Origin: Alphaproteobacteria bacterium
GTDB lineage: Bacteria > Pseudomonadota > Alphaproteobacteria > Rickettsiales > UBA8987
Reading direction: 5' to 3'
Assembly: GCA_030429725.1 (NCBI GenBank)
Contig: JAUIEX010000001.1
Coordinates: forward strand, 3,684-67,683
Length of the DNA stretch: 64,000 nt
The notes beneath the pieces were generated by a model. It was not told the origin of the DNA and searched no databases. It saw only the letters and a list, made by a program, of their open reading frames with translations. The position numbers and the translations under genes are program-made. Of this stretch, positions 1 to 64,000 are shown in pieces. How positions within the stretch are numbered: position 1 is the stretch's first letter; the number at the start of each line of letters is the position of its first letter.

Positions 1-1
1 T

Positions 2-1048
<1,047 letters not shown>

Positions 1049-1054
1049 TTTTTA

Positions 1055-1747
1055 ATGATTAAATTCGCAACAGATAATATCAAAGCTGCCATAATAGGAT
1101 CATTGCTAACATTCGTTCTAGGAATAGTATGGTACGCCATCGAAAATTATTTAGATGAAAGGCCAGAGTTAGAAGCAACTATAATACATAATGTTTTTCG
1201 TGTTCCACAAGAGAATCTTAAAGATAACATAGAAGATTTAATAAAATCTAATTCAGAGAACGGAAAAAAATCTAATGAATTGACTGAAACCACACAAAAT
1301 ATAGCTCTAAGCAAATATAATTTGTTAGAAATGGATATATTTCATTATAACTCATACTTACAAATTGAGCTTTTTAATCCAACCAATAAAAAAGTTCTTA
1401 ATCCTACCATCAAACTTTTTGATACATTAGGTTTCCAGAAAACTAATTCATATTTTAGGTATGGCAAAATTAGTGTTGTTGGCAACGAATATGTCATTCC
1501 TGAATTGATGCCAAATGAGCGAATTGAAGTAGAGGTTTGGACAACAAAATCATTTTACAAATACCCAGAACACTGGGAAATTCTTATCTCACACAATGAT
1601 GGCATTGCCTCAATAAGTCATAAGAGTCCAGTTATAGAAACTAACTATATAAAAATATTCATGTTAGTTGCTATGGTATCGATGGCGTTAATACCATTAA
1701 AACTTGTTATGGATGTTTTCTATTTCTCAAAAAGAAAGATTAAATAA
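1055..1747 (+). CDS. Hypothetical membrane protein with N- and C-terminal TM helices, on AT-rich cassette DNA.
   Basis: 230-aa ORF starting 6 nt after the thiC stop. Hand counts give roughly 30-35% G+C against ~60% in thiC. Hydrophobic segments at both ends. No motif recognised. Confidence 0.6.
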   Translation: MIKFATDNIKAAIIGSLLTFVLGIVWYAIENYLDERPELEATIIHNVFRVPQENLKDNIEDLIKSNSENGKKSNELTETTQNIALSKYNLLEMDIFHYNSYLQIELFNPTNKKVLNPTIKLFDTLGFQKTNSYFRYGKISVVGNEYVIPELMPNERIEVEVWTTKSFYKYPEHWEILISHNDGIASISHKSPVIETNYIKIFMLVAMVSMALIPLKLVMDVFYFSKRKIK

Positions 1748-1844
1748 ATCTACCCGTATATGAACAAAGAGAGTGCTAACAGCGACATCAACAAGCTGGC
1801 AGAGCTGCTGAAGAACATCACCGAAATAAACCGTAACACTAAGT

Positions 1845-1875
1845 AATCTACATCGACCAGAAGAAGGTGGGGTGA
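1845..1875. repeat. Direct repeat copy 2: an orphan duplicate of the thiC 3' terminus downstream of the cassette.
   Basis: 27-nt perfect match to 1018-1044. It continues GGG TGA where copy 1 has GGT TAA, so the encoded peptide end is the same with a different stop. Confidence 0.9.
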
Positions 1876-2132
1876 TAAAACTTCATTCTTCCGGAATAAT
1901 AATATGGCCGCTATATTTATGAGGGATACGATTGTTAATACCATTGGGTTATGTTAAGCTTGCCGTATGAAAGATTTTTCTGAAATGAACCGGGTGAATG
2001 CTTTTTCAGCTGGCTGCGGCTCTGTGTTTGATATAGGTCTTTTAGAAGATGATGCCTTTTATCAGGGCGATTCTTCTGCCAATCTCTATGCGGATTGGGT
2101 GAATGTAGGCGGTTATATCTCATCCCAAATCA

Positions 2133-2591
2133 GTGCTTATGACAAAACAAACAAAGCGCGATAAACCACTGCCAAAAAAGAAAAAAGCTACTGACATCAG
2201 CGATGATGTAAGCAAGGTGCTTGAGTTACTGCCGAAAGATGATCCTGCTACTCGTCACTCCATTGCGGTGGCTTTAAGCCACTTTTCAGGGCCACTGCCA
2301 CCACCTGAGATTATGGAACATTATGGCAGGATCATTCCTGATGCACCTGAGCGCATCCTAAAAATGGCAGAAAAGGAGCAATCCATCAGGCACCGGATGC
2401 GCAAAGAATTTGCACAGTTCAAACGAAGAGGGCAGTGGTTTGCATTGCTTATCGTGTTGGGCGCTTTGGTAACAACCTACCTTCTTGCTACGGCCGGCCA
2501 TCCCGGATGGGGATCAGCAATTTCGTTTACGGCCATAGCGGGCATTGTCGCATCCCTTATTCACAGCGGGAAAGGTAAGGAGAAAGAATAG
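2133..2591 (+). CDS. DUF2335-like membrane protein
   Basis: Motif PPPEIMEHYGRIIPDAPERILKMAEKEQSIRHRM followed by two TM helices, which is the typical DUF2335 architecture. The start could instead be 2139. Confidence 0.65.
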   Translation: MLMTKQTKRDKPLPKKKKATDISDDVSKVLELLPKDDPATRHSIAVALSHFSGPLPPPEIMEHYGRIIPDAPERILKMAEKEQSIRHRMRKEFAQFKRRGQWFALLIVLGALVTTYLLATAGHPGWGSAISFTAIAGIVASLIHSGKGKEKE

Positions 2592-2666
2592 CCCTTTGAC
2601 ACCCCCAATTTATCCCATTGCGCGAAGCGGGGCATTTCACTTATTGTTTCAGCATGAGGCATAGCA

Positions 2667-3800
2667 ATGATTAATGTAACTGCGCTGGCAATGCCGCTGC
2701 TGCTTTTTTCCGGGCAGGCGGTTATAATTCTGTTTATTGCCCTGGCACTGGCCACGTTGCCTTCCTGTTTCCGCAAACCGCGCCACTTCTCCGCCATTCA
2801 GTTTCTGGCAAATAATGCTGCCAGCTTTCTGATTTTCCTCGCCGTTGCCAGCGCAATGTGGAGCGTTAACAGCGCTGAAACATTAAGCAATCTGGCCATG
2901 GCGGCGGCACTTTCCGCCTGCTGTCTGGTGGGGTGGTATGGCGTGATGCAACAGGCTAAGGTTGAAAAAAAACCGCTCTCAAACCTTTCCCCCGCTGCCG
3001 TGGCGGCGCTGGCCATCGCCTTGATTTATATGACTGCCGACCATTTGACGGATTTCAGCATCAGCCTGTGGCTGCGTGAGTTATTAGGCTTCGGCACGGA
3101 AAATATCCGCCAGCCGCAGGATAAAGGCACGGCCATTTTCATTATGCTGTTCCCGGTTTTCTGGCGCCTGCTTTCCACCAAAGCGCGCCTGCTGATCACA
3201 CCGCTGGCGCTGGCGGCGTTCATCACCCACCCCATGCAGGCCGCGCAATTGGCGGCGGTGGCAATGATCTTCACCGCACTTGGCATTGTTTATGCCCCAC
3301 GCCTTATTAAACATGCCGTGCCAATGGGCATTTTCGTTCTGCTGTGGCTTTCGCCCTTTATTTTCTTCTATGCCACGCAATATGACTGGTCGGGTCTGCC
3401 GGAATCCTGGATGTTCCGCGTGGATATGTGGAAGAGCGCCACCCATTTGATATTCGAGCGCCCTTTAATGGGGTATGGCTTCGGCACAAGCCGGCTGGTG
3501 GAACAAACACTGGGCATGGATGTTGCCTTCCAGCTGCACCCGCATAATGGCTTTCTGCAGCTGTGGGTGGAGCTTGGCTCACTGGGTGCGTTTGCCGCAT
3601 CCATCATGTTGCTGCCAATCAAAACTGCGCTTAATGAACGCAGCTACCACACCAACCGCCTGCTGCTCTGCACACTCAGCGGCTGGGCAACATTCACCTT
3701 GGTAAGTTTTGGGCTGTGGCAAACATGGTGGCTTGCAACCCTCTTCCTGACAGCGTTAATTTACGCTACATGCTACCATCATGAGCGATCCGAAAAATAA
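2667..3800 (+). CDS. O-antigen ligase (Wzy_C) family polytopic membrane protein
   Basis: Many TM helices plus the family signature HPHNGFLQLWVELGSLGA near the C-terminal third. Confidence 0.75.
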   Translation: MINVTALAMPLLLFSGQAVIILFIALALATLPSCFRKPRHFSAIQFLANNAASFLIFLAVASAMWSVNSAETLSNLAMAAALSACCLVGWYGVMQQAKVEKKPLSNLSPAAVAALAIALIYMTADHLTDFSISLWLRELLGFGTENIRQPQDKGTAIFIMLFPVFWRLLSTKARLLITPLALAAFITHPMQAAQLAAVAMIFTALGIVYAPRLIKHAVPMGIFVLLWLSPFIFFYATQYDWSGLPESWMFRVDMWKSATHLIFERPLMGYGFGTSRLVEQTLGMDVAFQLHPHNGFLQLWVELGSLGAFAASIMLLPIKTALNERSYHTNRLLLCTLSGWATFTLVSFGLWQTWWLATLFLTALIYATCYHHERSEK

Positions 3801-5271
3801 ACAGGCAGAATGTTCCTGGCACCGTAATCTGTGGGAAAGTCTGCAAACACCCACAGGCTTCGCCTTGCTGGTGTTGGTTGTGACGGCCTTGCGGATTGCT
3901 GCATTGCCGCTGCTGCCCATCTTTTTTGACGAGGCGCAATATTGGACATGGAGCCGGGATATTGACTGGGGTTATTTTTCCAAACCGCCGATAGTAGCCT
4001 GGCTCATCTGGCTTACCACCGAGCCATGGGGGCAATATTCGCCCTTTTTCGTGAAACTGAGTGCACCCATTTTATATGGGATTTCCACCGTTTTTATCTA
4101 TCACCTTGGCAGCACGCTCTCTTCCAGAAAAGTGGGCACTCTTGGCGGCATCTTCTTTCTGACTCTGCCCATCACCACCCTTGGCAGCGCCTTTATTTCC
4201 GCTGATGCACCGCTGGTTTTTTTCTGGACGGTGGCACTTTTTGCGCTGGCAAAAGCACCGCTGAGCGATAAGGATAACTGGTGGCTGGTGGTGGGGCTGA
4301 TGGCCGGCTTCGGGCTTCTGAGCAAATATACGATGGGCATGTTTGCACTCTCCACCTTCATTTTACTCCTCAGCCATGAGGATGAACGCAAGCTTCTGCG
4401 CAACCTTGCCGTCTGGATTGGACTGATGATTGCGGCAGTGATGTTTCTGCCCAATCTTATCTGGAATCTAGCGCATGATTTTGTCAGCTTTCAACATACC
4501 GGCACCAACATGCTGTCGCAGGGTGTCTCGGTAAACTTTACCGGCGGGCTGGAGTTTCTGGCATCACAATTCGGTGTCTTCGGCCCCATCCTTTTCGCCC
4601 TGCTGTTATGGCACGGCCTGCGGTTAAAAACGCTGGCTTCGGAAAATGCCACGCGGTTTTACCTCTGCTTCACTCTGCCCTTGCTGTTTGTGGCAATCAT
4701 CCTTGCCTTCATTTCCGGTGCGCAAGCGCATTGGGCAGCGCCGGCTTACATCACGGGCAGCCTGCTTCTGGCGCATCTTCTGCTTCAAATGAACATGAAA
4801 AAAACCATCCTGACGGTGATAGTCCTGCATGGCGTGCTGGCGATTCTTTTTCCTTTTACACCCATACTGGCAAAGCTATCGCTGAGCGACGCACAGAATC
4901 CGTGGCAGCGTGTAGAGCGCTGGAACGCGCTTGCGCCCATCACCACAAGCCTGCTGAACCAACAGCCGGGGCTGGTGCCACTTACGGATGAACGTAAAAT
5001 CATCGCACCGCTTTCCTACCATTTCCGTCAGAAAGATGGCACACCCTACCCCATCATCAAATGGCATATGGGCGGGCAGATTCATGACCATTACGATCTG
5101 AATTCCAACCTTATGGCTTATGCAGGTTATGATATGTTGTTTATCACACGTCAGCCGGATATCACCCGCCAGCGCCCTTATTTTCGTCAGGCAATCAAGC
5201 TTTACGAAGCAATGATTCACGGTGAAAAATTTTATTTCTATCGCCTGAACCAGTTTCAACCACCACAGTAA
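3781..5271 (+). CDS. ArnT-like glycosyltransferase (GT39/GT83, PMT_2-type), undecaprenyl-phosphate-sugar dependent
   Basis: N-terminal FDEAQYWTWSRDIDWGYFSKPP motif and ~10 TM helices. Overlaps the upstream gene by 20 nt. Confidence 0.8.
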   Translation: MSDPKNKQAECSWHRNLWESLQTPTGFALLVLVVTALRIAALPLLPIFFDEAQYWTWSRDIDWGYFSKPPIVAWLIWLTTEPWGQYSPFFVKLSAPILYGISTVFIYHLGSTLSSRKVGTLGGIFFLTLPITTLGSAFISADAPLVFFWTVALFALAKAPLSDKDNWWLVVGLMAGFGLLSKYTMGMFALSTFILLLSHEDERKLLRNLAVWIGLMIAAVMFLPNLIWNLAHDFVSFQHTGTNMLSQGVSVNFTGGLEFLASQFGVFGPILFALLLWHGLRLKTLASENATRFYLCFTLPLLFVAIILAFISGAQAHWAAPAYITGSLLLAHLLLQMNMKKTILTVIVLHGVLAILFPFTPILAKLSLSDAQNPWQRVERWNALAPITTSLLNQQPGLVPLTDERKIIAPLSYHFRQKDGTPYPIIKWHMGGQIHDHYDLNSNLMAYAGYDMLFITRQPDITRQRPYFRQAIKLYEAMIHGEKFYFYRLNQFQPPQ

Positions 5272-5274
5272 GAC

Positions 5275-5982
5275 ATGATGAAACAACCGCTTAAAATCAC
5301 TCTTCTGCTCGTTATTAATCTGGCCGTTTCGCTGCCTTTTATTGTTTATCCGGAGCTGGATATAGCCATCAGCCGGCCTTATTTTGATTCAGGCCTGAAG
5401 CTTTTTCCGCAGGATAATCAGGGTTGGTCGGAAATCATTTATCAATCCGTCACCTTCTTTGCCTGGGGTATGGGGCTGGCAGCGTTGATCTGGCTGTGCC
5501 GTTCACTTTGGCGCTGCCGGAAATCCCCGGCATCAGCAGAGAGAGCCTCCGTCCGAAAATCCGCTTTTTTATTACTGACGCTGGCCGTCATCCCCGGCAT
5601 TTTCGTGCATAACATCATGAAGCCAACCTGGGATCGTCCACGCCCACGCCACACGGAACCTTTCGGCGGCACGCAGCCTTTCCTGCCGATGTGGCAGATT
5701 GCGCCGGCCGGGGTGAGTGGCTCTTCCTTTATTTCCGGGCATGCCAGCACAGCCGCCACCGCCGTTGCGCTGGCATATACAATTCCGCGCTTTGCTATGA
5801 TCCTTTACCCTGCCGGCATTATTTTTGCCCTTGCGGCGGCGGCTTCACGCATCGTGCAAGGCGGGCATTTTGCCAGCGATGTTTTGATTTCCATCAGCCT
5901 GACATGCCTGATCATCCACCTGCTTGCATTGGCGCTATTACGCCCTAAATCTACCCTGAAAGAAAAGCATAATAACCCTTGA
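5275..5982 (+). CDS. PAP2-family membrane phosphatase (lipid A / undecaprenyl-PP phosphatase-like)
   Basis: All three PAP2 motifs are present: KPTWDRPRP, ISGHAS and SRIVQGGHFASD. Confidence 0.8.
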   Translation: MMKQPLKITLLLVINLAVSLPFIVYPELDIAISRPYFDSGLKLFPQDNQGWSEIIYQSVTFFAWGMGLAALIWLCRSLWRCRKSPASAERASVRKSAFLLLTLAVIPGIFVHNIMKPTWDRPRPRHTEPFGGTQPFLPMWQIAPAGVSGSSFISGHASTAATAVALAYTIPRFAMILYPAGIIFALAAAASRIVQGGHFASDVLISISLTCLIIHLLALALLRPKSTLKEKHNNP

Positions 5983-6031
5983 TATGGGTTGGTTATTATG
6001 TTAACGATTCTGATCTGGAAAGGAGAATGAC

Positions 6032-6925
6032 ATGAGCGCAGTAAGTTTACCCACATTAACCGAATCCGGCTTGTCTCATTACATGGAAGAAATTCGTAAA
6101 TTCCCGATGCTGGAGCCTGCCGAAGAGGTGGAGCTTGCCAAGCGTTTGCATGATCATGGTGATATGGAAGCGGCGCACCGCATGGTCACCAGCCATCTGC
6201 GTTTAGTGGTTAAAATTGCCATGGGCTTCCGTGGTTATGGCCTGCCGGTTTCAGATCTTATCTCCGAAGGGAATATCGGCCTGATGCAGGCGGTGAAAAA
6301 ATTCGATCACACCAAGGGTTTCCGCCTTTCCACCTATGCTATGTGGTGGATTCGCGCGGCGATCACGGAATATGTTCTGCGTTCCTGGTCACTGGTAAAA
6401 ATGGGAACTTCCGCCGCACAGAAAAAACTCTTCTTCAATCTGCGCCGGATGAAAGGCCGCTTAACGGCACTCAGCAACCGTGATCTGACACCTGCGGAAG
6501 TGTCTGAAATCTCTTCGGAACTGAACGTGCCGGAACGTGATGTGATTGAGATGGATCGTCGCCTTGGCACGGTTGATAAGTCCCTTCAGGCAAGGGTTTC
6601 CGATGATGACAGCTCTGAATATGGTGATTACCTTCAGGATGAGGAACCCACGCATGATGTGGTTTACGCGGAGCAGGAGGATCTTTCCTTCAAGCGTGGC
6701 CTGTTCAAACAAGCGCTGGAGTTCCTGAATGACCGTGAGAAGGATATCATCGCCAAGCGCAAGCTTACTGATACCCCTCTGACATTGGAAGAACTCAGTG
6801 AAACCTATGGTGTCTCGCGGGAGCGGATTCGTCAGGTGGAAGCACGTGCCATGGAAAAGCTTCAGGCGCAGGTGGCCAAACTTATGACGGAGCTGACACC
6901 CAAAGCCCTGCCCCATTTGGCATAA
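6032..6925 (+). CDS. rpoH: RNA polymerase sigma-32 heat-shock factor
   Basis: Sigma-70 regions 2-4 plus an RpoH box (AQKKLFFNLRRMK). AAGGAG ribosome-binding site upstream. Confidence 0.92.
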   Translation: MSAVSLPTLTESGLSHYMEEIRKFPMLEPAEEVELAKRLHDHGDMEAAHRMVTSHLRLVVKIAMGFRGYGLPVSDLISEGNIGLMQAVKKFDHTKGFRLSTYAMWWIRAAITEYVLRSWSLVKMGTSAAQKKLFFNLRRMKGRLTALSNRDLTPAEVSEISSELNVPERDVIEMDRRLGTVDKSLQARVSDDDSSEYGDYLQDEEPTHDVVYAEQEDLSFKRGLFKQALEFLNDREKDIIAKRKLTDTPLTLEELSETYGVSRERIRQVEARAMEKLQAQVAKLMTELTPKALPHLA

Positions 6926-7018
6926 CACCGCACTTAACCGACATTAATGGTCTATGATTCTGGCGCTTTGCCGGATGATCTGGTAATGCTGGGCAAAATA
7001 CCTTATGTGGAAAAGATC

Positions 7019-8395
7019 ATGACAGCACGCGCAAAAGAAAATAGCCATCAGGCCAAAACATGGCAACCGGATTCATGGCAGGGTCTGCCCATCAAACAGC
7101 AGCCTGTTTATGAAGATCAGGCAGCGTTAAAATCCGTGCTGCGTGATATCTCACAGCAGCCGCCGCTGGTTGTTCCCAGTGAAATTCGCAATCTTCGTAA
7201 GCAGTTGGCAAAGGCCGCCACCGGGCAGGCCTTCCTGCTTCAGGGCGGGGATTGTGCGGAGAGCTTCGCAGAATTTAATGAGAAAAATCTTCAGGATTAT
7301 TTCCGGGTGATGCTGCAAATGACAGTTGCCCTGATGTATGGCACGGGCAAGCCGGTGGTGAAAGTGGGGCGCGTGGCCGGGCAATTTGCCAAGCCGCGCA
7401 GTGCGGATACGGAAACCATTGATGATGTTACGCTGCCTTCATACCGGGGCGATATTATCAACAATATTGATTTTGAGGAAACCGCACGACAGAATAATCC
7501 TGAAAATCTGCGCCGCGCCTATCAACAGGCCGGACAAACGCTGAACTACCTTCGCGCATTAGCTAAGGGTGGCTTTTCCTCATTGCAGAATATCGGCAAA
7601 TGGAATGACGAATTCATCCGCAATTCCCGCCAGGGTAAGCGTTTTGAGGAAATGGTCAGCCATATTAATGAATGTTTCAGCTTCATTGAGGCTTGCGGGT
7701 TGGATGTTCGAGACGTGGAAAAACTGCGTGAGGCAGATTTTTATATCTCCCATGAAGGCTTGCTGCTGGATTATGAACAACAGCTGGTTCGCCGGGATGA
7801 AGAAACCGGGGAATGGTATGCCTGCTCCGCCCACATGTTGTGGATTGGTGACCGCACACGGAATCTGGATGGCGCGCATGTGGAATTTTTCCGTGGCCTT
7901 TCCAACCCAATTGCATGCAAGGTTGGCCCTTCCATGCAGGAAGATGAACTCATCACGTTGATTGACACCCTCAACCCAAACAACGAAGCAGGCCGGCTGA
8001 CTCTCATTTCCCGCATGGGCGCCGGCAAAGTGGCGAAACATCTGCCCGCCCTGGCTCGGCGCGTGAAGCAGGAAGGGCGCAATGTTGTCTGGAGTTGCGA
8101 CCCGATGCATGGCAACACCATTAAATCTCCCAATGGCCTGAAAACACGTCCATTTAATGATATTTTATCCGAGCTTCGTCAGTTCTTTGATATTCATGCC
8201 AGTGAGGGGAGCTATGCCGGCGGCATCCATTTTGAAATGACCGGGCAGGATGTAACCGAATGCACCGGTGGCGCGCAGGCTATTTCCGATGCGGATTTGA
8301 AAAACCGCTACCGCACCCATTGTGACCCGCGCCTGAATGCCTCACAAAGTCTGGAGCTGGCCTTTCTGATTTCTGAAGCACTGAAAGGGCAATAG
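7019..8395 (+). CDS. Class II (plant/AroAII-type) 3-deoxy-7-phosphoheptulonate (DAHP) synthase
   Basis: WQPDSWQGLPIKQQPVY N-terminus, HMLWIGDRTR and a CDPMHGNT-type C-terminal motif. The ATG at 7019 is preferred over the ORF-track start at 6947. Confidence 0.88.
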   Translation: MTARAKENSHQAKTWQPDSWQGLPIKQQPVYEDQAALKSVLRDISQQPPLVVPSEIRNLRKQLAKAATGQAFLLQGGDCAESFAEFNEKNLQDYFRVMLQMTVALMYGTGKPVVKVGRVAGQFAKPRSADTETIDDVTLPSYRGDIINNIDFEETARQNNPENLRRAYQQAGQTLNYLRALAKGGFSSLQNIGKWNDEFIRNSRQGKRFEEMVSHINECFSFIEACGLDVRDVEKLREADFYISHEGLLLDYEQQLVRRDEETGEWYACSAHMLWIGDRTRNLDGAHVEFFRGLSNPIACKVGPSMQEDELITLIDTLNPNNEAGRLTLISRMGAGKVAKHLPALARRVKQEGRNVVWSCDPMHGNTIKSPNGLKTRPFNDILSELRQFFDIHASEGSYAGGIHFEMTGQDVTECTGGAQAISDADLKNRYRTHCDPRLNASQSLELAFLISEALKGQ

Positions 8396-8397
8396 GT

Positions 8398-10569
8398 TTA
8401 TTTGCTTTCAGGGGCGTTTAGGAAGCCGCTTTCATAAGCACGCTGCAGAAGGCTTTCCGCCGCTGTGTCTCCTTGCTCCGCCGCCATTTCCAGCCATTGC
8501 CGGGCTTTAAGGGCATTTTTTTCTTCCAGCAAAAAGAACTCGCCCAGCCGGCGCATCGCCATCACATTGCCATTCATTGCCGTTTCTTTGAGCATTTCCT
8601 GCGCTTCCGCCGTCATGCCATCTTCCAGCAGCCATGCCATTCTGGCTTGCCTATCACTCGGCTCCTCATCGCGTAACATCAACCCGCGTGTGCGAAAATC
8701 CGGCCATGTTTTTCCCGAAGGCGGTGTCAACGCACCCTGCTTCACCAGTTTTTCCAGCTTTGCCCAGTGCCGCACCCGGCAGGGCGAAGCCGCAACCGCC
8801 ATGCTCACGTAACCTGCCGCATCCGATAAACCACCCACCTGCACCGCCTGTTCGGTTAAGGCAATAAGCGTTGGAACATGGCCATATTTTGCCGCAATTT
8901 TTTGTGCTTCCATGGCGGCTTCCTTGCGCCCGGCAGCTTCATAAATCTTCGCCTGCAATGCATAAGACCCGGCATCCTCCGGCAGTGAATCCACCAGCGT
9001 CAGTGCTTCTTCCGCCTGATTTTGCGTTAAAAAATACTCCGCCAGAAAGCGTCGTGCTGCGGTGGATTTTTCCGCCGCTTCCTGTAGAAGATTCAGCGCC
9101 TTAGGATAATCCGGCTGCGGCGAAGCCAGCAACATTCTGGCATAGGCAAGCAAACCATCTTCCCGCTTCTCACCTTGCTGCAGGGCACGCTTCAACCAGC
9201 CTGTATTTTCATCCACCGGCTGTTCAAGAAATGCCAGCTGCACCATGGCACGGCGGCTGCCCTTCCGTGCAAATCGCAGCAATGCTTCCTTCTGAAGTGA
9301 AACATCCATCATCGGCAATTGTGCCATCAAAGCCGCTTCACTGCCCAGATCCTGCGCCCGTTGCAGCCAATATTGCTCCAGCGAAGCCTGCGGTTTTTTG
9401 CCGATGCCACAGCGATAAACATCCACCATCCGCAGCGCAGCCTCCGCACTGCCAAGGCTTGCCGCCAGCCGGTTATATTTCAATGATCCAACAACATCCT
9501 GCGCTGTGCCAATGCCATAGCGCATCATCTCCGCCACCCACATTATGGCTTTGATATGTCCTTTTTCGGCGGCCTTTTGATACAGGGTGAAGGCCTGGTT
9601 TTCTTCCTCCTCCTGATATGATCTGCGCTTAATATCCGCCAACGCTACCAATAATTCTGCCGTCACATGCGGCAATTTCACTGCCGCCGCCAACGCCATG
9701 CGCTGCTTTGCCTGATCTTTTAATGTTGGTGAATAATCACCCGCATAAAGCCGGTTCAACAGATGATAGGCACGCAGATTTTCCTTATTGGCGGCACGCA
9801 TTAACAAAGACTCCGCCTCCGCCGGATTTCCGGTTGCAGGCTGGAAATTCAGAAGATTTTCTGCCAACTGCACCATCGCTTCCGATGAGCCGTTATCCGC
9901 CGCACGCTTGAGAAAAAACGCTGCCTTTTTCTTATCACGCGGCACACCATCCCCTATATTGTAAGCATCCGATAAAGACATATTTGCCCAGATATTTCCC
10001 ATCTCTGCGGCTGCATTCAGCCATGCAAGCGCGGCAGCGTCCTCCTCTTCCTGCGCCCGCAGATAATCAACAAGAACATGCACCGAACGGAGGCTCTCAC
10101 ATTCCCCGGAAGCAATATCCACTGCAATTTTCTGCCTGGCAGCAGCCAGTAGCGGCGCCGCTTTTTCTGCGTCCGTTTCATCCGCCGCCAGCTTCACCAT
10201 AGCCGCAACATCACCCAGCGATGCCGCATATTGATAAAGCTCTTTCGCCTTGGGCGCATCGCCTTGTTCCCGGTAATAATCCGCCAGCATCACCGCTGCG
10301 GCAACGGAACCGCCTTTTCTTGCCTGTTCCAATAATTTCAGCCCCTGTGGAATATCCACCTCACCGTCAGCGCCTCTAAGTTTGGCAGCGCCATCATGAT
10401 ATTGTGCCGCTACCGAATTATGTGATTGTCCGCCGGCAGGCTTTTCGGTCTTTCCCGGGCGACAGATCATTTTATAATCCAGCTCCGGCGGAAAAAACAC
10501 CGCCCCTTCAGCAAAAGCCGGGGCGGAGAATAGCATCAGAATCGCCACCAGAACGTAGTGAAAAAACAT
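8398..10569 (-). CDS. Secreted Sel1/TPR-like repeat protein (723 aa)
   Basis: Signal peptide MFFHYVLVAILMLFSAPAFA. Many ~36-aa Sel1-type units (A..Y..AA..G...A...LA..Y..G.G). Confidence 0.85.
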   Translation of the reverse strand: MFFHYVLVAILMLFSAPAFAEGAVFFPPELDYKMICRPGKTEKPAGGQSHNSVAAQYHDGAAKLRGADGEVDIPQGLKLLEQARKGGSVAAAVMLADYYREQGDAPKAKELYQYAASLGDVAAMVKLAADETDAEKAAPLLAAARQKIAVDIASGECESLRSVHVLVDYLRAQEEEDAAALAWLNAAAEMGNIWANMSLSDAYNIGDGVPRDKKKAAFFLKRAADNGSSEAMVQLAENLLNFQPATGNPAEAESLLMRAANKENLRAYHLLNRLYAGDYSPTLKDQAKQRMALAAAVKLPHVTAELLVALADIKRRSYQEEEENQAFTLYQKAAEKGHIKAIMWVAEMMRYGIGTAQDVVGSLKYNRLAASLGSAEAALRMVDVYRCGIGKKPQASLEQYWLQRAQDLGSEAALMAQLPMMDVSLQKEALLRFARKGSRRAMVQLAFLEQPVDENTGWLKRALQQGEKREDGLLAYARMLLASPQPDYPKALNLLQEAAEKSTAARRFLAEYFLTQNQAEEALTLVDSLPEDAGSYALQAKIYEAAGRKEAAMEAQKIAAKYGHVPTLIALTEQAVQVGGLSDAAGYVSMAVAASPCRVRHWAKLEKLVKQGALTPPSGKTWPDFRTRGLMLRDEEPSDRQARMAWLLEDGMTAEAQEMLKETAMNGNVMAMRRLGEFFLLEEKNALKARQWLEMAAEQGDTAAESLLQRAYESGFLNAPESK

Positions 10570-10619
10570 CGGAGCATCCAGTGTTTTTATAAGGCAGAAC
10601 CGAGAATCCGAATCTCAGT

Positions 10620-10835
10620 TTATGAGCGCGGTGCGCGGTCAAGCCATTGCTGCATAACCGTATGAATAGGCAGGTTATATTTCTGCGCCTCTTTTTCAAA
10701 AAAACGAAAACTTTCCGGGCTTACGGCAAGGGTAATCTCTACCTCATCCGCCTGCGCACGCAACATTTCAGGGGAGGGTAGAAAATCCTCCATCTCCGTC
10801 ACATTGCCAATTTCACCGTCACTGTATTTGACCAT
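10620..10835 (-). CDS. brnA: BrnA-type antitoxin (CopG/RHH-like)
   Basis: Small ORF overlapping the brnT stop by 17 nt. Internal start MVKYSDGEIG. Sits in the typical BrnT-BrnA pairing. Confidence 0.7.
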   Translation of the reverse strand: MVKYSDGEIGNVTEMEDFLPSPEMLRAQADEVEITLAVSPESFRFFEKEAQKYNLPIHTVMQQWLDRAPRS

Positions 10836-11097
10836 GTTTTTCCTCGTAGAGTTTTCGGCCTTTCCGCCAGTATCCTGCACCAAAAATACGTATTTTACCG
10901 TTACGCCATGTAAACCTGACCGTCATTATAGCATTTCCTACCCTGCCAATACAGAAGAAACGATCTTCCTTGAAACTGTGATCGTCATCGCGGAAAATGA
11001 TGCGGCTTGTATCAAAAAATGCGTAACGAGCCTGTGAAAATGAAACCGAATGCTTTTGCCGGTTGATAAGCTCTTTTGTGCCGTCCCATTCAAACAT
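10819..11097 (-). CDS. brnT: BrnT-family (DUF497) ribonuclease toxin
   Basis: FEWD..K...N..KH.VSF.....F.D.........D.....E.R....G pattern (MFEWDGTKELINRQKHSVSFSQARYAFFD...). 92 aa. Confidence 0.85.
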   Translation of the reverse strand: MFEWDGTKELINRQKHSVSFSQARYAFFDTSRIIFRDDDHSFKEDRFFCIGRVGNAIMTVRFTWRNGKIRIFGAGYWRKGRKLYEEKHGQIQ

Positions 11098-11106
11098 GCG
11101 CGGTGG

Positions 11107-12099
11107 TTACGACGCCAGTGCGCGCTCCCGGTTTGCCTTCAGCTTGGCAAAATCATCCCCCGCATGGTGGCTGGAGCGTGTCAGCGGGCTGCTTGAAACC
11201 ATCAGAAAACCCTTGGCATAGGCCATTTCTTCGTAACGCTTGAATTCATCCGGGGTCACATAGCGATCCACCACCGCGTGGCGCGGCGTGGGTTGCAGAT
11301 ATTGCCCGATAGTGATGAAATCCACCCCGGCGCTGCGCATATCATCCATCACCTGATAGACTTCTTCTTTTTCCTCACCCAGGCCCACCATCAGCCCGGA
11401 TTTGGTAAAAATTGAAGGGTCTTGCCGCTTCACATTATCCAGCAATTTTAGCGAGTGGTAATAACGCGCGCCGGGGCGAATGCGCGGATAAAGACTTGGC
11501 ACGGTTTCAATGTTATGATTAAACACATCCGGCTTGGCAGCCACCACAATCTCCAGCGCACCTTCTTTACCCTTAAAATCAGGTGTTAAGATTTCCACCG
11601 TGGTGTTCGGCGTGGTGTGGCGCAAACGTAAAATACATTCCGCAAAATGCTGCGCGCCGCCATCATCCAGATCATCCCGGTCTACAGAGGTAATCACAAT
11701 ATGGTTTAAGCCCAGCTCTTTACAGGCATTGGCCAGATTTTCCGGCTCATGCGGATCAAGCGCATCCGGCAGGCCGGTTTTCACATTACAAAAAGCACAG
11801 GCGCGCGTGCAAATATCGCCCAGAATCATCACCGTGGCGTGCTTTTGCTGCCAGCATTCGCCAATATTCGGGCAGGCGGCCTCTTCGCAGACGGTGGTCA
11901 GCTTATGCCGGCGGATGAGCGCCTGTGTTTCCTTATAGCCTTCCGAAACCGGGGCTTTGACACGGATCCAATCCGGCTTTTGCGGGCCTTTCTGCGGCGC
12001 ATTCTTCTGCTTTTCCGGATGACGCAGAGCCGCCGCGGAAAGGTTATGCACCGCTGGTGCTTGTGTGGAATGCTGTTCAGACATGGCGCTTTGTACCAT
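11107..12099 (-). CDS. lipA: Lipoyl synthase
   Basis: [13 protein letters not shown] and the radical-SAM motif [10 protein letters not shown]. The start could be a few codons downstream. Confidence 0.93.
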
Positions 12100-12175
12100 T
12101 ACAGCACCGAAATGTCACGTCTTGACGCAGGCAATGCTTATCCCCATCTCTTCCATGAAACTTAAAGGAAGCGCC

Positions 12176-12883
12176 ATGACCATCACCAAAATTGCCTATG
12201 ATGATTTGGGAAAAGCCGAATTCGGGTGGCTGAAAGCCCGGCATCATTTCAGCTTCGGGCGTTATCATAACCCCAAACGCATGGGCTTTGGCACTTTGCG
12301 CGTGATTAATGACGACATTATTCAGCCCGGCACCGGCTTTGATCCCCACCCGCATGAGGATATGGAAATCATTACCTATGTGCGCAAAGGTGCGATCACC
12401 CATCTGGATAAACTTGGCAATGAAGGCCGCACGGCGGCGGGTGATGTGCAGGTGATGAGCGCCGGCACCGGCATTGTGCATGCGGAATATAACCGCGAAA
12501 AAGAAGAGGAAACCCAGCTCTACCAGATCTGGATTCTACCCGGTAAACATGGCGTTAAGCCACGCTGGGAGCAGAAAAAATTTCCGAAAGACCCGGTGAA
12601 GGATGCCCTGCATCTGATTGTTTCCGGCAATGCGGATGACGCCGAAACAGGCGCGCTGTTTATTCACCAGAACGCCACCATTCACGCCGGCAGAATCACC
12701 GCCGGCACCAGCTTAAACCACACGGTTAAACAGATGGGCTATGTGCTTTTTTCCGAAGGAGAAATTGAACTCAACGGCACCATTTTCACACGCGGTGACG
12801 CGGCGGAAGTTCCCGAAGGCGGCACCCTGCACATCACCGCAAATACGGACACCGAATTGCTGGTGATTGACGTTCCGGCCTAG
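12176..12883 (+). CDS. Pirin-family (YhhW/quercetinase-like) bicupin protein
   Basis: GWLKARHHFSFGRYHNP and the metal site HPHEDMEIITYV. ATG at 12176 chosen over the longer ORF-track start. Confidence 0.88.
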   Translation: MTITKIAYDDLGKAEFGWLKARHHFSFGRYHNPKRMGFGTLRVINDDIIQPGTGFDPHPHEDMEIITYVRKGAITHLDKLGNEGRTAAGDVQVMSAGTGIVHAEYNREKEEETQLYQIWILPGKHGVKPRWEQKKFPKDPVKDALHLIVSGNADDAETGALFIHQNATIHAGRITAGTSLNHTVKQMGYVLFSEGEIELNGTIFTRGDAAEVPEGGTLHITANTDTELLVIDVPA

Positions 12884-13030
12884 ATGCTGCCATTGGCATT
12901 CAAACAAACACGCCATGCGCTTCTGCGCAAACATCCAAAGCGCTATGGCGCCGCGCTCATCATCAGCCTGCCTGCAACCTTCATCTGCCTGTTTATGATC
13001 CACCTCTTCATCGGCATGATGTCCGTTTAA
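12884..13030 (+). CDS. Possible 48-aa hydrophobic micro-protein, below the ORF-track length cut-off
   Basis: The ATG directly abuts the pirin stop (TAGATG). Sequence MLPLAFKQTRHALLRKHPKRYGAALIISLPATFICLFMIHLFIGMMSV has one clear TM helix. No further support. Confidence 0.3.
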   Translation: MLPLAFKQTRHALLRKHPKRYGAALIISLPATFICLFMIHLFIGMMSV

Positions 13031-13085
13031 GCGAAACGCAAAATCATCATTTTTGCTATATGCCCGTAGGATTGGGTGGCGTGCC

Positions 13086-13919
13086 CTACATATACCCGCT
13101 GGCGCGCAGCTTCTCAAAGGCGGCTTCGTCTTCATCCTTGCCCATCGGCCGGCCGGAGCGTTCCGAAGTTTTGGTGGTGCGCAGTTCTTCAATGATTTTA
13201 TCAATATCATCCGCCTCACTTGGCAGCGGCCAGGTGATGCCCTTTTCTCCCAGTGAGCGGAAGCGCATCATCTGCCCGCCAAAATCCCTGCCCTCAAATT
13301 CATCATACTTCTTGGCGTAATAGAGCGGCACAATCGGAATATCTTCCTGCTTGATGTAAAGCCACACATCCAGCTCCGTCCAGTGCAGCAGCGGGTGAAT
13401 GCGCACATGTGTTTCCGGCGGAAAATCCGTCATATACTGGTTCCAGAATTCCGGCGGCTGATCCTTCACGTCCCAGTTGCCTTCATTATCGCGCGGTGAA
13501 AAATAACGCTCTTTCGCGCGGGTGCCCTCTTCATCGCGGCGGATGCCGGTGATGATGCCGTTAAATTTATGCTCATCCAGCACGGCCTTCAGCCCCAGCG
13601 TTTTGCGCGCCGCCACCCGCGCCGCCCATGGCAGTTCGGCATCGGTTTCTTCAATCGGCGGGCACACCGGCCCGATAAAATTCACGCCCCATTCTTTGAC
13701 ATATTTATCCCGGAAGGCATAAACCTCATCAAATTCCAGCTCCGTATCGCAATGAATCATCGGAATCGGCATTTTGCCGAAGAACGCCTTGCGCATCAGA
13801 TACGCCATCACATTGGAATCTTTACCAAAACTCCACAACATGGCGATGTTATCAATTTTATTGAATGCCTCACGGAAAATATAAATCGATTCCGCTTCTA
13901 ATTTATCCAAATGGTTCAT
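13086..13919 (-). CDS. cysD: Sulfate adenylyltransferase subunit 2 (CysD, PAPS-reductase fold)
   Basis: LEAESIYIFRE, SFGKDS PP-loop, GIRRDEEGTRAKER, HPLLHWTELDVWLYI and a C-terminal TSERSGR, collinear with E. coli CysD. Confidence 0.85.
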   Translation of the reverse strand: MNHLDKLEAESIYIFREAFNKIDNIAMLWSFGKDSNVMAYLMRKAFFGKMPIPMIHCDTELEFDEVYAFRDKYVKEWGVNFIGPVCPPIEETDAELPWAARVAARKTLGLKAVLDEHKFNGIITGIRRDEEGTRAKERYFSPRDNEGNWDVKDQPPEFWNQYMTDFPPETHVRIHPLLHWTELDVWLYIKQEDIPIVPLYYAKKYDEFEGRDFGGQMMRFRSLGEKGITWPLPSEADDIDKIIEELRTTKTSERSGRPMGKDEDEAAFEKLRASGYM

Positions 13920-13967
13920 AGTAAAATACCTAATATCATTGCTATGCTCTTCAAATTTCAGAGGTTG

Positions 13968-14489
13968 TTACCAGAAGAAGGTTCTTAATGCTATATACAT
14001 TGCTAAATAACTTATGAAATTAATGCCAAAGAACAAACTCAACAGCTGCTTTGAACATATATTGTTAAAATAACTACCAAATTTTTCCTGATCAAACATG
14101 GCTGTACTAACAACGATAATAATTAACCACACATGCATCAGATGATATGCAACCCCAGAAATTCCTACTAAATTAATAAAAAAGTAAAAAAAGAGCAGAC
14201 TCAGACATCCCAGTGCAAGAACAGCTGAACCTACCATTACCGTGTTTATAACTATAGCTCTCAGATTTTCCTTGAACCTGTTCTCAGCATACAACCAAAA
14301 GAGAAAAAACACTCCCAAAAGTCGTAGAATCATCATAAGAACCACTGTGGCTAGAAAAAAAACGACTAGGAGAGTGAACCATAACATACCCTCTGAATTC
14401 CAAGAATCTAGGATACTGAGAGTAAGTATGTATAGTAGGCCAGCAAGAGGAATACAAAAAAGAATTAACACAGCTTGAAATGGTTTCAT
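13968..14489 (-). CDS. Hypothetical polytopic membrane protein on AT-rich DNA
   Basis: ~173 aa from the ATG at 14489, which lies 1 nt after the stop of the upstream TRIC gene. About 5 hydrophobic helices. ~35% G+C. No motif recognised. Confidence 0.55.
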   Translation of the reverse strand: MKPFQAVLILFCIPLAGLLYILTLSILDSWNSEGMLWFTLLVVFFLATVVLMMILRLLGVFFLFWLYAENRFKENLRAIVINTVMVGSAVLALGCLSLLFFYFFINLVGISGVAYHLMHVWLIIIVVSTAMFDQEKFGSYFNNICSKQLLSLFFGINFISYLAMYIALRTFFW

Positions 14490-14490
14490 T

Positions 14491-15135
14491 CTACTGACCA
14501 CCATCCAGATAAGGCGCCCCTTTGCGGATGCGTGGCAAATGCCAGCTGCGCCAATGCGCAATCAGGCGCAATGCCAATGCGGCAACAAAAAGCAGCCCCA
14601 GCCACAGCGGCGTGGTCACCTGAAAGTGATCCATCACGAACATCACCGCGCCGATAATCAGCGCCACACTGCCATAAAACCCGCTATCCAGCACCGCCGG
14701 CACTTCATTGAGCAACACATCCCGGATGATGCCGCCGCCGGTGGCTGTCAGCAATGCCAGCAATAAAACACCAAAAATGGAAAGCTCCGCCTGCAGCGCC
14801 ACCATGGCTCCGGTAATGGAAAATGCCACCAGCCCAACGGAATCACTAATCACAAAAAAGGCGCGGCGCTCCAACCCCGGATAGCGATGCAGCCGCAGCA
14901 GCAGCGCCCCCGCAACCACGCCAAGCACCAGATAAAAGGCCGAAGGGTTTTGCAACACACCGGGCACATGCCCCACCAGCACATCCCGCACAGCACCCCC
15001 GCCATTGGCTGTCAGCATCGCCACAATAAACAGCCCCATCCAGTCCAGTTCCTTGCGCACGCCCAGAAAAAAGCCCGATAAGGCGAAGGCCACGCTGCCA
15101 ATCAGTGATGCTAATTCAAACGGGGTCATCATCAA
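14491..15135 (-). CDS. TRIC/UPF0126 (YadS-like) cation channel family membrane protein
   Basis: Internal duplication with two glycine-rich motifs, ANGGGAVRDVLV and ATGGGIIRDVLL. 7 TM helices. Confidence 0.85.
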   Translation of the reverse strand: MMMTPFELASLIGSVAFALSGFFLGVRKELDWMGLFIVAMLTANGGGAVRDVLVGHVPGVLQNPSAFYLVLGVVAGALLLRLHRYPGLERRAFFVISDSVGLVAFSITGAMVALQAELSIFGVLLLALLTATGGGIIRDVLLNEVPAVLDSGFYGSVALIIGAVMFVMDHFQVTTPLWLGLLFVAALALRLIAHWRSWHLPRIRKGAPYLDGGQ

Positions 15136-15509
15136 CGCTCTAATGTGTCACCGCTAAGCAGGCCGCCCAGCGGCTGCCCGCCCAGCACATGCACATGAAA
15201 ATGTGGCACGGTTTGATGCGCGTTTTTACCGTGATTGGTAATCAGCCGATAGCCGCCTTCCTCCAGGCCAAGCTTGGCGGCAACCTGCTGCACCGCCTTG
15301 AAAAAACCGGCAATAAAAACCGCCTCCGCACGCTTTGAAAAATCATCGAAAGAGCAATACTCACCCTTGGGGATCACCAGCGCATGCGCTTTGGCTGCCG
15401 GCTGAATATCCGGGAAGGCCATGGCATAGTCATCCTCATAGAGGATTTCGGCAGGAATTTCCCGCCGCAGAATTTTTGCAAAAATATTGTCGTGATCGTA
15501 ATCCGCCAT
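15132..15509 (-). CDS. HIT-family (HinT-like) nucleotide hydrolase
   Basis: Histidine triad HFHVHVLGG. The 125-aa form starts at ATG 15509. The longer ORF-track version runs into purH. Confidence 0.88.
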
Positions 15510-15591
15510 AGTCACCTTGTTCCCATTTGAAACATTTACTTTTCTTCTAAATGGGTTTACATCACCCGCAGAAAAAAGGCCAGAATCAAGC

Positions 15592-17154
15592 ATGACTGAA
15601 ACAGCAACCATCCGCCGCGCACTTTTATCCGTCTCCAACAAGGAAGGCATTGTGGAACTGGCACAATTTTTAGCCGGCCGAAAAATTGAGCTGATCTCCA
15701 CCGGCGGCACAGCCAGAACATTGCGTGAAGCGGGCATTAACGTGCGTGACGTTTCCGATGTAACCGGCTTTCCGGAAGTGATGGATGGCCGCGTCAAAAC
15801 ACTGCACCCGCACATTCATGGCGGCATTCTGGCCGTGCGGGATAATAAAGAGCATCAAAAAGCGATGGAAAAACATGAGATTGACCCCATTGATCTGGTG
15901 GTTATCAATCTGTACCCTTTTGAAGAAACGCGCAAGAGCGGGGCGGATTATCACAGCTGCGTTGAGAATATTGATATTGGCGGGCCGGCAATGGTGCGCG
16001 CCTCCGCCAAAAACCATGCCCATGTCGCCATCCTCACCAGCCCGGATCAGTATAAAGCCGCCCAAAAAGCCATTGAAAAAGAGGATGTTATTCCGCTGAC
16101 CATGCGCCGCGATCTGGCACGACAGGCCTTTGCGCACACTGCCCGCTATGACGGGATGATCGCCAACTGGCTGGCCGAAGAGCAGAACCAGCCCTTCCCG
16201 GAAACCTTCCTTCTTTCCGCAACACGCCAGCAGGTGCTGCGCTATGGTGAAAACCCACATCAGCAGGCCGCGCTTTACATCACCAACAATGCCATCTCCG
16301 GCGTGGCCAATGCCAAACAGCTTCATGGCAAGGAACTCAGCTACAACAACATTGCGGATACGGACGCCGCCTTCACATTGGTTTCGGAATTTTCTGCGCC
16401 CACAGCTGCCATCATCAAGCACGCCAACCCATGCGGCGTGGCTTCACATGCGGATATTACCGCCGCTTACGACGCCGCCCTGGCCTGCGACCCGGTGAGC
16501 GCCTTTGGCGGAATTTTTGCCTTTAACGTGCCGGTCTCCAAGGCGCTGGCCGAAAAAATCGGGGAGCTTTTTGCTGAAGTTGTCATTGCCCCGTCTTTTG
16601 ATAAAGAAGCACTTAACATCCTGACAAAGAAAAAGAATATCCGCCTTCTTAAAACCGGAAACATGCCACAAAGCGGCAATCAAATAATGATAAAAACCGT
16701 AACCGGCGGCCTGCTGGTGCAATCGGAAGATCAGAACATTCTGGATGAAAAGACATTAAAAGTGGTCACCAAACGCGCGCCGACGGAGCAGGAAATGGCC
16801 GATCTTCGCTTCGCCTTCACCGTGGCCAAACATGTTAAATCCAACGCCATTGTGTATGCCAAAGATGGCGCCACGGTGGGCGTGGGTGCCGGGCAGATGA
16901 GCCGGGTGGATTCCGCCCGCATCGGCGCGTGGAAGGCCAAAGAAACCGCCACTTCCGTCAAAAGCGCCGAAGGCAGCGTGCTGGCTTCGGATGCCTTCTT
17001 CCCCTTTGCGGACGGGCTGATTTCCGCCGCGGAACATGGCATCACCGCCGTGATTCAGCCCGGCGGCTCCGTGCGGGATGAGGAGGTGATTGCCGCCGCC
17101 GATGAGCGCAACATCGCCATGGTGATGACAGGCATCCGCCATTTCCGCCACTAA
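15592..17154 (+). CDS. purH: Bifunctional AICAR transformylase / IMP cyclohydrolase
   Basis: MGS-like N-terminal domain ([16 protein letters not shown]) plus the AICARFT domain. Ends ...GIRHFRH. Confidence 0.95.
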
Positions 17155-17179
17155 CCCAATAACTTAGCCAACACCCTCC

Positions 17180-17205
17180 CCTGACGGGCAAGTCAGGTTG
17201 CTTTC
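17180..17205. terminator. Possible bidirectional stem-loop between convergent purH and trkA
   Basis: CCTGAC-GGGCAA-GTCAGG followed by TTGCTTTCC. The stem is short (6 bp). Confidence 0.4.
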
Positions 17206-18585
17206 CTAAAAATAATCCGCCGCCGGTGAGAACAGCGTATCCACCTTGGCCGCCTGCTCCGTGCGGCAAATAATCACCACGCGATCGCCTTCCTGAATAA
17301 TCGTGCTTGGTTTTGGCACCATGGGAACACCCTTCCGCACCACCATCGCAATGTTAAAATCTTTCGGCAGGTCAAGATCATGGATTGATTGCCCCACAAT
17401 CACCGCCTGCTCCACGGCTTCCGATTCCAGAATCTCCAGCTCGCCGTTGCAAATGGAATTTGCCGCCCGCACCTTGCCGCGCCGCGTATATTGCAGGATG
17501 GAAGACACCGTCACCTCACGCGGGTTCACAATCACATCAATGCCCAGCGTGCCGATTAACGGGCGGTAAGACTTCCCTTTATTGACCAACACCACGGAAC
17601 TTTTTGCGCCATAGCGCTTGGAAAGCAACGAGGAGAGGATATTCACCTCATCGTCATTGGTCACGCAGATCACCGCATCCGCCGAACCAATATTGCATTC
17701 CTGCAAAATCTCTTTTTCAAGCGCGCTGCCCTGAATGACATTCGTGCGCTTAAGCATGCTGACGGCCGTTTCTGCCCGGGCATGGTTCAGCTCAATCAGC
17801 TTCACGGCAATGCCGCTTTCTTCCTCTTCCAGCCCTTGCGCCACCGCCAGCCCGATATGCCCGCCACCGATAATCACAATCCGCCGGGCTTCCTGCTCGT
17901 CATGGCCAAGCAGGGAAATCATGTGTGCCACCTGTTCACGCGGCGCGAGGAAGAATAATTCATCCCCCACCTGAAGCCGCTCATGCTCATCCACAATGAT
18001 GGCGCTTTGCTGGCGGTTAATAGCCAGAAAAACCACATTCAATTCACCGAAATTCTCGTAAAAATCCTTCACGGAATAGTTCAGCAGCGGGCAGTTCTCA
18101 TTGCAGCGCACCTCCGTCACCAGCATGGAATCATCCACCAGCGGAAACGAATCCATTGCGCCCGGCAAATGCAGGCGATCAATAATCGTCTGCGCCACTT
18201 CACGCTCCGGCGAAATAATATAATCAATCGGCATATGGTCGTGGCGATATAAATCCTGAAAGCCGGGCAGCAGGTAATTTTGCTCACGGATACGGGCAAT
18301 CTTAATTGGCACGTTGAAAAGCGAATGCGCAATCTGGCACACCATCATATTGACTTCGTCAGAGGCAGTCACCGCCACCACCATTTCCACATCCCCGGCA
18401 CCGGCTTCCTGCAACACCGTTGGGTGCGAAGGAAAACCAAACCGCACCGTCACATCACTGGAGTCCACCAATTTATTAATATTCGGGTTGGGCGTGTCAA
18501 TGATGGTCACATCATGATCTTCCTGCGAAAGCTGTTTCGCAATGCCACTGCCAACCGGCCCGCCGCCACATACAATAATACGCAT
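17206..18585 (-). CDS. trkA: Trk potassium uptake system NAD-binding subunit
   Basis: Two RCK/TrkA-N Rossmann motifs (IVCGGGPVGSGIA and IIGGGHIGLAVA). 458 aa. Confidence 0.9.
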   Translation of the reverse strand: MRIIVCGGGPVGSGIAKQLSQEDHDVTIIDTPNPNINKLVDSSDVTVRFGFPSHPTVLQEAGAGDVEMVVAVTASDEVNMMVCQIAHSLFNVPIKIARIREQNYLLPGFQDLYRHDHMPIDYIISPEREVAQTIIDRLHLPGAMDSFPLVDDSMLVTEVRCNENCPLLNYSVKDFYENFGELNVVFLAINRQQSAIIVDEHERLQVGDELFFLAPREQVAHMISLLGHDEQEARRIVIIGGGHIGLAVAQGLEEEESGIAVKLIELNHARAETAVSMLKRTNVIQGSALEKEILQECNIGSADAVICVTNDDEVNILSSLLSKRYGAKSSVVLVNKGKSYRPLIGTLGIDVIVNPREVTVSSILQYTRRGKVRAANSICNGELEILESEAVEQAVIVGQSIHDLDLPKDFNIAMVVRKGVPMVPKPSTIIQEGDRVVIICRTEQAAKVDTLFSPAADYF

Positions 18586-18618
18586 AATGCTCTCTATAAC
18601 CTGAATGAATGGCTTTGG

Positions 18619-20382
18619 CTAGGCCGCCTGAAACTGCGTTTCATAAAGCTGTTGATATACCCCCTGTTGTGCCAAAAGCTCCTCATGCGAGCCCCTTTCA
18701 ATCGCCACACCATCCTGCATCACAATAATCTGATCCGCGTGCCGGATGGTGGAAAGCCGATGGGCAATCACCAAACTGGTGCGCCCCTGCATCAAACGCT
18801 TCAGCGCTTCCTGCACCTGCTGTTCCGAAACGGAATCCAGCGCGGAAGTGGCCTCATCCAAAAGAAGAATCGGCGCATCACGCAGCATTGCACGCGCAAT
18901 GGCAATGCGCTGGCGCTGTCCGCCGGAAAGGTTCAGCCCATGCTGCCCCACTTCCGTCTCAAAACCTTTGGGCAATGATTCAATAAATTCCAGTGCAGCC
19001 GCATCTTTGGCGGCTTGTCTGATCTCATCCATGCCGGCATCCGGCCTGCCATAGCGGATATTATCGGCAATGCTGGTGTCAAATAACGTGGCTTCCTGAT
19101 TCACCAACGCCAGATTGGAGCGTAATGAAGCAATCGTCATCTGCGGCAGCGCCAGATGGTTGATGCGCACACTACCTTCCTGCGGGTCATAATAACGGAG
19201 CAGCAAATTCATCACCGTAGATTTCCCCGCTCCGCTCATCCCAACCAACGCCACACTCTGCCCGGCTTTAACTGTGAAGCTTAAGCCGTTAAGCGCCTTT
19301 TCATCACCATCGCGATAATGAAAATGAACATCATCGAAAGTAATTTCCGCCTGTTCTTTTGGCAGGGTCAGCTCCACGGCATCTTCAGCATCACAAATCA
19401 TTGGAAATTTGTCCATCGTGTCATAAAAACGTTCCACCACCGCCATGCTTTCCTGCAAATTCGTATTGATACCCGCCAGACTTTTAGCCGGCTTATACGC
19501 CATAATCAGCGCCCCGATAAACGAGAAGAACGCGCCGGGTGTGGTTTCACCCGCCAGCACCTGACTGCCACCAAACCAGATAATTGCGCCAATGGCAATG
19601 CCCGCCAAAGCTTCCATCATCGGACTGGCCGCAGATTCAATCCGCACGGCTTTGAGATAAAGTTTCAGCAATTTTGAGAGTGTCCCCTCCGCCCGCTCCA
19701 TCTCCGCCTGCTCCTGGCCATACGCCTTAACCACACGGATTCCCTGAAACACATCATCCAACTGCGCCGTTAACTGCCCCATCTCTTCCTGCGTCTGTTT
19801 AGAATTTTTGCGCATCCGCCGCCCAAGCTTTAAGACGGGCAGCACTGCAATAGGAAATACCAGCAGCGCAATCACCGAAAGCTCCCAGCTCTGATAGATC
19901 ATCACCCCCAGCAGACCAATAAGCGTCAGACTTTCTTTTACCAACCCGGTCAGCACATTGGTCAGATTGCGCCGTAAAATGGTAATATCATTGGTAAAAC
20001 GGGAAATAAACGTGCCGGAAGCATTCGCCGCAAACTGCGCCAGATCCACATCCAGTATATGTTGAAACAAATCAACCTGCATCCGCATGGAAGCCTTCTG
20101 CCCGATAGATTTCATTATCACGGACTGGCCATAGGTTGCCGCCCCCTTCACCAGCGCAATTACCACCACTGCCAATGGCAGCCACAGCAACAAACTACGG
20201 TTTGTTTCCAGAAAAACCTTGTCCAACACCGGTTGCAACATCCACGCATGTCCGGCAGTACAGCCGGCGGCAATCGCCATCAGCAACGTTGCCCAGAAAA
20301 TCAACACACGATGCGGCTTCACATAATCACGCATCAGCCGTGGCAAATAGCGCACCCTGATATATAAAGTGGTTTCAGACAT
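18619..20382 (-). CDS. ABC exporter, fused permease-ATPase (MsbA/lipid A exporter-like)
   Basis: Six TM helices, then Walker A GMSGAGKST, signature LSGGQRQRIAIARA and Walker B ILLLDEATSALD. Confidence 0.88.
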   Translation of the reverse strand: MSETTLYIRVRYLPRLMRDYVKPHRVLIFWATLLMAIAAGCTAGHAWMLQPVLDKVFLETNRSLLLWLPLAVVVIALVKGAATYGQSVIMKSIGQKASMRMQVDLFQHILDVDLAQFAANASGTFISRFTNDITILRRNLTNVLTGLVKESLTLIGLLGVMIYQSWELSVIALLVFPIAVLPVLKLGRRMRKNSKQTQEEMGQLTAQLDDVFQGIRVVKAYGQEQAEMERAEGTLSKLLKLYLKAVRIESAASPMMEALAGIAIGAIIWFGGSQVLAGETTPGAFFSFIGALIMAYKPAKSLAGINTNLQESMAVVERFYDTMDKFPMICDAEDAVELTLPKEQAEITFDDVHFHYRDGDEKALNGLSFTVKAGQSVALVGMSGAGKSTVMNLLLRYYDPQEGSVRINHLALPQMTIASLRSNLALVNQEATLFDTSIADNIRYGRPDAGMDEIRQAAKDAAALEFIESLPKGFETEVGQHGLNLSGGQRQRIAIARAMLRDAPILLLDEATSALDSVSEQQVQEALKRLMQGRTSLVIAHRLSTIRHADQIIVMQDGVAIERGSHEELLAQQGVYQQLYETQFQAA

Positions 20383-20445
20383 CGGCAGATGATAACCCCG
20401 GAGCATCTTTTCAGCAATCGCCTTTACAGCACCACAAAACTATCC

Positions 20446-20550
20446 TAGACACTGTTGTTAAATTAGGAGATATTTTGTTGCTGGCTTAAATTGCTGCTTC
20501 GCAAGGAAAAGTACGCAACAAAATGTCTCCTAATTTAACAACAGTGTCTA
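20446..20550. repeat. 105-bp MITE-like palindromic element (36-bp arms with one mismatch, 33-nt loop)
   Basis: TAGACACTGTTGTTAAATTAGGAGA at 20446-20470 is the perfect reverse complement of 20526-20550. The arms extend to 20481 and 20515 with one mismatch. Confidence 0.85.
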
Positions 20551-20561
20551 ATGGCAGAAGC

Positions 20562-21953
20562 ATGAATACATCCCCGGAACAAAAAATTGTCATTGGTAAA
20601 GAGGAATGGTGTACATTGCCGGAGCTTGGCCTCCCGGCTGTGAAAGCACGCGCCGATAGCGGCGCCAAAACCTCCGCTCTGCACGCTTTTAATATTCGCC
20701 CGTTTGAGGAAAATGGTCAATATTACGTCCATTTTGACATCCACCCGGTGCAGGATAACCGCAAAATTATTCAGACTTGCCGAGGGCGAGTGGTTGATCG
20801 GCGGGATATCAAAAGCTCCAGCGGTGAAAAAGAACGCCGTTTCGTGATTCAAACCCCCCTCACGCTGGGTGATGAAACCTGGGATATTGAGGTGACCCTC
20901 ACCAACCGTGATTCTATGGGATACCGTATGTTGATTGGCCGGGAGGCGATGAAGGACCGCGTTCTGATTGACCCGGATGCCTCTTTTTGTCTGGGAAAAC
21001 TGCCGGAGGAGGAGGTTCAAAAACACTATCAGCCAACCTCACCTTCCAAAGAAGGGTTAAATATTCTGGTGCTGGCCAGCAACCCGGATCTTTATTCCAA
21101 CAAGCGTATTATTGAAGCGGGAGAAGAACGCGGCCATCGCATGCGCTTTGTGAATATCAGCCAGTGTTATATTAATATCAGCGCCTCCAATCCGGAGATT
21201 CACTATCGTGGCGGTGAATTGCTGGAAGGGATCGATGCGGTGATTCCACGCATTAAACCGGTGATGACCTTTTATGGCTGTTCGGTGCTGCGGCAGTTTG
21301 AATCCACCGGGGCTTTTTGTTTGAATGATTCTGTCTCCATTTCACGGTCACGGGATAAATTACGCTCGCTGCAAATGCTTTCCGGCAAGCGCATTCCCAT
21401 GCCCACCACCGGCTTTGCCAATTCTCCCATTGATACGAAAGAACTTATCCGCATGGTGGATGGCGCACCTTTGGTGGTTAAATTATTGGAAGGCACACAA
21501 GGGCGCGGCGTGGTGCTGGCGGAAACCAATAAAGCCGCCGAAAGTGTGATTAATGCCTTTAAAAGCCTGAATGCCAATATTCTAGTGCAGGAGTTTATTA
21601 AAGAAGCGCAGGGGCGCGATATTCGCTGCTTTGTCGTGGATGGTAAAGTGATCGGCTCCATTCAACGTCAGGCCGCTGCCGGAGAATTCCGCGCTAATTT
21701 GCATCTTGGCGGCACGGCCAGTGCCGTTAAAATCACGGCGGAAGAACGTAAAATTGCTATCAATGCCGCCAAAGTCATGGGGCTGAAAGTTGCCGGCGTG
21801 GATCTTATCCGCTCCAAAGATGGCCCTAAGGTATTGGAAATCAATTCCTCTCCCGGACTGGAAGGGGTTGAGGATGTAACCGGTAAAAACATCGCCGGAA
21901 TGATGATTGAATGTATTGAAAAAAGCATTCGCTCATCCAAACGCCTTAAATAA
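20562..21953 (+). CDS. rimK: RimK-type ATP-grasp alpha-L-glutamate ligase fused to an N-terminal RimB-like retropepsin/'ATP-dependent zinc protease' (PF05618-like) domain
   Basis: N-terminal [32 protein letters not shown]..., followed by an ATP-grasp RimK body. ATG at 20562 chosen, downstream of the palindrome. Confidence 0.85.
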
Positions 21954-22000
21954 CCATCACGGAATTGCATCCGGCGTTAAAAAAAACTACATTCACCATT

Positions 22001-22336
22001 ATGCATCCGCTCGTCTTTCTTCTCTTCCTTTTATTTCAGTTTATTGACTTTGCGTTAACGCTCTATCTCTGGCTGATTCTGATCTATATCTTGCTGGGGC
22101 TGCTAACGACACTGCAGATTATAAATCCTTACAAAGCGTGGTTTGGCCATGTTTCACCGGCTCGCATTCTGGGGGGGCTTGCCCGCATTGTTGAGCCATT
22201 TTTAGGGCGCATCCGCCGCTATGTAAAACCCATCGGCAGCATTGATCTTTCCCCGATCATTGCCATTATCCTCATCCAATTCACCCAATATGCGCTGGCC
22301 TATTACCTGACACCGCTCTTCATTCAGGCATCCTGA
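22001..22336 (+). CDS. yggT: YggT-family membrane protein
   Basis: ~110 aa with the conserved ...L.RI.EP.L..IRR..P..G.IDLSP... motif (ARIVEPFLGRIRRYVKPIGSIDLSPII). Confidence 0.8.
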   Translation: MHPLVFLLFLLFQFIDFALTLYLWLILIYILLGLLTTLQIINPYKAWFGHVSPARILGGLARIVEPFLGRIRRYVKPIGSIDLSPIIAIILIQFTQYALAYYLTPLFIQAS

Positions 22337-22342
22337 TACCGG

Positions 22343-22366
22343 ATTGTTCAGGCGCCGGCGAACAAT
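22343..22366. terminator. Stem-loop between convergent yggT and the Hpt-like gene
   Basis: ATTGTTC-AGGCGCCGGC-GAACAAT, with A/T runs on both sides. Confidence 0.45.
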
Positions 22367-22397
22367 TCTAAAAAGTCTTTTAAAAAAATAAGAAATA

Positions 22398-22949
22398 TCA
22401 GGTGGTTGCGGCGCGATTCAGGTTATGCAACTTATGTAGATCCTGCACCAGTTGATTCCCAATTTCACCACCACTTCCCTTCATCTTTTGCTTAAAGACC
22501 AGCTGAAGCGCATTACTGTGAAGCTTAAGAATTTCTCTGCCACGCGGCTGATGAATATCTTCATCTGTCAGAAAAACATAGAATGAACGGGAAATTTCCG
22601 TGGCCAATGGATAATCATTCATCCCGGCGGAACCTTTAATATTCAGAATCGCGTCGCATAATTCAACATAATGCTCCGTATTTTTATCCAGCGCCTCAAC
22701 AAATAATTCGAATGATTTTTTAAAACGCTCAAGCTCCGGACGGATAATTTGATCGTAGCTTTCCTTCACCTTTTCGATATTTTTTTGCGCGGAATCAATT
22801 TCTTTCTTAGTAATCACGGAGCTTATTGAAACGCTGCCGATCTTCTCCTTAATCAAATTCTTTCCCTTCACGATAGTCGCGCCGGAAGAATGCGTTTTAG
22901 AATCTTCAACTAAATCAGCATCAATCATCAGTTCTTCTGGAGGTGTCAT
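22398..22949 (-). CDS. Hypothetical helical protein with an Hpt-like signature lacking the phospho-accepting His
   Basis: AILNIKGSAGMNDYPLATEI resembles the Hpt consensus H-x-x-KG-x-A-G, but Asn replaces the His. Start overlaps the upstream receiver gene's stop (TAATG). Confidence 0.5.
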   Translation of the reverse strand: MTPPEELMIDADLVEDSKTHSSGATIVKGKNLIKEKIGSVSISSVITKKEIDSAQKNIEKVKESYDQIIRPELERFKKSFELFVEALDKNTEHYVELCDAILNIKGSAGMNDYPLATEISRSFYVFLTDEDIHQPRGREILKLHSNALQLVFKQKMKGSGGEIGNQLVQDLHKLHNLNRAATT

Positions 22950-23443
22950 TAATTGGCACTCCTACGTTCGGAAACATCAGCCGGTGGGCCAAGCTGCTTA
23001 CGGCGACGGCTTGGGCCAACATACTCCTCTGCCAATACAAACTCACGCGGGTGATCCACAATGGAAACAATTCGCTGGCGCAGCGCCTCCGGCGAAAATG
23101 GCTTCGCCAGAAATTCCGTCACGCCAATATCACGCGCAATTTCCACATGATGCTTCTCGGCCTTGCCGGTCAGCATGATGGTTGGAATCATCCGATTGGG
23201 TGAGGTACGATCCCGCCGCAATTTCTGCACCAGCTCCATGCCGTTCATCGGCTCCATTTCCCAATCGGTAATCAGAATATCAAAGCCACGCGGGCGATTC
23301 ATCATCGTATCCAGCGCATCCACACCGTTCGAAGCTGTTGAAATATGCTTGAACCCAAAGCCGGTCAACACACTTTGAACTAAAGTGACCATCACCTTGT
23401 CATTATCAACAACAAGTATATGTAAACTGCCCAGCGACGCCAT
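22949..23443 (-). CDS. Single-domain CheY-like response regulator with an Arg-rich C-terminal extension
   Basis: Receiver residues are present: VVDND, ITDWEM (phospho-Asp), MLTG, AKPF. The tail reads EEYVGPSRRRKQLGPP. Confidence 0.88.
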   Translation of the reverse strand: MASLGSLHILVVDNDKVMVTLVQSVLTGFGFKHISTASNGVDALDTMMNRPRGFDILITDWEMEPMNGMELVQKLRRDRTSPNRMIPTIMLTGKAEKHHVEIARDIGVTEFLAKPFSPEALRQRIVSIVDHPREFVLAEEYVGPSRRRKQLGPPADVSERRSAN

Positions 23444-23534
23444 AATACCCCATCATACAACCATATTTTTCCTATGAGAGAAAAACATGCTTAAATTGTA
23501 TTTCTATTTATATTTCAAATAATATTATCTGAAC

Positions 23535-24098
23535 CTATGCAGGCTTTTTACCAATAGATAAATGTTTTTCAAGACTTTTCTTCACATTTTCATCCTGCCA
23601 GTCCAGTGGGCCGGTAACACCTCCCACAACCAGTCCGTGTTCATTGATAAAAAAGGTTTGCGGCAGAGCAGAAACGGAAAATTGCCGTCCCATACGCCCT
23701 TTGATATCCGCATATGCCTTCAGATGATTAATGTTAAAACGTTCAAAAAAGGGCTCAACAGCCTGAAGTCCACGAAAATCCTGCGAAACCGCAATTACAT
23801 GCACCGCCTCGCCATAAAATTCCGCAAACTGGTCTAATTCCTTCATTTCCGGCACGCATGGGCCACACCAGGTTGCCCAAAAATGCAGAATAACCGGCTT
23901 ACCCACCATTTCTGCAAGCGAAATAATCGCATCATCGCCGCGCTTAAATTGCGTATCCAGCCGGATTGGCATCGGCAATTCATAAAAACCATTCTCCGCC
24001 CGCGCAGCGCCGCCTGCCGCAACAAACCATAGTGACACAGTAACCACCAGTAGCACCAAATGACGCAAGATAGATTGCATTGCAGGTAAATCCTTCAT
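23535..24098 (-). CDS. Periplasmic thiol:disulfide oxidoreductase (TlpA/ResA-like thioredoxin)
   Basis: Signal/anchor sequence plus the WATWCGPC active site. Confidence 0.85.
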   Translation of the reverse strand: MKDLPAMQSILRHLVLLVVTVSLWFVAAGGAARAENGFYELPMPIRLDTQFKRGDDAIISLAEMVGKPVILHFWATWCGPCVPEMKELDQFAEFYGEAVHVIAVSQDFRGLQAVEPFFERFNINHLKAYADIKGRMGRQFSVSALPQTFFINEHGLVVGGVTGPLDWQDENVKKSLEKHLSIGKKPA

Positions 24099-24179
24099 GG
24101 TTTTTTAATCAGGCTAGCTTATGCTAAAGCTATGAGCAAACAAGAATTCTTTCACTATTTCTTTAAAATAACCCATCGA

Positions 24180-24314
24180 ATGGCTGTTTTTATCGGCATC
24201 TTGATAATTTTTTCCGGCATGACCGCCTGCGGCGTGCGGGGGGATCTTGAAGCACCGGCGCACTTAAAAGCCAAAGCTTTGGAACCGAAATTTCGGATTG
24301 CGCGGAATTTCTGA
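24180..24314 (+). CDS. Small lipoprotein (YifL/LptM-like motif)
   Basis: Lipobox FSGMTAC followed by GVRGDLEAP. 44 aa from the ATG at 24180. Confidence 0.45.
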   Translation: MAVFIGILIIFSGMTACGVRGDLEAPAHLKAKALEPKFRIARNF

Positions 24315-24345
24315 CGCACATACTACATCCATCCTCAGGCTTCTA

Positions 24346-24840
24346 TTAGCAATAGTTGATGCTTAGAACCTCATAAGATTTTTTGCCACCCGGAGTAACC
24401 ACCTCCACCAAATCTCCTTCCATTTTTCCGATCAGCGCACGCGCAATCGGTGATTTGAGGGAAAGCAAACCTTTTTCCAGATCCGCCTCATATTCACGCA
24501 CAATCTGATAGGTTTTTTCCTCTTCGGTATCATTGTCATACAGCCCCAGCGTTGCGCCAAATTTTATGCGGTCACCGGAAAGTTCCGCCGGGTTGATCAC
24601 TTCCGCACGCGATGTTACCGCCTCCAGCTCCTGAATCCGCCCCTCAATAAAGCTCTGCTTATCACGCGCCGCATGATATTCGGCATTTTCCTTCAGGTCG
24701 CCATGCTCTCTTGCCTCGGCAATCTGCTCAATCACAGCCGGGCGCTCCTCTTTCTTTAAATGGTCAAGCTCCGCCTTTAAACGGTCATAGCCCTGCTGCG
24801 TTGTTGGAAATTTTTCCACAATCTTTTCCTTTTTCGACAA
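24346..24840 (-). CDS. greA: Transcription elongation factor GreA
   Basis: GDLKENAEYHAARDKQ acidic finger tip and a C-terminal FKBP-like domain. Confidence 0.93.
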   Translation of the reverse strand: MSKKEKIVEKFPTTQQGYDRLKAELDHLKKEERPAVIEQIAEAREHGDLKENAEYHAARDKQSFIEGRIQELEAVTSRAEVINPAELSGDRIKFGATLGLYDNDTEEEKTYQIVREYEADLEKGLLSLKSPIARALIGKMEGDLVEVVTPGGKKSYEVLSINYC

Positions 24841-24924
24841 TCTTTTTTGTTAACTCTTGGTAGAGCTGTAGCAAATCACCCAGATTTCTGCAACAAAACT
24901 GGCACGCATATGTACCAGTTTTGT

Positions 24925-26382
24925 TTATTTTTCATCCAATGGCAATGCCTGAAACAATGTCTCGCCATTGCGTAGTATAAGCAACAGAACCGAACCACGG
25001 CCTTTTTCTTCAGCCACTTTCAGCGCGTCCTCAACCACGGCAACATCTTTGGCGGGTTGCTGGTTGATTTCCACCACCACATCGCCGGGGCGTATGCCAC
25101 GCAGCGCTGCTTCCGATTCACGGTTCACCGCCACCACCACCAGACCTTTAGCATCCTCCGGCAGATTAAATTGCTGCTTTAAAATATCATTCACAGGTTT
25201 CAGCACCAGACCAAGCAAGGCATCTTTATCCACCGGCATGCTGGCAACAACTTCTTCTGCGGATTCATCCAACTTCGCAATGGTCACGCTCAATTCCTTC
25301 TTGTCGCCACCACGCAGCACGATGATTTGCGCATCATGCCCCACTTCCGTGCCGGCCACCATACGCGGCAAATCACGCATTTCCATAATATCCTGGCCGT
25401 TATAGGAAAGAATCACATCACCCTGACGGACGCCGGCACGGGCAGCCGGGCTATCTTTCACAACATCCGCCACCAGCGCCCCATGGCCGGATTCCATGCC
25501 AAGACTATCGGCAATTTCCTTCGTTACATGCTGAATTTTAACGCCAAGCCAGCCGCGTTCAATCGTTTGGCCTTCTTTTAGTTGGGCAATGATCGGCCGC
25601 GCCATGCCGGAGGGCACGGCAAAGCCAATCCCAACATTTCCGCCACTGGGGGAATAGATCGCGGTGTTAATACCAATCACTTCACCGTTTAAATTAAACA
25701 TCGGGCCGCCGGAATTTCCGCGGTTAATCGCCGCATCGGTTTGAATAAAATCATCAAACGGGCCGGCATGAATATCCCGCGCTTTGGCAGAAATAATTCC
25801 GGTGGTCACCGTTCCGCCTAAGCCAAACGGGTTGCCGATCACCACCACCCAATCCCCCACGCGGGAGGCATCGGAATCTCCAAAGCTCACATAAGGCAGC
25901 GGCGTATCGGCTTCAATTTTCAGCACGGCCAGATCCGTCTTCGGGTCAACACCCTTGATCTCCGCAGCAAATTCCCGCTCATCATCAAAAGTAACCGTTA
26001 CGGCATCCGCGCCGTCAATCACATGAAAATTCGTCACCACAAAACCGGAGGGATCAATCACAAAGCCGGAACCAAGGGAGCGCGCCTCCCGCTTCATCCC
26101 CTGCCCCATGCCCATGCCGCCGAAATGCTCAAAAAATTCGTTGAAATTTTCAAACGGATGGCCTGGAGGGAACATTTTCTGGCCGCTCTTTGGAACTTCA
26201 CCGCCTATTTTTTTGGTGGTGGAGATATTCACCACCGCCGGCGTCAGCTTCTCCACCTCATCGGCCAGATTCATCGGCACAAGTGAGGGAGAAGCCATGG
26301 CTGAACCCATCATCCAGACCGCCAAAAACCCCGTAAAAATCACTGCAAAAACCTTTTTAAATGATAATTTGATCTGCATCAT
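24925..26382 (-). CDS. htrA: Periplasmic serine endoprotease, DegP/HtrA family, two PDZ domains
   Basis: Signal peptide, catalytic TNFHVI...D...GNSGGPMF, then two PDZ repeats. Start at the ATGATG at 26382. Confidence 0.9.
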   Translation of the reverse strand: MMQIKLSFKKVFAVIFTGFLAVWMMGSAMASPSLVPMNLADEVEKLTPAVVNISTTKKIGGEVPKSGQKMFPPGHPFENFNEFFEHFGGMGMGQGMKREARSLGSGFVIDPSGFVVTNFHVIDGADAVTVTFDDEREFAAEIKGVDPKTDLAVLKIEADTPLPYVSFGDSDASRVGDWVVVIGNPFGLGGTVTTGIISAKARDIHAGPFDDFIQTDAAINRGNSGGPMFNLNGEVIGINTAIYSPSGGNVGIGFAVPSGMARPIIAQLKEGQTIERGWLGVKIQHVTKEIADSLGMESGHGALVADVVKDSPAARAGVRQGDVILSYNGQDIMEMRDLPRMVAGTEVGHDAQIIVLRGGDKKELSVTIAKLDESAEEVVASMPVDKDALLGLVLKPVNDILKQQFNLPEDAKGLVVVAVNRESEAALRGIRPGDVVVEINQQPAKDVAVVEDALKVAEEKGRGSVLLLILRNGETLFQALPLDEK

Positions 26383-26413
26383 CACACCCTCCAATAACCG
26401 ATTTGTTTTATTG

Positions 26414-27271
26414 TTACTGACCACGCATATTTTCAAAATATTTCATAAAATCACTGTCCGGCGAAAGTACCATCCGCGTATCTTCACGCGCCATGGATTT
26501 ACGGTAAGCCTGCATGGAGCGATAAAAACTGAAAAAGGATGGATCGCGGGAGAAGGCTTCGGCAAAAATACGGCTTGCCGTTGCATCACCCTTACCCCGT
26601 AAAATCTGCGAATCGCGCTCCGCTTCCGCCAGAATGATCGTCCGTTCCTTGTCGGCCGTGGCCGTAATTAGCTGTGCTTTTTCAGCACCTTCTGCACGGA
26701 ACTGCTTGGCCTCTTCTTCCCGTTCCGTTTTCATACGCTCAAAAATACGGTTGGAGTTTTCCTCCGGGAAATCCGCCCGCATGATGCGCACATCCACCAC
26801 CTTCAGGCCGATATTCTTTGCCTTTTCGCGTACATTCTGACTGATCGTTTCCATCACGATGGCGCGCTCTTCCGTCAGCAATGTGCCGATGGAGGTGGAG
26901 CCCATCACCTCACGCAGTGACGCGTCAAGGAACGTATTCAAGCGCTGATTACCGCGCACTTCACTTTGAACGGATTGGTAATAAAGCAGCGGATCCTCAA
27001 TCTGATATTTCACAAAAGCATCAATAATCAGCGGCTTCTGGTCTTTATCAATGACCTCGTTCGGCTTGGCGTCCAAATCCAGCACGCGGGAATCATAAAT
27101 CAGCACATTCTGGATATAAGGCATCTTAAAATGCAGGCCGGGTTCTTTGACCACGCGCTGCGCCTCCCCAAATTGCAGCACCAATGCCTGCCGGCGCTGT
27201 TCAACAATAAAGATACTGCTTAAGGCGGAAATCACCGCCACCACTGCTGCAATAATTAACAATATTCGCAT
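26414..27271 (-). CDS. hflC: HflC, FtsH protease modulator (SPFH domain)
   Basis: N-terminal TM helix plus SPFH/band-7 domain, directly downstream of hflK. Confidence 0.9.
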   Translation of the reverse strand: MRILLIIAAVVAVISALSSIFIVEQRRQALVLQFGEAQRVVKEPGLHFKMPYIQNVLIYDSRVLDLDAKPNEVIDKDQKPLIIDAFVKYQIEDPLLYYQSVQSEVRGNQRLNTFLDASLREVMGSTSIGTLLTEERAIVMETISQNVREKAKNIGLKVVDVRIMRADFPEENSNRIFERMKTEREEEAKQFRAEGAEKAQLITATADKERTIILAEAERDSQILRGKGDATASRIFAEAFSRDPSFFSFYRSMQAYRKSMAREDTRMVLSPDSDFMKYFENMRGQ

Positions 27272-27284
27272 AATTTACACCTGT

Positions 27285-28439
27285 CTATTGGCCGCTATCG
27301 GCACGTTTATTCAGTTCATTCAATGGCAGATATGGCACCACACCACTGCCTGTGCCACGCTCCTGATCAATCAGAATCTTATCCATTCCCTGAAGGATTT
27401 CCTCCATGGTTTCCAGATAGATCCGCTGGCGGGTCACATCTTTTGCCTGGCGATATTCATCATAAACGGAGATGAAACGATCCGCCTCACCCTTGGCCTT
27501 GGCCGTCACCTGCTGGGCATAGGCTTCCGCATCCTGCAGCATCTGCGAAGCATTACCACGCGCACGCGGCAGAATATCATTGCGGTAGGCCTGCGCTTTA
27601 TTCACCGCGCTTTCCGCCTCGGTTTTGGCATTCTGCACATCAGTAAAAGCCGGGCGCACCGGAGATGGATATTTAATCTTTCCAAGCTCCAGCGCCTCAA
27701 TCTGCACACCGGTGCCATAACCGTCCAGCGTTGTCTGAAGCAGCTCACGCGCTTCCTGCTGAATCTGGAATTTACCGTCCGCAATGGCACGCGTAATCGG
27801 CGTGCGGCCGATCACTTCACGCATGGCACTTTCCGCCACGCTTTTTACCGTCTCTTCCGGGTTGCGCACATTAAACAGAAACGCCCGCGCATCACGAATC
27901 ACCCATTGCACCTCAAACGGCACATCCACAATATTTTCATCACCCGTCAGCATCTGACTTTCTTCCGGCACCTCGCGCACCACTGTACCACCGCGACCGG
28001 TTTGCGTGCGCTGGCCGATTTCAATACGGTTCACCACCGTCACCGGCACTTTTGCCAGGCTTTCAATGGGAGAAGGCAAGCGGTAATGAATCCCCGCTCC
28101 CGTCGTGCGATGAAATTCACCAAAGCGCATCACCACACCCTGTTCGCGTTCATCAATCACAAAAATTCCGGTGGAGAGCCATAATATCAGCACCAGAAAA
28201 ACCAGCCCGGCAATCGCGCGACCGCTCAGCCCATCATTGCCATTATCACCACCGCCGGCGCCGCCGCCAAACATGCCGTTAAGCTTCTCACGGCTTTTCC
28301 GCAGCATGGCATCCAAATCCGGCTGAGGCTGCTGTCCCCCTGCTTTTTTCTGATCAGAGGCGGGTTTTTTCTTTCCCGGATTTCCGCTTCCCCACGGATT
28401 CTGTTTGTCATCCCACGGCATAAATGCTCCTTTGCTCAT
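27285..28439 (-). CDS. hflK: HflK, FtsH protease modulator (SPFH domain)
   Basis: Gly/Pro/Gln-rich N-terminus (PWGSGNPGKKKP...), TM helix, SPFH domain. The hflK-hflC-htrA order is conserved. Confidence 0.9.
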   Translation of the reverse strand: MSKGAFMPWDDKQNPWGSGNPGKKKPASDQKKAGGQQPQPDLDAMLRKSREKLNGMFGGGAGGGDNGNDGLSGRAIAGLVFLVLILWLSTGIFVIDEREQGVVMRFGEFHRTTGAGIHYRLPSPIESLAKVPVTVVNRIEIGQRTQTGRGGTVVREVPEESQMLTGDENIVDVPFEVQWVIRDARAFLFNVRNPEETVKSVAESAMREVIGRTPITRAIADGKFQIQQEARELLQTTLDGYGTGVQIEALELGKIKYPSPVRPAFTDVQNAKTEAESAVNKAQAYRNDILPRARGNASQMLQDAEAYAQQVTAKAKGEADRFISVYDEYRQAKDVTRQRIYLETMEEILQGMDKILIDQERGTGSGVVPYLPLNELNKRADSGQ

Positions 28440-28482
28440 TGCAATATAGATAGCAAATGCCTATTTGCAAGGTGAGTTGACC

Positions 28483-29559
28483 ATGAAATTATTTAAAAAA
28501 CCTCTCTCGCAGCAGATCGTCGAACAGGCATTGGCGCCCGTGGTTTCCACGTCACGCATCCATGGTATTTCCATCACAAAAAATCAGGTCAGCCTGATAT
28601 TGGAGGCGGACACCGCCCTTTCGCAGGAAGAAAATGAAACACAACGCCGCCAGTGCATCAATCACTTGCTCAACCTCGGACAAATAAAAGAGGCAAAAAT
28701 TGCACTCACGGCTGCCAAAGGAAGCCTGCCGCAGGATAAACAAACTCCACCCGCCGGCAAAACCGCGCCCAAACCACCCACCCCCCGGCATGTGCCACAT
28801 ATCAGGCATGTGATTGCTGTGGGCAGCGGCAAAGGTGGCGTCGGCAAATCCACCGTCAGCGTCAATCTGGCAACGGCGCTGGCACGCAGCGGGCTTTCCG
28901 TCGGGCTGGCGGATGGCGATATTCTGGGGCCATCACTGGCACGCATGATGGGCATCACGCAGGAGCCGGAAGTTGAAAATCAGCAAATGATTCCGCCATC
29001 ACATCACGGGGTAAAATGCCTTTCCATGGGCGCTATTCTGGGTGAAAATGTGCCGGTTGTCTGGCGTGGACCCATGGTTACCAAAGCATTGCAGCAGCTT
29101 GTTTTCGGTGCGAAGTGGGGCAGCGAAACACAGCCGCTGGATGTGCTGGTGCTGGATTTACCCCCCGGCACGGGTGATATTCAACTGACCATGGTGCAGA
29201 ATATCACGTTATCGGGCGTGGTGCTGGTTTCCACCCCGCAGCAAGTGGCGCTGATGGATGTTAAAAAAGCCCATACCATGTTTAATAAAGTTGAGGTTCC
29301 CGTCCTTGGTATTGTGGAGAACATGGCCGGTATTCAGCAAGCGGATGGCAGTCTCCAGCCTGTTTTTGGCGCAAGCGGAAAAGAGGGAAATATCGCGCAT
29401 TATGCCGCAGAAACTCATATTCCTTTCCTGGGGTCACTGCCGCTGGATGGCGCACTCAGCACAGCCGGCGATGCTGGCAGCCCGCTCAAAGAAGGTCAGC
29501 TTACTGACATATTCGATGATATTGCCTTAGAGATCAGGCAAAAACTTGCACTGAACTAA
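28483..29559 (+). CDS. apbC: Mrp/ApbC-type Fe-S cluster carrier ATPase
   Basis: N-terminal DUF59-like region and deviant Walker A VGSGKGGVGKST. ATG at 28483. Confidence 0.88.
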   Translation: MKLFKKPLSQQIVEQALAPVVSTSRIHGISITKNQVSLILEADTALSQEENETQRRQCINHLLNLGQIKEAKIALTAAKGSLPQDKQTPPAGKTAPKPPTPRHVPHIRHVIAVGSGKGGVGKSTVSVNLATALARSGLSVGLADGDILGPSLARMMGITQEPEVENQQMIPPSHHGVKCLSMGAILGENVPVVWRGPMVTKALQQLVFGAKWGSETQPLDVLVLDLPPGTGDIQLTMVQNITLSGVVLVSTPQQVALMDVKKAHTMFNKVEVPVLGIVENMAGIQQADGSLQPVFGASGKEGNIAHYAAETHIPFLGSLPLDGALSTAGDAGSPLKEGQLTDIFDDIALEIRQKLALN

Positions 29560-29598
29560 TTAAATTTCTTACTTAAAGCAGTCCGCTGGGAAGCTGTC

Positions 29599-30495
29599 TT
29601 AAACCGCCTCTGCACCGGCCACAATTTCTGTCAGCTCGGTCGTAATTGCCGCCTGACGTGAACGGTTATATTGCAATGTCAGCTTCTGAATCATTTCCCC
29701 GGCATTGCGCGTGGCATTATCCATCGCCGTCATCCGCGCACCTTGTTCGGAAGCGGCATTTTCCAGCATTGCCTTGTAAATCTGCACCGCAACATTGCGC
29801 GGCAGCAAATCTTTGAGAATTTCCGCTTCGCCCGGTTCATATTCATACACCGCATCCAATCCGGAAGCCTGCGGCTGATCATCCTTGGCCGCATCCGCAT
29901 CCACTTCCAGCGGCACTAAAGACTGCACCTGCACTTCCTGCGTCAGCGCATTAACAAATTTATTATAAATGATGGAACAACCGTCAATTTTTTCGCCTTC
30001 AAACGCCGCAAGCACACGATCCGCCACTTCCTGCGCATGCTCATAGCTTGGCTGCTTTCCATCATACGCCACCAGACGCTCCGTCACGTAAGATGAAAAA
30101 TCCGCCTTCAGAAGATCATAGCCTTTTTTGCCCACCAGCAATATCTGCACCGCCTCGCCTTTCTTTTCCCGCTCAAGAATCTGCACCCGCGCCGCCTTGG
30201 CAATGGAGCCGTTGAAGCCACCGCACAACCCACGATCCGCCGTTGCCACAATCAGCAAATGGTTGGGCTTGGCCGATTCCCGCCCCACCAGAAGCTTCGG
30301 GGCATTATCGGCATTCACCTTGCCGGCAAGTGTGGCCAGCATCCGCGCCATCTTCTCGGCATAAGGCCGGCCGGCCTCGGCACGCTCCTGCGCGCGCTTC
30401 AGCTTGCTGGCCGCCACCATCTTCATCGCCTTGGTAATCTTCTGCGTGGATTTAACGCTACCAATCCGAATTTTCAGTTCTTTCAGACTTGCCAT
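29599..30495 (-). CDS. atpG: F1 ATP synthase gamma subunit
   Basis: MASLKELKIRIGSVKSTQKITKAMKMVAASKLKRAQ... and a conserved C-terminal helix. Confidence 0.93.
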   Translation of the reverse strand: MASLKELKIRIGSVKSTQKITKAMKMVAASKLKRAQERAEAGRPYAEKMARMLATLAGKVNADNAPKLLVGRESAKPNHLLIVATADRGLCGGFNGSIAKAARVQILEREKKGEAVQILLVGKKGYDLLKADFSSYVTERLVAYDGKQPSYEHAQEVADRVLAAFEGEKIDGCSIIYNKFVNALTQEVQVQSLVPLEVDADAAKDDQPQASGLDAVYEYEPGEAEILKDLLPRNVAVQIYKAMLENAASEQGARMTAMDNATRNAGEMIQKLTLQYNRSRQAAITTELTEIVAGAEAV

Positions 30496-30497
30496 TT

Positions 30498-31001
30498 CTA
30501 TATCCCAATACTTTTCTTTGACTGCAATTTTGTATTCAGCTTTCTTACTGAGGCCATAGCTTTTTGGTGATGTGTTTCAAGTTTTTCCTCAAGCTCATTA
30601 TAATCTTTAGCACTAATGCCAACAGGCGCATTCATTTGCTCCTCAAGAATCTTCTTGTTGTCTGGAAAAGTGACTCCTTTTTCACCAAGCGCCTTTTGGG
30701 CTTTTGCTTTTTCTAATGACTCAGACCTAACAAAATAAAAAAGGCTTGTTAGGTATTTTGCCTGATCCTCTGGTGAAATTTCTTCACTTGAAACATTTGG
30801 CTTAACGTAAATAACATACTCATCTTTATCGTTAAAATTGACCTCAACACCACCATTTTCAAGATCACTTTTTTTGCCAACAAAAACTTCCCAGGCATCA
30901 TCTCCAAAGTCTGGCATACCTTGCTCACGGTCACGCAACACCGCGTAATATTCGAGAAGATTTTCTAATACCTTAGCTTTTAAAGTGTTTTCATCTGCCA
31001 T
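30498..31001 (-). CDS. Hypothetical acidic soluble protein inserted between atpA and atpG
   Basis: 167-aa ORF at ~35% G+C. Its stop codon lies 2 nt before the atpG ATG. No motif recognised. Confidence 0.6.
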   Translation of the reverse strand: MADENTLKAKVLENLLEYYAVLRDREQGMPDFGDDAWEVFVGKKSDLENGGVEVNFNDKDEYVIYVKPNVSSEEISPEDQAKYLTSLFYFVRSESLEKAKAQKALGEKGVTFPDNKKILEEQMNAPVGISAKDYNELEEKLETHHQKAMASVRKLNTKLQSKKSIGI

Positions 31002-31039
31002 TTACAAACTCTAGCCCCTAGTCACTTGTCTCTGAAAAA

Positions 31040-32578
31040 CTACTTACTCGGCGCAAAAGCTTTGGTGAACGCTTCCAGAACTTCTTTGAGTGTCTTCTCG
31101 GAATCTTCGCTCAGCGCTTTTTCTTTACGAATCGCCGTCAGCAGCTTCTTCTGCTTGGCATGCAGCTCGGAAAGCAGCTCTTTCTCATAGCGGCTAACAT
31201 CCGCCGCCGGCACTTTGTCCAGATAGCCTTTGGTTCCGGCATAAAGCACACAGGTCTGCTCTTCCACTTTCAGCGGTGAGTATTGATCCTGCTTCAGCAA
31301 TTGCGTCAAACGCGCACCGCGATCCAGCAATTGCTTGGTGGAAGCGTCCAGATCGGAGCCAAACTGCGCGAATGCCTCCATCTCACGGAACTGTGCCAGC
31401 TCAAGCTTCACCGAACCAGCCACTTTCTTAATGGCCTTGGTTTGCGCCGCCGAACCCACACGGGATACGGAAAGCCCAACATTCACCGCCGGACGAATCC
31501 CCTTATAGAACAATTCCGTTTCAAGGAAAATCTGCCCATCGGTAATGGAAATCACGTTGGTTGGAATATAGGCGGAAACGTCACCCGCCTGTGTTTCAAT
31601 GATTGGCAGCGCGGTCAGTGAGCCGGCGCCCAGATCATCGGAAAGCTTGGCCGCACGCTCCAGCAAACGGGAGTGCAGATAGAACACATCTCCCGGATAA
31701 GCCTCACGCCCGGGAGGACGCCGCAGCAGCAGTGACATCTCACGATACGCCACCGCATGCTTGGAAAGATCATCATACACCACCAGCGCATGCTGGCTGT
31801 TATCACGGAAATATTCACCAATCGCACAGCCGGTATAGGGCGCTAAAAACTGAAGCGGCGCCGCTTCAGAAGCCGTAGCCGCCACCACCACGGAATAACG
31901 CAGCGCATCTTCTTCTTCCAGCTTCTTCACAATCTGCGCCACGGTGGAGCGCTTTTGCCCGATACAAACATAGACACAGTAAAGCTTTTCGTTTTCATCA
32001 TCGCCGTCATGGGCAGGTTTCTGATTCAGAATCGCATCAATTGCCACGGCGGTTTTACCCGTTTGACGGTCACCAATGATCAATTCCCGCTGGCCACGCC
32101 CAATCGGAATCAGCGCATCCACGGCTTTAATTCCGGTTTGCACCGGCTCATGCACGGATTTACGCGCGATAATGCCCGGCGCTTTGACTTCCACACGGGT
32201 CTTCTTCACATTTTTCAGCGGGCCTTTGCCATCAATCGGGTTTCCCAAACCGTCCACAACACGGCCAAGCATCCCCGGCCCCACCGGCACTTCCACAATA
32301 CGGCCGGTACGTTTGGCGGTGTCACCTTCCTTGATCTTATCGGAATTACCGAAAAGCACGACACCCACATTATCTTCTTCCAGATTCAGCGCCATGCCAA
32401 CCACGTCATTCGGGAAGGCAATCAGCTCCCCCGCCATCACGTCATCCAGACCGTAAATGGTGGCGATACCATCCCCCACGGACAGAATCTGCCCCGTCTC
32501 GGAAAGCTCCGCACCGGCATCAAAGCCCGCAACCTGCTTTTTAATAATATCGGTGATTTCTGAAGGACGAATGCTCAT
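31040..32578 (-). CDS. atpA: F1 ATP synthase alpha subunit
   Basis: Walker [10 protein letters not shown]. Collinear with AtpA along its full length. Confidence 0.96.
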
Positions 32579-32612
32579 AATGTACCCTTTTTACTCTTCA
32601 ATCTGTTTTTGG

Positions 32613-33176
32613 TTATGCAGTTTTTAATTCATTTTTAAGCCGATCCAAACGCCCCTTCACGGAAGCATCCAGCATCCGAGAGCCCGCACGGATAATTGCC
32701 CCGCCAAGAATGGCCGGGTCTTCTTCAGACTCAATCACCACGCCGCCTTTGGCCTGCTTGGCAAAGGCATTGCTAATTTTCTTCTTCGCAGCATCCGTCA
32801 GCGGATTAGCCGTCGTCACTTTGACTATCAACTCACCCTTATGCTCCGAAAGCTGGCGGGCAAACACCTCCGCCAAATGCGGCAGCAATGTCAGACGACG
32901 GTTATGCGCCACAACTTTTAACAACTTTGCCGTTTCACTATGCAGCTTCATTTTTTTAGACAAATCGCCCATCGCGGCCACGGATTCTTTCTCAGAGGCT
33001 AACAGCGCCAAACGCTGCAGCGCCGATGAATTTTTATAAATATCCGCCAACTGCTGAAGCTCATCCTTCACTTTCGTCAAGATTGCAACGGATGCTTTCT
33101 TCTCCGCCATCACGGCAAGCGTAGCCTTCGCATAACGCGAAGCTAACAAAAACATCTCTGCGGAGGATTGCGCCAT
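32613..33176 (-). CDS. atpH: F1 ATP synthase delta (OSCP) subunit
   Basis: 187 aa, in the OSCP position upstream of atpA. C-terminal GG.IIRAGSRMLDASV pattern. Confidence 0.85.
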   Translation of the reverse strand: MAQSSAEMFLLASRYAKATLAVMAEKKASVAILTKVKDELQQLADIYKNSSALQRLALLASEKESVAAMGDLSKKMKLHSETAKLLKVVAHNRRLTLLPHLAEVFARQLSEHKGELIVKVTTANPLTDAAKKKISNAFAKQAKGGVVIESEEDPAILGGAIIRAGSRMLDASVKGRLDRLKNELKTA

Positions 33177-33342
33177 GAAACTTCCTAAGCCTGTCGATTT
33201 AACGCGTGTGTACTACCATATGAACCCGGCAATGCAAACAGTTTTCGCCCCAATCCCGGCAATAAAATAACTCCGGCAGCCTTAGGCCGTGCGGACATAT
33301 AATTTAGTGTTTTGTTGCTTGTATAAATCGTTGATCCGCAAG

Positions 33343-33384
33343 AAAAAGCCTGAAGCCAATAGTGGTTCTATTAGCAAAGGCTTT
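33343..33384 (-). terminator. Candidate rho-independent terminator after the small membrane ORF
   Basis: On the minus strand: AAAGCCT...AGGCTTT stem with extra internal pairing, followed by TTTTCTT. The loop is long. Confidence 0.4.
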
Positions 33385-33404
33385 AAATTAAATGTCCACA
33401 AGGC

Positions 33405-33593
33405 CTATTTGGCGCTTTGCTTTCCGGAAGGTTGCGCAGAAACAGCCCATAAGATTAAAAAATAACAGATCGCGGCAAACAACATGATGGCAATACCCAC
33501 CAACGCCATCGGCGTGCCGCCAATCACACCGCCGCCAATGGCAAAAATAACCGTCATAAACACTAAAACAAATACCACCAAAGGACTCATCAT
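33405..33593 (-). CDS. Small (62-aa) two-TM membrane protein
   Basis: MMSPLVVFVLVFMTVIFAIGGGVIGG...LFAAICYFLILWAV. The internal ATG avoids overlap with the upstream dehydrogenase gene. Confidence 0.4.
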   Translation of the reverse strand: MMSPLVVFVLVFMTVIFAIGGGVIGGTPMALVGIAIMLFAAICYFLILWAVSAQPSGKQSAK

Positions 33594-33670
33594 AACCAAC
33601 ACTCCCGAAATTGTTGCAACGCGGTAAGGGTATAAACAGACTGGCAGATTCGTCAAGCCAAAGTGAAGTC

Positions 33671-34921
33671 TTACGGCCTGATCACCGCCTCGTGCCTCAA
33701 AAGCCCCCACGGGTCAATAATACCAATCCCACGCTCCGATGCCCGCCGGAGGATCACCTCCCGCTCCTCTTCATAAAGGCTATGATTGGTTGCAATAATC
33801 AGAAGGTCTGCCGCGTCCAGCACTTCCGCCAGATCCGTCTCAAAGGAAAGTACCGGAACACCGGAAACCACAAAATCATCAACAAACGGATCCGTTACCA
33901 GAATTCCCGCCGGACTGCATCGATCCAGCGCTCGCACCAGCTTAGGCACAAGCGAATCCCGCAAATCATCGGTATCACGCTTAAATGTCGCGCCTAAAAT
34001 CCCTACCGTCCTTCCTGCCACTGCACCAAATGCACGTTCCGCCTCATCAATCAATTGTTGCGGCAAACGCTCATGCACCCGCCAGGCAGAAAGAAGGAAA
34101 TTCGCCTCACGCCGCCCCTCCATCAACAAGCCGAAATCTTTACGCAAACACGTGCCCGCCGTCAAACCCGGTCGATCGGCAATCGGCCGGGCATAGCCAT
34201 AATTTGCCAGCCGGAAAACCTCAAACGGGTTTTGGTCATGCTCCATCGCAATCGTTGCCAGCTGATTGGCAATGGCAAATTCCAGATAGCGCCCGGTATT
34301 GGCGAAAAGCTTTGCCAGCTCGGCTGCGCCCACATTACCGGACAGTATCTCCATGCCCAGCGGCGCAAACACCGCTTCAGCGCGGCGGAGACTTTCACCA
34401 TCATCCGCGCCGATAATTTGTGGCAAACTACGAATTTCCTCATAGGCTTTGCCTTCCACCAGTCTTTCAGGGCAAAAGGCCAAATAAAAATCCTGACCAC
34501 ATTGCCAGCCGGTTTTTTGCTCGATATAATTCCTCAAACGCACCGTGACACCCGGCGCCAATGTGCTGCGCAGAATCAACAAATCCTGCCGCTTAAATGT
34601 CTTTAGCAAACTGTCAATGACCCCGATAATCGCCGTTAAGTCCGCCTCCAGATGCTGCATCACCGGCGTTCCCACCGTTACGATATAGTTATCCACCGCA
34701 CCTTTAAGTGCCGCCACATCCTCAACAATCTTCAACCGCCCGGCGGCCACCAGCCCGTCATAGCCCGGCTCATGAAACGGCATTATTTTCTTATCGTTAA
34801 TGGCACGGCGCACTGCCGGGTTGATGTCCACTCCATGCACATCATGACCCGACTCCAACAAAGAAAGCGCCAATGGCAACCCAACCCTTCCGGCTCCAAT
34901 TACGGCAACTGATGTCATCAA
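33671..34921 (-). CDS. Nucleotide-sugar 6-dehydrogenase (UDP-glucose/GDP-mannose dehydrogenase family)
   Basis: Rossmann motif VIGAGRVGLPLA and the catalytic Cys context LTAGTCLRKDF. Three-domain length of 416 aa. Confidence 0.85.
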   Translation of the reverse strand: MMTSVAVIGAGRVGLPLALSLLESGHDVHGVDINPAVRRAINDKKIMPFHEPGYDGLVAAGRLKIVEDVAALKGAVDNYIVTVGTPVMQHLEADLTAIIGVIDSLLKTFKRQDLLILRSTLAPGVTVRLRNYIEQKTGWQCGQDFYLAFCPERLVEGKAYEEIRSLPQIIGADDGESLRRAEAVFAPLGMEILSGNVGAAELAKLFANTGRYLEFAIANQLATIAMEHDQNPFEVFRLANYGYARPIADRPGLTAGTCLRKDFGLLMEGRREANFLLSAWRVHERLPQQLIDEAERAFGAVAGRTVGILGATFKRDTDDLRDSLVPKLVRALDRCSPAGILVTDPFVDDFVVSGVPVLSFETDLAEVLDAADLLIIATNHSLYEEEREVILRRASERGIGIIDPWGLLRHEAVIRP

Positions 34922-35223
34922 AACAAACCTTTAATTCTATAAATCAAATAGTTCCTAGTGATTTTAACCCTGCTTGTCAAAAAAACCAACATAGCAGGAC
35001 ATCCCCCTTAACCAACTCAATCACATAGAAAGAAAAGCCCGTGCCCGATAATGACACATGTCAATTTTGTCACATTTCCGGCCAAGATGACCATCGTGCA
35101 ATCCAGTGTTGCAAAAAAAAGGGGTGAACTTAACTTTTAGTTCATGCATGTTCTTTATGAAATTGATCGTCGTACTTGTTCGATTAAATTAATGATGACA
35201 ACATATCTAGGGAGGATTTCATC

Positions 35224-37323
35224 ATGAGTGTAAATTTTGACGCTGCTTATTACTTAGCACAAAACCCGGACGTTGCTGCCGCAGGCATTGACGCATTAGC
35301 GCACTACCAACAATTTGGTTTTGCCGAAGGCCGTGACCCGAACGCATTTTTTGATACATCATATTATCTGGCGCAAAACCCGGATGTGGCCGCTGCGGGC
35401 ATTGACCCTCTGGCACACTTTAACGCCAATGGCGCAACCGAAGGCCGTGACCCGAACCCCTTCTTTGATACATCTTATTACCTTTCTCAAAATGGTGACG
35501 TTGCCGCTGCCGGCGTGAACGCACTGCAACACTACATTGAAAACGGCGCTACCGAAGGCCGCACCGTCAGTGCTTTCTTCGATGTAACCTATTATCTGGC
35601 ACAAAATGCCGATGTGGCCGCTGCCGGTGTAAACCCACTGCTCCACTTCATTCAGAATGGTGCCGCCGAAGGCCGTGATCCAAATGCAAGCTTCGACATG
35701 AGCGCTTATCTGGCCGCCGACGTGGGCGCTGCTGCTGCCGTAGCCGCGGGCAACACGGCCGGCATCATCAGCGAGCTGGCAACGGATGCCGCTGCACGCG
35801 TGAATGCATTAATCGCTGCCGGAACTTCAGCCAGTGATGCACAAGCGGCTATTAATGCAAATGCCGCAGCAACCAACACAACATCTTCCGGTGGCTCCGG
35901 CGGAACGGCACAAACCGGCAAGGTTGGCGCTACTGTTGCTACCGGCAACACCACGCTGACACTGGCCGGCGCTTCCGATGGCAACGTTGTGGTTGACCTG
36001 ACCAAAGGTACGGGCGCTACGGACGTTGTTGTGGATAATAGTGAAGATGTTATCCGCACCGGCGCCGGAACATACACCGCCGGTACAACCATTAACGTGA
36101 ACGCCGCCACCATGACTAATGGCTCATTGACGGTGACAACGAACGGCACCGGCACACCAACCATCACAACAGGTATTACCGCCACCACTGTGAGCGGCAC
36201 GGCAACTGCCGCCAACGTGGATGCAGAAGTGCTGGCCGACGATACTGCACTGACACTTTCCGGCGCCACAAACTACACCGTGACCAATATGGAAGGTAAT
36301 GTTGTTGCAACATCTCTGACAGGCACATTGGCCGTGACCACAGACGATGCTACGGATGACGGTATCTCCATTACCACCGGTTCCGGCGCAACCAGCCTGA
36401 CAGCAAATAATGCTTCCGACACGGTAACCGTTGTTGCAACAGCACTGGCCGATGGCACGGCACTGACAGTGGCCGCCGCTTCGGCTTCTGATCTGACCAT
36501 CACCGGCCTGCAAGGTGATCTGGTAGCAACCAATCTTTCCGGTGATTTGAGCGTAACTTCCGTTGCCGTTGCAACGCAGTCTATCGCCACGGGTTCAGGC
36601 ACCAACACCCTGACTGCCGACGCGCTGACCGATGGTCAGGTGCTGACAGTGACCGGTGATGATGCCGCAACGGTTACATTGGTTGCCGGTGACCTGGCAG
36701 CCGGTGCTTCCACCGGCGACCTGACCGTTACAGCCACCACGGGTACCAACGTGATTACAACCGGTGACGGTTCCGATACCATCACAGGTGGCACGGGCGA
36801 CGATAACATCACTGCCGGTAACGGTGTTGATACCATTCAAATCGCCTTTGGTGGTGAAGGTGAAGATACCTTCACAAGCTTCACCGTGGGTGCCGGTGCC
36901 AACCGTGATATCATTGATTTCACCGGTGCAACCGATGTTGCCAACGTTTCTACGGCTGGTGGCTTTGTTCTGCAAGCTAACGCGGATAACGCCAACACGG
37001 CGGCCACGAACGGCTTAACCATCATTGACAATAATGATGGCGCCAACACCAGCGCCACCGACCTGACGGTTGGTAACGTTGCGACTTATCTGGCAGATAC
37101 GGATGCCGGCGGCGCTAATACGGATGCGATTATTTATGAAAACATCAACTCCATCATTTACTTGATTGTTTCCGACGGTACGGATTCTGCCTTGTTCAAG
37201 GCGGATGCAACCGGTAACGGTGACACGGTGATTGACTCCAACGAGCTGACACTGATCGGCACTTTTGCCGGCATTACCGACGCCGGCACGATCACGGCAG
37301 ATAACTTCGCAGACTTTGCGTAA
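35224..37323 (+). CDS. Large secreted repetitive protein: N-terminal 38-aa tandem repeats, T/A/G-rich beta-helix-like core, RTX-like GGxGxD segment
   Basis: GGAGG ribosome-binding site. Four and a half repeats of FDxxYYLAQNPDVAAAGxxxLxHxxxxGxxEGRDPNxF. TGDGSDTITGGTGDDNITAGNGVDTI at ~36760-36840. Strong terminator follows. Confidence 0.8.
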   Translation: MSVNFDAAYYLAQNPDVAAAGIDALAHYQQFGFAEGRDPNAFFDTSYYLAQNPDVAAAGIDPLAHFNANGATEGRDPNPFFDTSYYLSQNGDVAAAGVNALQHYIENGATEGRTVSAFFDVTYYLAQNADVAAAGVNPLLHFIQNGAAEGRDPNASFDMSAYLAADVGAAAAVAAGNTAGIISELATDAAARVNALIAAGTSASDAQAAINANAAATNTTSSGGSGGTAQTGKVGATVATGNTTLTLAGASDGNVVVDLTKGTGATDVVVDNSEDVIRTGAGTYTAGTTINVNAATMTNGSLTVTTNGTGTPTITTGITATTVSGTATAANVDAEVLADDTALTLSGATNYTVTNMEGNVVATSLTGTLAVTTDDATDDGISITTGSGATSLTANNASDTVTVVATALADGTALTVAAASASDLTITGLQGDLVATNLSGDLSVTSVAVATQSIATGSGTNTLTADALTDGQVLTVTGDDAATVTLVAGDLAAGASTGDLTVTATTGTNVITTGDGSDTITGGTGDDNITAGNGVDTIQIAFGGEGEDTFTSFTVGAGANRDIIDFTGATDVANVSTAGGFVLQANADNANTAATNGLTIIDNNDGANTSATDLTVGNVATYLADTDAGGANTDAIIYENINSIIYLIVSDGTDSALFKADATGNGDTVIDSNELTLIGTFAGITDAGTITADNFADFA
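35236..35691 (+). repeat. Four tandem 114-nt (38-aa) coding repeats, with a degenerate fifth unit after them
   Basis: Units begin FDAAYYLAQNPDVAAAGIDAL, FDTSYYLAQNPDVAAAGIDPL, FDTSYYLSQNGDVAAAGVNAL and FDVTYYLAQNADVAAAGVNPL. Confidence 0.9.
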
Positions 37324-37345
37324 TTATCCACCGTCCTAACGGCAG

Positions 37346-37385
37346 AAAAACCCCGTGTTGCTTCGGCTTCACGGGGTTTTTCTTT
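37346..37385 (+). terminator. Rho-independent terminator of the repeat-protein gene
   Basis: AAAAACCCCGTG-12 nt-CACGGGGTTTTT, a perfect 12-bp stem followed by a T-run. Confidence 0.85.
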
Positions 37386-37418
37386 GCTCAAATTCCCGGC
37401 AACGAGTAGCATGGTATC

Positions 37419-37892
37419 ATGCCCAACCGCTTCACTATCCTTGGGATTGATCCCGGCCTGGCCGCCTCCGGCTGGGGCATTGTGCAAACGGAAGGAAGCG
37501 CGCTGCATTTTATCGACAGCGGCACCATCAAAACCAGCAGCAAAGCACCGCTCTCCGAACGTTTAATGCAGATTCATACGGTGCTTGAAAATGTCATCAC
37601 CAACCATAATATCACTCATGTAGCGCTGGAAGAAACCTTCCAGAACAGCAACCCTCAAAGCTCTTTAAAACTGGGCCATGCACGTGGCGTGGCCATGCTC
37701 ACCGCCGGGCTGCACAACCTGCCCTGCCATGAGGTTTCCGCCACCCATGTTAAAAAAACCATCACCGGCAATGGCCGCGCCAGCAAAGAGCAGATCATGA
37801 TGATGGTGAAAGTTCTGTTACCAAAAGCGCAGTTCGATTCCGATCACGCCGCGGACGCGCTGGCCATCGCCATTTGCGGATCACGCAGCTAG
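37419..37892 (+). CDS. ruvC: Holliday junction resolvase RuvC
   Basis: ILGIDPGLAASGWGIV N-terminus and a C-terminal DAADALAIAICG. Confidence 0.93.
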   Translation: MPNRFTILGIDPGLAASGWGIVQTEGSALHFIDSGTIKTSSKAPLSERLMQIHTVLENVITNHNITHVALEETFQNSNPQSSLKLGHARGVAMLTAGLHNLPCHEVSATHVKKTITGNGRASKEQIMMMVKVLLPKAQFDSDHAADALAIAICGSRS

Positions 37893-37901
37893 GATTAGGC
37901 T

Positions 37902-39206
37902 CTATTCCCGCACGCGCTCAATTTCCGCGCCGCACATCGCCAGCTTTTCTTCCAGCCGCTCATAACCACGATCCAGATGATAGACGCGGTTGATGATCGT
38001 CTCCCCTTCGGCGGCCAACGCCGCCAACACCAGTGACCCGCTGGCGCGCAAATCCGTTGCCATCACTTCCGCTGCGTTAAAACTGACAGGCCCACGAATG
38101 ATAATATGGTTAGCCTGCTCGGTAATATCCGCACCCATCCGCTGCAATTCGGGAATATGCATGAAGCGGTTTTCGAAAATGGCTTCCGTTATGGTGGAAC
38201 GCCCGTTGGCAAGGCATAGCAAGCTGGCAAGTTGCGCCTGCATATCGGTGGCAAAACCGGGATAAGGCGCGGTGACCACCTCAATGGGGCGCAACATCCC
38301 ATCCCGCAAGGTACAGCGAATGCTCCGCGCCGCCTTATCCACCTCAAACGCCATGCCCACGGCCTCCAGCACGGTCAGCGTGGCCTCCATAATATCTGCC
38401 GTCACATTTTGCAGTGTAATATCACCATTCGTCATACCGGCCGCAATGGCATAGGTTCCCGCTTCAATCCTGTCCGGCATCACGGCATAGCCGGCCGCAT
38501 GCAATCGCTCCACCCCCAAAATGGTCAGGGTGGATGTTCCCACCCCTTCAATATCAGCGCCCATGGCAATTAAACAACGCGCAAGATCCGTAATCTCCGG
38601 CTCTTCCGCAGCATTGCGTAAAATTGTTTTTCCATCTGCCAGTGTTGCCGCCATCATCACATTTTCCGTGGCACCGACAGACACTCTGGGAAAAGTAATA
38701 TCCGCCGCTTTCAGCCGCGTTTGACCCTGAGGTAACTTTGCTTCCACATAACCTTCTGAGAGGGTAATTTCCGCCCCCATTTGTTCCAGCGCTTTAAGGT
38801 GATAATCAATCGGCCGCGTGCCAATGGCACATCCACCGGGCAATGAAACCCGCGCTTTACCAAAACGCGCCAGCAACGGCCCCAGCACCACCACCGATGC
38901 CCGCATTTTACGCACAATATCATAAGGCGCAGTGGTGCTGTTCACCGTGCCGCCATCCAAAATCAGCTTTCGCCCGGTATGGCATTCATCAAGCCCCACA
39001 GAGCCCACCTCAAGCGTCACGCCCAATTCCACCAGCAAATTCGCCATGGTGGTAATATCCGTCAGATGTGGGATGTTTGTCAGCGTTAAAGGCGCATCCG
39101 CCAACAGGCTGGCCGCCATTAGCGGCAATGCCGCATTTTTGGCACCGGCAATCGGAATTGCTCCCTTGAGGCGTTTACCGCCTACAATCCTTATTTTATC
39201 CATCAT
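37902..39206 (-). CDS. murA: UDP-N-acetylglucosamine 1-carboxyvinyltransferase
   Basis: Collinear with MurA along its full length. Active-site loop [13 protein letters not shown]. Confidence 0.95.
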
Positions 39207-39637
39207 TACCGACGATTATTTGGATTGAAGCGACCAAGATTACCCAGCAATTGCTGCATCATATTCATTTCATTGCCTTCGGTTGGTGTGGCATCCTCGG
39301 CAAAGGTCACGTCCTTCCGCGCCGATGCATCAAGCTCTTCAACTTTCGTCACGCGCTGCTGCCCATCAAATGTCACGGCAATAAGGCGTTGGCTGGCCAC
39401 TTTATCCTGCGCCAGCGTGCTGCGCTTAACTTTTGCACCCAGATAATACCAAACCGGCACGCCATAATCACTCACCGTGCTGGGGCTGCCCATCACCTGC
39501 TGCACTTCATCTTCAGTCATGCCGGGCTGAATTGCGTCCACCGCCACACCCTCGGCAACATAGCCCACAGCCGCCTCCCGCGTGATGCAGCCGGAAAGTG
39601 TTATGAATGTAAGAATTAAAATAATACTGGATTTCAT
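39206..39637 (-). CDS. bamE: Outer membrane assembly lipoprotein BamE (SmpA/OmlA)
   Basis: Lipobox TLSGC and the [15 protein letters not shown] motif. Confidence 0.8.
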
Positions 39638-39760
39638 AGAATAATTGCGCTATACGCCCCCTTCGATTTTGTGGAAAATAGCTTCCGCAAGTGATTAAAA
39701 GATTCTGGTTACGATGGCAATGCTTTACTGTCATAAATCAGAACCGGAAGGAGAAATAAA

Positions 39761-40021
39761 ATGGCTGTCCCTAAGCGTAAAACCTCGAAATCCAAGCGTA
39801 ATATGCGCCGCTCGCATCATGCACTCGGTTCCGTCACCGTGGTGGAAAACCAAACCAGCGGTGAACTTTCCCGCCCGCATCACGTTTCACCGGACGGTTT
39901 CTATAAAGGCCGTAAAGTGGTTCTGAGTGCCGACGAAATTGCCGAAGAATTAGAAAAGAAAGAAGCTGCCCCTAAAGCAGAAAAGAAAACTGAAAAAAAG
40001 GCTGAGAAAAAAGCCGCCTAA
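39761..40021 (+). CDS. rpmF: 50S ribosomal protein L32 with a ~30-aa Lys/Glu/Ala-rich C-terminal extension
   Basis: [22 protein letters not shown]... core, then ...[25 protein letters not shown]. Confidence 0.93.
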
Positions 40022-40049
40022 TTTTCAGCAATGCCCTTGCCGGGCATCA

Positions 40050-40112
40050 TTAAAAATCATGCTCAAAGCCGCCTTCTGGCGGCTTTGTTGCGTCTGGCGC
40101 ATCGTTGAGCCA
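40050..40112. repeat. Orphan 63-bp perfect duplicate of the thiL 3' end
   Basis: Identical base for base to 41038-41100 (TTAAAAATCATGCTCAAAGCCGCCTTCTGGCGGCTTTGTTGCGTCTGGCGCATCGTTGAGCCA). Contains a 9-bp hairpin, AAAGCCGCC-TTCT-GGCGGCTTT. Confidence 0.95.
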
Positions 40113-40114
40113 GC

Positions 40115-40981
40115 TTACCATTCAAATGCTAAGCTGCAGGTACGCTGCCGGCCACCATTGACTGACATAGAATAGGTTACAGGGTTCGCAGTATTGCCAA
40201 GATTGTCATAACAAGTTGACGTGCTTGCAGCGGCAGCCGTTGAGCCTGTAGCCGTACCCACCCATGCAAGTGGATAGCTTGCCGGCGCACCATTAAGCAG
40301 CCGTTGAGCTGTGATTGTACCTGTCAGCGGGTTCCCATCATCCATTTTTCTGTCGATGCCATACGCCGCTTCAACCGGCACATTATTTTGCTGGGTAAAG
40401 TTACCTAAACCAATATTATAGCCACTTAAATTAGAAGTAAGCATACCGGTCAGGCCAAAATATGGAATGCCGGCTTTATTCGTATCACTGGCACTAAAAA
40501 CAATAATATGCATGTCTGACCCTAGCCTGCTTTGGGGAAAAATCTCATGGATATTGCTGCTATCGTAATTGCCGACAGGTGCAGTACAGCTTACAGAATT
40601 TAATGTATCTCTAATATAACCAGCCACAAATAAATCGTTCCAAAACATGGTATTCTCACCGTTTTGAACGTTGCCACGATTATTTGTCGCATAACCACCC
40701 CAATTACCTTCAATAAAACCATCACCATTACCGGTTCCGGGATAAGAACCCCTTGCTTTAAAGCCGAAATCTTGAGCGTTACTGCAATCACCCGGCAGGC
40801 AGTCATATTTTGTTTGAAAACTTTGCGTTGCAGTATGATATTGCTGAATCTGAGAGACTTGGTCAGTTATTCTAGCAGCAAAAATCAGACTTTGGCCAAC
40901 GATGACCCCTGAAATAATCAAGCCCAAAATCACTAAAACAATTGATAACTCAACCAATGTAAAAGCATTTTTATTTTTCAT
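40115..40981 (-). CDS. Type IV pilin / T2SS pseudopilin-like protein (prepilin-type N-terminal methylation domain)
   Basis: MKNKNAFTLVELSIVLVILGLIISG has a class III signal-like N-terminus with Glu at +5. Cys pairs in the C-terminal half. ~40% G+C. Confidence 0.75.
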   Translation of the reverse strand: MKNKNAFTLVELSIVLVILGLIISGVIVGQSLIFAARITDQVSQIQQYHTATQSFQTKYDCLPGDCSNAQDFGFKARGSYPGTGNGDGFIEGNWGGYATNNRGNVQNGENTMFWNDLFVAGYIRDTLNSVSCTAPVGNYDSSNIHEIFPQSRLGSDMHIIVFSASDTNKAGIPYFGLTGMLTSNLSGYNIGLGNFTQQNNVPVEAAYGIDRKMDDGNPLTGTITAQRLLNGAPASYPLAWVGTATGSTAAAASTSTCYDNLGNTANPVTYSMSVNGGRQRTCSLAFEW

Positions 40982-41037
40982 TTTTCAAATAATGACTGCA
41001 AATCTGCCTGGAAAGCAAGTCACAAAGAAGCATTTTC

Positions 41038-41100
41038 TTAAAAATCATGCTCAAAGCCGCCTTCTGGCGGCTTTGTTGCGTCTGGCGCATCGTTGAGCCA
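41038..41100. repeat. The 63-bp direct repeat copy that forms the functional 3' end of thiL
   Basis: Identical to 40050-40112. Encodes the ...KPPEGGFEHDF-stop end of thiL. Confidence 0.95.
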
Positions 41101-42012
41101 CCGCACTGCTGGCTTTTCGGCATGGTTTGGTGGCGTCACCTTACCAATTAATGCCACCGCACATTCCGCTTTATCCGCCGCCGCCTGCACCATATCCCGC
41201 TTTTCCGGCGCAGCGGTAAACAGCAATTCATAATCATCCCCGCCTTGCAGCGCAATCTTCTGCGCCGCATCATCCATGCCGCCCGGCAATGCTTGCAACA
41301 ACCCAGCCATGCTAATTTCCAGATCAACCGCACTTGCTCGCGCTAACTGTTGAACATCCCCGGCAATGCCGTCAGAAATATCCATACATGATGAAGCCAC
41401 ACCCACCAGCGCACGCCCCAGCGTAATGCGCGGCTCCGGCTGGTTAAACCGCGCGATGGCCGCCGCCTGCAACATGGCATCATCCAGCGCAATCCGCTTT
41501 TGTTGCACGGCCAGCCCCAAAGCACCCAGCCCTAATTGCCCGGAAACATACACATCATCACCCGCCTGTGCGCCAATTCTGCGCAGCGCACATCCGGCAT
41601 CCACCAGCCCCAATATCGTGCAGGAAAAAATCATCCCCACCCCGGAGGCCTGCACCGTATCTCCACCCAGCAGCGCTACACCATAAGCCGATTGCCAATC
41701 CCCAAGCGCCCCACAGAAGGATTGCACCCAGCTTTCCTTGATTTTTGGTAATGCCGCCCCCAGAAAATAGCCATATGGCACGGCACCCATCGCGGCAATG
41801 TCGGATAAATTGCTGCCCATCACCCGTGCGGCGGCCACCTCCGGCAAGCAACCCGGCAAAAAATGGACGCCTTCCACCAGAACATCTTTGGTTATCACCA
41901 GCTCTTTTCCTGATGGCACATTCAACAGCGCCGCATCATCCATCAACCCTGCGGCGGCGGCATCCGTCGCAAGCGGCTTCAGATAACGGTGAATCAGCTC
42001 AAATTCCTGCAT
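41038..42012 (-). CDS. thiL: Thiamine-monophosphate kinase
   Basis: EFELIHRYLKPL N-terminus, AIR-synthase-like fold motifs (DDAALL, LGGDT). The nusB-thiL order is conserved. Confidence 0.88.
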   Translation of the reverse strand: MQEFELIHRYLKPLATDAAAAGLMDDAALLNVPSGKELVITKDVLVEGVHFLPGCLPEVAAARVMGSNLSDIAAMGAVPYGYFLGAALPKIKESWVQSFCGALGDWQSAYGVALLGGDTVQASGVGMIFSCTILGLVDAGCALRRIGAQAGDDVYVSGQLGLGALGLAVQQKRIALDDAMLQAAAIARFNQPEPRITLGRALVGVASSCMDISDGIAGDVQQLARASAVDLEISMAGLLQALPGGMDDAAQKIALQGGDDYELLFTAAPEKRDMVQAAADKAECAVALIGKVTPPNHAEKPAVRWLNDAPDATKPPEGGFEHDF

Positions 42013-42027
42013 GCCATCACAATCTGC

Positions 42028-42534
42028 TTAATCGCGATAAAATTGCGCCGCACCATCCAGCAATGCATTGACGAAGCGCGGCTCCGACTCTTCAAAAAAA
42101 GCAGCGGTAATTTTCACATAATCCGTGATGATGATTTTAGCCGGAATCTCTTCCATCATCAGCAACTCATAAATGGCAACACGCAAAATGGCATGCACCA
42201 CCGGTGTCAGCCGGCTTAAAGACCAACCCTCGGCCAGATGGCGTTCAATCACCTCATCCAACTCCGATTCCTTCTCCGTTACCCCGGCCACCAGCTTTCT
42301 GAAATAGGCACGATCCGCCTTCGGCACATCTTCCGCCTGCCCCCGACCCTGCGCCTGTTGCTCAAAGAAGCGAACCTGCTCCACCTCCATCATGTCCGGA
42401 CGATTGCCAAATTCCTGCGAATAAACCGCCTGCACCGCCATCAATCGCGCATAGGAACGTTTCGGTGGCGGCTGAACTTTAGGTGAATCTTCTCCGGAAA
42501 CCTGGCTTTCAGCGTTTGCTGCGTGATCTGTCAT
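42028..42534 (-). CDS. nusB: Transcription antitermination factor NusB
   Basis: RLMAVQAVYSQEF... and ...RLTPVVHAILRVAIYELL motifs. Confidence 0.88.
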   Translation of the reverse strand: MTDHAANAESQVSGEDSPKVQPPPKRSYARLMAVQAVYSQEFGNRPDMMEVEQVRFFEQQAQGRGQAEDVPKADRAYFRKLVAGVTEKESELDEVIERHLAEGWSLSRLTPVVHAILRVAIYELLMMEEIPAKIIITDYVKITAAFFEESEPRFVNALLDGAAQFYRD

Positions 42535-43443
42535 CTAATTCGCCATGTCCTGCACTTCATATTTTTCCAGATGCTTGCCCGCTTTCTGACAAGCCCCACA
42601 GATCACACCTTTATGGTTGTTATCGGGCTGCTGCGGATGTTCCACCGGTGTGGAGCAATTGCGGCAAATTACCGTCTGCGCCGGCGCAAGCGCGGCATCC
42701 ACCGCCACCCGGTCATCAAACACAAAGCAATCACCCTGCCACATACCATTTTTATTTTTGGTATCTTCCAGATATTGCAGAATGCCGCCTTTGAGATGAT
42801 ACACCTCCGGAAAGCCCATCTGCTTGAGCAGTGCCGTTGATTTTTCACAGCGAATGCCGCCGGTACAGAACATCGCCACCTTGCGGTGCTTTTGTGGATC
42901 AAGATGCTGCGTCACCCACTGCGGCAGCGACCGGAAATCCGCCGTTTTCGGGTTCACCGCCCCTTTGAATGTACCAATCTGCACCTCATAATCATTGCGC
43001 GTATCAATCACCACCACATCATCCTGTGCGATGAAATCATCCCATGCTTCCGGGCGGATATAATCCCCCACATTTTCCATATCCAGATCGTCATAAGCCA
43101 GACGCACAATTTCCTGCTTCAGGCGAATTTTCATCCGCTGGAACGGCATAAATTCCGCCACATGTTCTTTAAATTCCATTTCGGCAAAGCGTGCATCCGC
43201 ATCAAACCATGCAAAAAGCTGATCCATTCCGGCACGCGGCCCCGCAATGGTGGAATTAATCCCCTCCGAAGCCAGAAGAATCGTGCCTTTCAAACCCCAC
43301 TCACGGCACAGCGGCAGCAAGGTTTGCTTCACATCTTCACAATCCGCAACCGGCACAAAACGGTAGAATGCACGAATGACAATCGGCTCATCACTTAAAA
43401 AATCATGCGGTTCATTCACAGTTTCTACTTTCATTTCCTTCAT
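42535..43443 (-). CDS. trhO: Rhodanese-domain protein of the UPF0176/YceA family (tRNA U34 hydroxylase TrhO)
   Basis: FYRF N-terminus, rhodanese active site [10 protein letters not shown] and a C-terminal Cys-rich tail. Confidence 0.82.
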
Positions 43444-43464
43444 TCCTTCGTATACCTCATACCC

Positions 43465-45006
43465 ATGGAAAAAATGCTTATACTGGATTTTGGTTCACAA
43501 GTCACCCAGCTGATTGCGCGGCGCGTGCGTGAAAGCCATGTTTATTGTGAAATTAAGCCCTACACAACCAGTCTGGAAGAAATCCGCGCCTTCAACCCAA
43601 AGGGCATTATCCTCTCCGGCGGCCCCAGCTCCATTTATGGTGACGGTGCACCGAACATCACCCCGGAAATTTTTGAGCTTAACCTGCCCATCCTCGGCAT
43701 CTGCTATGGCCAGCAGCTGATGTGCCATTTGCTGGGTGGCCGGGTGGAAGCCAGTCATGAGCGTGAATATGGCCGCTCAATGCTGCATGTTGAGCAACAC
43801 TGCACCTTGTATAACGATTTCTGGCCGCAAGATTCACAGCATCAGGTGTGGATGAGCCATGGCGATAAAATTACCGCCCTGCCGGAAGGTTTCAGCGTGG
43901 TTGCCACCACGGAACACTCGCCTTATGCCTTTATCGCCAATGAAGCACGCCTGTTTTACGGCGTGCAATTTCACCCGGAAGTGGTGCACACACCCGACGG
44001 CGCAAAATTGCTCCGCGCCTTCACGCATGATATTTGCGGCTGCGCGGGTGATTGGACGATGGATAATTTCCTTGAAATGGAAATTGCGAAAATCCGCAAA
44101 CAAGTGGGCAAAGGCCGCGTGATTGCCGGCGTCTCCGGCGGGGTGGATTCCACCGTAGTGGCTGCCCTGCTGCATCAGGCCATTGGCGATCAACTACATT
44201 GCATCTTTGTAGATCATGGCTTGCTGCGTAAGGATGAGGCCAGACAGGTGAAGGAACTATTTGAGGATTTCCACATTCCCCTGCATCAGGTGGATGCTTC
44301 GGAGCTGTTTCTTGGCAAACTCAAAGGCGTGGATGACCCGGAAAAGAAACGCAAAATCATCGGCGGCACTTTCATTGACGTGTTCGACGAAGAGGCAGGA
44401 AAAATTGGCGATGCCGATTTTTTAGCGCAAGGCACGCTCTACCCGGACGTGATCGAATCCGTCTCCGTGCATGGTGATGCTGCAGTCACCATCAAATCCC
44501 ACCATAATGTGGGTGGCCTGCCCGCCCATATGAAAATGGAGTTGGTGGAGCCGGTACGTGAATTATTTAAAGACGAAGTGCGGGAGCTTGGCCGCACACT
44601 TGGCTTGAAGGAAGAGATGGTCAGCCGCCATCCTTTCCCCGGCCCCGGGCTGGCCATCCGCATTCCCGGCGCAGTTGACGCTGAAAAAGTGCGTATCCTG
44701 CAAGAAGCGGACGCCATCTACATTCAGGAAATTCGGAGTGCCGGGCTGTATGACGCCATCTGGCAGGCCTTTGCCGTGCTTCTGCCCGTGCGCACCGTGG
44801 GCGTGATGGGTGATGCCCGCACCTATGAATTTGTCTGCGCGCTCCGCGCTGTGACCAGCACCGATGGCATGACGGCGGATGTTTACCCGTTCGATCATAG
44901 CTTCCTCAACCGCGTTTCCAGCCGCATCGTCAACGAGGTTAAAGGCATCAACCGCGTGACCTACGACATCACCAGCAAACCCCCCGGCACCATCGAGTGG
45001 GAATAG
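43465..45006 (+). CDS. guaA: GMP synthase (glutamine-hydrolysing)
   Basis: GATase motif [13 protein letters not shown]-loop SGGVDSTV, C-terminal ...[11 protein letters not shown] at 43465. Confidence 0.96.
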
Positions 45007-45051
45007 GAATAGACGGTTGCTAAGATAAATCGCCAACCGGCGTGATAATCC

Positions 45052-46104
45052 CTAAACCTCTTTCTTAATCCGGAAATTATGCTCCGTATGCACGAAGCGC
45101 GCCGTACCGGTGCGGGTGCGTGTCACCAGGCTGTGCGTGGTAGCGCCACCGGGATAGCGCCGCACGCCATCCAGCATCCAGCCGCTGGTCACACCCGTGG
45201 CGGAAAACATCACATCACCGCGTGCCAGTTCCTTGCGGGTGTAAACCCGGTTTAAATCCGTAATGCCCATGCGGCGTGCATTTTCCTTCTGCGCGTCATC
45301 AATGGTCTGATCACCCTCACCGCTTTGTTCAAAAATCAGCCTGCCCTGCATCTGCCCGCCAACACAGGCCAAAGCGGCGGCAGCCAGCACACCTTCCGGC
45401 GCGCCACCAATGCCCATATACATATCCACGCCAGTTTCTGGCCGCGTGGCGGCAATAATGCCCGCCACATCGCCATCACCAATCAGTTGCACGCGCGCAC
45501 CGGCCTGTCGCAAATCGGCCACCAGCTTGCTATGACGATCACGCTCCAGCACAACCACCAGCAAATCTGAAACATCCACGCCCTTAGCTTTTGCCACATT
45601 TTTCAGGTTGGCTTCCGTGCTATTTTCCAAAGCAATCACACCCTCTGGCAGGCCCGGCCCCACGGCAATTTTATCCATATACACATCCGGCGCATTCAAA
45701 AACCCGCCTTCTTCTGCCATCGCCACCACGGCCAGCGCGTTGGGTGCGGCCTTGGCGCAGATGGAAGTTCCTTCCAGCGGGTCAAGCGCAATATCCACCA
45801 CCGGGCCACTGCCAAGCCCCACTTTTTCGCCGATATAAAGCATGGGCGCCTGATCACGCTCGCCTTCGCCAATCACCACCGTACCCGTTACATCAATGGA
45901 GTTCAGCGCCGTGCGCATGGCGTCCACTGCGGCCTGATCGGCAGCATCGGAATCTCCCATGCCAATCCACTTGCTGCACGCCACGGCGGCAGCCTCCGTC
46001 ACCCGCACCATTTCCAGCGCCAGATTACGATCCAGCTTATATGGCACGTCCGGGTTAAAATCTTCAATGTTACTGGCGGCGGCTTGCATGGCAATACTCC
46101 TCAA
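45052..46104 (-). CDS. glpX: Class II fructose-1,6-bisphosphatase (GlpX)
   Basis: Collinear with GlpX: LALEMVRVTEAAA..., DPLEGT, GGAPEGV. Confidence 0.92.
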   Translation of the reverse strand: MRSIAMQAAASNIEDFNPDVPYKLDRNLALEMVRVTEAAAVACSKWIGMGDSDAADQAAVDAMRTALNSIDVTGTVVIGEGERDQAPMLYIGEKVGLGSGPVVDIALDPLEGTSICAKAAPNALAVVAMAEEGGFLNAPDVYMDKIAVGPGLPEGVIALENSTEANLKNVAKAKGVDVSDLLVVVLERDRHSKLVADLRQAGARVQLIGDGDVAGIIAATRPETGVDMYMGIGGAPEGVLAAAALACVGGQMQGRLIFEQSGEGDQTIDDAQKENARRMGITDLNRVYTRKELARGDVMFSATGVTSGWMLDGVRRYPGGATTHSLVTRTRTGTARFVHTEHNFRIKKEV

Positions 46105-46160
46105 TCTTGTTTCTGAAATGCTATGCCGGAAAAAGCGCCATCAGGCAAGCTGAACTGTTT

Positions 46161-46727
46161 TTAAAACCAGCGTTCCTGAACGCGGATAATATCCCCCGGC
46201 AGCACAATGGTGGTTTCATTGGCGCGATATTCACGCTCCCCACGGCGGATAATAAAATCATCCTCTTTCGCGCGGTAACTATACCCCCCCGCCAGCGCCA
46301 CGGCATTAAGCATCCGCATTCCGCTCTCATAGGGAAAGCTGCCCGGCGCATTCACTTCACCCAGAATAAAAAACGGCCGGTAATTCAACACTGAAATCGA
46401 AAGCTGCGGGTTATTCACAAAGCCCTGTTGCAGCATGGCGGAAACACGCTGGGAAAGCCCGGTGATTGTTAACCCCGCGGCGGGCACATCCCCCAACAGC
46501 GGGAAGGATATCACGCCATCATTTTCAACGGCAAACTGGCCGGAAAGTTCCGGCTCCCCAAACACGGTGATCTGCAGCTGATCCCCCGCACCAAGCGTAT
46601 ATTGCCCATCCGTCACCGGTGGCAGGCTTTTACCGAAAGTCGGCAGATAGTCCGAAAATGGCAGAGAGCCCCCGCCGGAGCAAGACACAAGCAAAACCAT
46701 CGCCATCATTGTTAAGAATAAACGCAT
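46161..46727 (-). CDS. Polysaccharide export outer-membrane lipoprotein (Wza/Poly_export plus SLBB, short form)
   Basis: Lipobox LLVSCSGG. YTLGAGDQLQITVFGEPELSG...FPLLGDVPAAGLT motif. Confidence 0.8.
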   Translation of the reverse strand: MRLFLTMMAMVLLVSCSGGGSLPFSDYLPTFGKSLPPVTDGQYTLGAGDQLQITVFGEPELSGQFAVENDGVISFPLLGDVPAAGLTITGLSQRVSAMLQQGFVNNPQLSISVLNYRPFFILGEVNAPGSFPYESGMRMLNAVALAGGYSYRAKEDDFIIRRGEREYRANETTIVLPGDIIRVQERWF

Positions 46728-46812
46728 AAGATTAGACAAATTTCTTGAAAATAGACCCGCTATTCTCTGCAAAATTTTCTTTGTTCTTTAGCAAAATCAA
46801 TCTCATGGCAAA

Positions 46813-46840
46813 ATATCTCCTAATTTAATAACAGTGTCTA
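46813..46840. repeat. Solo arm of the 20446-20550 palindromic element
   Basis: ATATCTCCTAATTTAATAACAGTGTCTA matches the arm sequence with one substitution. No intact partner arm nearby. Confidence 0.65.
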
Positions 46841-46951
46841 ACTATAGCAGGTAATGCGCGGGATGGAAGGCTGCCATAGCGCTTTGATGAAAACCACATC
46901 AACTCCGTTGATTTATGCTGGCCTTAAAGCAAATGCGCGTTAAAAAGCAGC

Positions 46952-47881
46952 ATGGATGCGCAACAATTACAAACCACACTTGCCATTCCCGTGCGCGGCA
47001 CGCTGCGGCAGGGTGCGGATTTATCGAAAACCACCTGGTTTCGCGTAGGCGGCAGGGCGGATATCCTCTTTCGCCCGGCGGATGTGGACGATTTATCCCG
47101 GTTCTTAAAAGCGCTTCCGGCGGAAATTCCCGTCACCGTTCTTGGCGTTGGCTCTAATGTGATCATCCGCGATGGCGGCATTCGCGGCGTAGTAATTCGC
47201 CTTGGTCGCGGTTTTAATACAGCCACAGATGATAACAACAATATCACCGCCGGCGCGGCCATGCCGGATCAGCAATTGGCAAACTATGCCGCGCAAGCAT
47301 CCATCACCGGGCTGGAATTTTTAATCGGCATTCCCGGCACAATCGGCGGCGCGGTGAAAATGAATGCCGGCGCGTATGGCAGGGAAATGAAGGATATTGT
47401 ACAAAAAGTGCAGATCGTGCACCGCGATGGCACCATCGAATGGCTTCCCGCAGCAGCACTGAACCTCACCTATCGCCACAGCACCCTGCCGGAAGGCGCC
47501 ATCGTCACCGCGGCCATCATGGAAGGGGAAAAAGGCAAGCAGCAAGACATTCTGGCGCGTATGGCAGAAATTTCCGCCAGCCGTGAAGCCAGCCAACCCG
47601 TGCGGGAACGCACCGGCGGCAGCACCTTTGCCAATCCGGATCCCGCCACTTCAAACGGCAAGAAAGCGTGGCAATTGGTGGATGAAATCGGCGGGCGTGG
47701 CCTTCAGCACGGCACCGCGCAAGTGTCACAGAAGCACACCAACTTTCTGATCAACACCGATGCGGAGCATGGCCGCGCGGCCGATCTGGAAGCGCTGGGC
47801 GAAATGTTACGCAGCAAAGTCAAAGAGCAATTCGGCATCACTCTTCGCTGGGAAATTGAACGGCTGGGTGATCCAGAATAA
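46952..47881 (+). CDS. murB: UDP-N-acetylenolpyruvoylglucosamine reductase
   Basis: FAD-binding domain (TWFRVGGRADILF, VLGVGSNVIIRDGG) and a C-terminal MurB domain. Confidence 0.92.
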   Translation: MDAQQLQTTLAIPVRGTLRQGADLSKTTWFRVGGRADILFRPADVDDLSRFLKALPAEIPVTVLGVGSNVIIRDGGIRGVVIRLGRGFNTATDDNNNITAGAAMPDQQLANYAAQASITGLEFLIGIPGTIGGAVKMNAGAYGREMKDIVQKVQIVHRDGTIEWLPAAALNLTYRHSTLPEGAIVTAAIMEGEKGKQQDILARMAEISASREASQPVRERTGGSTFANPDPATSNGKKAWQLVDEIGGRGLQHGTAQVSQKHTNFLINTDAEHGRAADLEALGEMLRSKVKEQFGITLRWEIERLGDPE

Positions 47882-47898
47882 GCCTTTTTGCAAACGGC

Positions 47899-49326
47899 CT
47901 ACGACCGACCATCACCATCAACCACCATCCGCTTCCTGCCATCGGCCCACTCAATTTCCAGATTCATATCCTTTTGCGCCTGCTGCGCGCGAGTCACCGG
48001 CATTCCTTTTTCGTCACGCACAATGGCAAAGCCGCGCTCCAGCACCGCCTTGTAATTCAAACTCTCCAGCATCCGGCTGAGGCCGTCCAGCCGTTCCTGC
48101 TTCTGTTTGATCGGCCGGGTGATTAACGCCGCCGGCAAAGCACCGCGATGCATCAGGCGCTCGGCATGAACCGAAATGCTGCGTCGCAGCATTTCCGGCG
48201 AAAGCGCCACCTTCAGCCGCGCCATCCTGTCATCCAGCAGGCGCAGTTTTTGCTGCATCGCAGCATTAAGCCGCTCGCCACGGTCATCCACACGCTGCGC
48301 CATATGCTCCAGCACCTGCTGCGGCGTGCGCAGGCTGCCTGCACGCGCCTGAAGCCGCTCCTCTTCCCTGCGTAAACGCTGATGCATAGCACCATTGACC
48401 CGCAAGCTCACCTCATCAATATATGCGCGTAATTCAGCCCGCACCGGCACCGCCATTTCTGCCGCCGCCGTGGGCGTGGGGGCGCGTTTATCCGCCACAT
48501 AATCAATCAATGTTGTGTCTGTTTCATGCCCCACGGCAGAAATCAGCGGGATGCGTGAGGCAAACGCCGCGCGGCACACCACTTCCTCATTAAACGCCCA
48601 TAAATCCTCCACCGAGCCACCACCACGCGCCACAATCAGCACATCCGGCTGAGGAATTTCATCCGTTGGCAACAGGTGATTAAACCCCTCAATCGCAGCG
48701 GCAATCTGCCCGGCTGCCCCTTCACCCTGCACCGCCACCGGCCACAAAATCACATGGCATGGAAAACGGTCGGAAAGCCGGTGCAGAATATCACGAATCA
48801 CCGCGCCCGTTGGCGATGTTACCACCCCAATCACACGCGGCAGGAACGGCAATGCCTGTTTATGCTCCGCCTTGAATAAACCCTCGGCCTGAAGTTCCCG
48901 CTTGCGCTTTTCCAGCAGTGCCATCAGCGCACCTTCCCCCGCCGGTTCCATCCATTCCGCAATCAGCTGATAGTTCGACCGCCCGGCATAGGTGGAAAGC
49001 TTGCCCGTGGCGCGCACTTCCAGCCCTTCTTCCGGGGTAAAAGGCAGCTTCGCCGCCACGCCTTTCCAGCAAATGGCATTCAGCACGGCATTTTCATCCT
49101 TCAGGGAAAAATACACATGCCCGCTGGCTGCAATTTTCAGGCCGGAAATTTCCCCGCGCACCCGCACATGACCAAAACGATCTTCCACCGTTTTCTTCAG
49201 CGCACCGGAAATCTCCGACACCGTAAATTCCGGTACGTTGCTGCCGTCTTTTTCTAAAGATCGTGAAGACTCCTGCTGCTTTTTCGCCGCAGCAACTGAA
49301 AAAAGGTCATGCCTGCTATCATCCAT
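47899..49326 (-). CDS. xseA: Exodeoxyribonuclease VII large subunit
   Basis: OB-fold N-terminus (VRVRGEISGLK...GHVYFSLKD), catalytic core and coiled-coil tail. Confidence 0.9.
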   Translation of the reverse strand: MDDSRHDLFSVAAAKKQQESSRSLEKDGSNVPEFTVSEISGALKKTVEDRFGHVRVRGEISGLKIAASGHVYFSLKDENAVLNAICWKGVAAKLPFTPEEGLEVRATGKLSTYAGRSNYQLIAEWMEPAGEGALMALLEKRKRELQAEGLFKAEHKQALPFLPRVIGVVTSPTGAVIRDILHRLSDRFPCHVILWPVAVQGEGAAGQIAAAIEGFNHLLPTDEIPQPDVLIVARGGGSVEDLWAFNEEVVCRAAFASRIPLISAVGHETDTTLIDYVADKRAPTPTAAAEMAVPVRAELRAYIDEVSLRVNGAMHQRLRREEERLQARAGSLRTPQQVLEHMAQRVDDRGERLNAAMQQKLRLLDDRMARLKVALSPEMLRRSISVHAERLMHRGALPAALITRPIKQKQERLDGLSRMLESLNYKAVLERGFAIVRDEKGMPVTRAQQAQKDMNLEIEWADGRKRMVVDGDGRS

Positions 49327-49372
49327 AAACCCTTTCTAACCCAGCCGTCACCGTTTCGCACGTTATTATGAC

Positions 49373-50206
49373 ATGGTGAATTTGTTCAAGGACTATAACA
49401 GGAGCGTGAAGCTTCCGCTTTCGCGGGACCGTCTGCCTTATGTGGACGAACTTCCCATGCTGCTTTCATGGCTGCTGGTCTACCCACTTTCAAAAACGTC
49501 CTGCCGTCCAGAATGGTTGGTTTTGCTCGGTTTCATCTGCCGTGTGGGGGTTGGCATTTTATGCACCACCGGGCAGGCATATGATGCGCTGACGATCATT
49601 CTTTTACTGGCCTCCGTCATTTTGGATTATGCCGATGGTCAGCTGGCACGCTACACAGGCCAAGTTTCCGATAAAGGCGGGCTTTATGATTTAGCATCGG
49701 ATTTTTTTGGCAGTTTCATTATGTTTGGTGGGATTTTCTTTGCTCTGATACAGCAACCTGACGCACCACTGACGGGTGATATTTTACTCTGCACCGCTGC
49801 CTTATTTGCCTACTACATTTCCTGCACGATTGCGTCTTTCACGCGTTTTCGCTGGGTGGCACACATGCGCGGAACCTCAACGCAACGCATTCGTCGAAAA
49901 TTTATTTTCGGGCAGGACGAGGCAGCACAACGCGCTCCTACATCACACAGTCATGGGTTGGTGTTGCGCCTGTTCCGCATCAGCTGGATGGCAATTTCCC
50001 GTTTGTTACTGGCATTTCCAGTATGGCGGAACCGGCCTTTTCATCCTGCAATGCTGCATCTTTACGCCTTTGGCTTTTTAAGTATTCATTGGTTTTTTCT
50101 GGCGTTTACGCTGGTGTTTAGGTTGCCACTGGAAACTTTCCTGTGGGGAGAGATCACAGTTTGTCTGGCATTATCATCAATCGTATGGCTGACGGAGCGA
50201 TCATGA
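49373..50206 (+). CDS. CDP-alcohol phosphatidyltransferase family membrane protein, specificity unknown
   Basis: Exact family signature D-x2-DG-x2-AR-x8-G-x3-D-x3-D (DYADGQLARYTGQVSDKGGLYDLASD). Polytopic. Confidence 0.72.
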   Translation: MVNLFKDYNRSVKLPLSRDRLPYVDELPMLLSWLLVYPLSKTSCRPEWLVLLGFICRVGVGILCTTGQAYDALTIILLLASVILDYADGQLARYTGQVSDKGGLYDLASDFFGSFIMFGGIFFALIQQPDAPLTGDILLCTAALFAYYISCTIASFTRFRWVAHMRGTSTQRIRRKFIFGQDEAAQRAPTSHSHGLVLRLFRISWMAISRLLLAFPVWRNRPFHPAMLHLYAFGFLSIHWFFLAFTLVFRLPLETFLWGEITVCLALSSIVWLTERS

Positions 50207-50253
50207 TGACAATGGTTCGAACTATGGGAAAAACATGCTATCATAGGCAAATT

Positions 50254-50544
50254 ATGAACCTGCAGGAATTACGAGACAATTACCGCGAAGATATCCTACG
50301 CATTGCGGCGAAATACGGGCTGACGAATGTGCGCGTGTTCGGCTCCGTTGCACGTGGTGAGGCCACGGAAAACAGCGATGTGGATCTGCTGGTCACGGCC
50401 ACAAAGCCGCTCACACTATTTGACACGTCCTCGTTTCAGCTGGATGTTGAGGATCTGGTGCACAAGAAAGTACAGATTAAGACCGATGATTATCTCAACC
50501 CGCTGATTAAAGAAAGTATTCTTGAAGGAGCGCGGCTGCTGTGA
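50254..50544 (+). CDS. mntA: MntA-type minimal nucleotidyltransferase antitoxin
   Basis: GSVARGEATENSDVDLLV (GS-x-G...D-x-D). 96 aa from the ATG at 50254. Confidence 0.85.
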   Translation: MNLQELRDNYREDILRIAAKYGLTNVRVFGSVARGEATENSDVDLLVTATKPLTLFDTSSFQLDVEDLVHKKVQIKTDDYLNPLIKESILEGARLL

Positions 50545-50870
50545 AGGATAATTATACGTATCTTCAGCATATCATGGAAGCGATTGAGAAAATTGAAAAA
50601 TACATCGCTGAGTACGGCAGAATTGACGTTTCTCAACAGGCGATTGAACGGAATATTGAAATCATCGGCGAAGCAGCAAATAATCTTTCACTGGAATTTC
50701 GCCAAACATTTCAAAATATTCCATGGCGCAAAATCATCAATATGCGCAATATTATCATTCATGATTATATGGGCATTAACCCGCTACAGATTTGGGAAAC
50801 GGTGGAAGTATATATTCCTGAACTCAAACAACAAATTTCTGCTATACTTAGAAATAGAGAGGAGACCTAA
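50541..50870 (+). CDS. hepT: HepT (DUF86) HEPN-domain RNase toxin
   Basis: R-x4-H motif (RNIIIHDY). GTG start overlaps the mntA stop (GTGA). Confidence 0.85.
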   Translation: MKDNYTYLQHIMEAIEKIEKYIAEYGRIDVSQQAIERNIEIIGEAANNLSLEFRQTFQNIPWRKIINMRNIIIHDYMGINPLQIWETVEVYIPELKQQISAILRNREET

Positions 50871-50873
50871 CCC

Positions 50874-52802
50874 ATGCCAAGCTACAACGCGCCGATTAGA
50901 GATTATCAATTTGCCCTAAATGAATTCCTTGAAATTCAGCAATATCAGGGTGTTGTGCCCGGTTATGATGATCTTTCGATTGTTGACCCTATTTTGGAAG
51001 AAAGCGCGCGCTTCTCGCAGGAAGTGCTGTTTCCGCTCAATCAAACGGGCGATGAGCAGGGTCTGAAATATGGCACGGACGCGGATGGAAGAGGCACGGT
51101 GACCCTGCCAGATGGCTTCGTGGATGCTTATCAGGCTTATGTGGAAGCGGGCTGGCCCAGCTTTGCCTGCGACCCGGAATATGGCGGGCAGGGCCTGCCA
51201 CATGTGGTCAACACACCGCTGATTGAGATGATCTGCTCCGCCAATCTTTCCTTCGGCCTGCTGCCCGGCCTGACCCATGGCGCCTATACTGCGCTGCATT
51301 TATTCGGCACGGATGAGCAAAAACAGCATTACCTGCCCAAGCTCACCAGCGGGGAATGGACGGGCGTGATGTGCCTGACGGAGCCTCAGGCCGGGACGGA
51401 TCTTGGCTTGCTGCGCACCACCGCCACCCCCAAAGATGATGGCAGCTATGCCATTAACGGCACTAAGATTTTTATCAGCTGTGGGGAACAAGACGCCACC
51501 CCAAACATCATCCATCTCATCCTCGCCCGCCTGCCCGGCGCGCCGGAGGGTGTCAAAGGCATCAGCTTATTTGTTGGCGCAAAATATAATCTGGATGCAA
51601 ACGGCGAAATGGCGGAGCGGAATAACATCTCCTGCGGCTCGTTTGAACATAAAATGGGCATCCATGCCAGCCCCACCTGCGTGATGAATTATGATGATGC
51701 CAAAGCGTATCTGGTGGGTGAACCGCATAAAGGCCTGCGCGCCATGTTCGCCATGATGAACGAAGCGAGATTGCTGGTGGGCATGCAGGGGCTGGGTGTG
51801 GCAGAAGTGGCCTATCAGAACGCCCTTGAATATGCCAAGGAGCGTTTGCAAGGACGCGCCTTAAAAGGTGCTGCATTGCCTAATAAACCGGCAGACCCCA
51901 TCACCGTGCACCCGGATGTGCGGCGCATGTTGCTGACCATGAAAAGCTTCACCGAAGGCGCGCGCATCCTTGCCTGCTGGACGGCGCTGCATGTGGATTT
52001 CAGCCATAATCACCCGGATGAAGAACAACGCGCGGGGTCCGATGAATTTGTGCAGCTGATGACACCCATCGTCAAAGCGCATCTGACCGAGGAAGGAACG
52101 CGCACCGCCAACACCGCCGTGCAGGTGCTGGGTGGCTATGGCTACATCAAGGAATATGGCGTGGAACAATATCTGCGTGATGCCCGCATTGCCGAAATTT
52201 ATGAAGGCACGAACGGCGTGCAGGCACTTGATCTGGTGGGGCGCAAGCTGGGCATGAATACCGGCCGCCTGCTGCGCCGCTTCTTCCACCCGGTGGAAGC
52301 ATTCATCACCGAAAATCGTGACGTGCCGGAGATGGCGGAATTCACCAAGCCGCTCTATCAGGCGTTCCGTTCACTCCAGCAATCTTCCATGTGGATCGCG
52401 CAGAAAGGTCTTTCCAACAAAGATGAGGCCGCCGGTGCTTCGGCAGATTATCTGCGCCTGTTCAGTTTGGTCACGCTTGGCTATATCTGGGCGCGTTCAG
52501 CGAAAATTTCTTTGGAGAAGTTGGGTAAGTTCCCCCCCACCGAGTCACTACGCTCCTCGACTCCCCCACAGGTGGGGAGTAATAGTTCCGCGTCCCTTAA
52601 CTCCCCCTCGATGGGTGAGTCTGATTCTGGAACAGAATCAGGTGGGGGTGAAGAGATCGACTCCGACTTCTACGAAGCCAAACTCGCCACAGCGCGTTTT
52701 TACCTTAACAAGATCCTGCCCGAGCATTACAGCCTGATCGCCAAAATTGTTGCCGGCGTCAAGCATCTGGACATGCCGGAGGTGGCACTCAAATCCGCTT
52801 AA
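50874..52802 (+). CDS. Long-form acyl-CoA dehydrogenase (~600-aa family) carrying a ~43-aa in-frame insertion in the C-terminal domain
   Basis: ACAD N-terminal, middle and C-terminal domains (GVMCLTEPQAGTDL, EIYEGTNGVQALDLVGRK) plus a C-terminal extension ...FYEAKLATARFY. Confidence 0.9.
   Translation: MPSYNAPIRDYQFALNEFLEIQQYQGVVPGYDDLSIVDPILEESARFSQEVLFPLNQTGDEQGLKYGTDADGRGTVTLPDGFVDAYQAYVEAGWPSFACDPEYGGQGLPHVVNTPLIEMICSANLSFGLLPGLTHGAYTALHLFGTDEQKQHYLPKLTSGEWTGVMCLTEPQAGTDLGLLRTTATPKDDGSYAINGTKIFISCGEQDATPNIIHLILARLPGAPEGVKGISLFVGAKYNLDANGEMAERNNISCGSFEHKMGIHASPTCVMNYDDAKAYLVGEPHKGLRAMFAMMNEARLLVGMQGLGVAEVAYQNALEYAKERLQGRALKGAALPNKPADPITVHPDVRRMLLTMKSFTEGARILACWTALHVDFSHNHPDEEQRAGSDEFVQLMTPIVKAHLTEEGTRTANTAVQVLGGYGYIKEYGVEQYLRDARIAEIYEGTNGVQALDLVGRKLGMNTGRLLRRFFHPVEAFITENRDVPEMAEFTKPLYQAFRSLQQSSMWIAQKGLSNKDEAAGASADYLRLFSLVTLGYIWARSAKISLEKLGKFPPTESLRSSTPPQVGSNSSASLNSPSMGESDSGTESGGGEEIDSDFYEAKLATARFYLNKILPEHYSLIAKIVAGVKHLDMPEVALKSA
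52527..52655. repeat. Intragenic palindromic element, same family as 692-966, read in frame within the acyl-CoA dehydrogenase
   Basis: Terminal inverted repeat TTCCCCCCCACC (52530-41) against GGTGGGGGTGAA (52641-52), 11/12. Internal hairpins at 52560-52580 (7 bp) and 52621-52641 (9 bp perfect). Confidence 0.65.
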
Positions 52803-53782
52803 GCGCCAAACATGCGCTGATATTGCCGTTGGATAATCCGCCGGCGGTTCCACAGCAGCAGCGCGTGTAGATATTCCAGCGGGTAATGCACGGCCTTGCT
52901 CAAAAAGCGCTTATAGGGCGTTGCCTTCACATAATGCTTCTGAGTGGAATCCTCCGAAAGAAGTTGCCACAAACGCGCATAATTTTTCGGCAATGGTATC
53001 TTCCGCGCCGCATCCGAAGCATGCGTCTTGCGGGCAAATAAAATGGTGCCCTGATATTCCGGCCGCGCTTCCACCGTAAAGCCTGCTTTTTCCAACGTGG
53101 CAGCCAGTGTCGCGTGATTGAAATTGTAAATATGCGCAAAATGAAACCGGTTGGTGGGGGAATGATTGCAAGCCTCAATATCCGGCACATCCACCGCAAT
53201 CAGCCCGCCCGGCTTCAACCATGAATGCAGAAGGGATAACGCCTCAAAAGGACTGCGCAAATGCTCCAGCACGTGGTTGAGCGTAATCACATCATAGCTT
53301 TCGGCAGGAATATCTGCCTTTTCCAATGGCGCATTAACCACCGGAATCTCATAATGTTTCCCGGTATAATTGGCATAGCCTTCATGCGGTTCCAGCCCTT
53401 CCGCTTCAAAGCCGTGCAAGCGTGCAAGCGTTACAAACTCACCGCTGCCACTGCCAACATCCAGTAATTTACCTGTTGCCACAAAGCCCAGCAGGCGCGA
53501 AAGCCGCTCCAGCCCACCCCGGCTATAGCGCAGCACATGCTTGCGTTTTGGGCGCACCGCACCCTTATAATCATCCCGATATTGCTTTTTATAATAAGCC
53601 TGAAGCTCCGCCTGTGATGGAATCGGTTCACTATGCACCATGCCGCACCCGGTACAGATCACCGTGGTCAGCGCCTGATAATGCCGCCCGGTATGGCTGA
53701 GAATCCGCGCCTCTGAATCACCGCAAATGCCACAAGACTCCTGCGTTTTTATAATTTCTCCAACCGAAACATCCTGCACCAT
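52799..53782 (-). CDS. Class I SAM-dependent methyltransferase with an N-terminal Cys4 zinc-ribbon
   Basis: CGICGD...CTGCG, then motif I LLDVGSGSGEF. ATG at 53782 preferred. The 3' end overlaps the convergent ACAD stop by 4 nt. Confidence 0.8.
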   Translation of the reverse strand: MVQDVSVGEIIKTQESCGICGDSEARILSHTGRHYQALTTVICTGCGMVHSEPIPSQAELQAYYKKQYRDDYKGAVRPKRKHVLRYSRGGLERLSRLLGFVATGKLLDVGSGSGEFVTLARLHGFEAEGLEPHEGYANYTGKHYEIPVVNAPLEKADIPAESYDVITLNHVLEHLRSPFEALSLLHSWLKPGGLIAVDVPDIEACNHSPTNRFHFAHIYNFNHATLAATLEKAGFTVEARPEYQGTILFARKTHASDAARKIPLPKNYARLWQLLSEDSTQKHYVKATPYKRFLSKAVHYPLEYLHALLLWNRRRIIQRQYQRMFGA

Positions 53783-53892
53783 AACCACCGAAATTAGCGA
53801 GCAACGAAAATCATAGCAAGCCACTTTATGGAAAATCCTTTCCTTTTGGTGCGCCAACCAGTAAGGAACGCCAAACATTTTCAGGATAAACT

Positions 53893-55719
53893 ATGACAGA
53901 TCTTCGCAATATCGCCATTATCGCCCACGTTGACCATGGCAAAACAACCTTGATTGATTCACTGCTGAAACAATCCGGCACCTTCCGTGACAACCAATCC
54001 GTGGATGAACGGGTGATGGATAGCAATGATCTGGAGAAGGAGCGCGGCATCACCATTCTGGCAAAATGCACCTCCATTCAACTTAATGACACCCGCATCA
54101 ATATTATCGACACACCCGGCCACGCCGATTTTGGCGGGGAAGTGGAGCGTGTTCTTAGCATGGCCGATGGCGTGATCCTGCTGACGGACGCCGCCGAAGG
54201 CCCCATGCCGCAAACCAAATTTGTGCTGGGCAAGGCACTGGCGCAGGGCTTAAAGCCCATGGTTGTTATCAACAAGGTGGATCGCCCCGATGGCCGCCCC
54301 GATGAGGTGGTGGATGAGGTGTTTGACCTGTTCGCCGCGCTGGATGCCAATGAGGAACAGCTGGATTTCCCGATTCTTTATGCATCCGGCCGCGATGGCT
54401 GGTGCGTGAAAGAGCTGGATGATGAGCGCAAAGACCTGACCCCCATGCTGGATTTGATCATGAGCCACGTGCCACCACCGCAAGTGGATAAAAATGCACC
54501 TTTTGCCATGCTGGCAACCTTGCTGGAATCAGATTCCTTCCTGGGTCGCGTACTCACCGGCCGCGTTATCAGCGGTGTCGCAAAACTCAACATGCCGATC
54601 AAAGTACTTAACCTTGAAGGCAAGGAAGTAGAAACCGGCCGCCTCACCAAATTGCAGAGTTTTAACGGCGTGACCCGCGTTCCCGTGGAAGAAGCCCATG
54701 CCGGTGACATCATTTCCATCGCAGGCACAACCATTGCCTCCGTATCCGATACCATCTGTGATCCTGCCGTTAAAGAGCCGGTGCAATCCACGCCGATTGA
54801 TCCCCCAACAATGGCGATCACACTCAGCGTGAATGATTCACCTTTCGCCGGCACGGAAGGCAGCAAAGTGACCAGCCGCATGATTCGTGATCGTCTTTTT
54901 GCGGAAGCTGAAACCAATGTGGCCATCACCGTGACCGAATCCGACAACAAAGAATCCTTTGAAGTGGGCGGAAGGGGCGAACTTCAGCTTGGCGTGCTGA
55001 TTGAAACCATGCGCCGCGAAGGGTTTGAACTGACCGTTTCCCGCCCGCGCGTGCTGCTGAAAAAAGATGAAAACGGCAACCTGCTGGAACCCATTGAAGA
55101 AGTGATGGTGGATGTGGATGATGAATATAGCGGCACGGTCGTTGAAAAAATGTCCAAACGCAAAGCCACCATGACAGATATGCGCAGCTCCGGCGGCGGC
55201 AAAACCCGCATCATTTTCCATGCGCCCTCCCGTGGCCTGATCGGCTATCAGAGCGAATTTTTAACCGATACGCGCGGCACCGGCGTCATGAACCGCCTTT
55301 ATCACAGCCATGATATTTATAAAGGTGACATTTCCGGCCGCCGCAATGGCGCACTCATCTCCACCGATCAGGGCGAAGCCGTGGCCTATGCCATCTTTAA
55401 CCTGCAGGATCGTGGCGTGATGTTCGTCAACCCACAAGAGAAAGTCTATATGGGCATGGTTGTGGGTGAACATAACCGCGAAAATGATCTTGAAATTAAT
55501 ATTCTCAAAGGCAAGCAACTGACCAATGTCCGCGCCTCCGGCACTGATGAAGCGGTGCGTCTGGTGCCGCCACGCAAAATGTCGCTGGAAGATATGATTT
55601 CCTACATTGAAGAGGATGAGCTGGTGGAAGTGACCCCCAAAAGCCTGCGCCTGCGCAAGCGTGAGCTGGATCCGAATGAGCGTAAAAAAGCCTCCCGCGC
55701 CGCCAAAAAAGCCGGCTAG
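53893..55719 (+). CDS. typA: Translational GTPase TypA/BipA
   Basis: G1-G4 motifs ([21 protein letters not shown]) and a BipA-specific C-terminal domain. Confidence 0.95.
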
Positions 55720-55728
55720 GCGTTGCTA

Positions 55729-56250
55729 TCACCGCAATGGCTGGCCGTGGCCGGCGCCGGCGCCATTGCCGTTCCCTCGCGCTTTATCCTTTTGGTGCAT
55801 GAAATCCATCATGGCTTCTGCCATGTTGTGAGAGAGGATTGTGGCATCAATTGTTCCGTCTTTTATCTTTTCAGCCAAAGCGGTCAGCCCCTCACCCAAC
55901 CCGTTATTGAGTGCCAGTGCCTGTTCATGCCAATCCAATAATTCACGAATGGCAGATTGATATAACTCCCGATAAGCAAACCGGATTTTGTTATAGGCCG
56001 GCATCTCCCATATTTTTTCAACCCTACTCTGGATGCTTTGATCGGATTCATTCGTCGGATCCATCACCGCAATTCTTGCCACAGCCTCTCTGACATTTTC
56101 ATCCTGATATGCTGAAGAGAAATTCTCTTTGAAAAAATCAATGATTTCTTCACGTTTATAGCACAGTGAAGCTTCTTTATTTTGAAAGATAAGCGAAAAG
56201 AATCCTCCAAAACCAAATGGCTTTCCTTTTCCCATAGCTAATGTTAACAT
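55729..56250 (-). CDS. Hypothetical protein
   Basis: 173-aa ORF with lower G+C than its neighbours. C-terminal GNGNGAGAGHG tail. No motif recognised. Confidence 0.45.
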   Translation of the reverse strand: MLTLAMGKGKPFGFGGFFSLIFQNKEASLCYKREEIIDFFKENFSSAYQDENVREAVARIAVMDPTNESDQSIQSRVEKIWEMPAYNKIRFAYRELYQSAIRELLDWHEQALALNNGLGEGLTALAEKIKDGTIDATILSHNMAEAMMDFMHQKDKARGNGNGAGAGHGQPLR

Positions 56251-56335
56251 GCTCAGGTTAAGGGTTTATTACTTTAAAAAAGCAATTTTTATGAAACTGA
56301 TTGCCATCTTTGGCGTGATGGCGTAACTGCTGATT

Positions 56336-57103
56336 ATGCTCAAAAGCCTGTCAAAGATTCGTGCTTCCGTGCTGGAATTCACCGAGCATCCGCGCTTCCG
56401 CAACAGCATCATGGTGCTGCTGGTTATCAATGCCATCACGCTGGGGCTGGAAACTTCCCGCTCACTCAGTGCGGATGTGCATCAATTGCTGATCTTCATC
56501 GACATGTTCATCCTGATGCTGCTGGTGGGGGAAGTGTGCCTGCGCTGGTTTGCCCATGGCATGGCTTATTTCAGAGACCCATGGAACATGTTTGATTTTG
56601 GCGTCACCGCCATTGCGCTCATCCCTTCCGCGGGGCCGTTTGCCGTGCTGCGTGCGTTCCGCATTTTGCGGATATTGCGCATCCTCACCGTCATGCCGCG
56701 CTTCCGCAGGGTCATCACCGCCATTGCCGCTTCCATTCCGGGCATTTCCTCCATCGTGGTGGTGATGATGGTGATCTATTACGTGTTCGCCGTCATGGCC
56801 ACAAATTTGTTCCATGCGCAATTCCCGGATTTATTTGGGGATATCGGACGCTCCATGTTCACGCTGTTTCAGGTGATGACGCTGGAAAGCTGGGCTTCCC
56901 AAATTGCCCGCCCGGTGATGACGGAGCATCCTTATGCGTGGCTCTATTTCATTACGTTCATCCTGTGCACCACCTTCGTGATGCTGAATCTGGTGATTGT
57001 GGTGCTGATCAACTCCATGAATGAAGCCACCAGCCCGCGCAAACGCCGCGCCGGCGACCCGGAGGATTTTGACCCCGCCAAACTGCGTAAACGGAAATTT
57101 TAG
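56336..57103 (+). CDS. Bacterial voltage-gated sodium channel (NaChBac/BacNaV family)
   Basis: Six TM helices, S4 voltage sensor RAFRILRILRILTVMPRFRRV and selectivity filter TLFQVMTLESWAS. Confidence 0.85.
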   Translation: MLKSLSKIRASVLEFTEHPRFRNSIMVLLVINAITLGLETSRSLSADVHQLLIFIDMFILMLLVGEVCLRWFAHGMAYFRDPWNMFDFGVTAIALIPSAGPFAVLRAFRILRILRILTVMPRFRRVITAIAASIPGISSIVVVMMVIYYVFAVMATNLFHAQFPDLFGDIGRSMFTLFQVMTLESWASQIARPVMTEHPYAWLYFITFILCTTFVMLNLVIVVLINSMNEATSPRKRRAGDPEDFDPAKLRKRKF

Positions 57104-57123
57104 GAATAAGGGATGAGTCTGTC

Positions 57124-58497
57124 ATGAATGTTCACGTTCGCATCGCCCCGTCACCCACCGGTTTCTTGCATATTGGTGTGGCGCGCACGGCGCTGTTTAA
57201 TTATCTGTTTGCACGTGCCAATGGCGGGAAGTTTTTGATCCGCGTGGAAGATACCGATGCCGGGCGCAATTCACAGGAGTCGGTGGATTCCATCTTTGAC
57301 GGGCTGAACTGGCTGGGCCTCAACCCAGATGAAGAACCAGTCTATCAGTCCAAAAATATTGATGCCCACAAGCAAGCCGCGCACCAGCTTCTTGAAAGCG
57401 GCCATGCTTACAAATGCTTCACCCCGGCGGAAGAGCTGGCAGAATTACGCGAAGCAGCGCAAGCAAAGGGCGAGCGCTTCATGTTCCAGTCCCCATGGCG
57501 GGATGCCGACCCGGCAACCCACCCGGATGCACCCTATGTGGTGCGTTTCAAAACCCCACGGGAAGGCAGCCTAAGCTTGCGCGATCATGTGCAGGGGGAA
57601 GTCACCATCCCGGCGGATTCTCTGGATGATCTGATTCTGCTGCGCAGTGACGGTACGCCCACTTATATGCTGGCGGTGGTGGTGGATGATGCCGCGATGA
57701 AAATTACGCACGTGATTCGCGGCGATGACCATCTGACCAACAGTTTCAAGCAAAAACTGCTCTTTGAGGCGCTGGGGCATGATGTGCCGAACATGGCGCA
57801 TATTCCGCTGATCCACGGGCCGGATGGCGCCAAGCTCTCCAAGCGCCACGGCGCGCTGGGCATTGATGCTTACCGGCAGATGGGCTACCTGCCGGAGGGC
57901 TTGCGTAATTACCTGCTGCGGCTGGGCTGGAGCCACGGGGATGACGAGATCATCAGCGACGGGCAGGCGCAGGAATGGTTTGATCTGGAGCATATCAGCA
58001 AATCCCCCGCGCGGATCGATTTCGATAAAATGGCCAGCGTGAACGCGCATTACCTGCGCGCGTTGGCAACGGATGATCTGTTTGCGTTGCTGCTGCCATT
58101 CCTGAAAACTGCACCGGAAGGGCAGAGCAAGGATGCTCTGTTTGCCCTGCTGCCTGCTCTTAAGGAACGGGCGCAGACTTTGGTGGAGCTTGCGGAGCAA
58201 TCCGCCTTTGTGTTTGCGCGTGTGCCGTATACGGAAAAAGCCGCCGCCATGCTGGATGATGCAGGCAGGGCGGTGATCGCTGATCTGCTGCCGAAATTGG
58301 AGGCGCTGGCCGATTGGAAGGGAGAAGCCATCAAGCAGGTAGCGTATGATTATGCCGAAGCCAACGGCACCAAGCTGGGCAAGGTGCTGCCGGCCATCCG
58401 CAGTGGCGTGTGCGGCACCATGGAAGCGCCCGATCTGATGCTGGTGTTAGAGGCACTGGGCAAAGAAGAATGCCTCAAGCGCTTAAGCAATTTGTAA
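57124..58497 (+). CDS. gltX: Glutamyl-tRNA synthetase
   Basis: HIGH motif (LHIGVARTA) and KMSKS motif (KLSKR). Confidence 0.95.
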   Translation: MNVHVRIAPSPTGFLHIGVARTALFNYLFARANGGKFLIRVEDTDAGRNSQESVDSIFDGLNWLGLNPDEEPVYQSKNIDAHKQAAHQLLESGHAYKCFTPAEELAELREAAQAKGERFMFQSPWRDADPATHPDAPYVVRFKTPREGSLSLRDHVQGEVTIPADSLDDLILLRSDGTPTYMLAVVVDDAAMKITHVIRGDDHLTNSFKQKLLFEALGHDVPNMAHIPLIHGPDGAKLSKRHGALGIDAYRQMGYLPEGLRNYLLRLGWSHGDDEIISDGQAQEWFDLEHISKSPARIDFDKMASVNAHYLRALATDDLFALLLPFLKTAPEGQSKDALFALLPALKERAQTLVELAEQSAFVFARVPYTEKAAAMLDDAGRAVIADLLPKLEALADWKGEAIKQVAYDYAEANGTKLGKVLPAIRSGVCGTMEAPDLMLVLEALGKEECLKRLSNL

Positions 58498-58535
58498 TTC
58501 TTGAATAAACTGCAAAGCCCGCTTATCCTAAGCTC

Positions 58536-59087
58536 ATGGCCATTCTTCCACTCGTTTTATCACCCGATCCACGGCTGAAAGAAATTTCCAAACCTGTGAA
58601 GCAGGTGGATGATGATTTGCGCGCTTTTATGGATGATATGCTGGAAACCATGCGCACCTGTGATGGGCTGGGGCTGGCTGCCATTCAGGTGGGCAGGCCG
58701 GTGCGGATTCTGGTGATGGATATTGCCCGTGGTTCCCAGCGTTACGACCCGGATGCTTACGACGAAACGGCCACAGACCCGCTCTTTCTGGTCAACCCTG
58801 AAATTATTGAGCAATCTGACGAGCTTTTTACCTTCGACGAAGGTTGCCTTTCCTTCCCCGGCCAGTTTGCGGCGGTTAAACGCCCCAAGCGGGTGAAGGT
58901 GAAATATCTGGATTATCATGGCAAACAGCGGGAACTTGAAGCCGAAGGGCTGGCCGCCGTGTGTGTGCAGCATGAGATTGATCACCTTAACGGCATCACC
59001 TTTGTGGATCATGTCTCCCGCATGAAGCGGGATTTGATCCTGCGCCGCATGAAAAAGCGTGAACGCTATGAGGATACGGCATCATGA
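58536..59087 (+). CDS. def: Peptide deformylase
   Basis: All three motifs present: GLAAIQVG, EGCLSFPG and QHEIDHLNG. Confidence 0.93.
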   Translation: MAILPLVLSPDPRLKEISKPVKQVDDDLRAFMDDMLETMRTCDGLGLAAIQVGRPVRILVMDIARGSQRYDPDAYDETATDPLFLVNPEIIEQSDELFTFDEGCLSFPGQFAAVKRPKRVKVKYLDYHGKQRELEAEGLAAVCVQHEIDHLNGITFVDHVSRMKRDLILRRMKKRERYEDTAS

Positions 59088-59290
59088 AAACGCTTCATGC
59101 CTGCTGCCTGCTGCTATTACTGGCCGCCTGCCAGCCTAGCCGCGCACCGGAACCGCAGGACCCACGCCTGCAGCGCCTGCCTTATCCGGAACGGGTGGAT
59201 CCGGTTCCTATCGAAAAGCCGAAGGAACTCACAGAAATTGAAAAACTGCTCGAGCGCCGCCGCCAACAGCAATATAATCGCAGCTATTAG
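59084..59290 (+). CDS. Small lipoprotein
   Basis: Lipobox LLLAAC. The ATG overlaps the def stop (ATGA). Confidence 0.5.
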   Translation: MKTLHACCLLLLLAACQPSRAPEPQDPRLQRLPYPERVDPVPIEKPKELTEIEKLLERRRQQQYNRSY

Positions 59291-59886
59291 GCTTCCAGCG
59301 CTGAATTCTCCAACCCCTGCCATCTTTTAACCTTCAGCATCGGCACTTCCAGATCGAACATATCCAGCACCCGCGCCACGGTGTGATTCACTAAATCATC
59401 TATTTTTTCCGGCTTACTATAAAAAGCCGGCACCGGCGGGGCAATCACCGCACCCATATCGGATAAGGTCACCATATGCCTTAAATGCACGGATGTCAGC
59501 GGCGTTTCCCGCGGCAATAAAATAAGCCGCCGCCGCTCTTTAAGCATCACATCCGCCGTGCGGGAAAGTAAATTTGCACTATAGCCCAACGCAATTTCTG
59601 CCAGTGTCTTCATCGAACAGGGAGCAACCACCATCCCCATCATTTTAAATGAACCGCTGGCGGTGCAGGCGCCCACATCCCCAATCGCATAGCTATGCGC
59701 AGCCTTGGCCTGCACCTCGGAAACGGATAGTCCCACCTCCTGCTTCACTGTCAGCGCTGCGGCCTTGGTCATCATCAGATGCGTTTGCACGCCCGCCTCC
59801 GCCAATGCCTCCAGCAACCGCACACCATAAACCGCGCCCGAAGCACCGGTGATGCCCACTGCCAGATGTTTTATCTCATTCCCCAT
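59287..59886 (-). CDS. ubiX: Flavin prenyltransferase UbiX
   Basis: GITGASGAVYG N-terminus, flavoprotein fold. ATG at 59886 preferred. Confidence 0.88.
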   Translation of the reverse strand: MGNEIKHLAVGITGASGAVYGVRLLEALAEAGVQTHLMMTKAAALTVKQEVGLSVSEVQAKAAHSYAIGDVGACTASGSFKMMGMVVAPCSMKTLAEIALGYSANLLSRTADVMLKERRRLILLPRETPLTSVHLRHMVTLSDMGAVIAPPVPAFYSKPEKIDDLVNHTVARVLDMFDLEVPMLKVKRWQGLENSALEA

Positions 59887-59961
59887 AATTTCTACCCACA
59901 GATGCTTGACATTCATTTCTCAGCCTTCAATATAAGCAAAAAAATAAAGGTGAACAGGATT

Positions 59962-60462
59962 ATGAAAATCATTACAGTTATTTTAAGTGGGCTTCTTATC
60001 ATTGCCGGCAGCGCCAACGCACAGTCACTGGATAGCACCCATAAAAACTGGAATGTCTTTACCATCAATCAAACCGGTAAAAAAATCTGCTACATGACCT
60101 CCGTTCCAACCGATAAAAAGGGCAATTACCGCCGCCGGAACGAGCCTTATGCCCTCATTACCTACCGTGGCAATAACGTCTCCGAAGTCAGCTTTTCCTC
60201 CGGATATCCTTATAAAAAGAACGGCATTGTGAAGCTGGATGTGGAAGGCAAAATAAAGAGCGACCTTTTCACCACGGAAGAAACCCCCCGCATTGCCTGG
60301 GCGAAGGATGCCGCGGAGGATAAGAAACTGGTTGAAGCAATGAAGGCCGGCTCCAAGATGACCGTGCGTGGTGATTCCCGCCTTAAAACCTACTCTATCG
60401 ACACCTACAATCTCTCCGGCTTCACCGCCGCGTATGAGCGTATGATCAAGGTCTGCAATTAA
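59962..60462 (+). CDS. Invasion-associated locus B (IalB) family periplasmic protein
   Basis: Signal peptide ...AGSANA. W-x-V-x...C pattern (KNWNVFTINQTGKKICYM). ~166 aa. Confidence 0.75.
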   Translation: MKIITVILSGLLIIAGSANAQSLDSTHKNWNVFTINQTGKKICYMTSVPTDKKGNYRRRNEPYALITYRGNNVSEVSFSSGYPYKKNGIVKLDVEGKIKSDLFTTEETPRIAWAKDAAEDKKLVEAMKAGSKMTVRGDSRLKTYSIDTYNLSGFTAAYERMIKVCN

Positions 60463-60515
60463 TTTTCTCGACTCACTGATTGATTCTTCATCCCCATTGT
60501 CTTTATGATGGCAGG

Positions 60516-61184
60516 ATGTGGATTCTTGCCGCCGACACCTGTTTTCCAACACCCTCCGTTGCCCTGATGCATCAGGGCAGGTTAGTGGAAACCGCCTTCT
60601 GTGAAAGCAAGCAACACACGGTGGAGCAGCTGGTGCCGCATATGGCAGCCATCCTTGAAAAACACCATCTCAGCACCGCCGATATCGCCCTGATGGCGGC
60701 CACCATCGGCCCCGGCGGGTTCAGCGGCGTCCGGCTGGCAATGACAGCCATCAAAGGCTATGCCCTGCCTCATGGCACGCCAACCTCAGGGTTCACGTCG
60801 CTGGAAGTGCTGGCCTTCGCCGTTAAGCAATCATCTCAGCATCACGCCGCCACCATCGCGCTGAATGCCGCACGCGGGCAATGTTATGTTCAGTCCTTTG
60901 ATCTGCAACCTGCCACACCCGAAGCAACCGATACCATCGCGCTGGTGGATTATGCCGCTATCCCGTCCCACACGCAAAATCCGATCTTTACCGATGCCGA
61001 AGCATCCATCGGGCACAACGCGCAGATTTTTCCGCTGCCGGAAAGCTCCGCCGCCACACTGGCCGCTTTATGCCATCAACGGCACATGTCCGGGCAACAG
61101 GCACAGAAACTTGGCGTTCCGCTGCATATTCGCCCGGCCGACGCAAAAGCCGCAAAAGCCCCCCTCATCTATGGAGCAGCCTGA
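60516..61184 (+). CDS. tsaB: tRNA t6A37 modification protein TsaB
   Basis: ILAADT...SVAL N-terminus and GPGGFSGVRLAMTAIKG motif. tsaB-rimI synteny. Confidence 0.85.
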   Translation: MWILAADTCFPTPSVALMHQGRLVETAFCESKQHTVEQLVPHMAAILEKHHLSTADIALMAATIGPGGFSGVRLAMTAIKGYALPHGTPTSGFTSLEVLAFAVKQSSQHHAATIALNAARGQCYVQSFDLQPATPEATDTIALVDYAAIPSHTQNPIFTDAEASIGHNAQIFPLPESSAATLAALCHQRHMSGQQAQKLGVPLHIRPADAKAAKAPLIYGAA

Positions 61185-61185
61185 T

Positions 61186-61638
61186 ATGGAGCAGCCCTTT
61201 TATATTCGCCCCATTGAAGAAAAAGACATCTCCGGGCTGGCCACCTTACACAGCGCCTGCTTCACCAAAGATTGGGGACAAAAAGAATTAAGAAACTTGC
61301 TGGATCATGGGGTGATCGGCTTTGTTGCCACCGATGATAACGCCACCATCTGCGGCTTTGTGCTGGCGCGTATTGTGCTGGATGAGGCCGAGATTATCTC
61401 CATCGGCGTGCTACCGGAAAAACGGAAACATGGCCTGGCCGAAAACATGATGCGCCATTTGCTGGCGCATGAAGCCTGCGTTGATGTGCGCGCGCTCTTC
61501 ATTGAGGTGGAAGCCTTCAATGACGCGGGAAAACGCCTCTATGAGAAGCTTGGCTTTCAACGCACCGGCTCCCGCAAAGGCTATTATGAAATTGCCGGAC
61601 AGCGGATTGATGCGATCACCATGACACTCACCTTATAA
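61186..61638 (+). CDS. rimI: Ribosomal-protein-alanine N-acetyltransferase (GNAT)
   Basis: GNAT motif A (VLPEKRKHGLAENMMRHLL). An alternative in-frame ATG exists at 61171. Confidence 0.85.
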   Translation: MEQPFYIRPIEEKDISGLATLHSACFTKDWGQKELRNLLDHGVIGFVATDDNATICGFVLARIVLDEAEIISIGVLPEKRKHGLAENMMRHLLAHEACVDVRALFIEVEAFNDAGKRLYEKLGFQRTGSRKGYYEIAGQRIDAITMTLTL

Positions 61639-61656
61639 AACTGCTATACTTCGCTT

Positions 61657-63378
61657 ATGGCCGATATCAAAGAACCTCAGAAAAACCCCCTGGTAAGGGT
61701 TATTGTACTGTTCAGCGCGGCAATGCTGCTGCTGAATATCGGCATTATCGTCAAGCGTGCTTATACCAGCTACGACTCCACGATTGAGAATGGCATGACG
61801 GAATCCGAGCGGATTGCCCGCACCGTGGCCGATCATACCCGCCTGACCTTTCTTGGTGTGGATCTGGTCTTAAAACGCGCCATTGAGCGCCAGTATTTCA
61901 ATGCCTTATTTGGAAAAACACTCAATCAGGATATCAACCTGAACCTGTTTAACTGGACAACGGAAACGCCGCAAATTGCTGCCATGTTAATGACGGATAA
62001 AGACGGTGAAATTCAGGCCATGGCGCGCAAACCACTTTTTCAGACATGGCTGGAAGGCACAACATCCGTTGCCAATCGCAGTTTCTTTTCCGCACATCTT
62101 GACCATAGCGATAGCGAGTATTTTCACATTAGCTGGCAACAAAGCTGGATGCAGAATCAGGAAGACTTCATTGTTATTTCCCGCCCGATTACCAATCTTG
62201 ACGGCACATTTGGCGGGGTGGTGGCCGCTGCTATCCCCAGCAACTATATCCTTAACTTCTTTCACAGCATCGATAATTATAGCCATACTCAGATGGCGCT
62301 GTTTCATGTGGATGGCAGTATTCTGGCGGATGCGCTGGATAGCGAGATGGAAATGGCCACCATTAAAAGCATCGTCAATGACGAAAACCTGCTGAAAGTT
62401 CCCAAGCAACATACCATCCTGTTGCAGGCGGCGGAAGGCACGCCTCTCAGAGCCATTGCATCACACCCCATCCCAAGCCTTGACCTGCTGATTACCGTCA
62501 TTGTTTCCGGGGACGATATCTTCACCCGCTGGGACGAGGAGCGCGTCAATGACATCCTCTTCCTGATGGTGTTTGTGCTGTTTGCACTGGTCATTTCTCT
62601 ATTTGCACTGGCCGTGGCGCGGCAAATGCATCGCGTTAAACTCAGCGAGACATCCGCCGTGATGGCCAATCAGGCAAAATCCGAGTTTCTGGCCAATATG
62701 AGCCATGAACTTCGCACGCCACTAAACGCTATCATCGGATTTTCTGAAATGCTTGGCTCCGGCTTTTTCGGTAATATCAACGGCAAACAGAAAGAGCGCC
62801 TGATTGACATCCATGATTGCGGCACGCACCTGCTTTCATTGATTAATGACATTCTTGAATTTTCAAAAGCCGATGCCGGCAAGCTGGACCTGCACGCCGT
62901 AAAAATGGATGTTTGCGCCATTGCCCAGCAATCCGTACGTATGTTCATGGAAAAAGCCGCCAGAGACGGCATTGGTCTAAGCTTCATCAGCCAGCCGGAA
63001 TCCATCCCGTTGATGGCCGATGAGCGAAAGATTAAGCAAATCTTCCTGAACCTTATTTCCAATGCCATGAAGTTCACCGAAGCCGGCGGGGAGATTGAAG
63101 TCAGCTGCATTCTGGAAAATAACGCCGCCATTCTTACCGTGGCGGATACCGGCATCGGCATGAAGGAATCGGATATTCCCAAGGCACTTTCCCCTTTCAG
63201 TCAGGTGCATCAGGAACACGCCGCCGGCGGCACCGGCTTAGGGCTGCCACTGTGCAAAATGTTTGCCGAACTGCATGGCGGCACGCTTTATATCCAAAGC
63301 GTTGTGGGCGTTGGCACAAAGGTTAGCATTCACCTGCCTGCGGAGCGCACGCTCAAATCTCTCATGCGCGAAAAATAA
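61657..63378 (+). CDS. Sensor histidine kinase with a periplasmic (Cache-like) sensor domain; no cognate regulator adjacent
   Basis: Two TM helices flanking a ~270-aa loop. H-box SHELRTPLNAI, N-box LISNAMKFT, G1 DTGIGM, G2 GGTGLGLPL. Confidence 0.88.
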   Translation: MADIKEPQKNPLVRVIVLFSAAMLLLNIGIIVKRAYTSYDSTIENGMTESERIARTVADHTRLTFLGVDLVLKRAIERQYFNALFGKTLNQDINLNLFNWTTETPQIAAMLMTDKDGEIQAMARKPLFQTWLEGTTSVANRSFFSAHLDHSDSEYFHISWQQSWMQNQEDFIVISRPITNLDGTFGGVVAAAIPSNYILNFFHSIDNYSHTQMALFHVDGSILADALDSEMEMATIKSIVNDENLLKVPKQHTILLQAAEGTPLRAIASHPIPSLDLLITVIVSGDDIFTRWDEERVNDILFLMVFVLFALVISLFALAVARQMHRVKLSETSAVMANQAKSEFLANMSHELRTPLNAIIGFSEMLGSGFFGNINGKQKERLIDIHDCGTHLLSLINDILEFSKADAGKLDLHAVKMDVCAIAQQSVRMFMEKAARDGIGLSFISQPESIPLMADERKIKQIFLNLISNAMKFTEAGGEIEVSCILENNAAILTVADTGIGMKESDIPKALSPFSQVHQEHAAGGTGLGLPLCKMFAELHGGTLYIQSVVGVGTKVSIHLPAERTLKSLMREK

Positions 63379-63436
63379 AATACTGCACCGCAGCGCAAAG
63401 GCGCTTGTCATCCCATCAGCACTTCGCTACACCGTA

Positions 63437-63940
63437 ATGGTGGATGCGCTTACCATACATAGTTATTTCGTTGAATATCCGGAATCAAAATGGCTGGTGG
63501 CCGCCGCTGTCTTTTTCCTTATTGAAGTGCTGATAATTCCCGGTGTGGGCATGTTCTTTGCCGCGCTGGCGGCCTTAATGCTCGGCACGCTCATCCTGCT
63601 GGGCGTGGTGGCAACGGATTCTTTCACGCTGGAGGTGGCCATCTGGTTTGGCCTGACAGTGTTCTGGGCGGCAGTGCTGTGGAAACCCCTGAAAAACATG
63701 CGCTCTAAAAACACCGAAGATAATGATGTGTATCGTGGAACATCCGCCACGGTGGAGCGCGAACCGTTAAGAAGAGGTGAAACCGGCATGATCCGCTGGA
63801 GCGGCAGCAGTTCTCGCGCAATGTTGCGTGCGGAAAGTGAGCATGCGTTTTTAGATGTTGGCCAGAAATGCTGGGTGTGGGAAAAACAAGGCGCTTATCT
63901 GATTGTGGATGCTGCCATACCACCAAAACAAAATCATTAA
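63437..63940 (+). CDS. NfeD-family membrane protein
   Basis: Three N-terminal TM helices plus a C-terminal OB-like soluble domain (GTSATVEREPLRRGETGMIRWSGSS). Confidence 0.72.
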   Translation: MVDALTIHSYFVEYPESKWLVAAAVFFLIEVLIIPGVGMFFAALAALMLGTLILLGVVATDSFTLEVAIWFGLTVFWAAVLWKPLKNMRSKNTEDNDVYRGTSATVEREPLRRGETGMIRWSGSSSRAMLRAESEHAFLDVGQKCWVWEKQGAYLIVDAAIPPKQNH

Positions 63941-63959
63941 TTTTCAAAAGGATTCTACC

Positions 63960-64000
63960 ATGACAGACCCCGGATCATTGCTTCTTTTTGTCATCACCTT
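63960..64000 (+). CDS. Start of a gene truncated by the window edge; possibly the SPFH/flotillin partner of NfeD
   Basis: ATG at 63960, then MTDPGSLLLFVIT... The call rests only on the usual nfeD-SPFH pairing. Confidence 0.25.
   Translation, partial: MTDPGSLLLFVIT

Follow-up and report, generated by a model that had tools for sequence, protein, structure and literature searches.

How do single AT-rich genes come to lie directly behind housekeeping genes, and does their recurrence within a short region point to a dedicated insertion process? The question is raised by a 64,000-nt stretch of DNA (referred to below as the window) from an uncultured alphaproteobacterium (Alphaproteobacteria bacterium; Rickettsiales; UBA8987), i.e., positions 3,684-67,683 of the forward strand of contig JAUIEX010000001.1 in assembly GCA_030429725.1. 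An initial annotation had proposed that promoter-less cassettes are inserted at gene 3' ends by an integron-like but dispersed process that exploits read-through transcription, with several independent events as a fallback. The data discussed below support the insertions, the apparent lack of promoters and the close packing, but not one shared process; the fallback is the better reading, since the inserts share nothing mechanistic.

Layout of the AT-rich open reading frames

Four open reading frames (ORFs) with a GC content of 0.30-0.43, compared to 0.518 for the window and 0.52-0.58 for the genes neighboring the inserts, begin 1-56 nt past thiC, a TRIC-type channel gene, atpA and thiL, in the same orientation as these genes:

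23-1048, + strand: 3' part of thiC, host gene and target of insert 1 (Pfam ThiC_Rad_SAM, E 1e-101; GC 0.57)
1055-1747, + strand: ORF230, cargo of insert 1, 6 nt past thiC (GC 0.30; ORFan)
13086-13919, - strand: PAPS-reductase gene, downstream host gene of insert 2 (Pfam PAPS_reduct)
13968-14489, - strand: ORF173, cargo of insert 2, 1 nt past the TRIC-type gene (GC 0.35; multi-pass membrane protein from hydrophobic windows; ORFan)
14491-15135, - strand: TRIC-type channel gene (PF03458), host upstream of insert 2 (Pfam Gly_transporter, E 2e-39)
30498-31001, - strand: ORF167, cargo of insert 3, 38 nt past atpA and 2 nt ahead of atpG (GC 0.38; ORFan)
31040-32578, - strand: atpA, host upstream of insert 3 (Pfam ATP-synt_ab)
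40115-40981, - strand: prepilin-type protein of 288 aa, cargo of insert 4, 56 nt past thiL (GC 0.43; Pfam N_methyl)
41038-42012, - strand: thiL, host and target of insert 4 (Pfam AIRS/AIRS_C)

The shared orientation and the gaps (6, 1, 38 and 56 nt) agree with the initial annotation, and each insert, about 0.5-0.9 kb in size, holds one ORF. ORF230 has hydrophobic stretches at its N- and C-terminal ends (hydrophobicity windows); ORF167, located within the atpH-atpA-atpG transcription unit, is soluble and charged. Searches against 5.77e9 proteins returned no homologue of ORF230, which is also without a Pfam, PADLOC, PHROG or phage match, and only the self-match for ORF167; an exhaustive phmmer search over 1.84e9 representatives returned only ORF173 itself. 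The prepilin-type protein has 535 homologues, every one at most 45% identical. Its AF2 model (pLDDT 90.5) displays a long N-terminal helix and has no fold match in the PDB, and the AF2 model of ORF167 (pLDDT 45) is uninformative. Three ORFan cargos and the AT-rich composition of all four inserts are typical of recently acquired genes.

An alternative is that these are old native genes, with a low GC content that reflects membrane or low-complexity composition and short border repeats that are coincidental. ORF173 and ORF230 are indeed membrane proteins, and the 8-nt repeats described in the next section are at chance level when register is ignored. However, the GC3 of the inserts is 0.26-0.36, compared to 0.55-0.67 for the neighbors, i.e., the signal lies at synonymous sites and does not stem from amino-acid composition, and the soluble ORF167 is just as AT-rich; both observations speak against a mere membrane or low-complexity effect, which the initial annotation had named as a possible refutation. 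Three of the ORFs are without any homologue, and in other alphaproteobacteria atpG directly follows atpA (median gap 46 nt). For thiC and thiL the duplications of host coding sequence (27 and 63 nt) are insertion scars that largely refute a native origin, which we regard as highly improbable overall.

A consensus scan of the coding strand for sigma-70-like sites, with counts compared to those in shuffled sequence, gave no site upstream of any of the four ORFs, with site counts at or below the shuffle expectation, in line with the promoter-less character initially assigned. The layout is real, but its enrichment is weak: co-oriented packing is the norm within this window, where for 31 of 62 genes the next gene upstream is co-oriented and lies at most 60 nt away. 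Among genes with a GC content of at most 0.45, 7 of 8 are packed in this way (binomial p about 0.035 against that background), and the four named ORFs alone give p = 0.0625, i.e., tight packing is only weakly above chance. Because the inserts are co-oriented, tightly packed and without consensus promoters, read-through from the host promoter is the natural way in which they would be expressed.

A similar layout is found elsewhere in the window:

10620-11097, - strand: BrnT and putative antitoxin, 9 nt past lipA (Pfam BrnT_toxin)
22398-22949, - strand: ORF183, a fifth ORF of the same layout, with a 1-nt overlap with a response-regulator stop (GC 0.41)
50203-50870, + strand: MntA/HepT pair (Pfam NTP_transf_2 and HepT-like), between the CDP-alcohol phosphatidyltransferase and acyl-CoA dehydrogenase genes

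The Pfam assignments bear out the earlier identification of BrnT behind lipA and of MntA/HepT located 3 nt upstream of the acyl-CoA dehydrogenase gene. The sequence CACCGCGC is present at both borders of the BrnT pair (11098-11105 and 10626-10633), which by itself is at chance level, and no flanking repeat was found at the MntA/HepT pair. ORF183 may be a native partner of the response regulator, which would be in keeping with a native origin.

Repeats of host sequence at the insert borders

The four inserts are flanked by direct repeats of host sequence, 63 nt at thiL, 27-32 nt at thiC, 11-12 nt at the TRIC/PAPS-reductase site and 8 nt at the atp site, which marks the ORFs as insertions:

1018-1049, + strand: direct repeat copy 1, final thiC codons, ending Gly-TAA (matches 1845-1876 exactly over 27 nt, or at 94% over 32 nt)
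1845-1876, + strand: second copy of the direct repeat, an orphan thiC 3' end that closes with Gly-TGA
2133-2591, + strand: DUF2335 membrane protein gene just past the thiC repeat (Pfam DUF2335; phrog_3996, E 8e-30; phage "moron"-type)
13909-13919, - strand: short repeat copy 2, ATGAACCATTT, start of the PAPS-reductase gene (ranks first of 1176 gene pairs in gapped start-context matching)
14478-14489, - strand: short repeat copy 1, ATGAAACCATTT, start of ORF173
30490-30497, - strand: short repeat copy 2, AAATGGCA, 8 nt across the start codon of atpG (29599-30495)
30996-31003, - strand: short repeat copy 1, AAATGGCA, 8 nt across the ORF167 start codon
40050-40112, - strand: second copy of the thiL 3' end (63/63 nt identical), 2 nt past the pilin-like stop codon
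41038-41100, - strand: repeat copy 1, last 63 nt of thiL, 100% identical to 40050-40112

The duplicated host 3' ends initially noted at two inserts are exact over 63 nt (thiL) and 27 nt (thiC). Within the first 42 kb they exceed in length all other close direct repeats except the internal tandem repeats of an RTX-like gene. The other two inserts had been described as lacking a duplication, but both carry short repeats that span the start codon of the downstream gene; at insert 2 this is the 11-12-nt sequence ATGAA(A)CCATTT at both borders. The 8-nt atp repeat is significant solely as an in-register start-codon match, seen at 8 nt or more in 9 of 1176 start pairs (p about 0.008), while a free 8-mer near both borders occurs in 12 of 62 genes, i.e., at chance level. 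On reading the sequence, no alternative in-frame start was found near those of ORF167 and ORF173, which therefore rely on the ATG within the repeat. Random fill-in would fit this dependence less well than would microhomology shared by two genuine start regions.

The two thiC copies differ at the stop alone (GGT TAA versus GGG TGA), as expected if two thiC alleles had crossed over within their 27 nt of identity, and the DNA past the second copy is presumably the original thiC downstream DNA. The low-GC tract here spans 927-2264, and the phage moron-type gene past the repeat suggests that the thiC 3' end was probably struck more than once. At thiL, the second copy ends exactly at the stop codon and is followed by a convergent L32 gene; the last 63 nt of thiL contain a 10-bp hairpin (fold z = -5.9).

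Repeats of 27-63 nt that rebuild the 3' end of their target are classic for integrase islands. Accordingly, the thiC and thiL inserts could be decayed islands or prophages, in which the repeats are attL/attR and the integrase was deleted, as in cis-mobilisable elements, with the atp and TRIC inserts being unrelated. An attP that carried the thiC end of another host would fit the differing stop codons, as would phrog_3996 just past the thiC repeat fit a phage origin. However, both elements must then have shrunk to less than 1 kb, each retaining one intact ORF right behind the host gene, and the 63/63 identity at thiL indicates a recent event, at odds with heavy decay. Furthermore, a Pfam scan of 66 proteins from the window detected no integrase or transposase, there is no integrase fragment, no third copy of the thiC repeat is present within the window, and no homology extends beyond the flanking repeats. 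We consider this origin unlikely.

The exact identity of the thiL repeat and its length, near common k-mer sizes, would also be compatible with an assembly artefact, i.e., a strain-variant bubble or a small circle threaded in via a k-mer-length overlap, in what is a metagenome-type assembly. The sole independent contig (Logan contig L001), in which ORF167 is identical, covers 27.1-32.1 kb and hence lies outside thiL. Such an artefact would not explain the thiC repeat, which has mismatches yet the same architecture, and the packing at thiL is frame-sensible (ORF, 2-nt spacer, repeat ending at a stop codon), so that there is very little probability of this explanation.

Separate gains or one cassette system

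We consider it reasonably probable that the inserts are separate gains of foreign AT-rich DNA, acquired through recombination (short-homology or illegitimate) that duplicated the target to a variable extent, and then passed through a selection filter. Each incoming piece would carry one gene and recombine at a short patch of identity on a translation boundary, i.e., the host gene end at thiL (63 nt) and thiC (27 nt), or 8-12 nt of microhomology between the start region of the incoming gene and that of the resident downstream gene at the atpG and PAPS-reductase sites. If a circularised fragment entered by a single crossover, or by an equivalent insertion that duplicates a variable length of target, the patch would end up repeated on both sides and the host genes would stay intact. 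Selection would retain only inserts that are co-oriented, terminator-free and operon-sparing; this would account for their promoter-less appearance and tight packing, and for their probable transcription from the host promoter. The perfect 63-nt identity needs a donor that already had the cassette behind a near-identical thiL, which moves the origin back one step. Because the nearest relatives in the collections are distant (best AtpA 74%, best ThiL 40%), we infer the direction and independence of the events. The crossover mechanism is likewise inferred.

A dedicated dispersed cassette system, in which a recombinase encoded elsewhere in the genome excises single-gene circles at the repeats and reinserts them at gene boundaries without an integron platform, would match the insert size, with one promoter-less ORF each as in integron cassettes, and the repeats at all four inserts would permit excision as circles. 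The comparison with relatives also showed that the packing recurs with the same cargo families at core-operon junctions of related genomes, namely in the atp operon of L002 and the pst operon of L083. The closest relative has toxin-antitoxin (TA) pairs, MntA/HepT and a pilin-like gene at its atp operon junctions, and the recurrence of pilin-like, MntA/HepT and BrnT families at such junctions hints at something more systematic than chance. No flanking repeats were found at these older inserts (L002, L083 and other atp loci), which, like this recurrence, counts against the preferred reading of separate gains.

Against one system, the search for a boundary motif or structure that the initial annotation had suggested found none common to the insert borders; an attC-like fold is absent from three of four insert 3' ends, and the sole hairpin is that of the thiL 3' end itself. 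No recombinase is encoded in the 64 kb, although a trans-acting one could be encoded elsewhere in the genome, and the window contains no tRNA genes. Unrelated repeats that vary from 8 to 63 nt fit poorly with the output of one site-specific enzyme. The packing, as discussed above, barely exceeds the window background. Moreover, operon-embedded extra genes with mutually unrelated cargos are common across Alphaproteobacteria: an extra gene is present at about 10% of each of the atpA-atpG (9/80 species), atpG-atpD (9/79) and atpD-atpC (7/72) junctions, compared to 0/75 at atpH-atpA, and all 13 clear cases in other alphaproteobacteria (125 aa or longer) are co-oriented; this distribution also favors the selection filter proposed above. 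A dedicated system is thus very unlikely.

Comparison with known systems

Integron cassettes carry a single ORF of about 0.5-1 kb without a promoter, rely on an upstream promoter for expression and move as circular intermediates, with rare insertions at secondary sites. The inserts resemble them in size and in being single promoter-less ORFs, but lack attC, an IntI/attI/Pc platform and an array, and they are bordered by host sequence, not by a site carried on the cassette. Integrase islands at gene 3' ends and integrase-less cis-mobilisable elements restore the target 3' end through attL/attR repeats, much as the thiC and thiL 3' ends are reconstituted here; in contrast, the present inserts have no integrase, are single ORFs of less than 1 kb, and in two cases display only microhomology. 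Phage "morons", a term applied to genes in prophage genomes, usually have a promoter and terminator of their own. They too are extra, compositionally deviant single genes wedged among conserved genes of a transcription unit, whereas the present inserts reside in chromosomal housekeeping operons, with no promoter or terminator of their own seen.

Insertion with long, variable target duplication and no mobile-element genes has been described for restriction-modification systems, where translation starts or stops often lie within the repeats, the target gene survives and a role of the DNA breakage caused by these systems was proposed (Furuta, Abe and Kobayashi 2010, PMC2853133; also Nobusato 2000). 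The likeness lies in the borders, where single-copy host sequence is directly repeated over a variable length of tens of nt, and in the absence of a transposase, integrase or inverted repeat. The cargos here are instead ORFans and a pilin-like gene, and two repeats (8 and 11-12 nt) fall below the 30-bp criterion of that study.

The initial annotation knew of no described mechanism, but ORFans downstream of native genes were already reported in "The Life-Cycle of Operons" (Price, Arkin and Alm 2006, PMC1480536). There, ORFan-after-native operon pairs arise when an ORFan, of probable phage or unknown origin, is inserted at a short distance from a native gene in the same orientation, with a preference for its downstream side; the promoter of the native gene was proposed to express the ORFan without disturbing that gene. 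That work was statistical, on E. coli and B. subtilis, without junction anatomy, and found insertions within existing operons to be rarer than additions at the ends. The present ORFans are likewise close, co-oriented and downstream of a native gene; they differ in that junction scars are visible and that one insert lies inside an operon, between atpA and atpG. Rather than pointing to a new integron-like system, the inserts match known ways in which bacteria gain genes, and both elements of the preferred reading, ORFan insertion after a native gene and target-duplicating insertion, are already published.

AT-rich genes behind housekeeping genes

The window has a GC content of 0.518 and carries a dense alphaproteobacterial run of housekeeping genes, which by Pfam include thiC, lipA, purH, trkA, hflKC, atpHAG, aroA, thiL, nusB, guaA, murB and gltX. 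The initial annotation had singled out four AT-rich open reading frames placed directly behind conserved genes, and its coordinates and gaps are exact:

1055-1747, + strand: ORF230, GC 0.30, GC3 0.26, 6 nt after thiC
13968-14489, - strand: ORF173, GC 0.35, GC3 0.34, 1 nt after the PF03458 (TRIC-type) gene
30498-31001, - strand: ORF167, GC 0.38, GC3 0.31, 38 nt after atpA and 2 nt before atpG
40115-40981, - strand: prepilin-type ORF of 288 aa, GC 0.43, GC3 0.36, 56 nt after thiL

The inserts are about 506-925 nt long, harbor one ORF apiece, and all four ORFs are co-oriented with the native gene upstream. Their GC3 values of 0.26-0.36 compare with 0.55-0.67 in the adjoining genes; the deviation thus shows up in synonymous positions and does not stem from the amino acids encoded, i.e., the low G+C does not merely reflect membrane or low-complexity composition. 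A consensus scan of the coding strand revealed no sigma-70-like site upstream of the four ORFs, with total counts at or below shuffle expectation, in agreement with the earlier view that they lack visible promoters of their own.

The same packing had been noted for two TA pairs, and Pfam confirms both BrnT behind lipA and MntA/HepT, which stops 3 nt short of the gene for acyl-CoA dehydrogenase. A co-oriented upstream neighbor at a distance of at most 60 nt is found for 31 of the 62 window genes and for 7 of the 8 genes with a GC content of at most 0.45 (binomial p ~0.035; p = 0.0625 for the four named ORFs alone). The packing thus exceeds chance only weakly and, because half of the window genes are equally packed, the layout alone is not strong evidence for a special process. 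Another low-GC (0.41) gene, ORF183 (22398-22949), overlaps by 1 nt the stop codon of a single-domain response-regulator gene; it has no Pfam match, and an "IKGSAG" stretch, read by eye from the sequence, recalls Hpt domains but without the histidine.

ORF167, ORF230 and ORF173 matched only themselves, both in a word-indexed search of 5.77 billion clustered proteins and when 1.84 billion representatives were searched exhaustively with phmmer. They belong to no family in Pfam, PADLOC or PHROGs, and tblastn against phages and plasmids gave no match. ORF230 has a hydrophobic stretch at each end; of the other two, ORF173 is a multi-pass membrane protein and ORF167 a charged, soluble one, with a single-sequence structure model that is unusable (pLDDT 45). 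The ORF behind thiL belongs to a large and very diverse prepilin-type family of ~290 aa proteins (535 matches to the window's ORF, none more than 45% identical), of which nearly all members fall in clusters of one to few sequences and which occurs in several copies per genome behind unrelated genes. Its AF2 model is confident (pLDDT 90.5) and has, besides the long pilin helix at the N terminus, a head domain for which a PDB fold search returned no match with E < 1. This pilin-like ORF has homologues and is therefore a horizontally acquired gene, not an ORFan, i.e., a gene without a detectable homologue.

Repeats at the insert borders

At thiL, the last 63 nt of the gene (41038-41100) reappear at 40050-40112 with 63 of 63 positions identical, and this copy begins 2 nt past the stop codon of the pilin-like ORF, just before the convergent L32 gene. 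At thiC, the last 27 nt (1018-1044) reappear exactly at 1845-1871 (30/32 over a longer stretch), and after these 27 nt the copies diverge solely as GGT TAA and GGG TGA, both of which encode Gly-stop. Apart from a tandem-repeat gene, the first 42 kb contain no other long direct repeats at close range; no homology extends past the edges of either, and the thiC repeat has no third copy in the window. Four diverged 114-nt (38-aa) tandem repeats, at 35224-35665, open an RTX-like protein of 699 aa.

The borders of the other two inserts display shorter repeats at start codons. ORF173 starts with ATGAAACCATTT and the downstream PAPS-reductase gene with ATGAACCATTT, which is the top gapped start-context match among 1176 gene pairs. 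Similarly, AAATGGCA contains the start of both ORF167 and atpG, an in-register match of at least 8 nt that is found in 9 of the 1176 pairs. When register is ignored, an 8-mer is common to both borders in 12 of 62 genes, so the short repeats at the TRIC and atp inserts are suggestive rather than proven. Over 767 adjacent gene pairs, compared with 6420 controls, no excess of start-context identity between adjoining genes was seen. The initial annotation had described two inserts with duplicated host 3' ends and two without; the former description holds, for thiL (63 nt) and thiC (27 nt), while the latter gives way to short start-codon repeats. Overall, the repeats are 8 (atp), 11-12 (TRIC), 27 (thiC) and 63 nt (thiL) long, and each spans a translation stop or start.

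Two of these borders have additional features. The last 20 codons of thiL hold a 10-bp GC-rich hairpin (z ~ -5 to -6), which is duplicated along with the repeat and is therefore present twice. Because thiL and the L32 gene converge closely, this hairpin may be a terminator embedded in the coding sequence. Just beyond the thiC repeat, within a low-GC tract (927-2264), a gene for a DUF2335 membrane protein (2133-2591) matches the phage family phrog_3996 ("moron...", E 8e-30). The location of this phage-moron-type gene suggests that the thiC 3' end was struck repeatedly. The sequence AATGATTAA spans the start codons of both ORF230 and the next normal-GC gene (2667).

Proposed insertion routes and extra genes in core operons

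When the inserts and their ends were compared in pairs, they shared only chance-level words and no border motif. At the thiC, TRIC and atp inserts the 3' border forms no attC-like fold (DNA fold z = +0.4 to +1.6), and the sole strong hairpin at an insert 3' border is thiL's own coding 3' end. By inspection, the insert ends carry no terminal inverted repeats. Among the 66 window proteins scanned with Pfam there is no integrase or transposase, RuvC being the only recombination enzyme, and the inserts, with one ORF each, contain no recombinase domain. The window holds no tRNA gene or Rfam family, and no Neisseriaceae or Pasteurellaceae uptake sequences, i.e., this is not a DUS-bearing competent genome.

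The best-supported interpretation of these sequences is that the inserts probably arose independently, by short-homology or microhomology recombination that duplicated the target patch. It is observed directly that the inserts have scars, that three of the four cargos are ORFans and that the window offers no shared site or enzyme; from this point we infer the steps. All four structures would result if a circularised fragment had recombined with the chromosome by one crossover. At thiC, the crossover would have occurred inside the 27-nt identity of two thiC alleles, which is proposed to be the reason for the unlike stop codons of the two copies. At the atp and TRIC sites, the start region of the incoming gene would have paired with that of the resident gene, and we propose that for this reason the sole usable start codon of the foreign ORF lies inside the repeat. 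Staggered breakage followed by fill-in and end-joining is an alternative that would also give duplications of variable length, but it suits these start-codon cases less well.

After recombination at short homologies, selection would operate on the products: within a transcription unit or at its end, the only inserts to persist would be those that are co-oriented and terminator-free, and the survivors would gain expression from the host promoter. Scans at the inserts found no terminator-like sites. At thiL, the duplicated hairpin separates the gene from the pilin-like ORF, so that read-through from one into the other is less certain. The proposal of a promoter-less cassette process that exploits read-through transcription survives in part: the insertions are real, promoter-less and placed such that co-transcription would be expected, while a single cassette system is not supported, there being no common site or enzyme in the window.

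The collections contain no close relative, but related genomes offer a comparison at some distance. The window's AtpA is at most 74% identical to that of any species representative among the matches listed, the closest ThiL relative is 40% identical, and no exact ThiL protein is on record. None of the metagenome contigs has an exact match to a 37-mer taken from the thiL repeat, and the sole other contig with the window's atpG is 100% identical. The closest AtpA relative among the matches listed, locus L002 (9300-16900), has the order atpH, atpA, [TA pair], atpG, [127-aa ORF, MntA, HepT], atpD, atpC, [pilin-like], in which every insert has the orientation of the operon, the gaps at the junctions are -26 to +11 nt and the GC content of the inserts is 0.34-0.42 vs 0.50-0.54. 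Here, the TA pair between atpA and atpG is DUF4258/DUF2283-like and the 127-aa ORF is a secreted protein. In the window itself (28465-30495), the gene after atpG is a convergent ParA-like one rather than atpD/atpC, i.e., the F1 operon is split past atpG.

In another genome (L083, 4046-9605), the pst operon is interrupted twice, in the order pstC, pilin-like, ParD, YafQ, pstA, two unknown ORFs, pstB, and every insert is low-GC. Further pilin-like homologues are found behind ccmB, behind a nuclease gene or adjoining BrnT/BrnA. At one locus (L099, 3412-3813), a bAvd/23S_rRNA_IVP-type gene is found ~740 nt from a pilin-like homologue; bAvd-type proteins are accessory proteins of diversity-generating retroelements. 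Low GC and a cargo pool of TA and pilin-like genes are traits of this clade.

In a survey of 80 alphaproteobacterial atp loci (L002-L081), an extra gene was scored as a junction gap of more than 250 nt. Such gaps occur between atpA and atpG in 9/80 loci, atpG and atpD in 9/79, atpD and atpC in 7/72, and atpH and atpA, where the median gap is 5 nt, in 0/75. The cargos are unrelated (TA pairs, LysE, GlcG-like proteins, lipoproteins), and the clear inserted ORFs of at least 125 aa are all co-oriented (13/13). No flanking repeats were found at these older inserts of the survey, L002 and L083; around the pilin-like homologues of other genomes the only repeat is a 9-nt start-codon match that flanks the one in L082. 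These comparisons of atp and pst loci indicate that extra genes in core operons are common, always co-oriented and not tied to one mechanism.

A more far-reaching interpretation, which we consider improbable, is that in the clade (the window organism, L002 and perhaps the L083 genome) single-gene circles are actively carried to translation boundaries in core operons, either independently of a recombinase or with an unrecognised one. The cargo of such circles would be pilin-like genes, TA pairs or ORFans. Excision and re-integration would proceed via the flanking repeats derived from the host, and essential operons (atp, pst) would provide the circles with a platform for expression and, at the same time, with protection from silencing.

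Comparison with known systems

An integron cassette carries at its 3' end an attC site, i.e., an imperfect inverted repeat that folds into a hairpin, and the platform consists of the IntI integrase, attI and Pc adjoining the cassette array. The inserts resemble the promoter-less, ~0.5-1 kb cassettes in being single ORFs without a promoter-like site, but they lack an attC-like fold, are spread over 40 kb and have no integrase in the window. Neither attC nor IntI features were found there; as far as the window allows, membership in the integron family is ruled out, and the suggested integron-like character is not borne out. IS elements, transposons and MITEs have terminal inverted repeats and a short target duplication of fixed length, whereas the inserts lack inverted-repeat ends and are flanked by duplications of 8, 11-12, 27 and 63 nt; membership in the IS/MITE class is ruled out as far as the window allows. 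In an integrase island at a gene 3' end, a tyrosine or serine recombinase gene resides inside the element, adjoining an att repeat. The window contains no integrase, does not show the inserts to be such an island and, as far as it allows, rules out the classical form.

The inserts provide no case for a mobile system of a new class, and in principle the phenomenon is known already: the initial annotation knew of no described mechanism that matched exactly, but the elements of one are found in earlier work. Price et al. 2006 (PMC1480536) reported that ORFans are significantly more often located downstream of a native gene and proposed expression from the native promoter. ORF167, ORF230 and ORF173 fit such native-ORFan pairs, being without homologues, on the same strand as, close to and downstream of a conserved native gene, while the pilin-like ORF differs in having homologues. 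Nobusato et al. 2000 and Furuta et al. (PMC2853133) described insertion with a long or variable target duplication, with a repeat criterion of >30 bp (PMC2853133). The window shares with these cases direct repeats of host sequence (63/63 at thiL, 27 exact at thiC) and the lack of other mobile-element features; in length, thiL (63) is above the 30-bp criterion, thiC (27-32) borderline, and TRIC (11-12) and atp (8) below it. It differs in that the cargos are not restriction-modification genes and some repeats are very short.

The window provides base-pair-level junction anatomy for the entry of homologue-less genes into a bacterial chromosome, at stop or start codons with host duplications of 8-63 nt, without mobile-element machinery in the window and in one case within the ATP synthase operon. 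From it, start-codon regions appear able to act as microhomology targets. About one-quarter of the sampled alphaproteobacterial species have extra co-oriented genes in the atp operon, never between atpH and atpA, which is a simple, testable rule on where operons tolerate newcomers. "Insertion with long target duplication" is widened beyond restriction-modification systems, and the window case combines the features described by Price et al. with those of Nobusato et al. and Furuta et al., from which it differs by one insert inside the atp operon.

Follow-up and report, generated by a model that had tools for sequence, protein, structure and literature searches.

The F1 ATP synthase locus in the analysed stretch of alphaproteobacterial DNA (64,000 nucleotides, hereafter the window) is best explained as a genuine but rearranged F1 cluster that has undergone two independent changes. 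We consider it fairly probable that the genes for the alpha and gamma subunits are separated by a passenger gene, which is coupled to atpG and draws on the atp promoter, and that a lineage-specific break has separated the gamma gene from the beta gene.

Organisation of the F1 locus

The open reading frames and their Pfam matches give the minus-strand order atpH, atpA, a frame of 167 codons (ORF167) and atpG, followed by a convergent mrp/apbC gene 3' of atpG (Table 1), in agreement with the initial annotation. AtpA possesses the three alpha/beta domains (E 1e-82) and the P-loop GDRQTGKT, and its residues 1-509 are 68-75% identical to those of relatives. Residues 1-298 of AtpG align with all relatives, at identities of up to 63%. 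The probable start of mrp/apbC is the ATG at 28483, with which a Logan gene call of 358 aa agrees.

A ribosome-binding site, AGGAAG, was read 7-12 nt 5' of the atpH ATG. A scan of the non-coding stretch upstream of atpH called no consensus sigma-70-like site, and the operon promoter is placed there presumptively. Beyond this stretch lie a Pfam-less membrane ORF of 101 aa and a gene of the UDP-glucose-dehydrogenase family; Pfam searches upstream of atpH detected no Fo genes (no ATP-synt_B, ATP-synt_C or ATP-synt_A match).

Table 1. Features of the F1 locus, with positions in the window
Feature	Position	Strand	Remarks
Upstream non-coding stretch, 228 nt	33177..33404	-	Presumed site of the operon promoter, 5' of atpH
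atpH, F1 delta (OSCP) subunit, 187 aa	32613..33176	-	PF00213, E 9.1e-37, full-length
atpA, F1 alpha subunit, 512 aa, intact	31040..32578	-	PF02874 + PF00006 + PF00306
atpA-ORF167 spacer, 38 nt	31002..31039	-	From the atpA stop (TAG) to the ORF167 ATG
ORF167, 167 aa	30498..31001	-	Strict orphan, foreign base composition
ORF167-atpG stop-start junction TAG-AA-ATG	30493..30500	-	Termination-reinitiation geometry
atpG, F1 gamma subunit, 298 aa, intact	29599..30495	-	PF00231, E 6e-103
atpG-mrp spacer, 39 nt	29560..29598	.	Between convergent stops; rearrangement breakpoint, usual atpD position
mrp/apbC-type Fe-S carrier ATPase	28465..29559	+	PF10609, E 1.2e-81; convergent with atpG

The orphan gene between atpA and atpG

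ORF167 appears to be a genuine gene, though one of foreign base composition. Its G+C content is 37.5%, compared to 50-54% in the neighbouring genes and a window mean of 0.518; the low G+C noted initially is thus real, with a measured value above the estimate of about 35%. The dip, to a GC of 0.37-0.40, extends exactly from the atpA stop to the atpG start. ORF167 has a GC3 of 0.31, compared to 0.55-0.67 in the neighbouring genes, and the lowest CAI-like value (0.505) among 14 genes. Short and atypical in both composition and codon usage, it has the hallmarks of a passenger gene. The encoded protein of 19 kDa is acidic, as first described (pI 5.0), small and soluble, with many K and E residues but no cysteine, and its AF2 model is largely helical.

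Searches of 5.77e9 protein clusters and, with the full HMMER read, of 1.84e9 protein representatives returned only ORF167 itself. Four DNA collections (viral, metagenome, phage, plasmid) gave no match, and no similar sequence was present in the fetched locus of any relative. The initial impression that ORF167 contains no recognisable motif also withstood these searches: no Pfam family matched at E up to 0.01, and only CBM-like_CFAP184 and DUF1828 appeared, at chance level, at E up to 5; PHROG gave no accepted match (best E 0.015, to a family of unknown function), PADLOC 0 families and the PDB entries no match. ORF167 is hence a strict orphan. It matched no toxin, antitoxin, immunity or defence family and is a single gene without a partner. 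No fold was matched by Foldseek either, with best E values of 0.96 for the whole protein and 0.42 for its N-terminal 108 aa. The V/A-ATPase stalk chains that Foldseek proposed (E about 1-6, TM about 0.2) were judged to be noise, because the underlying model consists of long helices predicted with low confidence.

An AT-rich remnant of a mobile element with a chance open frame, or a decaying gene, could account for the missing homologues, for the low confidence of the predicted structure (pLDDT 47 for the whole protein) and for the result that no RNA run holds the sequence of the ORF167 locus. We nevertheless regard a non-functional frame as unlikely. At 37.5% GC, a stop-free run of 167 codons arose in only 7 of 20000 shuffles of the 542-nt insert when all six frames were considered (p about 3.5e-4), and GC1, GC2 and GC3 (0.54, 0.28 and 0.31) display a coding-type periodicity that lies about 5 sd from flat. 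The N-terminal 108 residues are modelled with moderate confidence as an alpha/beta unit (pLDDT 66, pTM 0.55). Moreover, an in-frame stop immediately precedes the ATG of the frame, whose end lies 2 nt from the atpG start; translation of the frame would hence be needed to bring ribosomes to atpG.

Both ends of the insert carry translation signals. The low-GC spacer behind atpA includes a Shine-Dalgarno-like AGGGG as well as the in-frame TAA that abuts the ORF167 ATG. This AGGGG, with an anti-SD duplex of -5.6 kcal/mol (window median -3.0), at least equals the corresponding elements of atpH, atpA and atpG. At the 3' end, the initial annotation had located the ORF167 stop 2 nt before the atpG ATG and had concluded that any ribosome-binding site of atpG must lie within ORF167. 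Both statements proved correct, as the junction reads TAG-AA-ATG and a GGGA (duplex energy -4.0 kcal/mol) is situated 8-11 nt 5' of the atpG start, inside ORF167. A stop near the next start and a Shine-Dalgarno element inside the upstream gene are the geometry of a coupled gene pair, which suggests that ORF167 and atpG are co-transcribed and translationally coupled.

The insert contains no promoter-like or terminator-like site on the minus strand. As ORF167 thus has neither promoter nor terminator of its own, the atpH promoter would transcribe it within an atpH-atpA-ORF167-atpG message. Ribosomes that terminate on ORF167 may then restart on atpG, because the stop lies so close to the ATG and the sole Shine-Dalgarno-like element falls into the last codons of ORF167. 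Such reinitiation would keep the synthesis of the gamma subunit going and could make the insertion tolerable. Tight packing and absent signals of its own are also expected of a recruited operon member.

The foreign composition points to a horizontal origin of ORF167, which may have been acquired from an AT-rich, unsampled donor and would have replaced the short atpA-atpG spacer. An AT-rich composition is reported to be typical of orphans (Daubin and Ochman 2004), and such genes usually derive from phages or other mobile DNA. No match in the phage, plasmid or viral collections indicated a transfer vehicle or donor. As to insertion scars, there were no meaningful flanking repeats, no integrase and, in the window, no tRNA.

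Cargo in the F1 operons of relatives and the break behind atpG

Across AtpA and AtpG, the closest relatives are at most 72% identical to the window. In a neighbour-joining (NJ) tree of both proteins, the window groups with the loci L088, L084, L091, L089, L090, L082 and L004, and this group adjoins MAGs labelled 'Rickettsiales'. The order of atpH, atpA and atpG is as in all 80 related loci (80/80). The atpA-atpG interval, in contrast to a usual median of about 0-40 nt without any gene, measures 544 nt in the window and accommodates ORF167; it exceeds 200 nt in only 3 other loci of about 90. Considering all F1 spacers of about 90 loci, lengths above 200 nt were confined to the window's group (L025, L082, L084, L085, L089, L090), and insertions frequently lengthen the atpG-atpD spacer within the clade. 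ORF167, whose conservation between atpA and atpG had been proposed as a check, was absent from all relatives examined.

Instead, six of the nine relatives that were closely examined carry low-GC, same-strand cargo of unrelated genes in their F1 spacers; L115 was added beyond these nine and was found via its toxin-antitoxin pair. The cargo comprises DUF4258+DUF2283 pairs, MNT+HEPN, BrnA, 23S_rRNA_IVP, a Rap1a immunity protein, a methyltransferase, membrane proteins and orphans, and thereby includes toxin-antitoxin-like pairs and IVP/Avd-like proteins. Its members are mutually unrelated, except for the DUF4258+DUF2283 pair (L025, L084, L115) and the IVP genes (L082, L084). In L025, L084 and L085, all inserted genes but one have a GC of 0.33-0.46, and the atp genes 0.50-0.53. 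The arrangement in L084, atpH-atpA-[DUF4258][DUF2283]-atpG-[MTase][IVP]-atpD-[BrnA][214 aa][124 aa][IVP]-atpC, illustrates this habit, and up to nine extra genes were counted in the F1 operon of one relative, apparently the only such operon in view.

Three types of cargo occupy the atpA-atpG site itself: a toxin-antitoxin-like pair and two unrelated orphans, as the 135-aa gene of L089 is another strict orphan and differs from ORF167. In 34 of 35 metagenome loci the DUF4258+DUF2283 pair stands alone as a module, and in L115 it lies within the atp operon. Its presence inside the atp operons of L115, L025 and L084 therefore implies that mobile modules do land in the atpA-atpG spacer. In the window and the relatives, all genes inserted just 5' of atpG end 0-2 nt from the atpG start; in L089, TAA is directly followed by GTG, and L084 and L025 show an overlap of 1 nt.

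The cargo-laden operons (L084, L025, L115, L082, L085, L089, L090) thus belong to the same clade as the window, and four of them (L025, L084, L089, L115) bear cargo in the very spacer that houses ORF167. Like ORF167, this cargo is co-directional, of lower GC than the atp genes where these are at about 50%, and joined to atpG by a stop-start junction. ORF167 differs from it in sharing no sequence with any of those genes, and the cargo-laden relatives keep atpD and atpC downstream, whereas the window does not. Of the two roles considered at the outset, that of a hitch-hiker gains support from the lack of conservation and from the unrelated genes in the relatives' spacer, and that of an accessory or regulator found no positive evidence. 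By analogy, ORF167 is most likely of the same kind as the relatives' cargo (addiction, immunity or defence-type genes and orphans) and not a component of the ATP synthase.

A lineage-specific ATP synthase accessory appears quite unlikely. Such a protein could be a gamma/alpha assembly factor or an inhibitor functionally similar to the zeta subunit, the epsilon C-terminal domain, IF1 or AtpTheta, and translational coupling would tie its synthesis to that of gamma, perhaps to make up for the separate location of the beta and epsilon genes. The shared strand, the missing signals of its own, the stop-start junction with atpG and a Shine-Dalgarno-like element at least equal to those of the atp genes are consistent with this role, as are the small, soluble, acidic and largely helical product and its occurrence in the sole genome that also lost the atpG-atpD linkage. 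However, ORF167 is foreign in composition and not conserved even in the closest relatives, and it has no Pfam match and hence is not DUF1476/zeta; the stalk-chain matches, being noise, lend no weight. What fills the atpA-atpG spacer of relatives, a toxin-antitoxin-like pair or an unrelated orphan, argues for cargo rather than subunits, as do the immunity, IVP and methyltransferase genes in their other F1 spacers. A broader version of this reading is very unlikely: ORF167 would be a hitherto unseen, lineage-restricted F1 partner, made in fixed ratio with gamma and recruited in the single lineage where beta and epsilon became unlinked from it, and the F1 spacers of the clade would serve as a dedicated landing site at which small foreign genes are captured and exchanged.

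The second change concerns the 3' end of the cluster. That the beta and epsilon genes are gone from their usual place, as first reported, was confirmed by comparison: atpD follows atpG in 88 of 88 loci with both genes in view, the nearest relatives all retain atpD-atpC, and among 88 alphaproteobacterial loci the gamma/beta break was seen in this genome only. A tblastn search of the 64-kb window with the relatives' AtpD and AtpC proteins matched only the atpA paralogue; no beta or epsilon gene thus lies within about 30 kb of the cluster in either direction. The stops of atpG and mrp face each other at a distance of 39 nt, and the sequence between them contains no terminator-like hairpin and no atpD remnant (fold z-score -1.2). 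In the relatives, neither mrp nor hflK occurs within 10 kb of atpG. We infer that atpD-atpC is encoded elsewhere in the genome, since any F1 needs beta and epsilon; both genes may have been split from atpG by a rearrangement with its breakpoint in the atpG-atpD spacer.

The cluster could instead be a redundant partial copy, a remnant that was free to gain an insert and lose its 3' half while a complete atpHAGDC resides elsewhere. A spare copy could more easily put up with both an insertion and a truncation, and the 64 kb of genome in view leave room for a second copy. We consider this very improbable, as none of the three genes is truncated, their motifs are conserved and they align with the relatives from end to end. 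Furthermore, the CAI-like values of atpG (the highest in the window) and atpA are among the most host-like, the window branches as vertical descent predicts and without extreme branch length, and relatives tolerate up to nine extra genes in an apparently sole F1 operon.

An assembly artefact, that is, a chimeric join at 29560-29600 (a flaw considered beforehand) or at either border of the low-GC insert, is extremely unlikely, although the source is a metagenome-assembled contig of about 8.5x depth: a separately assembled Logan contig of 4971 nt (a per-run assembly made with a different assembler, whose two supporting runs look like the same data) spans 27122-32092 with 0 differences and even depth, the insert and atpG-mrp junctions are both reproduced in this single contig without joints, and no repeat at either junction could have misled the assembler.

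Significance and comparison with known systems

Few bacterial gene clusters are as conserved and as strongly expressed as the F1 operon, which is therefore an unexpected home for foreign genes. Our data indicate that unrelated genes can ride as passengers in an essential operon, as many as nine of them in one relative, and suggest the rule that inserts before atpG end 0-2 nt from its start codon. The clade could serve as a natural test bed for how translational coupling and a strong constitutive promoter allow insertions to be tolerated in essential operons. An F1-binding ORF167 would add a new regulator to the bacterial class that gave rise to mitochondria, but the analysis offers no hint of such binding. 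Most likely, the locus reflects a harmless passenger gene and a genome rearrangement, with a cargo habit common to the nearest relatives, and not a new part of the ATP synthase.

In 89.1% of Alphaproteobacteria, the epsilon, beta, gamma, alpha and delta genes form one unit and b, c and a another (PMC5709465). The window shares with this canonical atpHAGDC arrangement, found for example in Rhodobacter capsulatus, the order and orientation of the delta, alpha and gamma genes, the orthologous proteins (identity to relatives reaching about 75% for alpha and 63% for gamma) and the unattached Fo genes. It differs by the 167-aa gene between alpha and gamma, and by a unit that stops after gamma and faces a convergent mrp. 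Cyanobacteria and Bacteroidetes possess split clusters, in which gamma-alpha-delta-b-c-a and epsilon-beta are separate units (PMC5709465). Their breakpoint between gamma and beta is the same as in the window, and they demonstrate that F1 can be built from two separately transcribed units. The locus thus represents an alphaproteobacterial case of a gamma/beta split that is otherwise typical of these phyla. There, however, the arrangement goes back to the ancestor of the phylum and Fo genes are part of the gamma unit; the unit in the window is without Fo genes.

For an 'extra' ATP synthase protein in this class, the family that first suggests itself is the zeta subunit (DUF1476), a small, soluble F1-binding protein restricted to Alphaproteobacteria that inhibits the F1 ATPase and is encoded outside both atp operons (PMC9317440). 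ORF167 has no Pfam match and no similarity to zeta, and was rejected as a member of this family.

An extra frame inside an alphaproteobacterial F1 operon has a reported precedent. Tybulewicz, Falk and Walker reportedly described in 1984 a frame 'X' between gamma and beta in the atp operon of Rhodobacter blasticus (Rhodopseudomonas blastica). This frame would resemble ORF167 in being an unidentified extra ORF within such an operon, and would differ in its position in the gamma-beta spacer of an otherwise complete operon.

Among new operon pairs, orphans beside native genes are enriched, and the native promoter drives their expression (Price et al. 2006, PMC1480536). ORF167 resembles these pairs as an orphan without relatives that lies directly 3' of a native gene and lacks its own promoter. 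Unlike them, it is internal to an old, essential and highly conserved operon rather than at an operon's end, and lies 5' of an essential gene, atpG, so that the insertion must preserve downstream translation.

Architecture and composition of the interrupted operon

Open reading frame calls and Pfam domains confirmed the order atpH-atpA-ORF-atpG that the initial annotation had read from the sequence (table below). The foreign frame between atpA and atpG, which encode the alpha and gamma subunits, is called ORF167 here. It is separated from the atpA stop by a 38-nt spacer, with an in-frame TAA directly preceding its ATG, and at its other end the 2-nt gap to atpG was found as described, the junction reading TAG-AA-ATG. 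Only 39 nt lie between the stops of atpG and the convergent mrp/apbC, where a terminator was looked for and none was found; hflK, hflC and a DegP-type protease follow beyond mrp/apbC on the minus strand. A small glycine-rich, two-helix membrane ORF (33405-33710, minus strand) of uncertain start is co-oriented with atpH and separated from it by 228 nt on the upstream side. This ORF and the 3' end of a UDP-glucose-dehydrogenase-family gene overlap, and it matches no Pfam family, neither ATP-synt_C nor AtpI.

Features of the window and extra genes in the F1 operons of related loci (L handles)
Locus	Feature	Position	Strand	Remarks
Window	atpH	32613-33176	-	OSCP, E 9e-37
Window	atpA	31040-32578	-	three alpha/beta-family domains, E 1e-82
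Window	ORF167	30498-31001	-	167 codons, no Pfam family
Window	atpG	29599-30495	-	PF00231, E 6e-103
Window	mrp/apbC	28465-29559	convergent with atpG	PF10609, E 1e-81
Window	low-GC ORF	1055-1747	+	GC 0.30; start 7 nt after thiC stop
Window	low-GC ORF	13968-14561	-	GC ~0.34; between Gly_transporter-family and PAPS-reductase-family genes
Window	low-GC ORF	22398-22949	-	GC 0.41; start overlaps response-regulator stop
L084	F1 operon	5135-14075		nine extra genes; atpH-atpA-(DUF4258)(DUF2283)-atpG-(methyltransferase)(23S_rRNA_IVP)-atpD-(BrnA antitoxin)(214 aa)(124 aa)(23S_rRNA_IVP)-atpC
L025	F1 operon	7182-13678		DUF4258/DUF2283 pair before atpG; (Rap1a immunity)(nucleotidyltransferase-like)(HEPN-like) before atpD
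L082	extra genes			23S_rRNA_IVP before atpD; 152-aa gene before atpC
L085	extra gene			181-aa membrane protein after atpG
L089	extra gene	7593-8000		135 aa, between atpA and atpG
L089	extra gene			91 aa, after atpG
L090	extra gene			93-aa membrane protein after atpG
L115	F1 operon	2487-8032		DUF4258/DUF2283 pair between atpA and atpG

The foreign composition that had been claimed for ORF167 was upheld. G+C content drops from 0.54-0.58 to 0.37-0.40 exactly from the atpA stop to the atpG start, and ORF167 has an overall GC of 0.375 (GC1/GC2/GC3 = 0.54/0.28/0.31). Its GC3 compares with 0.55-0.67 in 13 other window genes, and ORF167 ranks lowest of 14 genes in host-like codon usage (0.505 versus 0.58-0.77). 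ORF167 shows the three-base periodicity typical of coding DNA in an AT-rich genome, and an open frame of its length occurred in 7 of 20000 shuffles of the insert. On the strength of this periodicity and the rare frame length, ORF167 is a real or recently real gene that is compositionally foreign. The alternative of a non-functional open frame is unlikely, as both the codon-position signal and the ORF-length statistic speak against it. The encoded protein (19 kDa, pI 5.0) has a high content of K and E and contains no cysteine, signal peptide or membrane segment.

At least three further low-GC ORFs without a Pfam family stand close against core genes of the same orientation in the window, so that this genome seems to hold a class of such ORFs to which ORF167 belongs. 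A 288-aa protein that carries a prepilin-type N-terminal methylation motif (40115-40981, minus strand) is likewise atypical in composition, with a GC3 of only 0.36. A 699-aa ORF without Pfam family (35224-37323, plus strand) begins with four copies of a ~40-aa repeat (YYLAQNPDVAAAG...EGRDPN.FFD) and continues as a long T/A/G/D-rich region, like a secreted or adhesin-like repeat protein. In the ThiC ORF (23-1048, plus strand), the Pfam match stops at residue 213 of the 341 visible, leaving a low-complexity, acidic and proline-rich C-terminal tail of ~128 aa that is unusual for ThiC.

ORF167 retrieved only itself, both from 5.77e9 proteins (cluster representatives) in a word-indexed phmmer search and from 1.84e9 representatives in an exhaustive one, in which HMMER compared each in full. 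Searches against Pfam (E up to 5), PHROGs, PADLOC and PDB sequences gave chance-level matches only. Degenerate-pattern scans of viral contigs and JGI metagenome contigs and tblastn against phage and plasmid records yielded nothing, and tblastn detected no relative in the window or across all 126 related loci (1.7 Mb). Because homologues are absent, structure prediction was weak: AF2 reached a pLDDT of 47 for the whole protein, and a pLDDT of 66 with a pTM of 0.55 for the N-terminal 108 aa, modelled as a helix, a small sheet and two helices. The best Foldseek E values against PDB were 0.96 (whole model) and 0.42 (N-terminal 108 aa), with TM <=0.35; matches to V/A-ATPase stalks were dismissed, as they arise from long helices. 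We regard these predicted models and their matches as uninformative and draw no functional conclusion from them. As to insertion scars, ORF167 carries no terminal direct or inverted repeats, and a search for tRNA and Rfam families found none. G/C-rich, REP-like palindromes of the CCCTCTCCC...GGGAGAGGG type occur in the atpA-atpG spacers of L082 (7892-8000) and L089 (7412-7592); as scars they are absent from the window, which shows no excess of the motif.

Cargo genes and the stop-start junction before atpG

Extra genes within the F1 operon are common in the window's group, and none were seen outside it. Six of the nine relatives that we examined closely carry such cargo (L084, L025, L082, L085, L089 and L090), and three carry none (L088, L091 and L004); a search with the DUF4258/DUF2283 pair added a seventh case, L115. 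In L025, the Rap1a label is a Pfam match, while the nucleotidyltransferase-like and HEPN-like labels are putative, read from the sequences themselves. All cargo genes of the relatives lie on the atp strand. In L025, L084 and L085, where atp GC is ~50%, cargo GC is 0.33-0.46 versus 0.50-0.53 in the atp genes, with the 124-aa gene of L084 (0.50) as the one exception. The F1 operons of this lineage are unusually permissive to such insertions.

The DUF4258 and DUF2283 genes occurred as a pair in 35 of 35 metagenome loci, 34 of them outside atp operons, and form a self-contained two-gene module. As this module is free-standing elsewhere, yet occupies the atpA-atpG spacer of three genomes (L025, L084 and L115), mobile modules do reach this spacer and can be retained in it. 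Conservation of ORF167 at this position, a possibility raised in the initial annotation, was not observed: four relatives (L025, L084, L089 and L115) have other genes there, the related loci yielded no ORF167 homologue, and none of their cargo genes resembles it. The 135-aa gene at the same site in L089, whose atp genes have ~41% GC, is a strict orphan with only a self-hit in 5.8 billion proteins.

In the window, L089, L084 and L025, the gene directly before atpG ends at the atpG start codon. The TAA of the 135-aa gene in L089 is followed directly by the GTG start of atpG, and stop and start overlap by 1 nt in L084 and L025. The insert in the window holds no promoter-like or terminator-like site on the minus strand, and ORF167 would be transcribed from a putative strong, constitutive promoter upstream of atpH. 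RNA sequencing runs were searched for the sequence, and none contained it. For the SD-like AGGGG of ORF167, the duplex energy is -5.6 kcal/mol (window median -3.0). The sole SD-like element of atpG (GGGA, -4.0 kcal/mol) lies within the last codons of ORF167, so that gamma synthesis most likely relies on ribosomes that have translated ORF167 and start again 2 nt further on. Such termination-restart coupling would account for the tolerance of an insertion upstream of an essential gene, and for the tight junction before atpG that is common to all such insertions in the clade.

Two readings of the extra ORF had been put forward, a hitch-hiker and an ATP synthase accessory or regulator. An accessory or inhibitor would be compatible with the geometry of the locus, but is quite improbable, as ORF167 lacks any conservation and any DUF1476/zeta match, is foreign in composition, and occupies a site with heterogeneous cargo in relatives. 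ORF167 has no assignable function, and nothing marks it as an ATP synthase component. The hitch-hiker reading is the more likely one, favoured by the foreign GC and the relatives' varied cargo. Judged by this context, the ORF167 protein probably belongs to the same class as that cargo, i.e. addiction, immunity or defence genes, or phage-like orphans. Orphans often enter genomes beside native genes, with native promoters driving their expression (PMC1480536), a general finding that a passenger role of ORF167 would fit.

Absence of atpD and atpC downstream of atpG

The initial annotation had also noted that the beta and epsilon genes, atpD and atpC, are missing downstream of atpG. This proved correct: tblastn with the relatives' AtpD and AtpC against the 64 kb gave only the expected weak paralogous match to atpA, and no beta subunit was found among the other large ORFs of the window. 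Since atpG is followed by atpD in every one of the 88 comparison loci that show both genes, the loss of atpD, with atpC, from this position is specific to the window's lineage; the order atpH-atpA-atpG-atpD held in 80 of 80 genome loci. As F1 cannot do without beta and epsilon, atpD and atpC would have to be encoded elsewhere in the genome. Contigs of the sequencing run that aligned to a relative's atpD-atpC numbered 186, from many species, and were not assignable to the window genome. The split after atpG would be best explained by a rearrangement with its breakpoint in the atpG-atpD spacer. Insertions have enlarged this spacer in six relatives.

The window organism is poorly sampled, its closest AtpG being 63% identical in a large protein set and 60% in species-representative genomes, and its highest identity for concatenated AtpA+AtpG being 72%. 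In a neighbour-joining tree of AtpA+AtpG, it groups with metagenomic loci (L088, L084, L091, L089, L090, L082 and L004), adjoining the Rickettsiales-labelled MAGs L003, L025, L048 and L054 and apart from Ferrovibrio, Sneathiella, Pseudovibrio and Pelagibacter. Neither flank of the window operon is syntenic with any relative, and none has mrp, hflK or ugd near atpG. That the F1 genes here are a spare partial copy is conceivable with only 64 kb in view, but very unlikely, since all are intact, their codon usage is host-like and they fall where expected in the phylogeny.

A 4971-nt Logan contig, from a separate per-run assembly of a public run, encodes identical ORF167 and AtpG proteins; it has the same order (atpA, ORF167, atpG, mrp, hflK) and spans window positions 27122-32092. 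In a comparison with window positions 27000-34000, two public runs from different studies and years gave contigs that agree exactly in length (4971, 8017, 3850 and 1266 nt) and almost exactly in depth. Because of these identical lengths, the runs are probably the same data deposited twice rather than independent samples, and were counted as a single confirmation by a different assembler. A misassembly, which the initial annotation named as a refuting condition at 29560-29600, is hardly credible, as the Logan contig crosses this region with no mismatches, indels or joints at an even depth of ~8.5x, and neither junction contains a repeat that could mislead an assembler.

Comparison with known systems

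The locus is an F1 operon variant that probably arose from two ordinary processes, orphan insertion and rearrangement. The most interesting result is comparative: the spacers of an essential operon repeatedly hold heterogeneous cargo on the operon's own strand, and the stop-start junction before atpG is conserved. We found no published accounts of foreign genes or cargo in atp operons, including those of the window's clade. Tybulewicz, Falk and Walker (1984) reportedly described an unidentified reading frame between gamma and beta in the F1 operon of Rhodopseudomonas blastica. The gene of the alphaproteobacterial zeta inhibitor is not part of either atp operon (PMC9317440), and ORF167 does not belong to the zeta family (DUF1476).

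The epsilon, beta, gamma, alpha and delta genes form one unit in 89.1% of Alphaproteobacteria, whereas epsilon-beta is separated from gamma-alpha-delta-b-c-a in 87.8% of Bacteroidetes and 89.7% of Cyanobacteria (PMC5709465). The break in the window falls at the same position (gamma/beta) as the cyanobacterial split. However, Fo genes are attached in Cyanobacteria and none are attached in the window, which thus does not represent the cyanobacterial arrangement.

Follow-up and report, generated by a model that had tools for sequence, protein, structure and literature searches.

Perfect direct repeats of the thiL 3′ end flank a single-gene prepilin cassette in an alphaproteobacterial genome

In a 64,000-nucleotide stretch of an alphaproteobacterial genome (the whole of the DNA analyzed here, hereafter the window), the last 63 nt of thiL are present twice as a direct repeat, and the two copies bracket a 925-bp cassette of foreign composition with one gene in it, coding for a prepilin-type protein. 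The host gene is intact, both junctions between cassette and repeat exist in independent sequence data, and the cassette encodes no recombinase. We propose that an element of about 1 kb, made up of a single gene and a thiL 3′ end that it brought along, integrated by a single Campbell-type crossover, an account in which our belief and our doubt are evenly balanced.

The thiL repeat and the gene between its copies

The earlier note on this DNA had described a perfect 63-bp duplication of the thiL 3′ end, and both its coordinates and its identity were reproduced (Table 1). When all exact direct repeats spaced by less than 6 kb were collected from the whole window, two were outliers: the 63-nt repeat at thiL and a 27-nt repeat at thiC, against a background maximum of 16 nt. 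Since the next-longest repeat, the thiC case apart, reaches only 16 nt, chance is excluded as the source of the thiL repeat. Homology does not extend past the edges of either repeat, and no further degenerate copies of the thiL or the thiC repeat were found elsewhere in the window; a search of IMG/VR with the thiL repeat also returned nothing. That a recent event or gene conversion lies behind the identity of the two copies, as the earlier note put it, is a fair statement.

Translated, the repeat gives 20 residues, WLNDAPDATKPPEGGFEHDF, that match the conserved C-terminus of ThiL, the invariant His322 included; it is therefore true coding sequence of the host. ThiL is full length with a C-terminus that matches those of its homologues, so that in sequence the target gene is reconstituted and functional. 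It is preceded by nusB (42028–42534), in the same order as in other Alphaproteobacteria. The orphan copy (R2) has its reading frame shut by the stop codon of the pilin gene, which lies 2 nt upstream, and is followed by 2 nt, a short hairpin, and the end of rpmF. It had been suggested that rpmF converged directly on thiL before the insertion, and this fits the foreign composition of the cassette gene (see below) as well as the genuine ThiL C-terminus encoded in the repeat.

Table 1. Features of the thiL and thiC loci (positions refer to the window)
Feature	Position	Strand	Remarks
thiC 3′ end	1018–1049	+	30/32 vs 1845–1876; repeat stops 1 nt past TAA
thiC insert	1050–1844	+	795 bp, one ORF; 31% G+C, GC3 0.26
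Orphan thiC 3′ end (last 32 nt)	1845–1876	+	30/32 identity
rpmF (ribosomal protein L32), convergent on thiL	39761–40021	+	Pfam Ribosomal_L32p, E 9e-23
Short hairpin in the rpmF–R2 gap	40031–40047	.	6-bp stem, no T-run; unflagged by terminator scan
R2, orphan thiL 3′ end between cassette and rpmF	40050–40112	-	63/63 identity
Palindrome in R2	40064–40087	.	24 nt, 10-bp arms, 4-nt loop; fold z-scores -4.0 to -5.6
Insert (cassette)	40113–41037	-	925 bp: 56-nt leader, one ORF, 2 nt; foreign composition
Prepilin-type (type IV pilin/pseudopilin-like) gene	40115–40981	-	288 aa, complete; Pfam N_methyl, TIGR02532
Leader, thiL stop to pilin ATG	40982–41037	-	56 nt; sequence; promoter scan empty
R1, functional thiL 3′ end	41038–41100	-	20 codons + TAA; 63/63 vs 40050–40112
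thiL (thiamine-phosphate kinase)	41038–42012	-	intact; TIGR01379, E 6e-79; AIRS/AIRS_C domains

The cassette has a G+C content of 42.7%, compared with 51.8% for the window; the earlier note had its length right and put its G+C somewhat too low, at about 40%. At third codon positions, the G+C of its ORF is 0.36, whereas the values for thiL, nusB, murA, guaA, and atpA range from 0.56 to 0.65. The single co-oriented prepilin ORF that had been claimed is present on the thiL strand, with the length given in Table 1 and a prepilin N-terminus. Neither gene fragments nor terminal inverted repeats above background were detected in the insert.

The cassette protein scores 27 bits against PF07963 (cut-off 21.2) and has both the N-terminal cleavage/methylation motif of prepilins and a hydrophobic α1 helix. 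It has 535 homologues, at best 45% identical to it, which form a large and well-conserved family. Columns of Cys, Asp, and Gly are conserved among them, and their C-termini coincide with that of the window protein, which indicates that the cassette gene is complete. In an AF2 model (pLDDT 86), an N-terminal helix of about 50 residues (9–59) is followed by a β head; when this model was used for a fold search of the PDB, nothing significant came up (best E 2.8). No other prepilin, pilus, or T2SS genes were found in the window.

The strong hairpin that had been noticed inside the repeat corresponds to the palindrome CAAAGCCGCC-TTCT-GGCGGCTTTG, which has a 10-bp stem and recurs in R1 at 41052–41075. 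On the rpmF strand, the hairpin is followed by TTTGTTG; on the thiL strand, the T-run lies 8 nt away and is less convincing. The hairpin between rpmF and R2, which the earlier note had taken for the rpmF terminator, does exist but is doubtful in that role, as no T-run follows it and the terminator scan passed it over. The repeat's own hairpin is the better candidate and, judged from its sequence, the R2 palindrome is likely a bidirectional terminator serving rpmF. Ancestrally, the hairpin would have been a shared terminator within the end of thiL, and the duplication would have left one hairpin behind rpmF and one on either side of the pilin gene. Upstream of the pilin gene, inspection of the sequence and a promoter scan revealed no convincing promoter or Shine–Dalgarno sequence; the gene could be expressed by read-through from thiL.

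A second case at thiC and the wider pilin family

The earlier note had pointed to another instance of host gene, cassette, and orphan host 3′ end in the window, and this was confirmed at thiC, with a repeat matching at 30 of 32 positions and a 795-bp insert with one ORF. thiC extends beyond the start of the window and ends at position 1048. The ORF of the insert (1055–1747) encodes a membrane-anchored protein of 230 aa with no match in Pfam, NCBIfam, or PHROG and no homologue among 5.8 billion proteins. The thiC copies mismatch at two positions, GGT>GGG (Gly>Gly) and TAA>TGA (stop>stop). Neither change alters what the thiC frame encodes, and each lies at the distal end of the repeat; the probability that two random substitutions would both be silent is about 0.04–0.05. 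Such silent differences would be expected if one of the copies had a past as coding sequence in a different genetic background, and they resemble those between icd and its orphan icdC at e14 (PMC13626634). The thiC case is older than the thiL case. Its insert is contiguous in an independent Logan contig (L038), in which the repeat is shorter than k.

The window has roughly 60 genes, of which thiC and thiL alone were recognized as thiamine genes, and each of the two has a cassette behind it. Were gene ends hit at random, the probability that both would be thiamine genes is of the order of 1e-3, in a comparison that was made post hoc. The idea that thiamine genes are targeted or coregulated through their cassettes found no support beyond this coincidence: the likeness between the thiL and thiC repeats is not significant (p about 0.11), leaving no significant shared motif, and the two cassettes have no end sequences in common. 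Moreover, a palindrome is present in the thiL repeat only and absent from the thiC repeat. With neither a significant shared core nor a hairpin in both repeats, a single dedicated recombinase for the two sites is unsupported.

The closest ThiL sequences among 5.8 billion proteins are 45–49% identical to that of the window, and a ThiL search of genome contigs returned only relatives of at most 41% identity. By this measure, there is no close relative of the genome in the databases. In two distant relatives, nusB–thiL is followed by unrelated convergent genes, which makes them uninformative for rpmF. A Logan contig from a biofloc aquaculture metagenome (SRR24442552) is 100% identical to the window over 4.3 kb; it represents the same strain and offers no divergent sequence to compare.

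We screened the surroundings of pilin-family genes at 80 metagenomic loci, 57 of which had usable flanks, and at six further loci. A duplicated host-gene 3′ end was found at none of the 57 usable and six further loci. Where repeats do bracket family genes, they originate solely from tandem paralogues and consist of conserved N- and C-terminal coding segments. In those genomes, family members stand in tandem arrays, behind ccmB, or inside a pst operon together with parDE, and three distant members (28–30% identity) are solitary cargo genes of small mobilizable plasmids. GenBank phages contained no match to the family and IMG/VR contained two distant ones. Given these contexts, the family is part of the mobile gene pool and a frequent traveller. 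Among the loci screened, the thiL-type footprint is specific to this genome and is not a trait of the pilin family.

Origin of the thiL duplication

In the mechanism that we propose, a horizontally acquired element would have consisted of one prepilin-type gene and a duplicate of the terminal 63 nt of thiL. A reciprocal crossover between this copy and the 63 nt at the chromosomal gene end would have supplied a replacement 3′ end (R1) that keeps thiL intact, and would have stranded the other copy beside rpmF as the orphan R2, whose hairpin would still terminate rpmF. At thiC, the same process would have placed the single-gene cassette earlier, from a different element. The crossover could have been catalyzed by a recombinase acting in trans, encoded in the genome or by a helper element, or by RecA on the 63 bp of homology. 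The reverse reaction, or a RecA-mediated loop-out, would make rpmF and thiL convergent neighbors again and set free a circle of 988 bp. Within this mechanism, the circle as an intermediate, the enzyme, and the direction in which the event ran are inferred.

Several observations speak for this Campbell-type integration. The order of gene, repeat, foreign DNA, and repeat is the topology expected from a single crossover between a chromosome and a circle that share a segment. Both repeats end at the stop codon (plus 1 nt at thiC), which favors a replacement 3′ end carried by the element. An insertion lacking such a replacement would be predicted to truncate an essential part of ThiL; the fact that the repeat encodes essential ThiL residues while the gene is intact favors an element-borne copy over a duplication arising during repair, and the silent, distal thiC mismatches argue in the same direction. 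The compact insert and its perfect repeats likewise favor an element-borne copy over repair, and they argue for a recent integration at the present size rather than decay from something larger. Further support comes from the members of the pilin family that are plasmid cargo or lie next to parDE.

Other results weigh against it. A recombinase able to act on the repeats, whose existence elsewhere in the genome the earlier note had raised, was sought within the 64-kb window and not found: Pfam searches of essentially all window ORFs of at least 120 aa (about 60 ORFs) returned no integrase, excisionase, resolvase, transposase, or relaxase. No ICE, IME, or prophage lies within the 64 kb, and tRNA and Rfam scans of the window gave no match. 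The lack of a recombinase among the window ORFs and of an ICE or prophage nearby counts against Campbell-type integration; as the cassette has no recombinase gene, catalysis would have to come from a trans-encoded recombinase or from RecA. That the repeats share no core, and that the thiC repeat has no palindrome, argues against integration through one sequence-specific recombinase. The absence of a host 3′-end duplication at the other pilin-family loci is a further point against the model, and so is the fact that it does not account for how the element first gained its copy of the host 3′ end.

The structure is also visible in an independent assembly. A 985-bp Logan unitig (L030; run ERR3428548, k = 31, two samples) corresponds to positions 40083–41067 of the window, that is, to the insert and exactly 30 nt (k - 1) of either repeat copy, and the unitig bearing rpmF reaches into the left copy by exactly 30 nt before it stops. 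A de Bruijn graph is expected to break in this way at a true 63-nt repeat, and the breaks prove that the reads contain the junction of cassette and repeat on both sides. Unitigs built at k = 31 fit the integrated form as well as an empty site accompanied by a 988-bp circle.

The true chromosome might therefore read rpmF–repeat–thiL, the cassette lying on a separate molecule that the assembler threaded through the 63-nt node. A graph built at k = 31, or at any k below 64, does give the same picture for both topologies, but we regard such an artefact as extremely improbable: both cassette/repeat junctions were recovered in an independent assembly from two samples, and the analogous thiC structure, whose repeat is shorter than k, is contiguous there. 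Besides, the separate molecule would itself be a 988-bp circle with the exact thiL 3′ end, which is to say the excised form of the thiL element, and the biological conclusion would be unaffected. A different starting point is a larger ICE, IME, or prophage from which internal deletions left one cargo gene and two att sites, that is, a CIME in the strict sense. The repeat architecture is identical to attL/attR, and att-flanked elements without an integrase are common, with rpmG, rpsI, fda, and rplL as the genes whose 3′ ends they occupy (PMC7563491). We nevertheless consider decay unlikely, as the insert contains no gene fragments and no spare non-coding DNA beyond the 56-nt leader and the 2 nt after the stop codon, the perfect repeats leave little time for clean deletion, two equally neat single-gene units occur within 64 kb, and neither a parental element nor an integrase is found in the window.

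The duplication could also have been made on the spot, by a one-step illegitimate insertion in which a staggered break or template switching was followed by fill-in or re-copying of 63 nt (32 nt at thiC). Perfect identity of the copies would then come automatically, the different lengths of the two duplications and the lack of a recombinase and of a common core would need no special explanation, and the strong hairpin of the thiL repeat could have stalled replication. Against this stand the stop-codon ends of both duplications and the silent and distal nature of both thiC mismatches, none of which it accounts for, together with the absence of microhomology at any junction and of a hairpin from the thiC repeat; moreover, lengths of 32–63 nt are far outside the range of known bacterial target-site duplications. 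Repair is thus an improbable source of the repeats. Less probable still is that the DNA was imported, through homology-facilitated illegitimate recombination, from a conspecific donor whose pilin gene already lay directly behind the thiL stop codon; one crossover would have fallen within thiL, and an illegitimate joint would have placed the second end 63 nt before the stop codon of the recipient. On these terms, the stop-codon boundary would be the donor's original insertion point, no dedicated recombinase would be required, and the thiC mismatches could reflect different alleles in the donor and the recipient. However, the illegitimate joint must have hit the last 63 nt of one gene and the last 32 nt of another in two independent events, the joints are without microhomology, and the donor-type arrangement was seen nowhere among the family loci and the two distant thiL contigs; we therefore take this route to be very unlikely.

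Campbell-type integration can also be extended beyond the single locus, to a whole class of seemingly autonomous, recombinase-free, single-gene cassettes of about 1 kb that would use copies of the final codons of housekeeping genes as handles and insert reversibly just past the stop codons of these genes, through RecA or a host recombinase acting in trans. This wider reading, which would amount to an integron-like cassette economy without an integron, perhaps with a link to thiamine genes, is in our view quite unlikely. If true, it could explain the many foreign single ORFs that are wedged into operons of this genome.

Comparison with known systems

The flanking direct repeats of an integrative element, one of them the 3′ end of the target gene, are present at thiL. 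An integrase inside the element is absent, the prepilin gene being the sole ORF, and for want of an integrase the thiL unit is not a self-sufficient integrative element. As in CIMEs, candidate att repeats are kept and recombination and transfer genes are absent; a strict CIME, meaning a deletion derivative of an ICE or IME, was rejected, as the insert is free of gene fragments and neither an ICE nor an IME lies within the 64 kb. An integron gene cassette was set aside because the window encodes no IntI-type recombinase and the repeat is thiL coding sequence; a GCTCAA...TTGAGC pair does occur inside the thiL repeat, outside any integron context. A transposon or IS was dismissed as well, given the lack of terminal inverted repeats and of a transposase, and duplications of 63 and 32 nt.

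Integron cassettes and the pdif modules of Acinetobacter measure about 1 kb, contain one gene and no recombinase, are bounded by a short structured site, and are moved by an enzyme acting in trans. The thiL unit resembles them in size, in its single gene, in the scarcity of its non-coding DNA, and in the lack of a recombinase. It differs from them in that there is no intI or attI, its repeat is thiL coding sequence and not an attC, and its sites directly copy the end of a host gene. By eye, a dif-like CATAAT...TTATG center was not seen in the repeat.

Among integrative elements that use protein-coding genes, a close likeness is to e14 and phage 21 at icd, where an intact target gene is likewise accompanied by an orphan 3′ end beyond the insert. 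According to PMC13626634, which cites Hill et al. 1989, e14 brings a replacement 3′ end and leaves the original as the orphan icdC; the same source states that the icd and icdC copies differ largely by silent or conservative changes and that excision recombines both. However, e14 is about 15 kb long and has its own integrase and excisionase, whereas the thiL unit measures 0.93 kb and has one cargo gene and no recombinase; unlike in the e14 case, its repeat is 63 nt long and perfect.

Streptococcal CIMEs and microCIMEs have att repeats where a housekeeping protein gene (rpmG, rpsI, fda, or rplL) has its 3′ end, may carry cargo, and lack integrase and transfer genes; their sizes range from 1.2–13 kb down to 130–220 bp (PMC7563491). 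They are defined as deletion derivatives of ICEs or IMEs and usually sit in tandem with such an element, whereas the thiL unit has no visible parent, remnant, or partner; it is smaller than the classical CIMEs (1.2–13 kb), yet has an intact gene aboard. CR2-sul2 is a small unit without an integrase that is excised by the integrase of GIsul2 and inserted by it into an attB at the 3′ end of guaA (PMC9376610). It has a defined att core in common with GIsul2 and thus a known helper, in contrast to the thiL and thiC cassettes, whose repeats are unrelated and for which no helper is known. In Prochlorococcus, tycheposons place flexible genes next to a conserved gene with partial 3′-end copies between them, and integrase-less remnants occur (bioRxiv 10.1101/2020.12.28.424599). 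Tycheposons, however, target tRNA genes, span several kb, and have a tyrosine recombinase and replication genes, whereas the target of the thiL unit is a protein-coding gene.

If the thiL unit truly moves as a circle of about 1 kb without its own recombinase, it would be among the smallest cargo-carrying integrative units outside integrons, and it would show a route by which compact genomes can gain and lose accessory genes one at a time behind essential genes while leaving these undamaged. Perfect 63-nt repeats also predict a measurable rate of loop-out, so that the pilin gene would be polymorphic, present or absent, within populations. Should the unit instead be the leftover of an ordinary integrative element, it would be a neat but routine att-site duplication. 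By analogy with these systems, the thiL unit would work like e14 at icd and like the integrase-less att-flanked elements, among which only its tiny size and its missing recombinase gene are unusual.

Recurrence of the source organism

Positions 59702-64000 of the window matched L127, a Logan contig from the biofloc aquaculture metagenome SRR24442552 (PMC10582022), at 100% identity across 4299 bp. This metagenome and ERR3428548, the sequencing run whose independent assembly matched the window, belong to separate projects. Because L127 is identical to the window over this length, yet the nearest ThiL homolog elsewhere shares only 45-49% identity, the source organism represents a deeply branching lineage of the Alphaproteobacteria with clonal recurrence.

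Further genes and low-G+C ORFs in the window

Genes and ORFs of the window, by position
Feature	Position	Strand	Basis or remark
DUF2335 membrane-protein gene	2133-2591	+	matches phrog_3996 ("moron / host takeover"), E 8e-30
Multi-pass membrane protein ORF, ~197 aa	13968-14561	-	low G+C
ORF, 183 aa	22398-22949	-	low G+C; adjoins response regulator
ORF, 167 aa	30498-31001	-	low G+C, GC3 0.31
ORF, 699 aa, RTX calcium-binding repeat match	35224-37323	+	domain match
Small nucleotidyltransferase, NTP_transf_2 / Polbeta, MNT-antitoxin type	50143-50544	+	domain match

The region downstream of thiC may be a small zone in which foreign genes accumulate. The orphan thiC end is followed immediately by the DUF2335 gene, and a Wzy_C / PMT_2 / PAP2 surface-polysaccharide cluster comes next. 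In the C-terminal part of ThiC itself (23-1048, +), the conserved C-terminal end is preceded by a long insertion of low complexity (residues about 220-320) in which Ser, Gly, Pro, and Asp are abundant.

The 167-aa ORF lies within the ATP synthase operon, enclosed by atpA (31040-32578) and atpG (29599-30495), with a gap of 2 nt between its end and the atpG start. Pfam, PHROG, and PADLOC all returned no match for it, and the only flanking repeat seen was the 8-nt AAATGGCA present at both start codons. The membrane-protein ORF, which has a PAPS reductase on one side and a glycine-transporter-family gene on the other, and the 183-aa ORF likewise sit among housekeeping genes; neither has a family match or flanking repeats. 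A stretch of low G+C spans 50401-51000, and the nucleotidyltransferase gene sits at its edge. Within the RTX-repeat ORF, three tandem 114-nt units were found at 35324-35665, with 68-74% identity to the first unit.

Pilin-family genes in other genomes and plasmids

Among carriers of the pilin family, that is, homologs of the prepilin-type protein of the thiL cassette, single foreign genes within operons seem to be common. In another uncultured bacterium (L031, ENA ERZ27257032 k141_184579, also in NCBI as GCA_005779685.1), the pst operon is broken up at 5046-10605 in the order pstC, pilin homolog, parD, parE, pstA, two unknown ORFs, and pstB. The pilin homolog overlaps pstC by 8 nt, and no flanking repeats are present at this interruption. 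Distant members of the family (28-30% identity) are carried as solitary genes on two plasmids of 19-31 kb, Frigidibacter mobilis pcai42B and Acuticoccus sp. p4_MNP-M23. With no pilus machinery nearby, these plasmid genes have as neighbors the genes for the relaxase or for replication, together with a ParD antitoxin.

Follow-up and report, generated by a model that had tools for sequence, protein, structure and literature searches.

The 41-codon segment carried in frame by a long-form acyl-CoA dehydrogenase (ACAD) gene is best read as a non-autonomous copy, old and in part decayed, of a modular family of palindromic mobile elements, and we put the probability of this reading at about 0.75. The gene lies in the 64-kb stretch of DNA that was analyzed (the window), which holds a sister copy in thiC. 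Here we show the homology of the copies, the architecture and distribution of the family, its in-frame survival and its physical association with DUF559 nuclease genes. The repeat family is widespread and apparently undescribed, as the literature on DUF559/YcjD, Vsr-type nucleases and palindromic repeats gave no account of it or of its DUF559 link.

Ever since the Rickettsia palindromic elements (RPEs), palindromes inserted in frame into essential genes have been regarded as a curiosity, and we know of no enzyme that spreads them. The present family shows RPE-like behavior in many phyla. Its anatomy is cleanly modular: one hairpin is invariant and recognition-like, a second one covaries, and G/C tracts complete the unit. 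A small nuclease, DUF559, is physically coupled to the family; its structure has been solved (3hrl), and E. coli has a member of it (YcjD).

The insertion in the ACAD gene

The ACAD protein matched the Pfam domains Acyl-CoA_dh_N/M/1 and Acyl-CoA_dh_C, and its closest PDB structure was 8pns_A (E 2e-181). This structure pairs with ACAD residues 1–551 and 591–632, and its own numbering there passes from residue 550 to 553. Sixteen orthologues (61–77% identity over aligned positions) are 584–611 aa long, compared to 642 aa for the window protein, and have only a 4–5-residue loop at the insertion site. Neither these orthologues (0/16) nor 8pns_A have the segment. These results bear out the original prediction that the segment is absent from the ACAD family, and they go against the refutation it had named, an ordinary linker in orthologues. 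The best bounds of the insertion span 123 nt, or 41 codons (52530–52652), and the interval 52527–52655 translates as KFPPTESLRSSTPPQVGSNSSASLNSPSMGESDSGTESGGGEE.

In the predicted structure, pLDDT is below 50 at residues 558–592, between helices 516–550 and 597–614, and the insert, which sits in a surface loop, is modelled as disordered, with a confidently predicted helix of the C-terminal domain on either side. A Pfam search gave no match to the 41-residue, low-complexity insert, and none to the Hint splicing domain, with its conserved junction residues, that marks an intein. Rfam covariance models found nothing at E ≤1 within 52300–52900.

Alternatively, the ACAD may have a low-complexity linker of its own here, specific to its lineage, whose likeness to thiC is a coincidence of composition. 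Loop length does vary among the orthologues, and one of them (P0100) is also longer at the insertion site. However, the termini of the element coincide exactly with the insertion bounds, its full ordered set of modules matches a profile made from other genomes (see below), and its PPTES..STPPQ peptide is also found in unrelated enzymes of another genome. The profile matches and the copies in other genomes already contradict this explanation, and we give it practically no credence.

Architecture of the family

A half-element of the family is ~50–60 nt long and consists of a hairpin (H1), a second hairpin (H2) and a GGTGGGGG tract. H1 is invariant in sequence (ACTCCCCC-N4-5-GGGGGAGT). H2, which follows directly, has a stem of ~9 bp and a 3–4-nt loop; its sequence is free and its pairing is kept. 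The tract after H2 reads GGTGGGGG, or CCCCCACC on the opposite half. The halves pair in inverted orientation in two arrangements. Type A, seen in the thiC copy, has H1 outside (H1-H2-G ... C-H2'-H1'), and type B, seen in the ACAD copy, has the C and G tracts outside (C-H2'-H1'-spacer-H1-H2-G). Type B was found in nine other loci, all from metagenomes, with clean TTGTCCCCCCACC...GGTGGGGGGACAA termini and an extended inverted repeat of their own. The type-B spacer is 18 nt in four of the metagenome copies and 42–45 nt in four others. Locus L181 has a direct tandem array of the family, and head-to-head and tail-to-tail dimers occur elsewhere.

Seven of the nine H2 pairs have changed on both sides. 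The covariation score was 0.34, compared to 0.11 in shuffles (0/500 reached 0.34) and ≤0.09 in slid controls. Since H2 covaries without any G-U intermediates, the pairing points to DNA rather than RNA, and a function at the RNA level is disfavored.

The consensus of 30 halves contains no GTAG tetranucleotide, and there is no CGTC tag at either hairpin end of the family consensus. The original prediction had asked for terminal duplications at other copies; the flanks of 46 type-A copies gave no consistent direct duplication of a target site, and at these flanks the palindrome is extended in a lineage-specific manner. No empty-site/filled-site pair was resolved among the copies compared.

The ACAD element and its thiC sister copy

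The features of both copies are listed in Table 1. The H1 consensus hairpin is present twice in the ACAD element, at 52560–52580 (ACTCCCCCACAGGTGGGGAGT) and at 52600–52620, each time with 1–2 mismatches. The right half has a perfect H2 followed by the G-tract, while the left half has kept its C-tract and has a decayed H2'. This H2' resembles the GAATCGCGCAAGCGCTCTTCG type of MAG CAZPQM01 on direct comparison with the L079, L080 and L085 copies. The nested hairpins proposed at 52560–52580 and 52621–52641 (the latter a perfect 9 bp) were reproduced base by base, and the proposed terminal inverted repeats were complementary at 11 of 12 positions on recheck. The pairing of these repeats stands, but more precisely they are two modules of a type-B dimer, its C-tract and its G-tract. 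Folded as DNA, the ACAD element has a z-score of -3.1 and the thiC element one of -5.9.

Table 1. Features of the ACAD and thiC copies in the window.
Feature	Position	Strand	Description	Evidence
ACAD host gene	50874..52802	+	Long-form acyl-CoA dehydrogenase, 642 aa, intact, bears the insertion	Pfam, PDB, orthologue alignment
Insert-spanning peptide stretch of ACAD			...LNSPSMGESDSGTESGGGEE...
ACAD element	52530..52652	+	123-nt type-B dimer: C-tract, H2', H1', spacer, H1, H2, G-tract; 41 in-frame codons
Left terminus, C-tract	52530..52541	+	TTCCCCCCCACC; family consensus TTGTCCCCCCACC
H2'	52542..52559	+	Decayed hairpin GAGTCACTACGCTCCTCG; ~4 bp still pairing
H1'	52560..52580	+	Hairpin ACTCCCCCAC/AG/GTGGGGAGT, one G short of perfect	nhmmer
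Spacer	52581..52599	+	19 nt, separates the two H1 hairpins
H1	52600..52620	+	Hairpin ACTCCCCC/TCGAT/GGGTGAGT, 7/8 bp, read as SPSMGES	nhmmer
H2	52621..52641	+	Hairpin CTGATTCTG/GAA/CAGAATCAG, perfect 9-bp stem, 3-nt loop (family geometry)
Right terminus, G-tract	52641..52652	+	GGTGGGGGTGAA
thiC sister copy	698..843	+	Type A, in the thiC C-terminal tail	Past end of ThiC_Rad_SAM match
thiC H1	699..719
thiC extra hairpin	733..753
thiC H2	753..771
thiC G-tract	772..779
thiC C-tract	792..801
thiC H2'	802..820
thiC H1'	821..843

The two insertions had been called homologous from a block matching at 22 of 27 positions, and this count was confirmed (52598–52624 compared to thiC 697–723). The homology holds, but the modules of the ACAD element are permuted compared to those of the thiC element. 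The 64-kb window has five ACTCCCCC octamers (1.29 expected), and every one of them is inside the two insertions. An nhmmer profile was built from 214 half-elements of other genomes, with the window excluded, and its only matches in the window were the thiC and ACAD loci. The thiC copy was matched at E 1e-7 and 1.7e-4, the left half of the ACAD element at E 4e-6 (52583–52533, minus strand) and the right half at E 3.5e-3 (52598–52648, plus strand). This window-independent profile and the copies in other genomes identify the insertions as two in-frame members of one palindromic family. The many copies in other genomes also dispose of an isolated coincidence with no further members, which the original prediction had named as its refutation.

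A supposed third copy at 25850–25880 (family D11) proved to be a chance match within a protease gene of the DegP/HtrA type, a label taken from reading its translation, in a part of the gene that is conserved. The profile match of the window copies is only moderate (E 4e-6 to 3.5e-3). Both are of the ORF-less form, with no ORF of their own, and tblastn found no DUF559 across the 64-kb window. The moderate match and the lack of DUF559 in the window count against the mobile-element reading.

Distribution in other genomes

A related MAG, CAZPQM01, has 11 occurrences of a 25-nt pattern that fits both window copies, and MAG JAIRUP01 has one; by our own estimate, ~4 occurrences are expected by chance in the whole 596-Gb collection. 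CAZPQM01 (GCA_964588995.1) contains at least 11 full copies that are nearly identical and have a common layout. A stricter pattern of H1 plus G-tract was found in at least 120 metagenome contigs, with a host GC of 30–69%. As a negative control, H1-only matches in viral contigs were used; a G-tract was found with 1/72 and DUF559 with 0/72. These 72 matches are unrelated hairpins and served solely for this purpose.

Since the hosts span 30–69% GC and several phyla, the family is not lineage-restricted. This range also argues against the segment being a true RPE inherited within Rickettsiales, as do oligo-C/oligo-G hairpin termini without the CGTC tag that RPEs are reported to have (PMC3733652), the two being compared by description. 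RPEs do behave alike, as 100–150-nt palindromes in frame in unrelated housekeeping genes (PMC10969869), and both genome-collection MAGs with the family are labelled Rickettsiales. Taken together, we consider membership in the RPE families proper extremely improbable.

In-frame copies in host genes

CAZPQM01 has four in-frame copies, in DnaE, a class-I aminoacyl-tRNA synthetase, CarB and a FadB-like enzyme. Many copies in metagenomes are also in frame within housekeeping genes, and further host genes include XseA, CysRS, TatD, LigA, ArgRS, RecN, TruB, RsmD, Fmt and RNase HII. A peptide-profile search for proteins with the translated element, limited in its candidates by the word index, found just 2 short ORFs. 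Where such in-frame insertions occur in metagenome-assembled genomes, they can mislead gene callers, domain annotation and the alignment of proteins.

The shared NSPxxGES frame, which was noted from the two window copies, is real, as it is used by 10/11 type-A and 6/7 type-B in-gene copies in other genomes. Just 48% of type-A and 67% of type-B readings are free of stops in this frame. In CAZPQM01, the four in-gene copies share a single length class modulo 3, whereas each of the three classes is represented among the seven intergenic copies; the existence of intergenic copies had been an earlier question. This contrast in length class favors selection that keeps frame-preserving survivors, the better supported of the two alternatives in the original prediction. 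The other alternative, a recently active family, is unsupported for the source genome because no two of the window's four H1 hairpins are alike, none fits the consensus exactly, and there is one decayed H2; the CAZPQM01 copies, in contrast, are nearly identical.

We propose that a palindromic element inserted into the ACAD gene and survived because its length is a multiple of three, its frame is stop-free and its site is a loop between two helices. The insert would be translated as a Ser/Pro/Gly/Glu-rich disordered stretch of ACAD, and the two copies in the window would now be inactive fossils.

The insert could instead be kept because it is useful, either as a flexible protein module or as a regulatory mRNA or DNA structure. 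The bias toward the SPxxGE/PPT reading exceeds mere openness and the element persists despite sequence decay, as might be expected of a useful insert. However, the segment is predicted to be disordered, the host enzymes and the insertion sites are unrelated, and H2 pairing has decayed on one side here. The lack of G-U pairs in H2 speaks against an RNA structure. A useful insert is, therefore, very unlikely in our judgment.

Association with the DUF559 nuclease

Five sites have the family's own termini around a DUF559 ORF (L083, L086, L135, L164 and L090). At L083, the DUF559 ORF is in frame inside CarB (Pfam E 9e-38). Four further DUF559 genes, one from an Alteriqipengyuania genome and three from other phyla, have analogous but diverged termini; the latter were sampled because their ORFs stop short of the flanks, and 3/3 are flanked. 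The DUF559 ORF lies exactly in the variable center of type A, with its start codon right after the G-tract and its stop right before the C-tract, and this was seen in distant phyla. In 67 of 120 DUF559 homologues, the ORF runs into translated hairpins. The candidate DUF559-bearing parent is ~450 nt and open end to end. Since full-length type-A members carry a central DUF559 ORF, the short elements are best read as ORF-less derivatives. MITEs as derivatives of insertion sequences and REPINs as derivatives of RAYT genes are analogous pairs. In this reading, the nuclease would act on the hairpin termini, as DNA, and drive copying into new sites. The closest solved structure to DUF559, 3hrl (E 4e-22), is without assigned function. 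The PADLOC matches of DUF559 were only marginal, at E ~1e-4, and were to DpdF and to a methyl-directed restriction enzyme of type II. DUF559 has been grouped with Vsr and I-Bth0305I in one PD-(D/E)XK clade (PMC3424549).

Tentatively, and at somewhat less than even odds, DUF559 nucleases may be the enzymes of previously unrecognized, very widespread minimal selfish elements with REP-like, ORF-less derivatives. These elements may be ~450 nt long and open end to end, with oligo-C/oligo-G hairpin termini, and their derivatives possibly include E. coli BoxC. Repeated settling in frame in essential enzymes may be the RPE phenomenon across phyla. If this is true, DUF559 gains a function and in-frame palindromic insertions gain a mobilizing enzyme. 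The association suggests a function for a large DUF family, and an old question on in-frame palindromes is now open to bench experiments.

Another possible explanation is that the family is real but DUF559 is a passenger or favored neighbor, with spread due to another transposase (e.g. RAYT-type Y1) or to host recombination or slippage at the hairpins. A true DUF559 ORF was present in only 3/120 metagenome loci. A PD-(D/E)XK nuclease is not known to act as a transposase by itself, and no transposition chemistry is known for DUF559. The dimers and the tandem array at L181 mirror the behavior of REP/BIME, which is attributed to RAYT processing (PMC3733652). However, the exact placement of the ORF between the tracts in distant phyla argues against a passenger, as do genome-specific H1 variants that a DUF559 copy has in common with the short elements. 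In CAZPQM01, a rare H1 loop, TTGC, occurs in 20/23 half-elements and in both termini of the DUF559 copy. A RAYT-type enzyme is also at odds with a consensus that lacks the GTAG tag. No transposase ORF was seen beside the copies inspected, and in every case examined the ORF enclosed by the termini was DUF559 and not a Y1 transposase. We regard this explanation as unlikely. That the nuclease could be a passenger, or a preferred neighbor of repeats, was counted against mobilization by DUF559.

Comparison with known systems

RPE-1 to RPE-10 (Ogata et al. 2000, as far as summarized in PMC10969869 and PMC3733652) resemble the present family in being ~100–150-nt palindromes, genic and intergenic. Both occur in frame in many unrelated housekeeping genes with a recurrent peptide, apparently tolerated at permissive protein sites. 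Unlike RPEs, the present family has GC-rich oligo-C/oligo-G hairpin modules, two dimer arrangements, hosts of 30–69% GC and DUF559-encoding relatives, whereas RPEs are reported in these summaries as CGTC-tagged and without an associated enzyme; the two are set apart by description. REPs of the CGTC type "apparently lack a dedicated transposase" (PMC3733652).

Bacterial MITEs (Coxiella QMITEs, PMC5896051; Correia elements) are likewise non-autonomous and foldable, with terminal inverted repeats and occasional in-frame fusions with host ORFs. In contrast to MITEs, neither a DDE-transposase parent nor a target-site duplication was detected for the present family. The L083 nuclease, in frame inside CarB, is reminiscent of an intein-borne endonuclease, and DUF559 shares its clade with the Vsr-fold homing endonucleases (I-Bth0305I family, PMC3239194). 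Unlike homing elements and inteins, the present family has no intron or intein splicing modules and uses many dispersed target sites rather than one homing site.

The E. coli DUF559 gene ycjD has a dispersed GC-rich repeat nearby, found at a median of 16 places per genome. As in the DUF559 termini of other phyla, an H1-type hairpin is followed by TAGGGTGAGGGG. In contrast to the present family, this repeat has no H2, is diverged in sequence, and lies ~150 nt from ycjD rather than tightly flanking it. We take it to be, probably, 'BoxC'.

REP/BIME/REPIN elements with RAYT (REPtrons) share with the present family short hairpin units, head-to-head and tail-to-tail dimers, arrays, and a small enzyme gene between inverted units, accompanied by many copies that have no ORF. 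REPs, too, have been documented within genes (PMC3733652). The present family differs from REP/RAYT in lacking GTAG and in having two hairpins plus a G-tract per unit, and the gene it encloses is a PD-(D/E)XK DUF559 nuclease, whereas that of REP/RAYT is an HUH/Y1 transposase.

The ACAD segment is an insertion

The repeats, hairpins and thiC match described in the original prediction were reproduced on the sequence. TTCCCCCCCACC (52530-41) is complementary to GGTGGGGGTGAA (52641-52) at 11 of 12 positions, and 52598-52624 is identical to thiC 697-723 at 22 of 27. The segment is a true insertion, as judged by orthologues, structural alignment and an AlphaFold model. Sixteen orthologues of the acyl-CoA dehydrogenase (ACAD; 584-611 aa, 61-77% identity over aligned positions) have a loop of merely 4-5 residues at this place. 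Among solved structures the nearest is 8pns_A (E 2e-181); its alignment covers ACAD residues 1-551 and 591-632, and its own numbering passes from 550 to 553 across the insertion place. Residues 558-592 have a pLDDT below 50 in the AlphaFold model, with flanking helices (516-550 and 597-614) at about 95. The best bounds are 52530-52652, or 123 nt and 41 codons.

Features of the host gene, the insertions and other repeats in the window
Feature	Position	Strand	Remark
Long-form acyl-CoA dehydrogenase ORF	50874-52802	plus	642 aa; all four Pfam domains present
ACTCCCCCACAGGTGGGGAGT	52560-80		inside ACAD insertion
CTGATTCTG-GAA-CAGAATCAG	52621-41		perfect 9-bp hairpin
ATTCCCCC-CTGGT-GGGGGAAT	733-753		extra hairpin between H1 and H2 of thiC copy; absent from family consensus
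Nucleotidyltransferase-like and DUF86/HEPN-like ORFs	50143-50870		overlapping, directly upstream of ACAD gene; look like a toxin-antitoxin pair, judging from translations
AT-rich palindrome	20446-20550		36-nt arms TAGACACTGTTGTTAAATTAGGAGATATTTTGTTGC, 97% complementary, 33 nt apart
Third, solo arm of AT-rich palindrome	46809-46840		26 kb off; with 20446-20550, looks like a distinct MITE-like family, separate from ACAD/thiC element
Perfect 63-nt direct repeat	40050-40112; 41038-41100		terminator-like hairpin AAAGCCGCCTTCTGGCGGCTTT; copies 988 nt apart, either side of a 288-aa ORF
Four tandem 114-nt (38-aa) repeats	35235-35665		61-74% identity; at start of 699-aa ORF (35224-37323)

Distribution and anatomy of the family

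The ACAD segment belongs, as a non-autonomous copy, to a family whose unit, the half-element, consists of two hairpins (H1 and H2) and a G-tract; primes denote the inverted half, with its C-tract. Its insertion sites are many and unrelated to one another, and some of its members carry an ORF. A profile HMM of 214 distinct half-elements, taken from other genomes only, matched the ACAD segment on the minus strand at 52583-52533 (E 4e-6) and on the plus strand at 52598-52648 (E 3.5e-3). It also matched thiC (E 1e-7 and 1.7e-4) and nothing else in the window. The window has five ACTCCCCC octamers (1.29 expected), and every one falls within these two insertions. The single-stranded DNA folding z-score was -3.1 for the ACAD element and -5.9 for the thiC element, and an Rfam search of the ACAD element region gave no match. 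A third candidate copy at 25850-25880 was a chance match within a DegP/HtrA-type gene.

The pattern ACTCYCCCNNNNNGGGKGAGTCTGA, which fits both window copies, was scanned against one genome per bacterial or archaeal species (596 Gb). It occurred 12 times, with about 4 expected by our own estimate: 11 times in the MAG CAZPQM01 ('uncultured Rickettsiales bacterium', GCA_964588995.1) and once in the MAG JAIRUP01 ('Rickettsiales bacterium'). In the CAZPQM01 orthologue of ACAD (72% identical where aligned), a hairpin-rich insertion is also present, but it is a different one and lies elsewhere in the protein. A hairpin, CTCCCCCCGTAAACGGGGGGAG, is found in the ACAD orthologue P0044 (locus L001, 4034-4288), and is related to the hairpin family CTCCCCCCGCTTGCGGGGGGAG seen at loci L076, L077 and L079. 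A stricter pattern (H1, 10-40 nt, then GGTGGGGG) was found in at least 120 metagenome contigs; among the matches listed, host GC was 30-69% and ACTCCCCCCTTGAGGGGGAGTC was the commonest H1 (83 of 154 cases). As a control, viral contigs were scanned for H1 by itself; of the 72 matches, only one had the G-tract.

The element as found in CAZPQM01 is a palindrome with sharp limits, 121-131 nt (or 201 nt) long. It runs from (T)AACTCCCCCCTTGCGGGGGAGT (H1) through H2 and GGTGGGGGG to a variable centre, followed by CCCCCCACC, H2' and GACTCCCCCGCAAGGGGGGAGTT(A) (H1'). The sequence of H1 is essentially invariant, and that of H2 is free with its pairing kept. In a set of 30 equally long halves, two-sided changes were seen at 7 of 9 H2 pairs and one-sided (G-U type) changes at none; the covariation score was 0.34, against 0.11 in shuffles (0/500 reached 0.34) and at most 0.09 for slid partners. 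Because H2 has no G-U intermediates, the alignments favour constraint on a DNA hairpin or cruciform rather than on RNA.

Paired halves come in two arrangements. Type A (49 pairs, including the thiC copy) has H1 outermost and the G- and C-tracts inside. Type B, with nine clean cases that each have unique flanks, reads TTGTCCCCCCACC-H2'-H1'-spacer-H1-H2-GGTGGGGGGACAA, where the spacer measures 18, 42-45 or 79 nt. The ACAD element has the type-B arrangement, its spacer being 19 nt long, and the 'terminal inverted repeats' originally proposed are accordingly its C- and G-tracts. Locus L181 (28-370) has five half-elements repeated in the same orientation every 57 nt, so the unit can also form head-to-tail arrays.

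The right half of the ACAD element is well preserved. In the left half H2' is decayed, with about 4 bp left; it is still similar to the CAZPQM01 GAATCGCGC..GCGCTCTTCG type, and the same peptide is read from it (PPTESLRSSTPPQ in the ACAD element, PPTESRKRSSTPPQ in CAZPQM01). No two of the window's four H1 copies are alike, whereas 20 of 23 CAZPQM01 halves share a rare TTGC loop, suggesting that the window's copies are old.

In-frame copies in genes

Four of the 11 full copies in CAZPQM01 are in frame, within DnaE, a class-I aminoacyl-tRNA synthetase, CarB and a FadB-like enzyme, and all four encode NSPLAGESE..SGGG..PPP..STPPQGGSY. Their lengths modulo 3 fall in one class, and those of the seven intergenic copies in all three. 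Over all loci, 20 of 58 full elements lie within ORFs open for at least 60 aa to either side; further hosts identified are XseA, CysRS, TatD, LigA, ArgRS, RecN, TruB, RsmD, Fmt and RNase HII. The shared NSPxxGES frame first noticed in thiC and ACAD held up more widely: among in-gene copies, 10 of 11 of type A and 6 of 7 of type B are read in the ACAD frame (PPT.. TPPxGG.. SPxxGES.. GG). This frame lacks stop codons in just 48% of type-A readings and 67% of type-B ones. Surviving in-gene copies are thus filtered for both length and a hydrophilic Ser/Pro/Gly/Glu reading. CarB and DnaE of CAZPQM01 (loci L083 and L079) also share another in-frame peptide family, unrelated to the first; one gene has RSLIENDSSHLQEQSNS, the other RLIENDRSHFQDQSTF.

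Association with DUF559

In CAZPQM01 CarB (L083 4613-5045; CAZPQM010000018.1), family termini enclose an in-frame DUF559 domain (PF04480, E 9e-38) with the genome-specific TTGC loop at either end. The domain is complete and sits in an intein-like position in this carbamoyl-phosphate synthase large subunit, without a splicing domain; the same gene has two or three additional in-frame insertions. The layout recurs at loci L086, L135, L164 and L090, and in L135 and L164 the reading frame stays open over the whole element (about 450 nt). Analogous, sequence-diverged termini flank one DUF559 gene in an Alteriqipengyuania genome and 3 of 3 sampled DUF559 genes (Patescibacteria, Aminicenantes and another lineage), selected for having ORFs that stop short of the flanks. 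Each of the three has H1 and the G-tract directly 5' of the ATG and the C-tract and H1' directly 3' of the stop codon. The ORFs of 67 of 120 DUF559 homologues extend into translated hairpins (e.g. TPPLRGS, SSPLAGEEG, PLSPxPSPARGEG). No DUF559 gene was found within the 64-kb window.

DUF559 is a Vsr-fold PD-(D/E)XK nuclease whose closest structure, 3hrl (E 4e-22), has no assigned function; its clade also includes the homing endonuclease I-Bth0305I (PMC3424549). We propose that, on DNA, the nuclease recognises the element by its termini, the invariant H1 and the G-tract, with H2 as a structural spacer, and that its nicking or cleavage promotes copying of the element. The short forms would then be deletion derivatives using the enzyme in trans, in parallel with REPINs and RAYT or MITEs and insertion sequences. 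No target-site duplication was resolved in the flanks of 46 type-A copies.

The 3' end of E. coli K-12 ycjD, a DUF559 gene (NC_000913.3 1351407-1351760, within locus L210, 1351039-1351840), overlaps a C/G-rich hairpin. About 150 nt downstream is a dispersed repeat, GCCCCTCTGGGGAGAGGGTTAGGGTGAGGGG, with a duplicated ycjD 3' end in between. This repeat, presumably the 'BoxC' family, is present in 5426/5426 complete E. coli genomes, where the number of places has a median of 16 and a maximum of 29, and its layout (H1 and TAGGGTG(A/G)GGG) is that of the DUF559 termini in other phyla.

Comparison with known systems

A literature search on DUF559 and neighbouring subjects did not find such an element described. 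The ACAD segment itself is a decayed copy, and its worth lies in the family it brought to light. This family behaves like the Rickettsia RPEs (PMC10969869; PMC3733652) and is organised like REP/BIME/RAYT systems, but it differs from both in its sequence modules, its two-hairpin-plus-tract unit, its very wide host range and its enclosed DUF559 gene.
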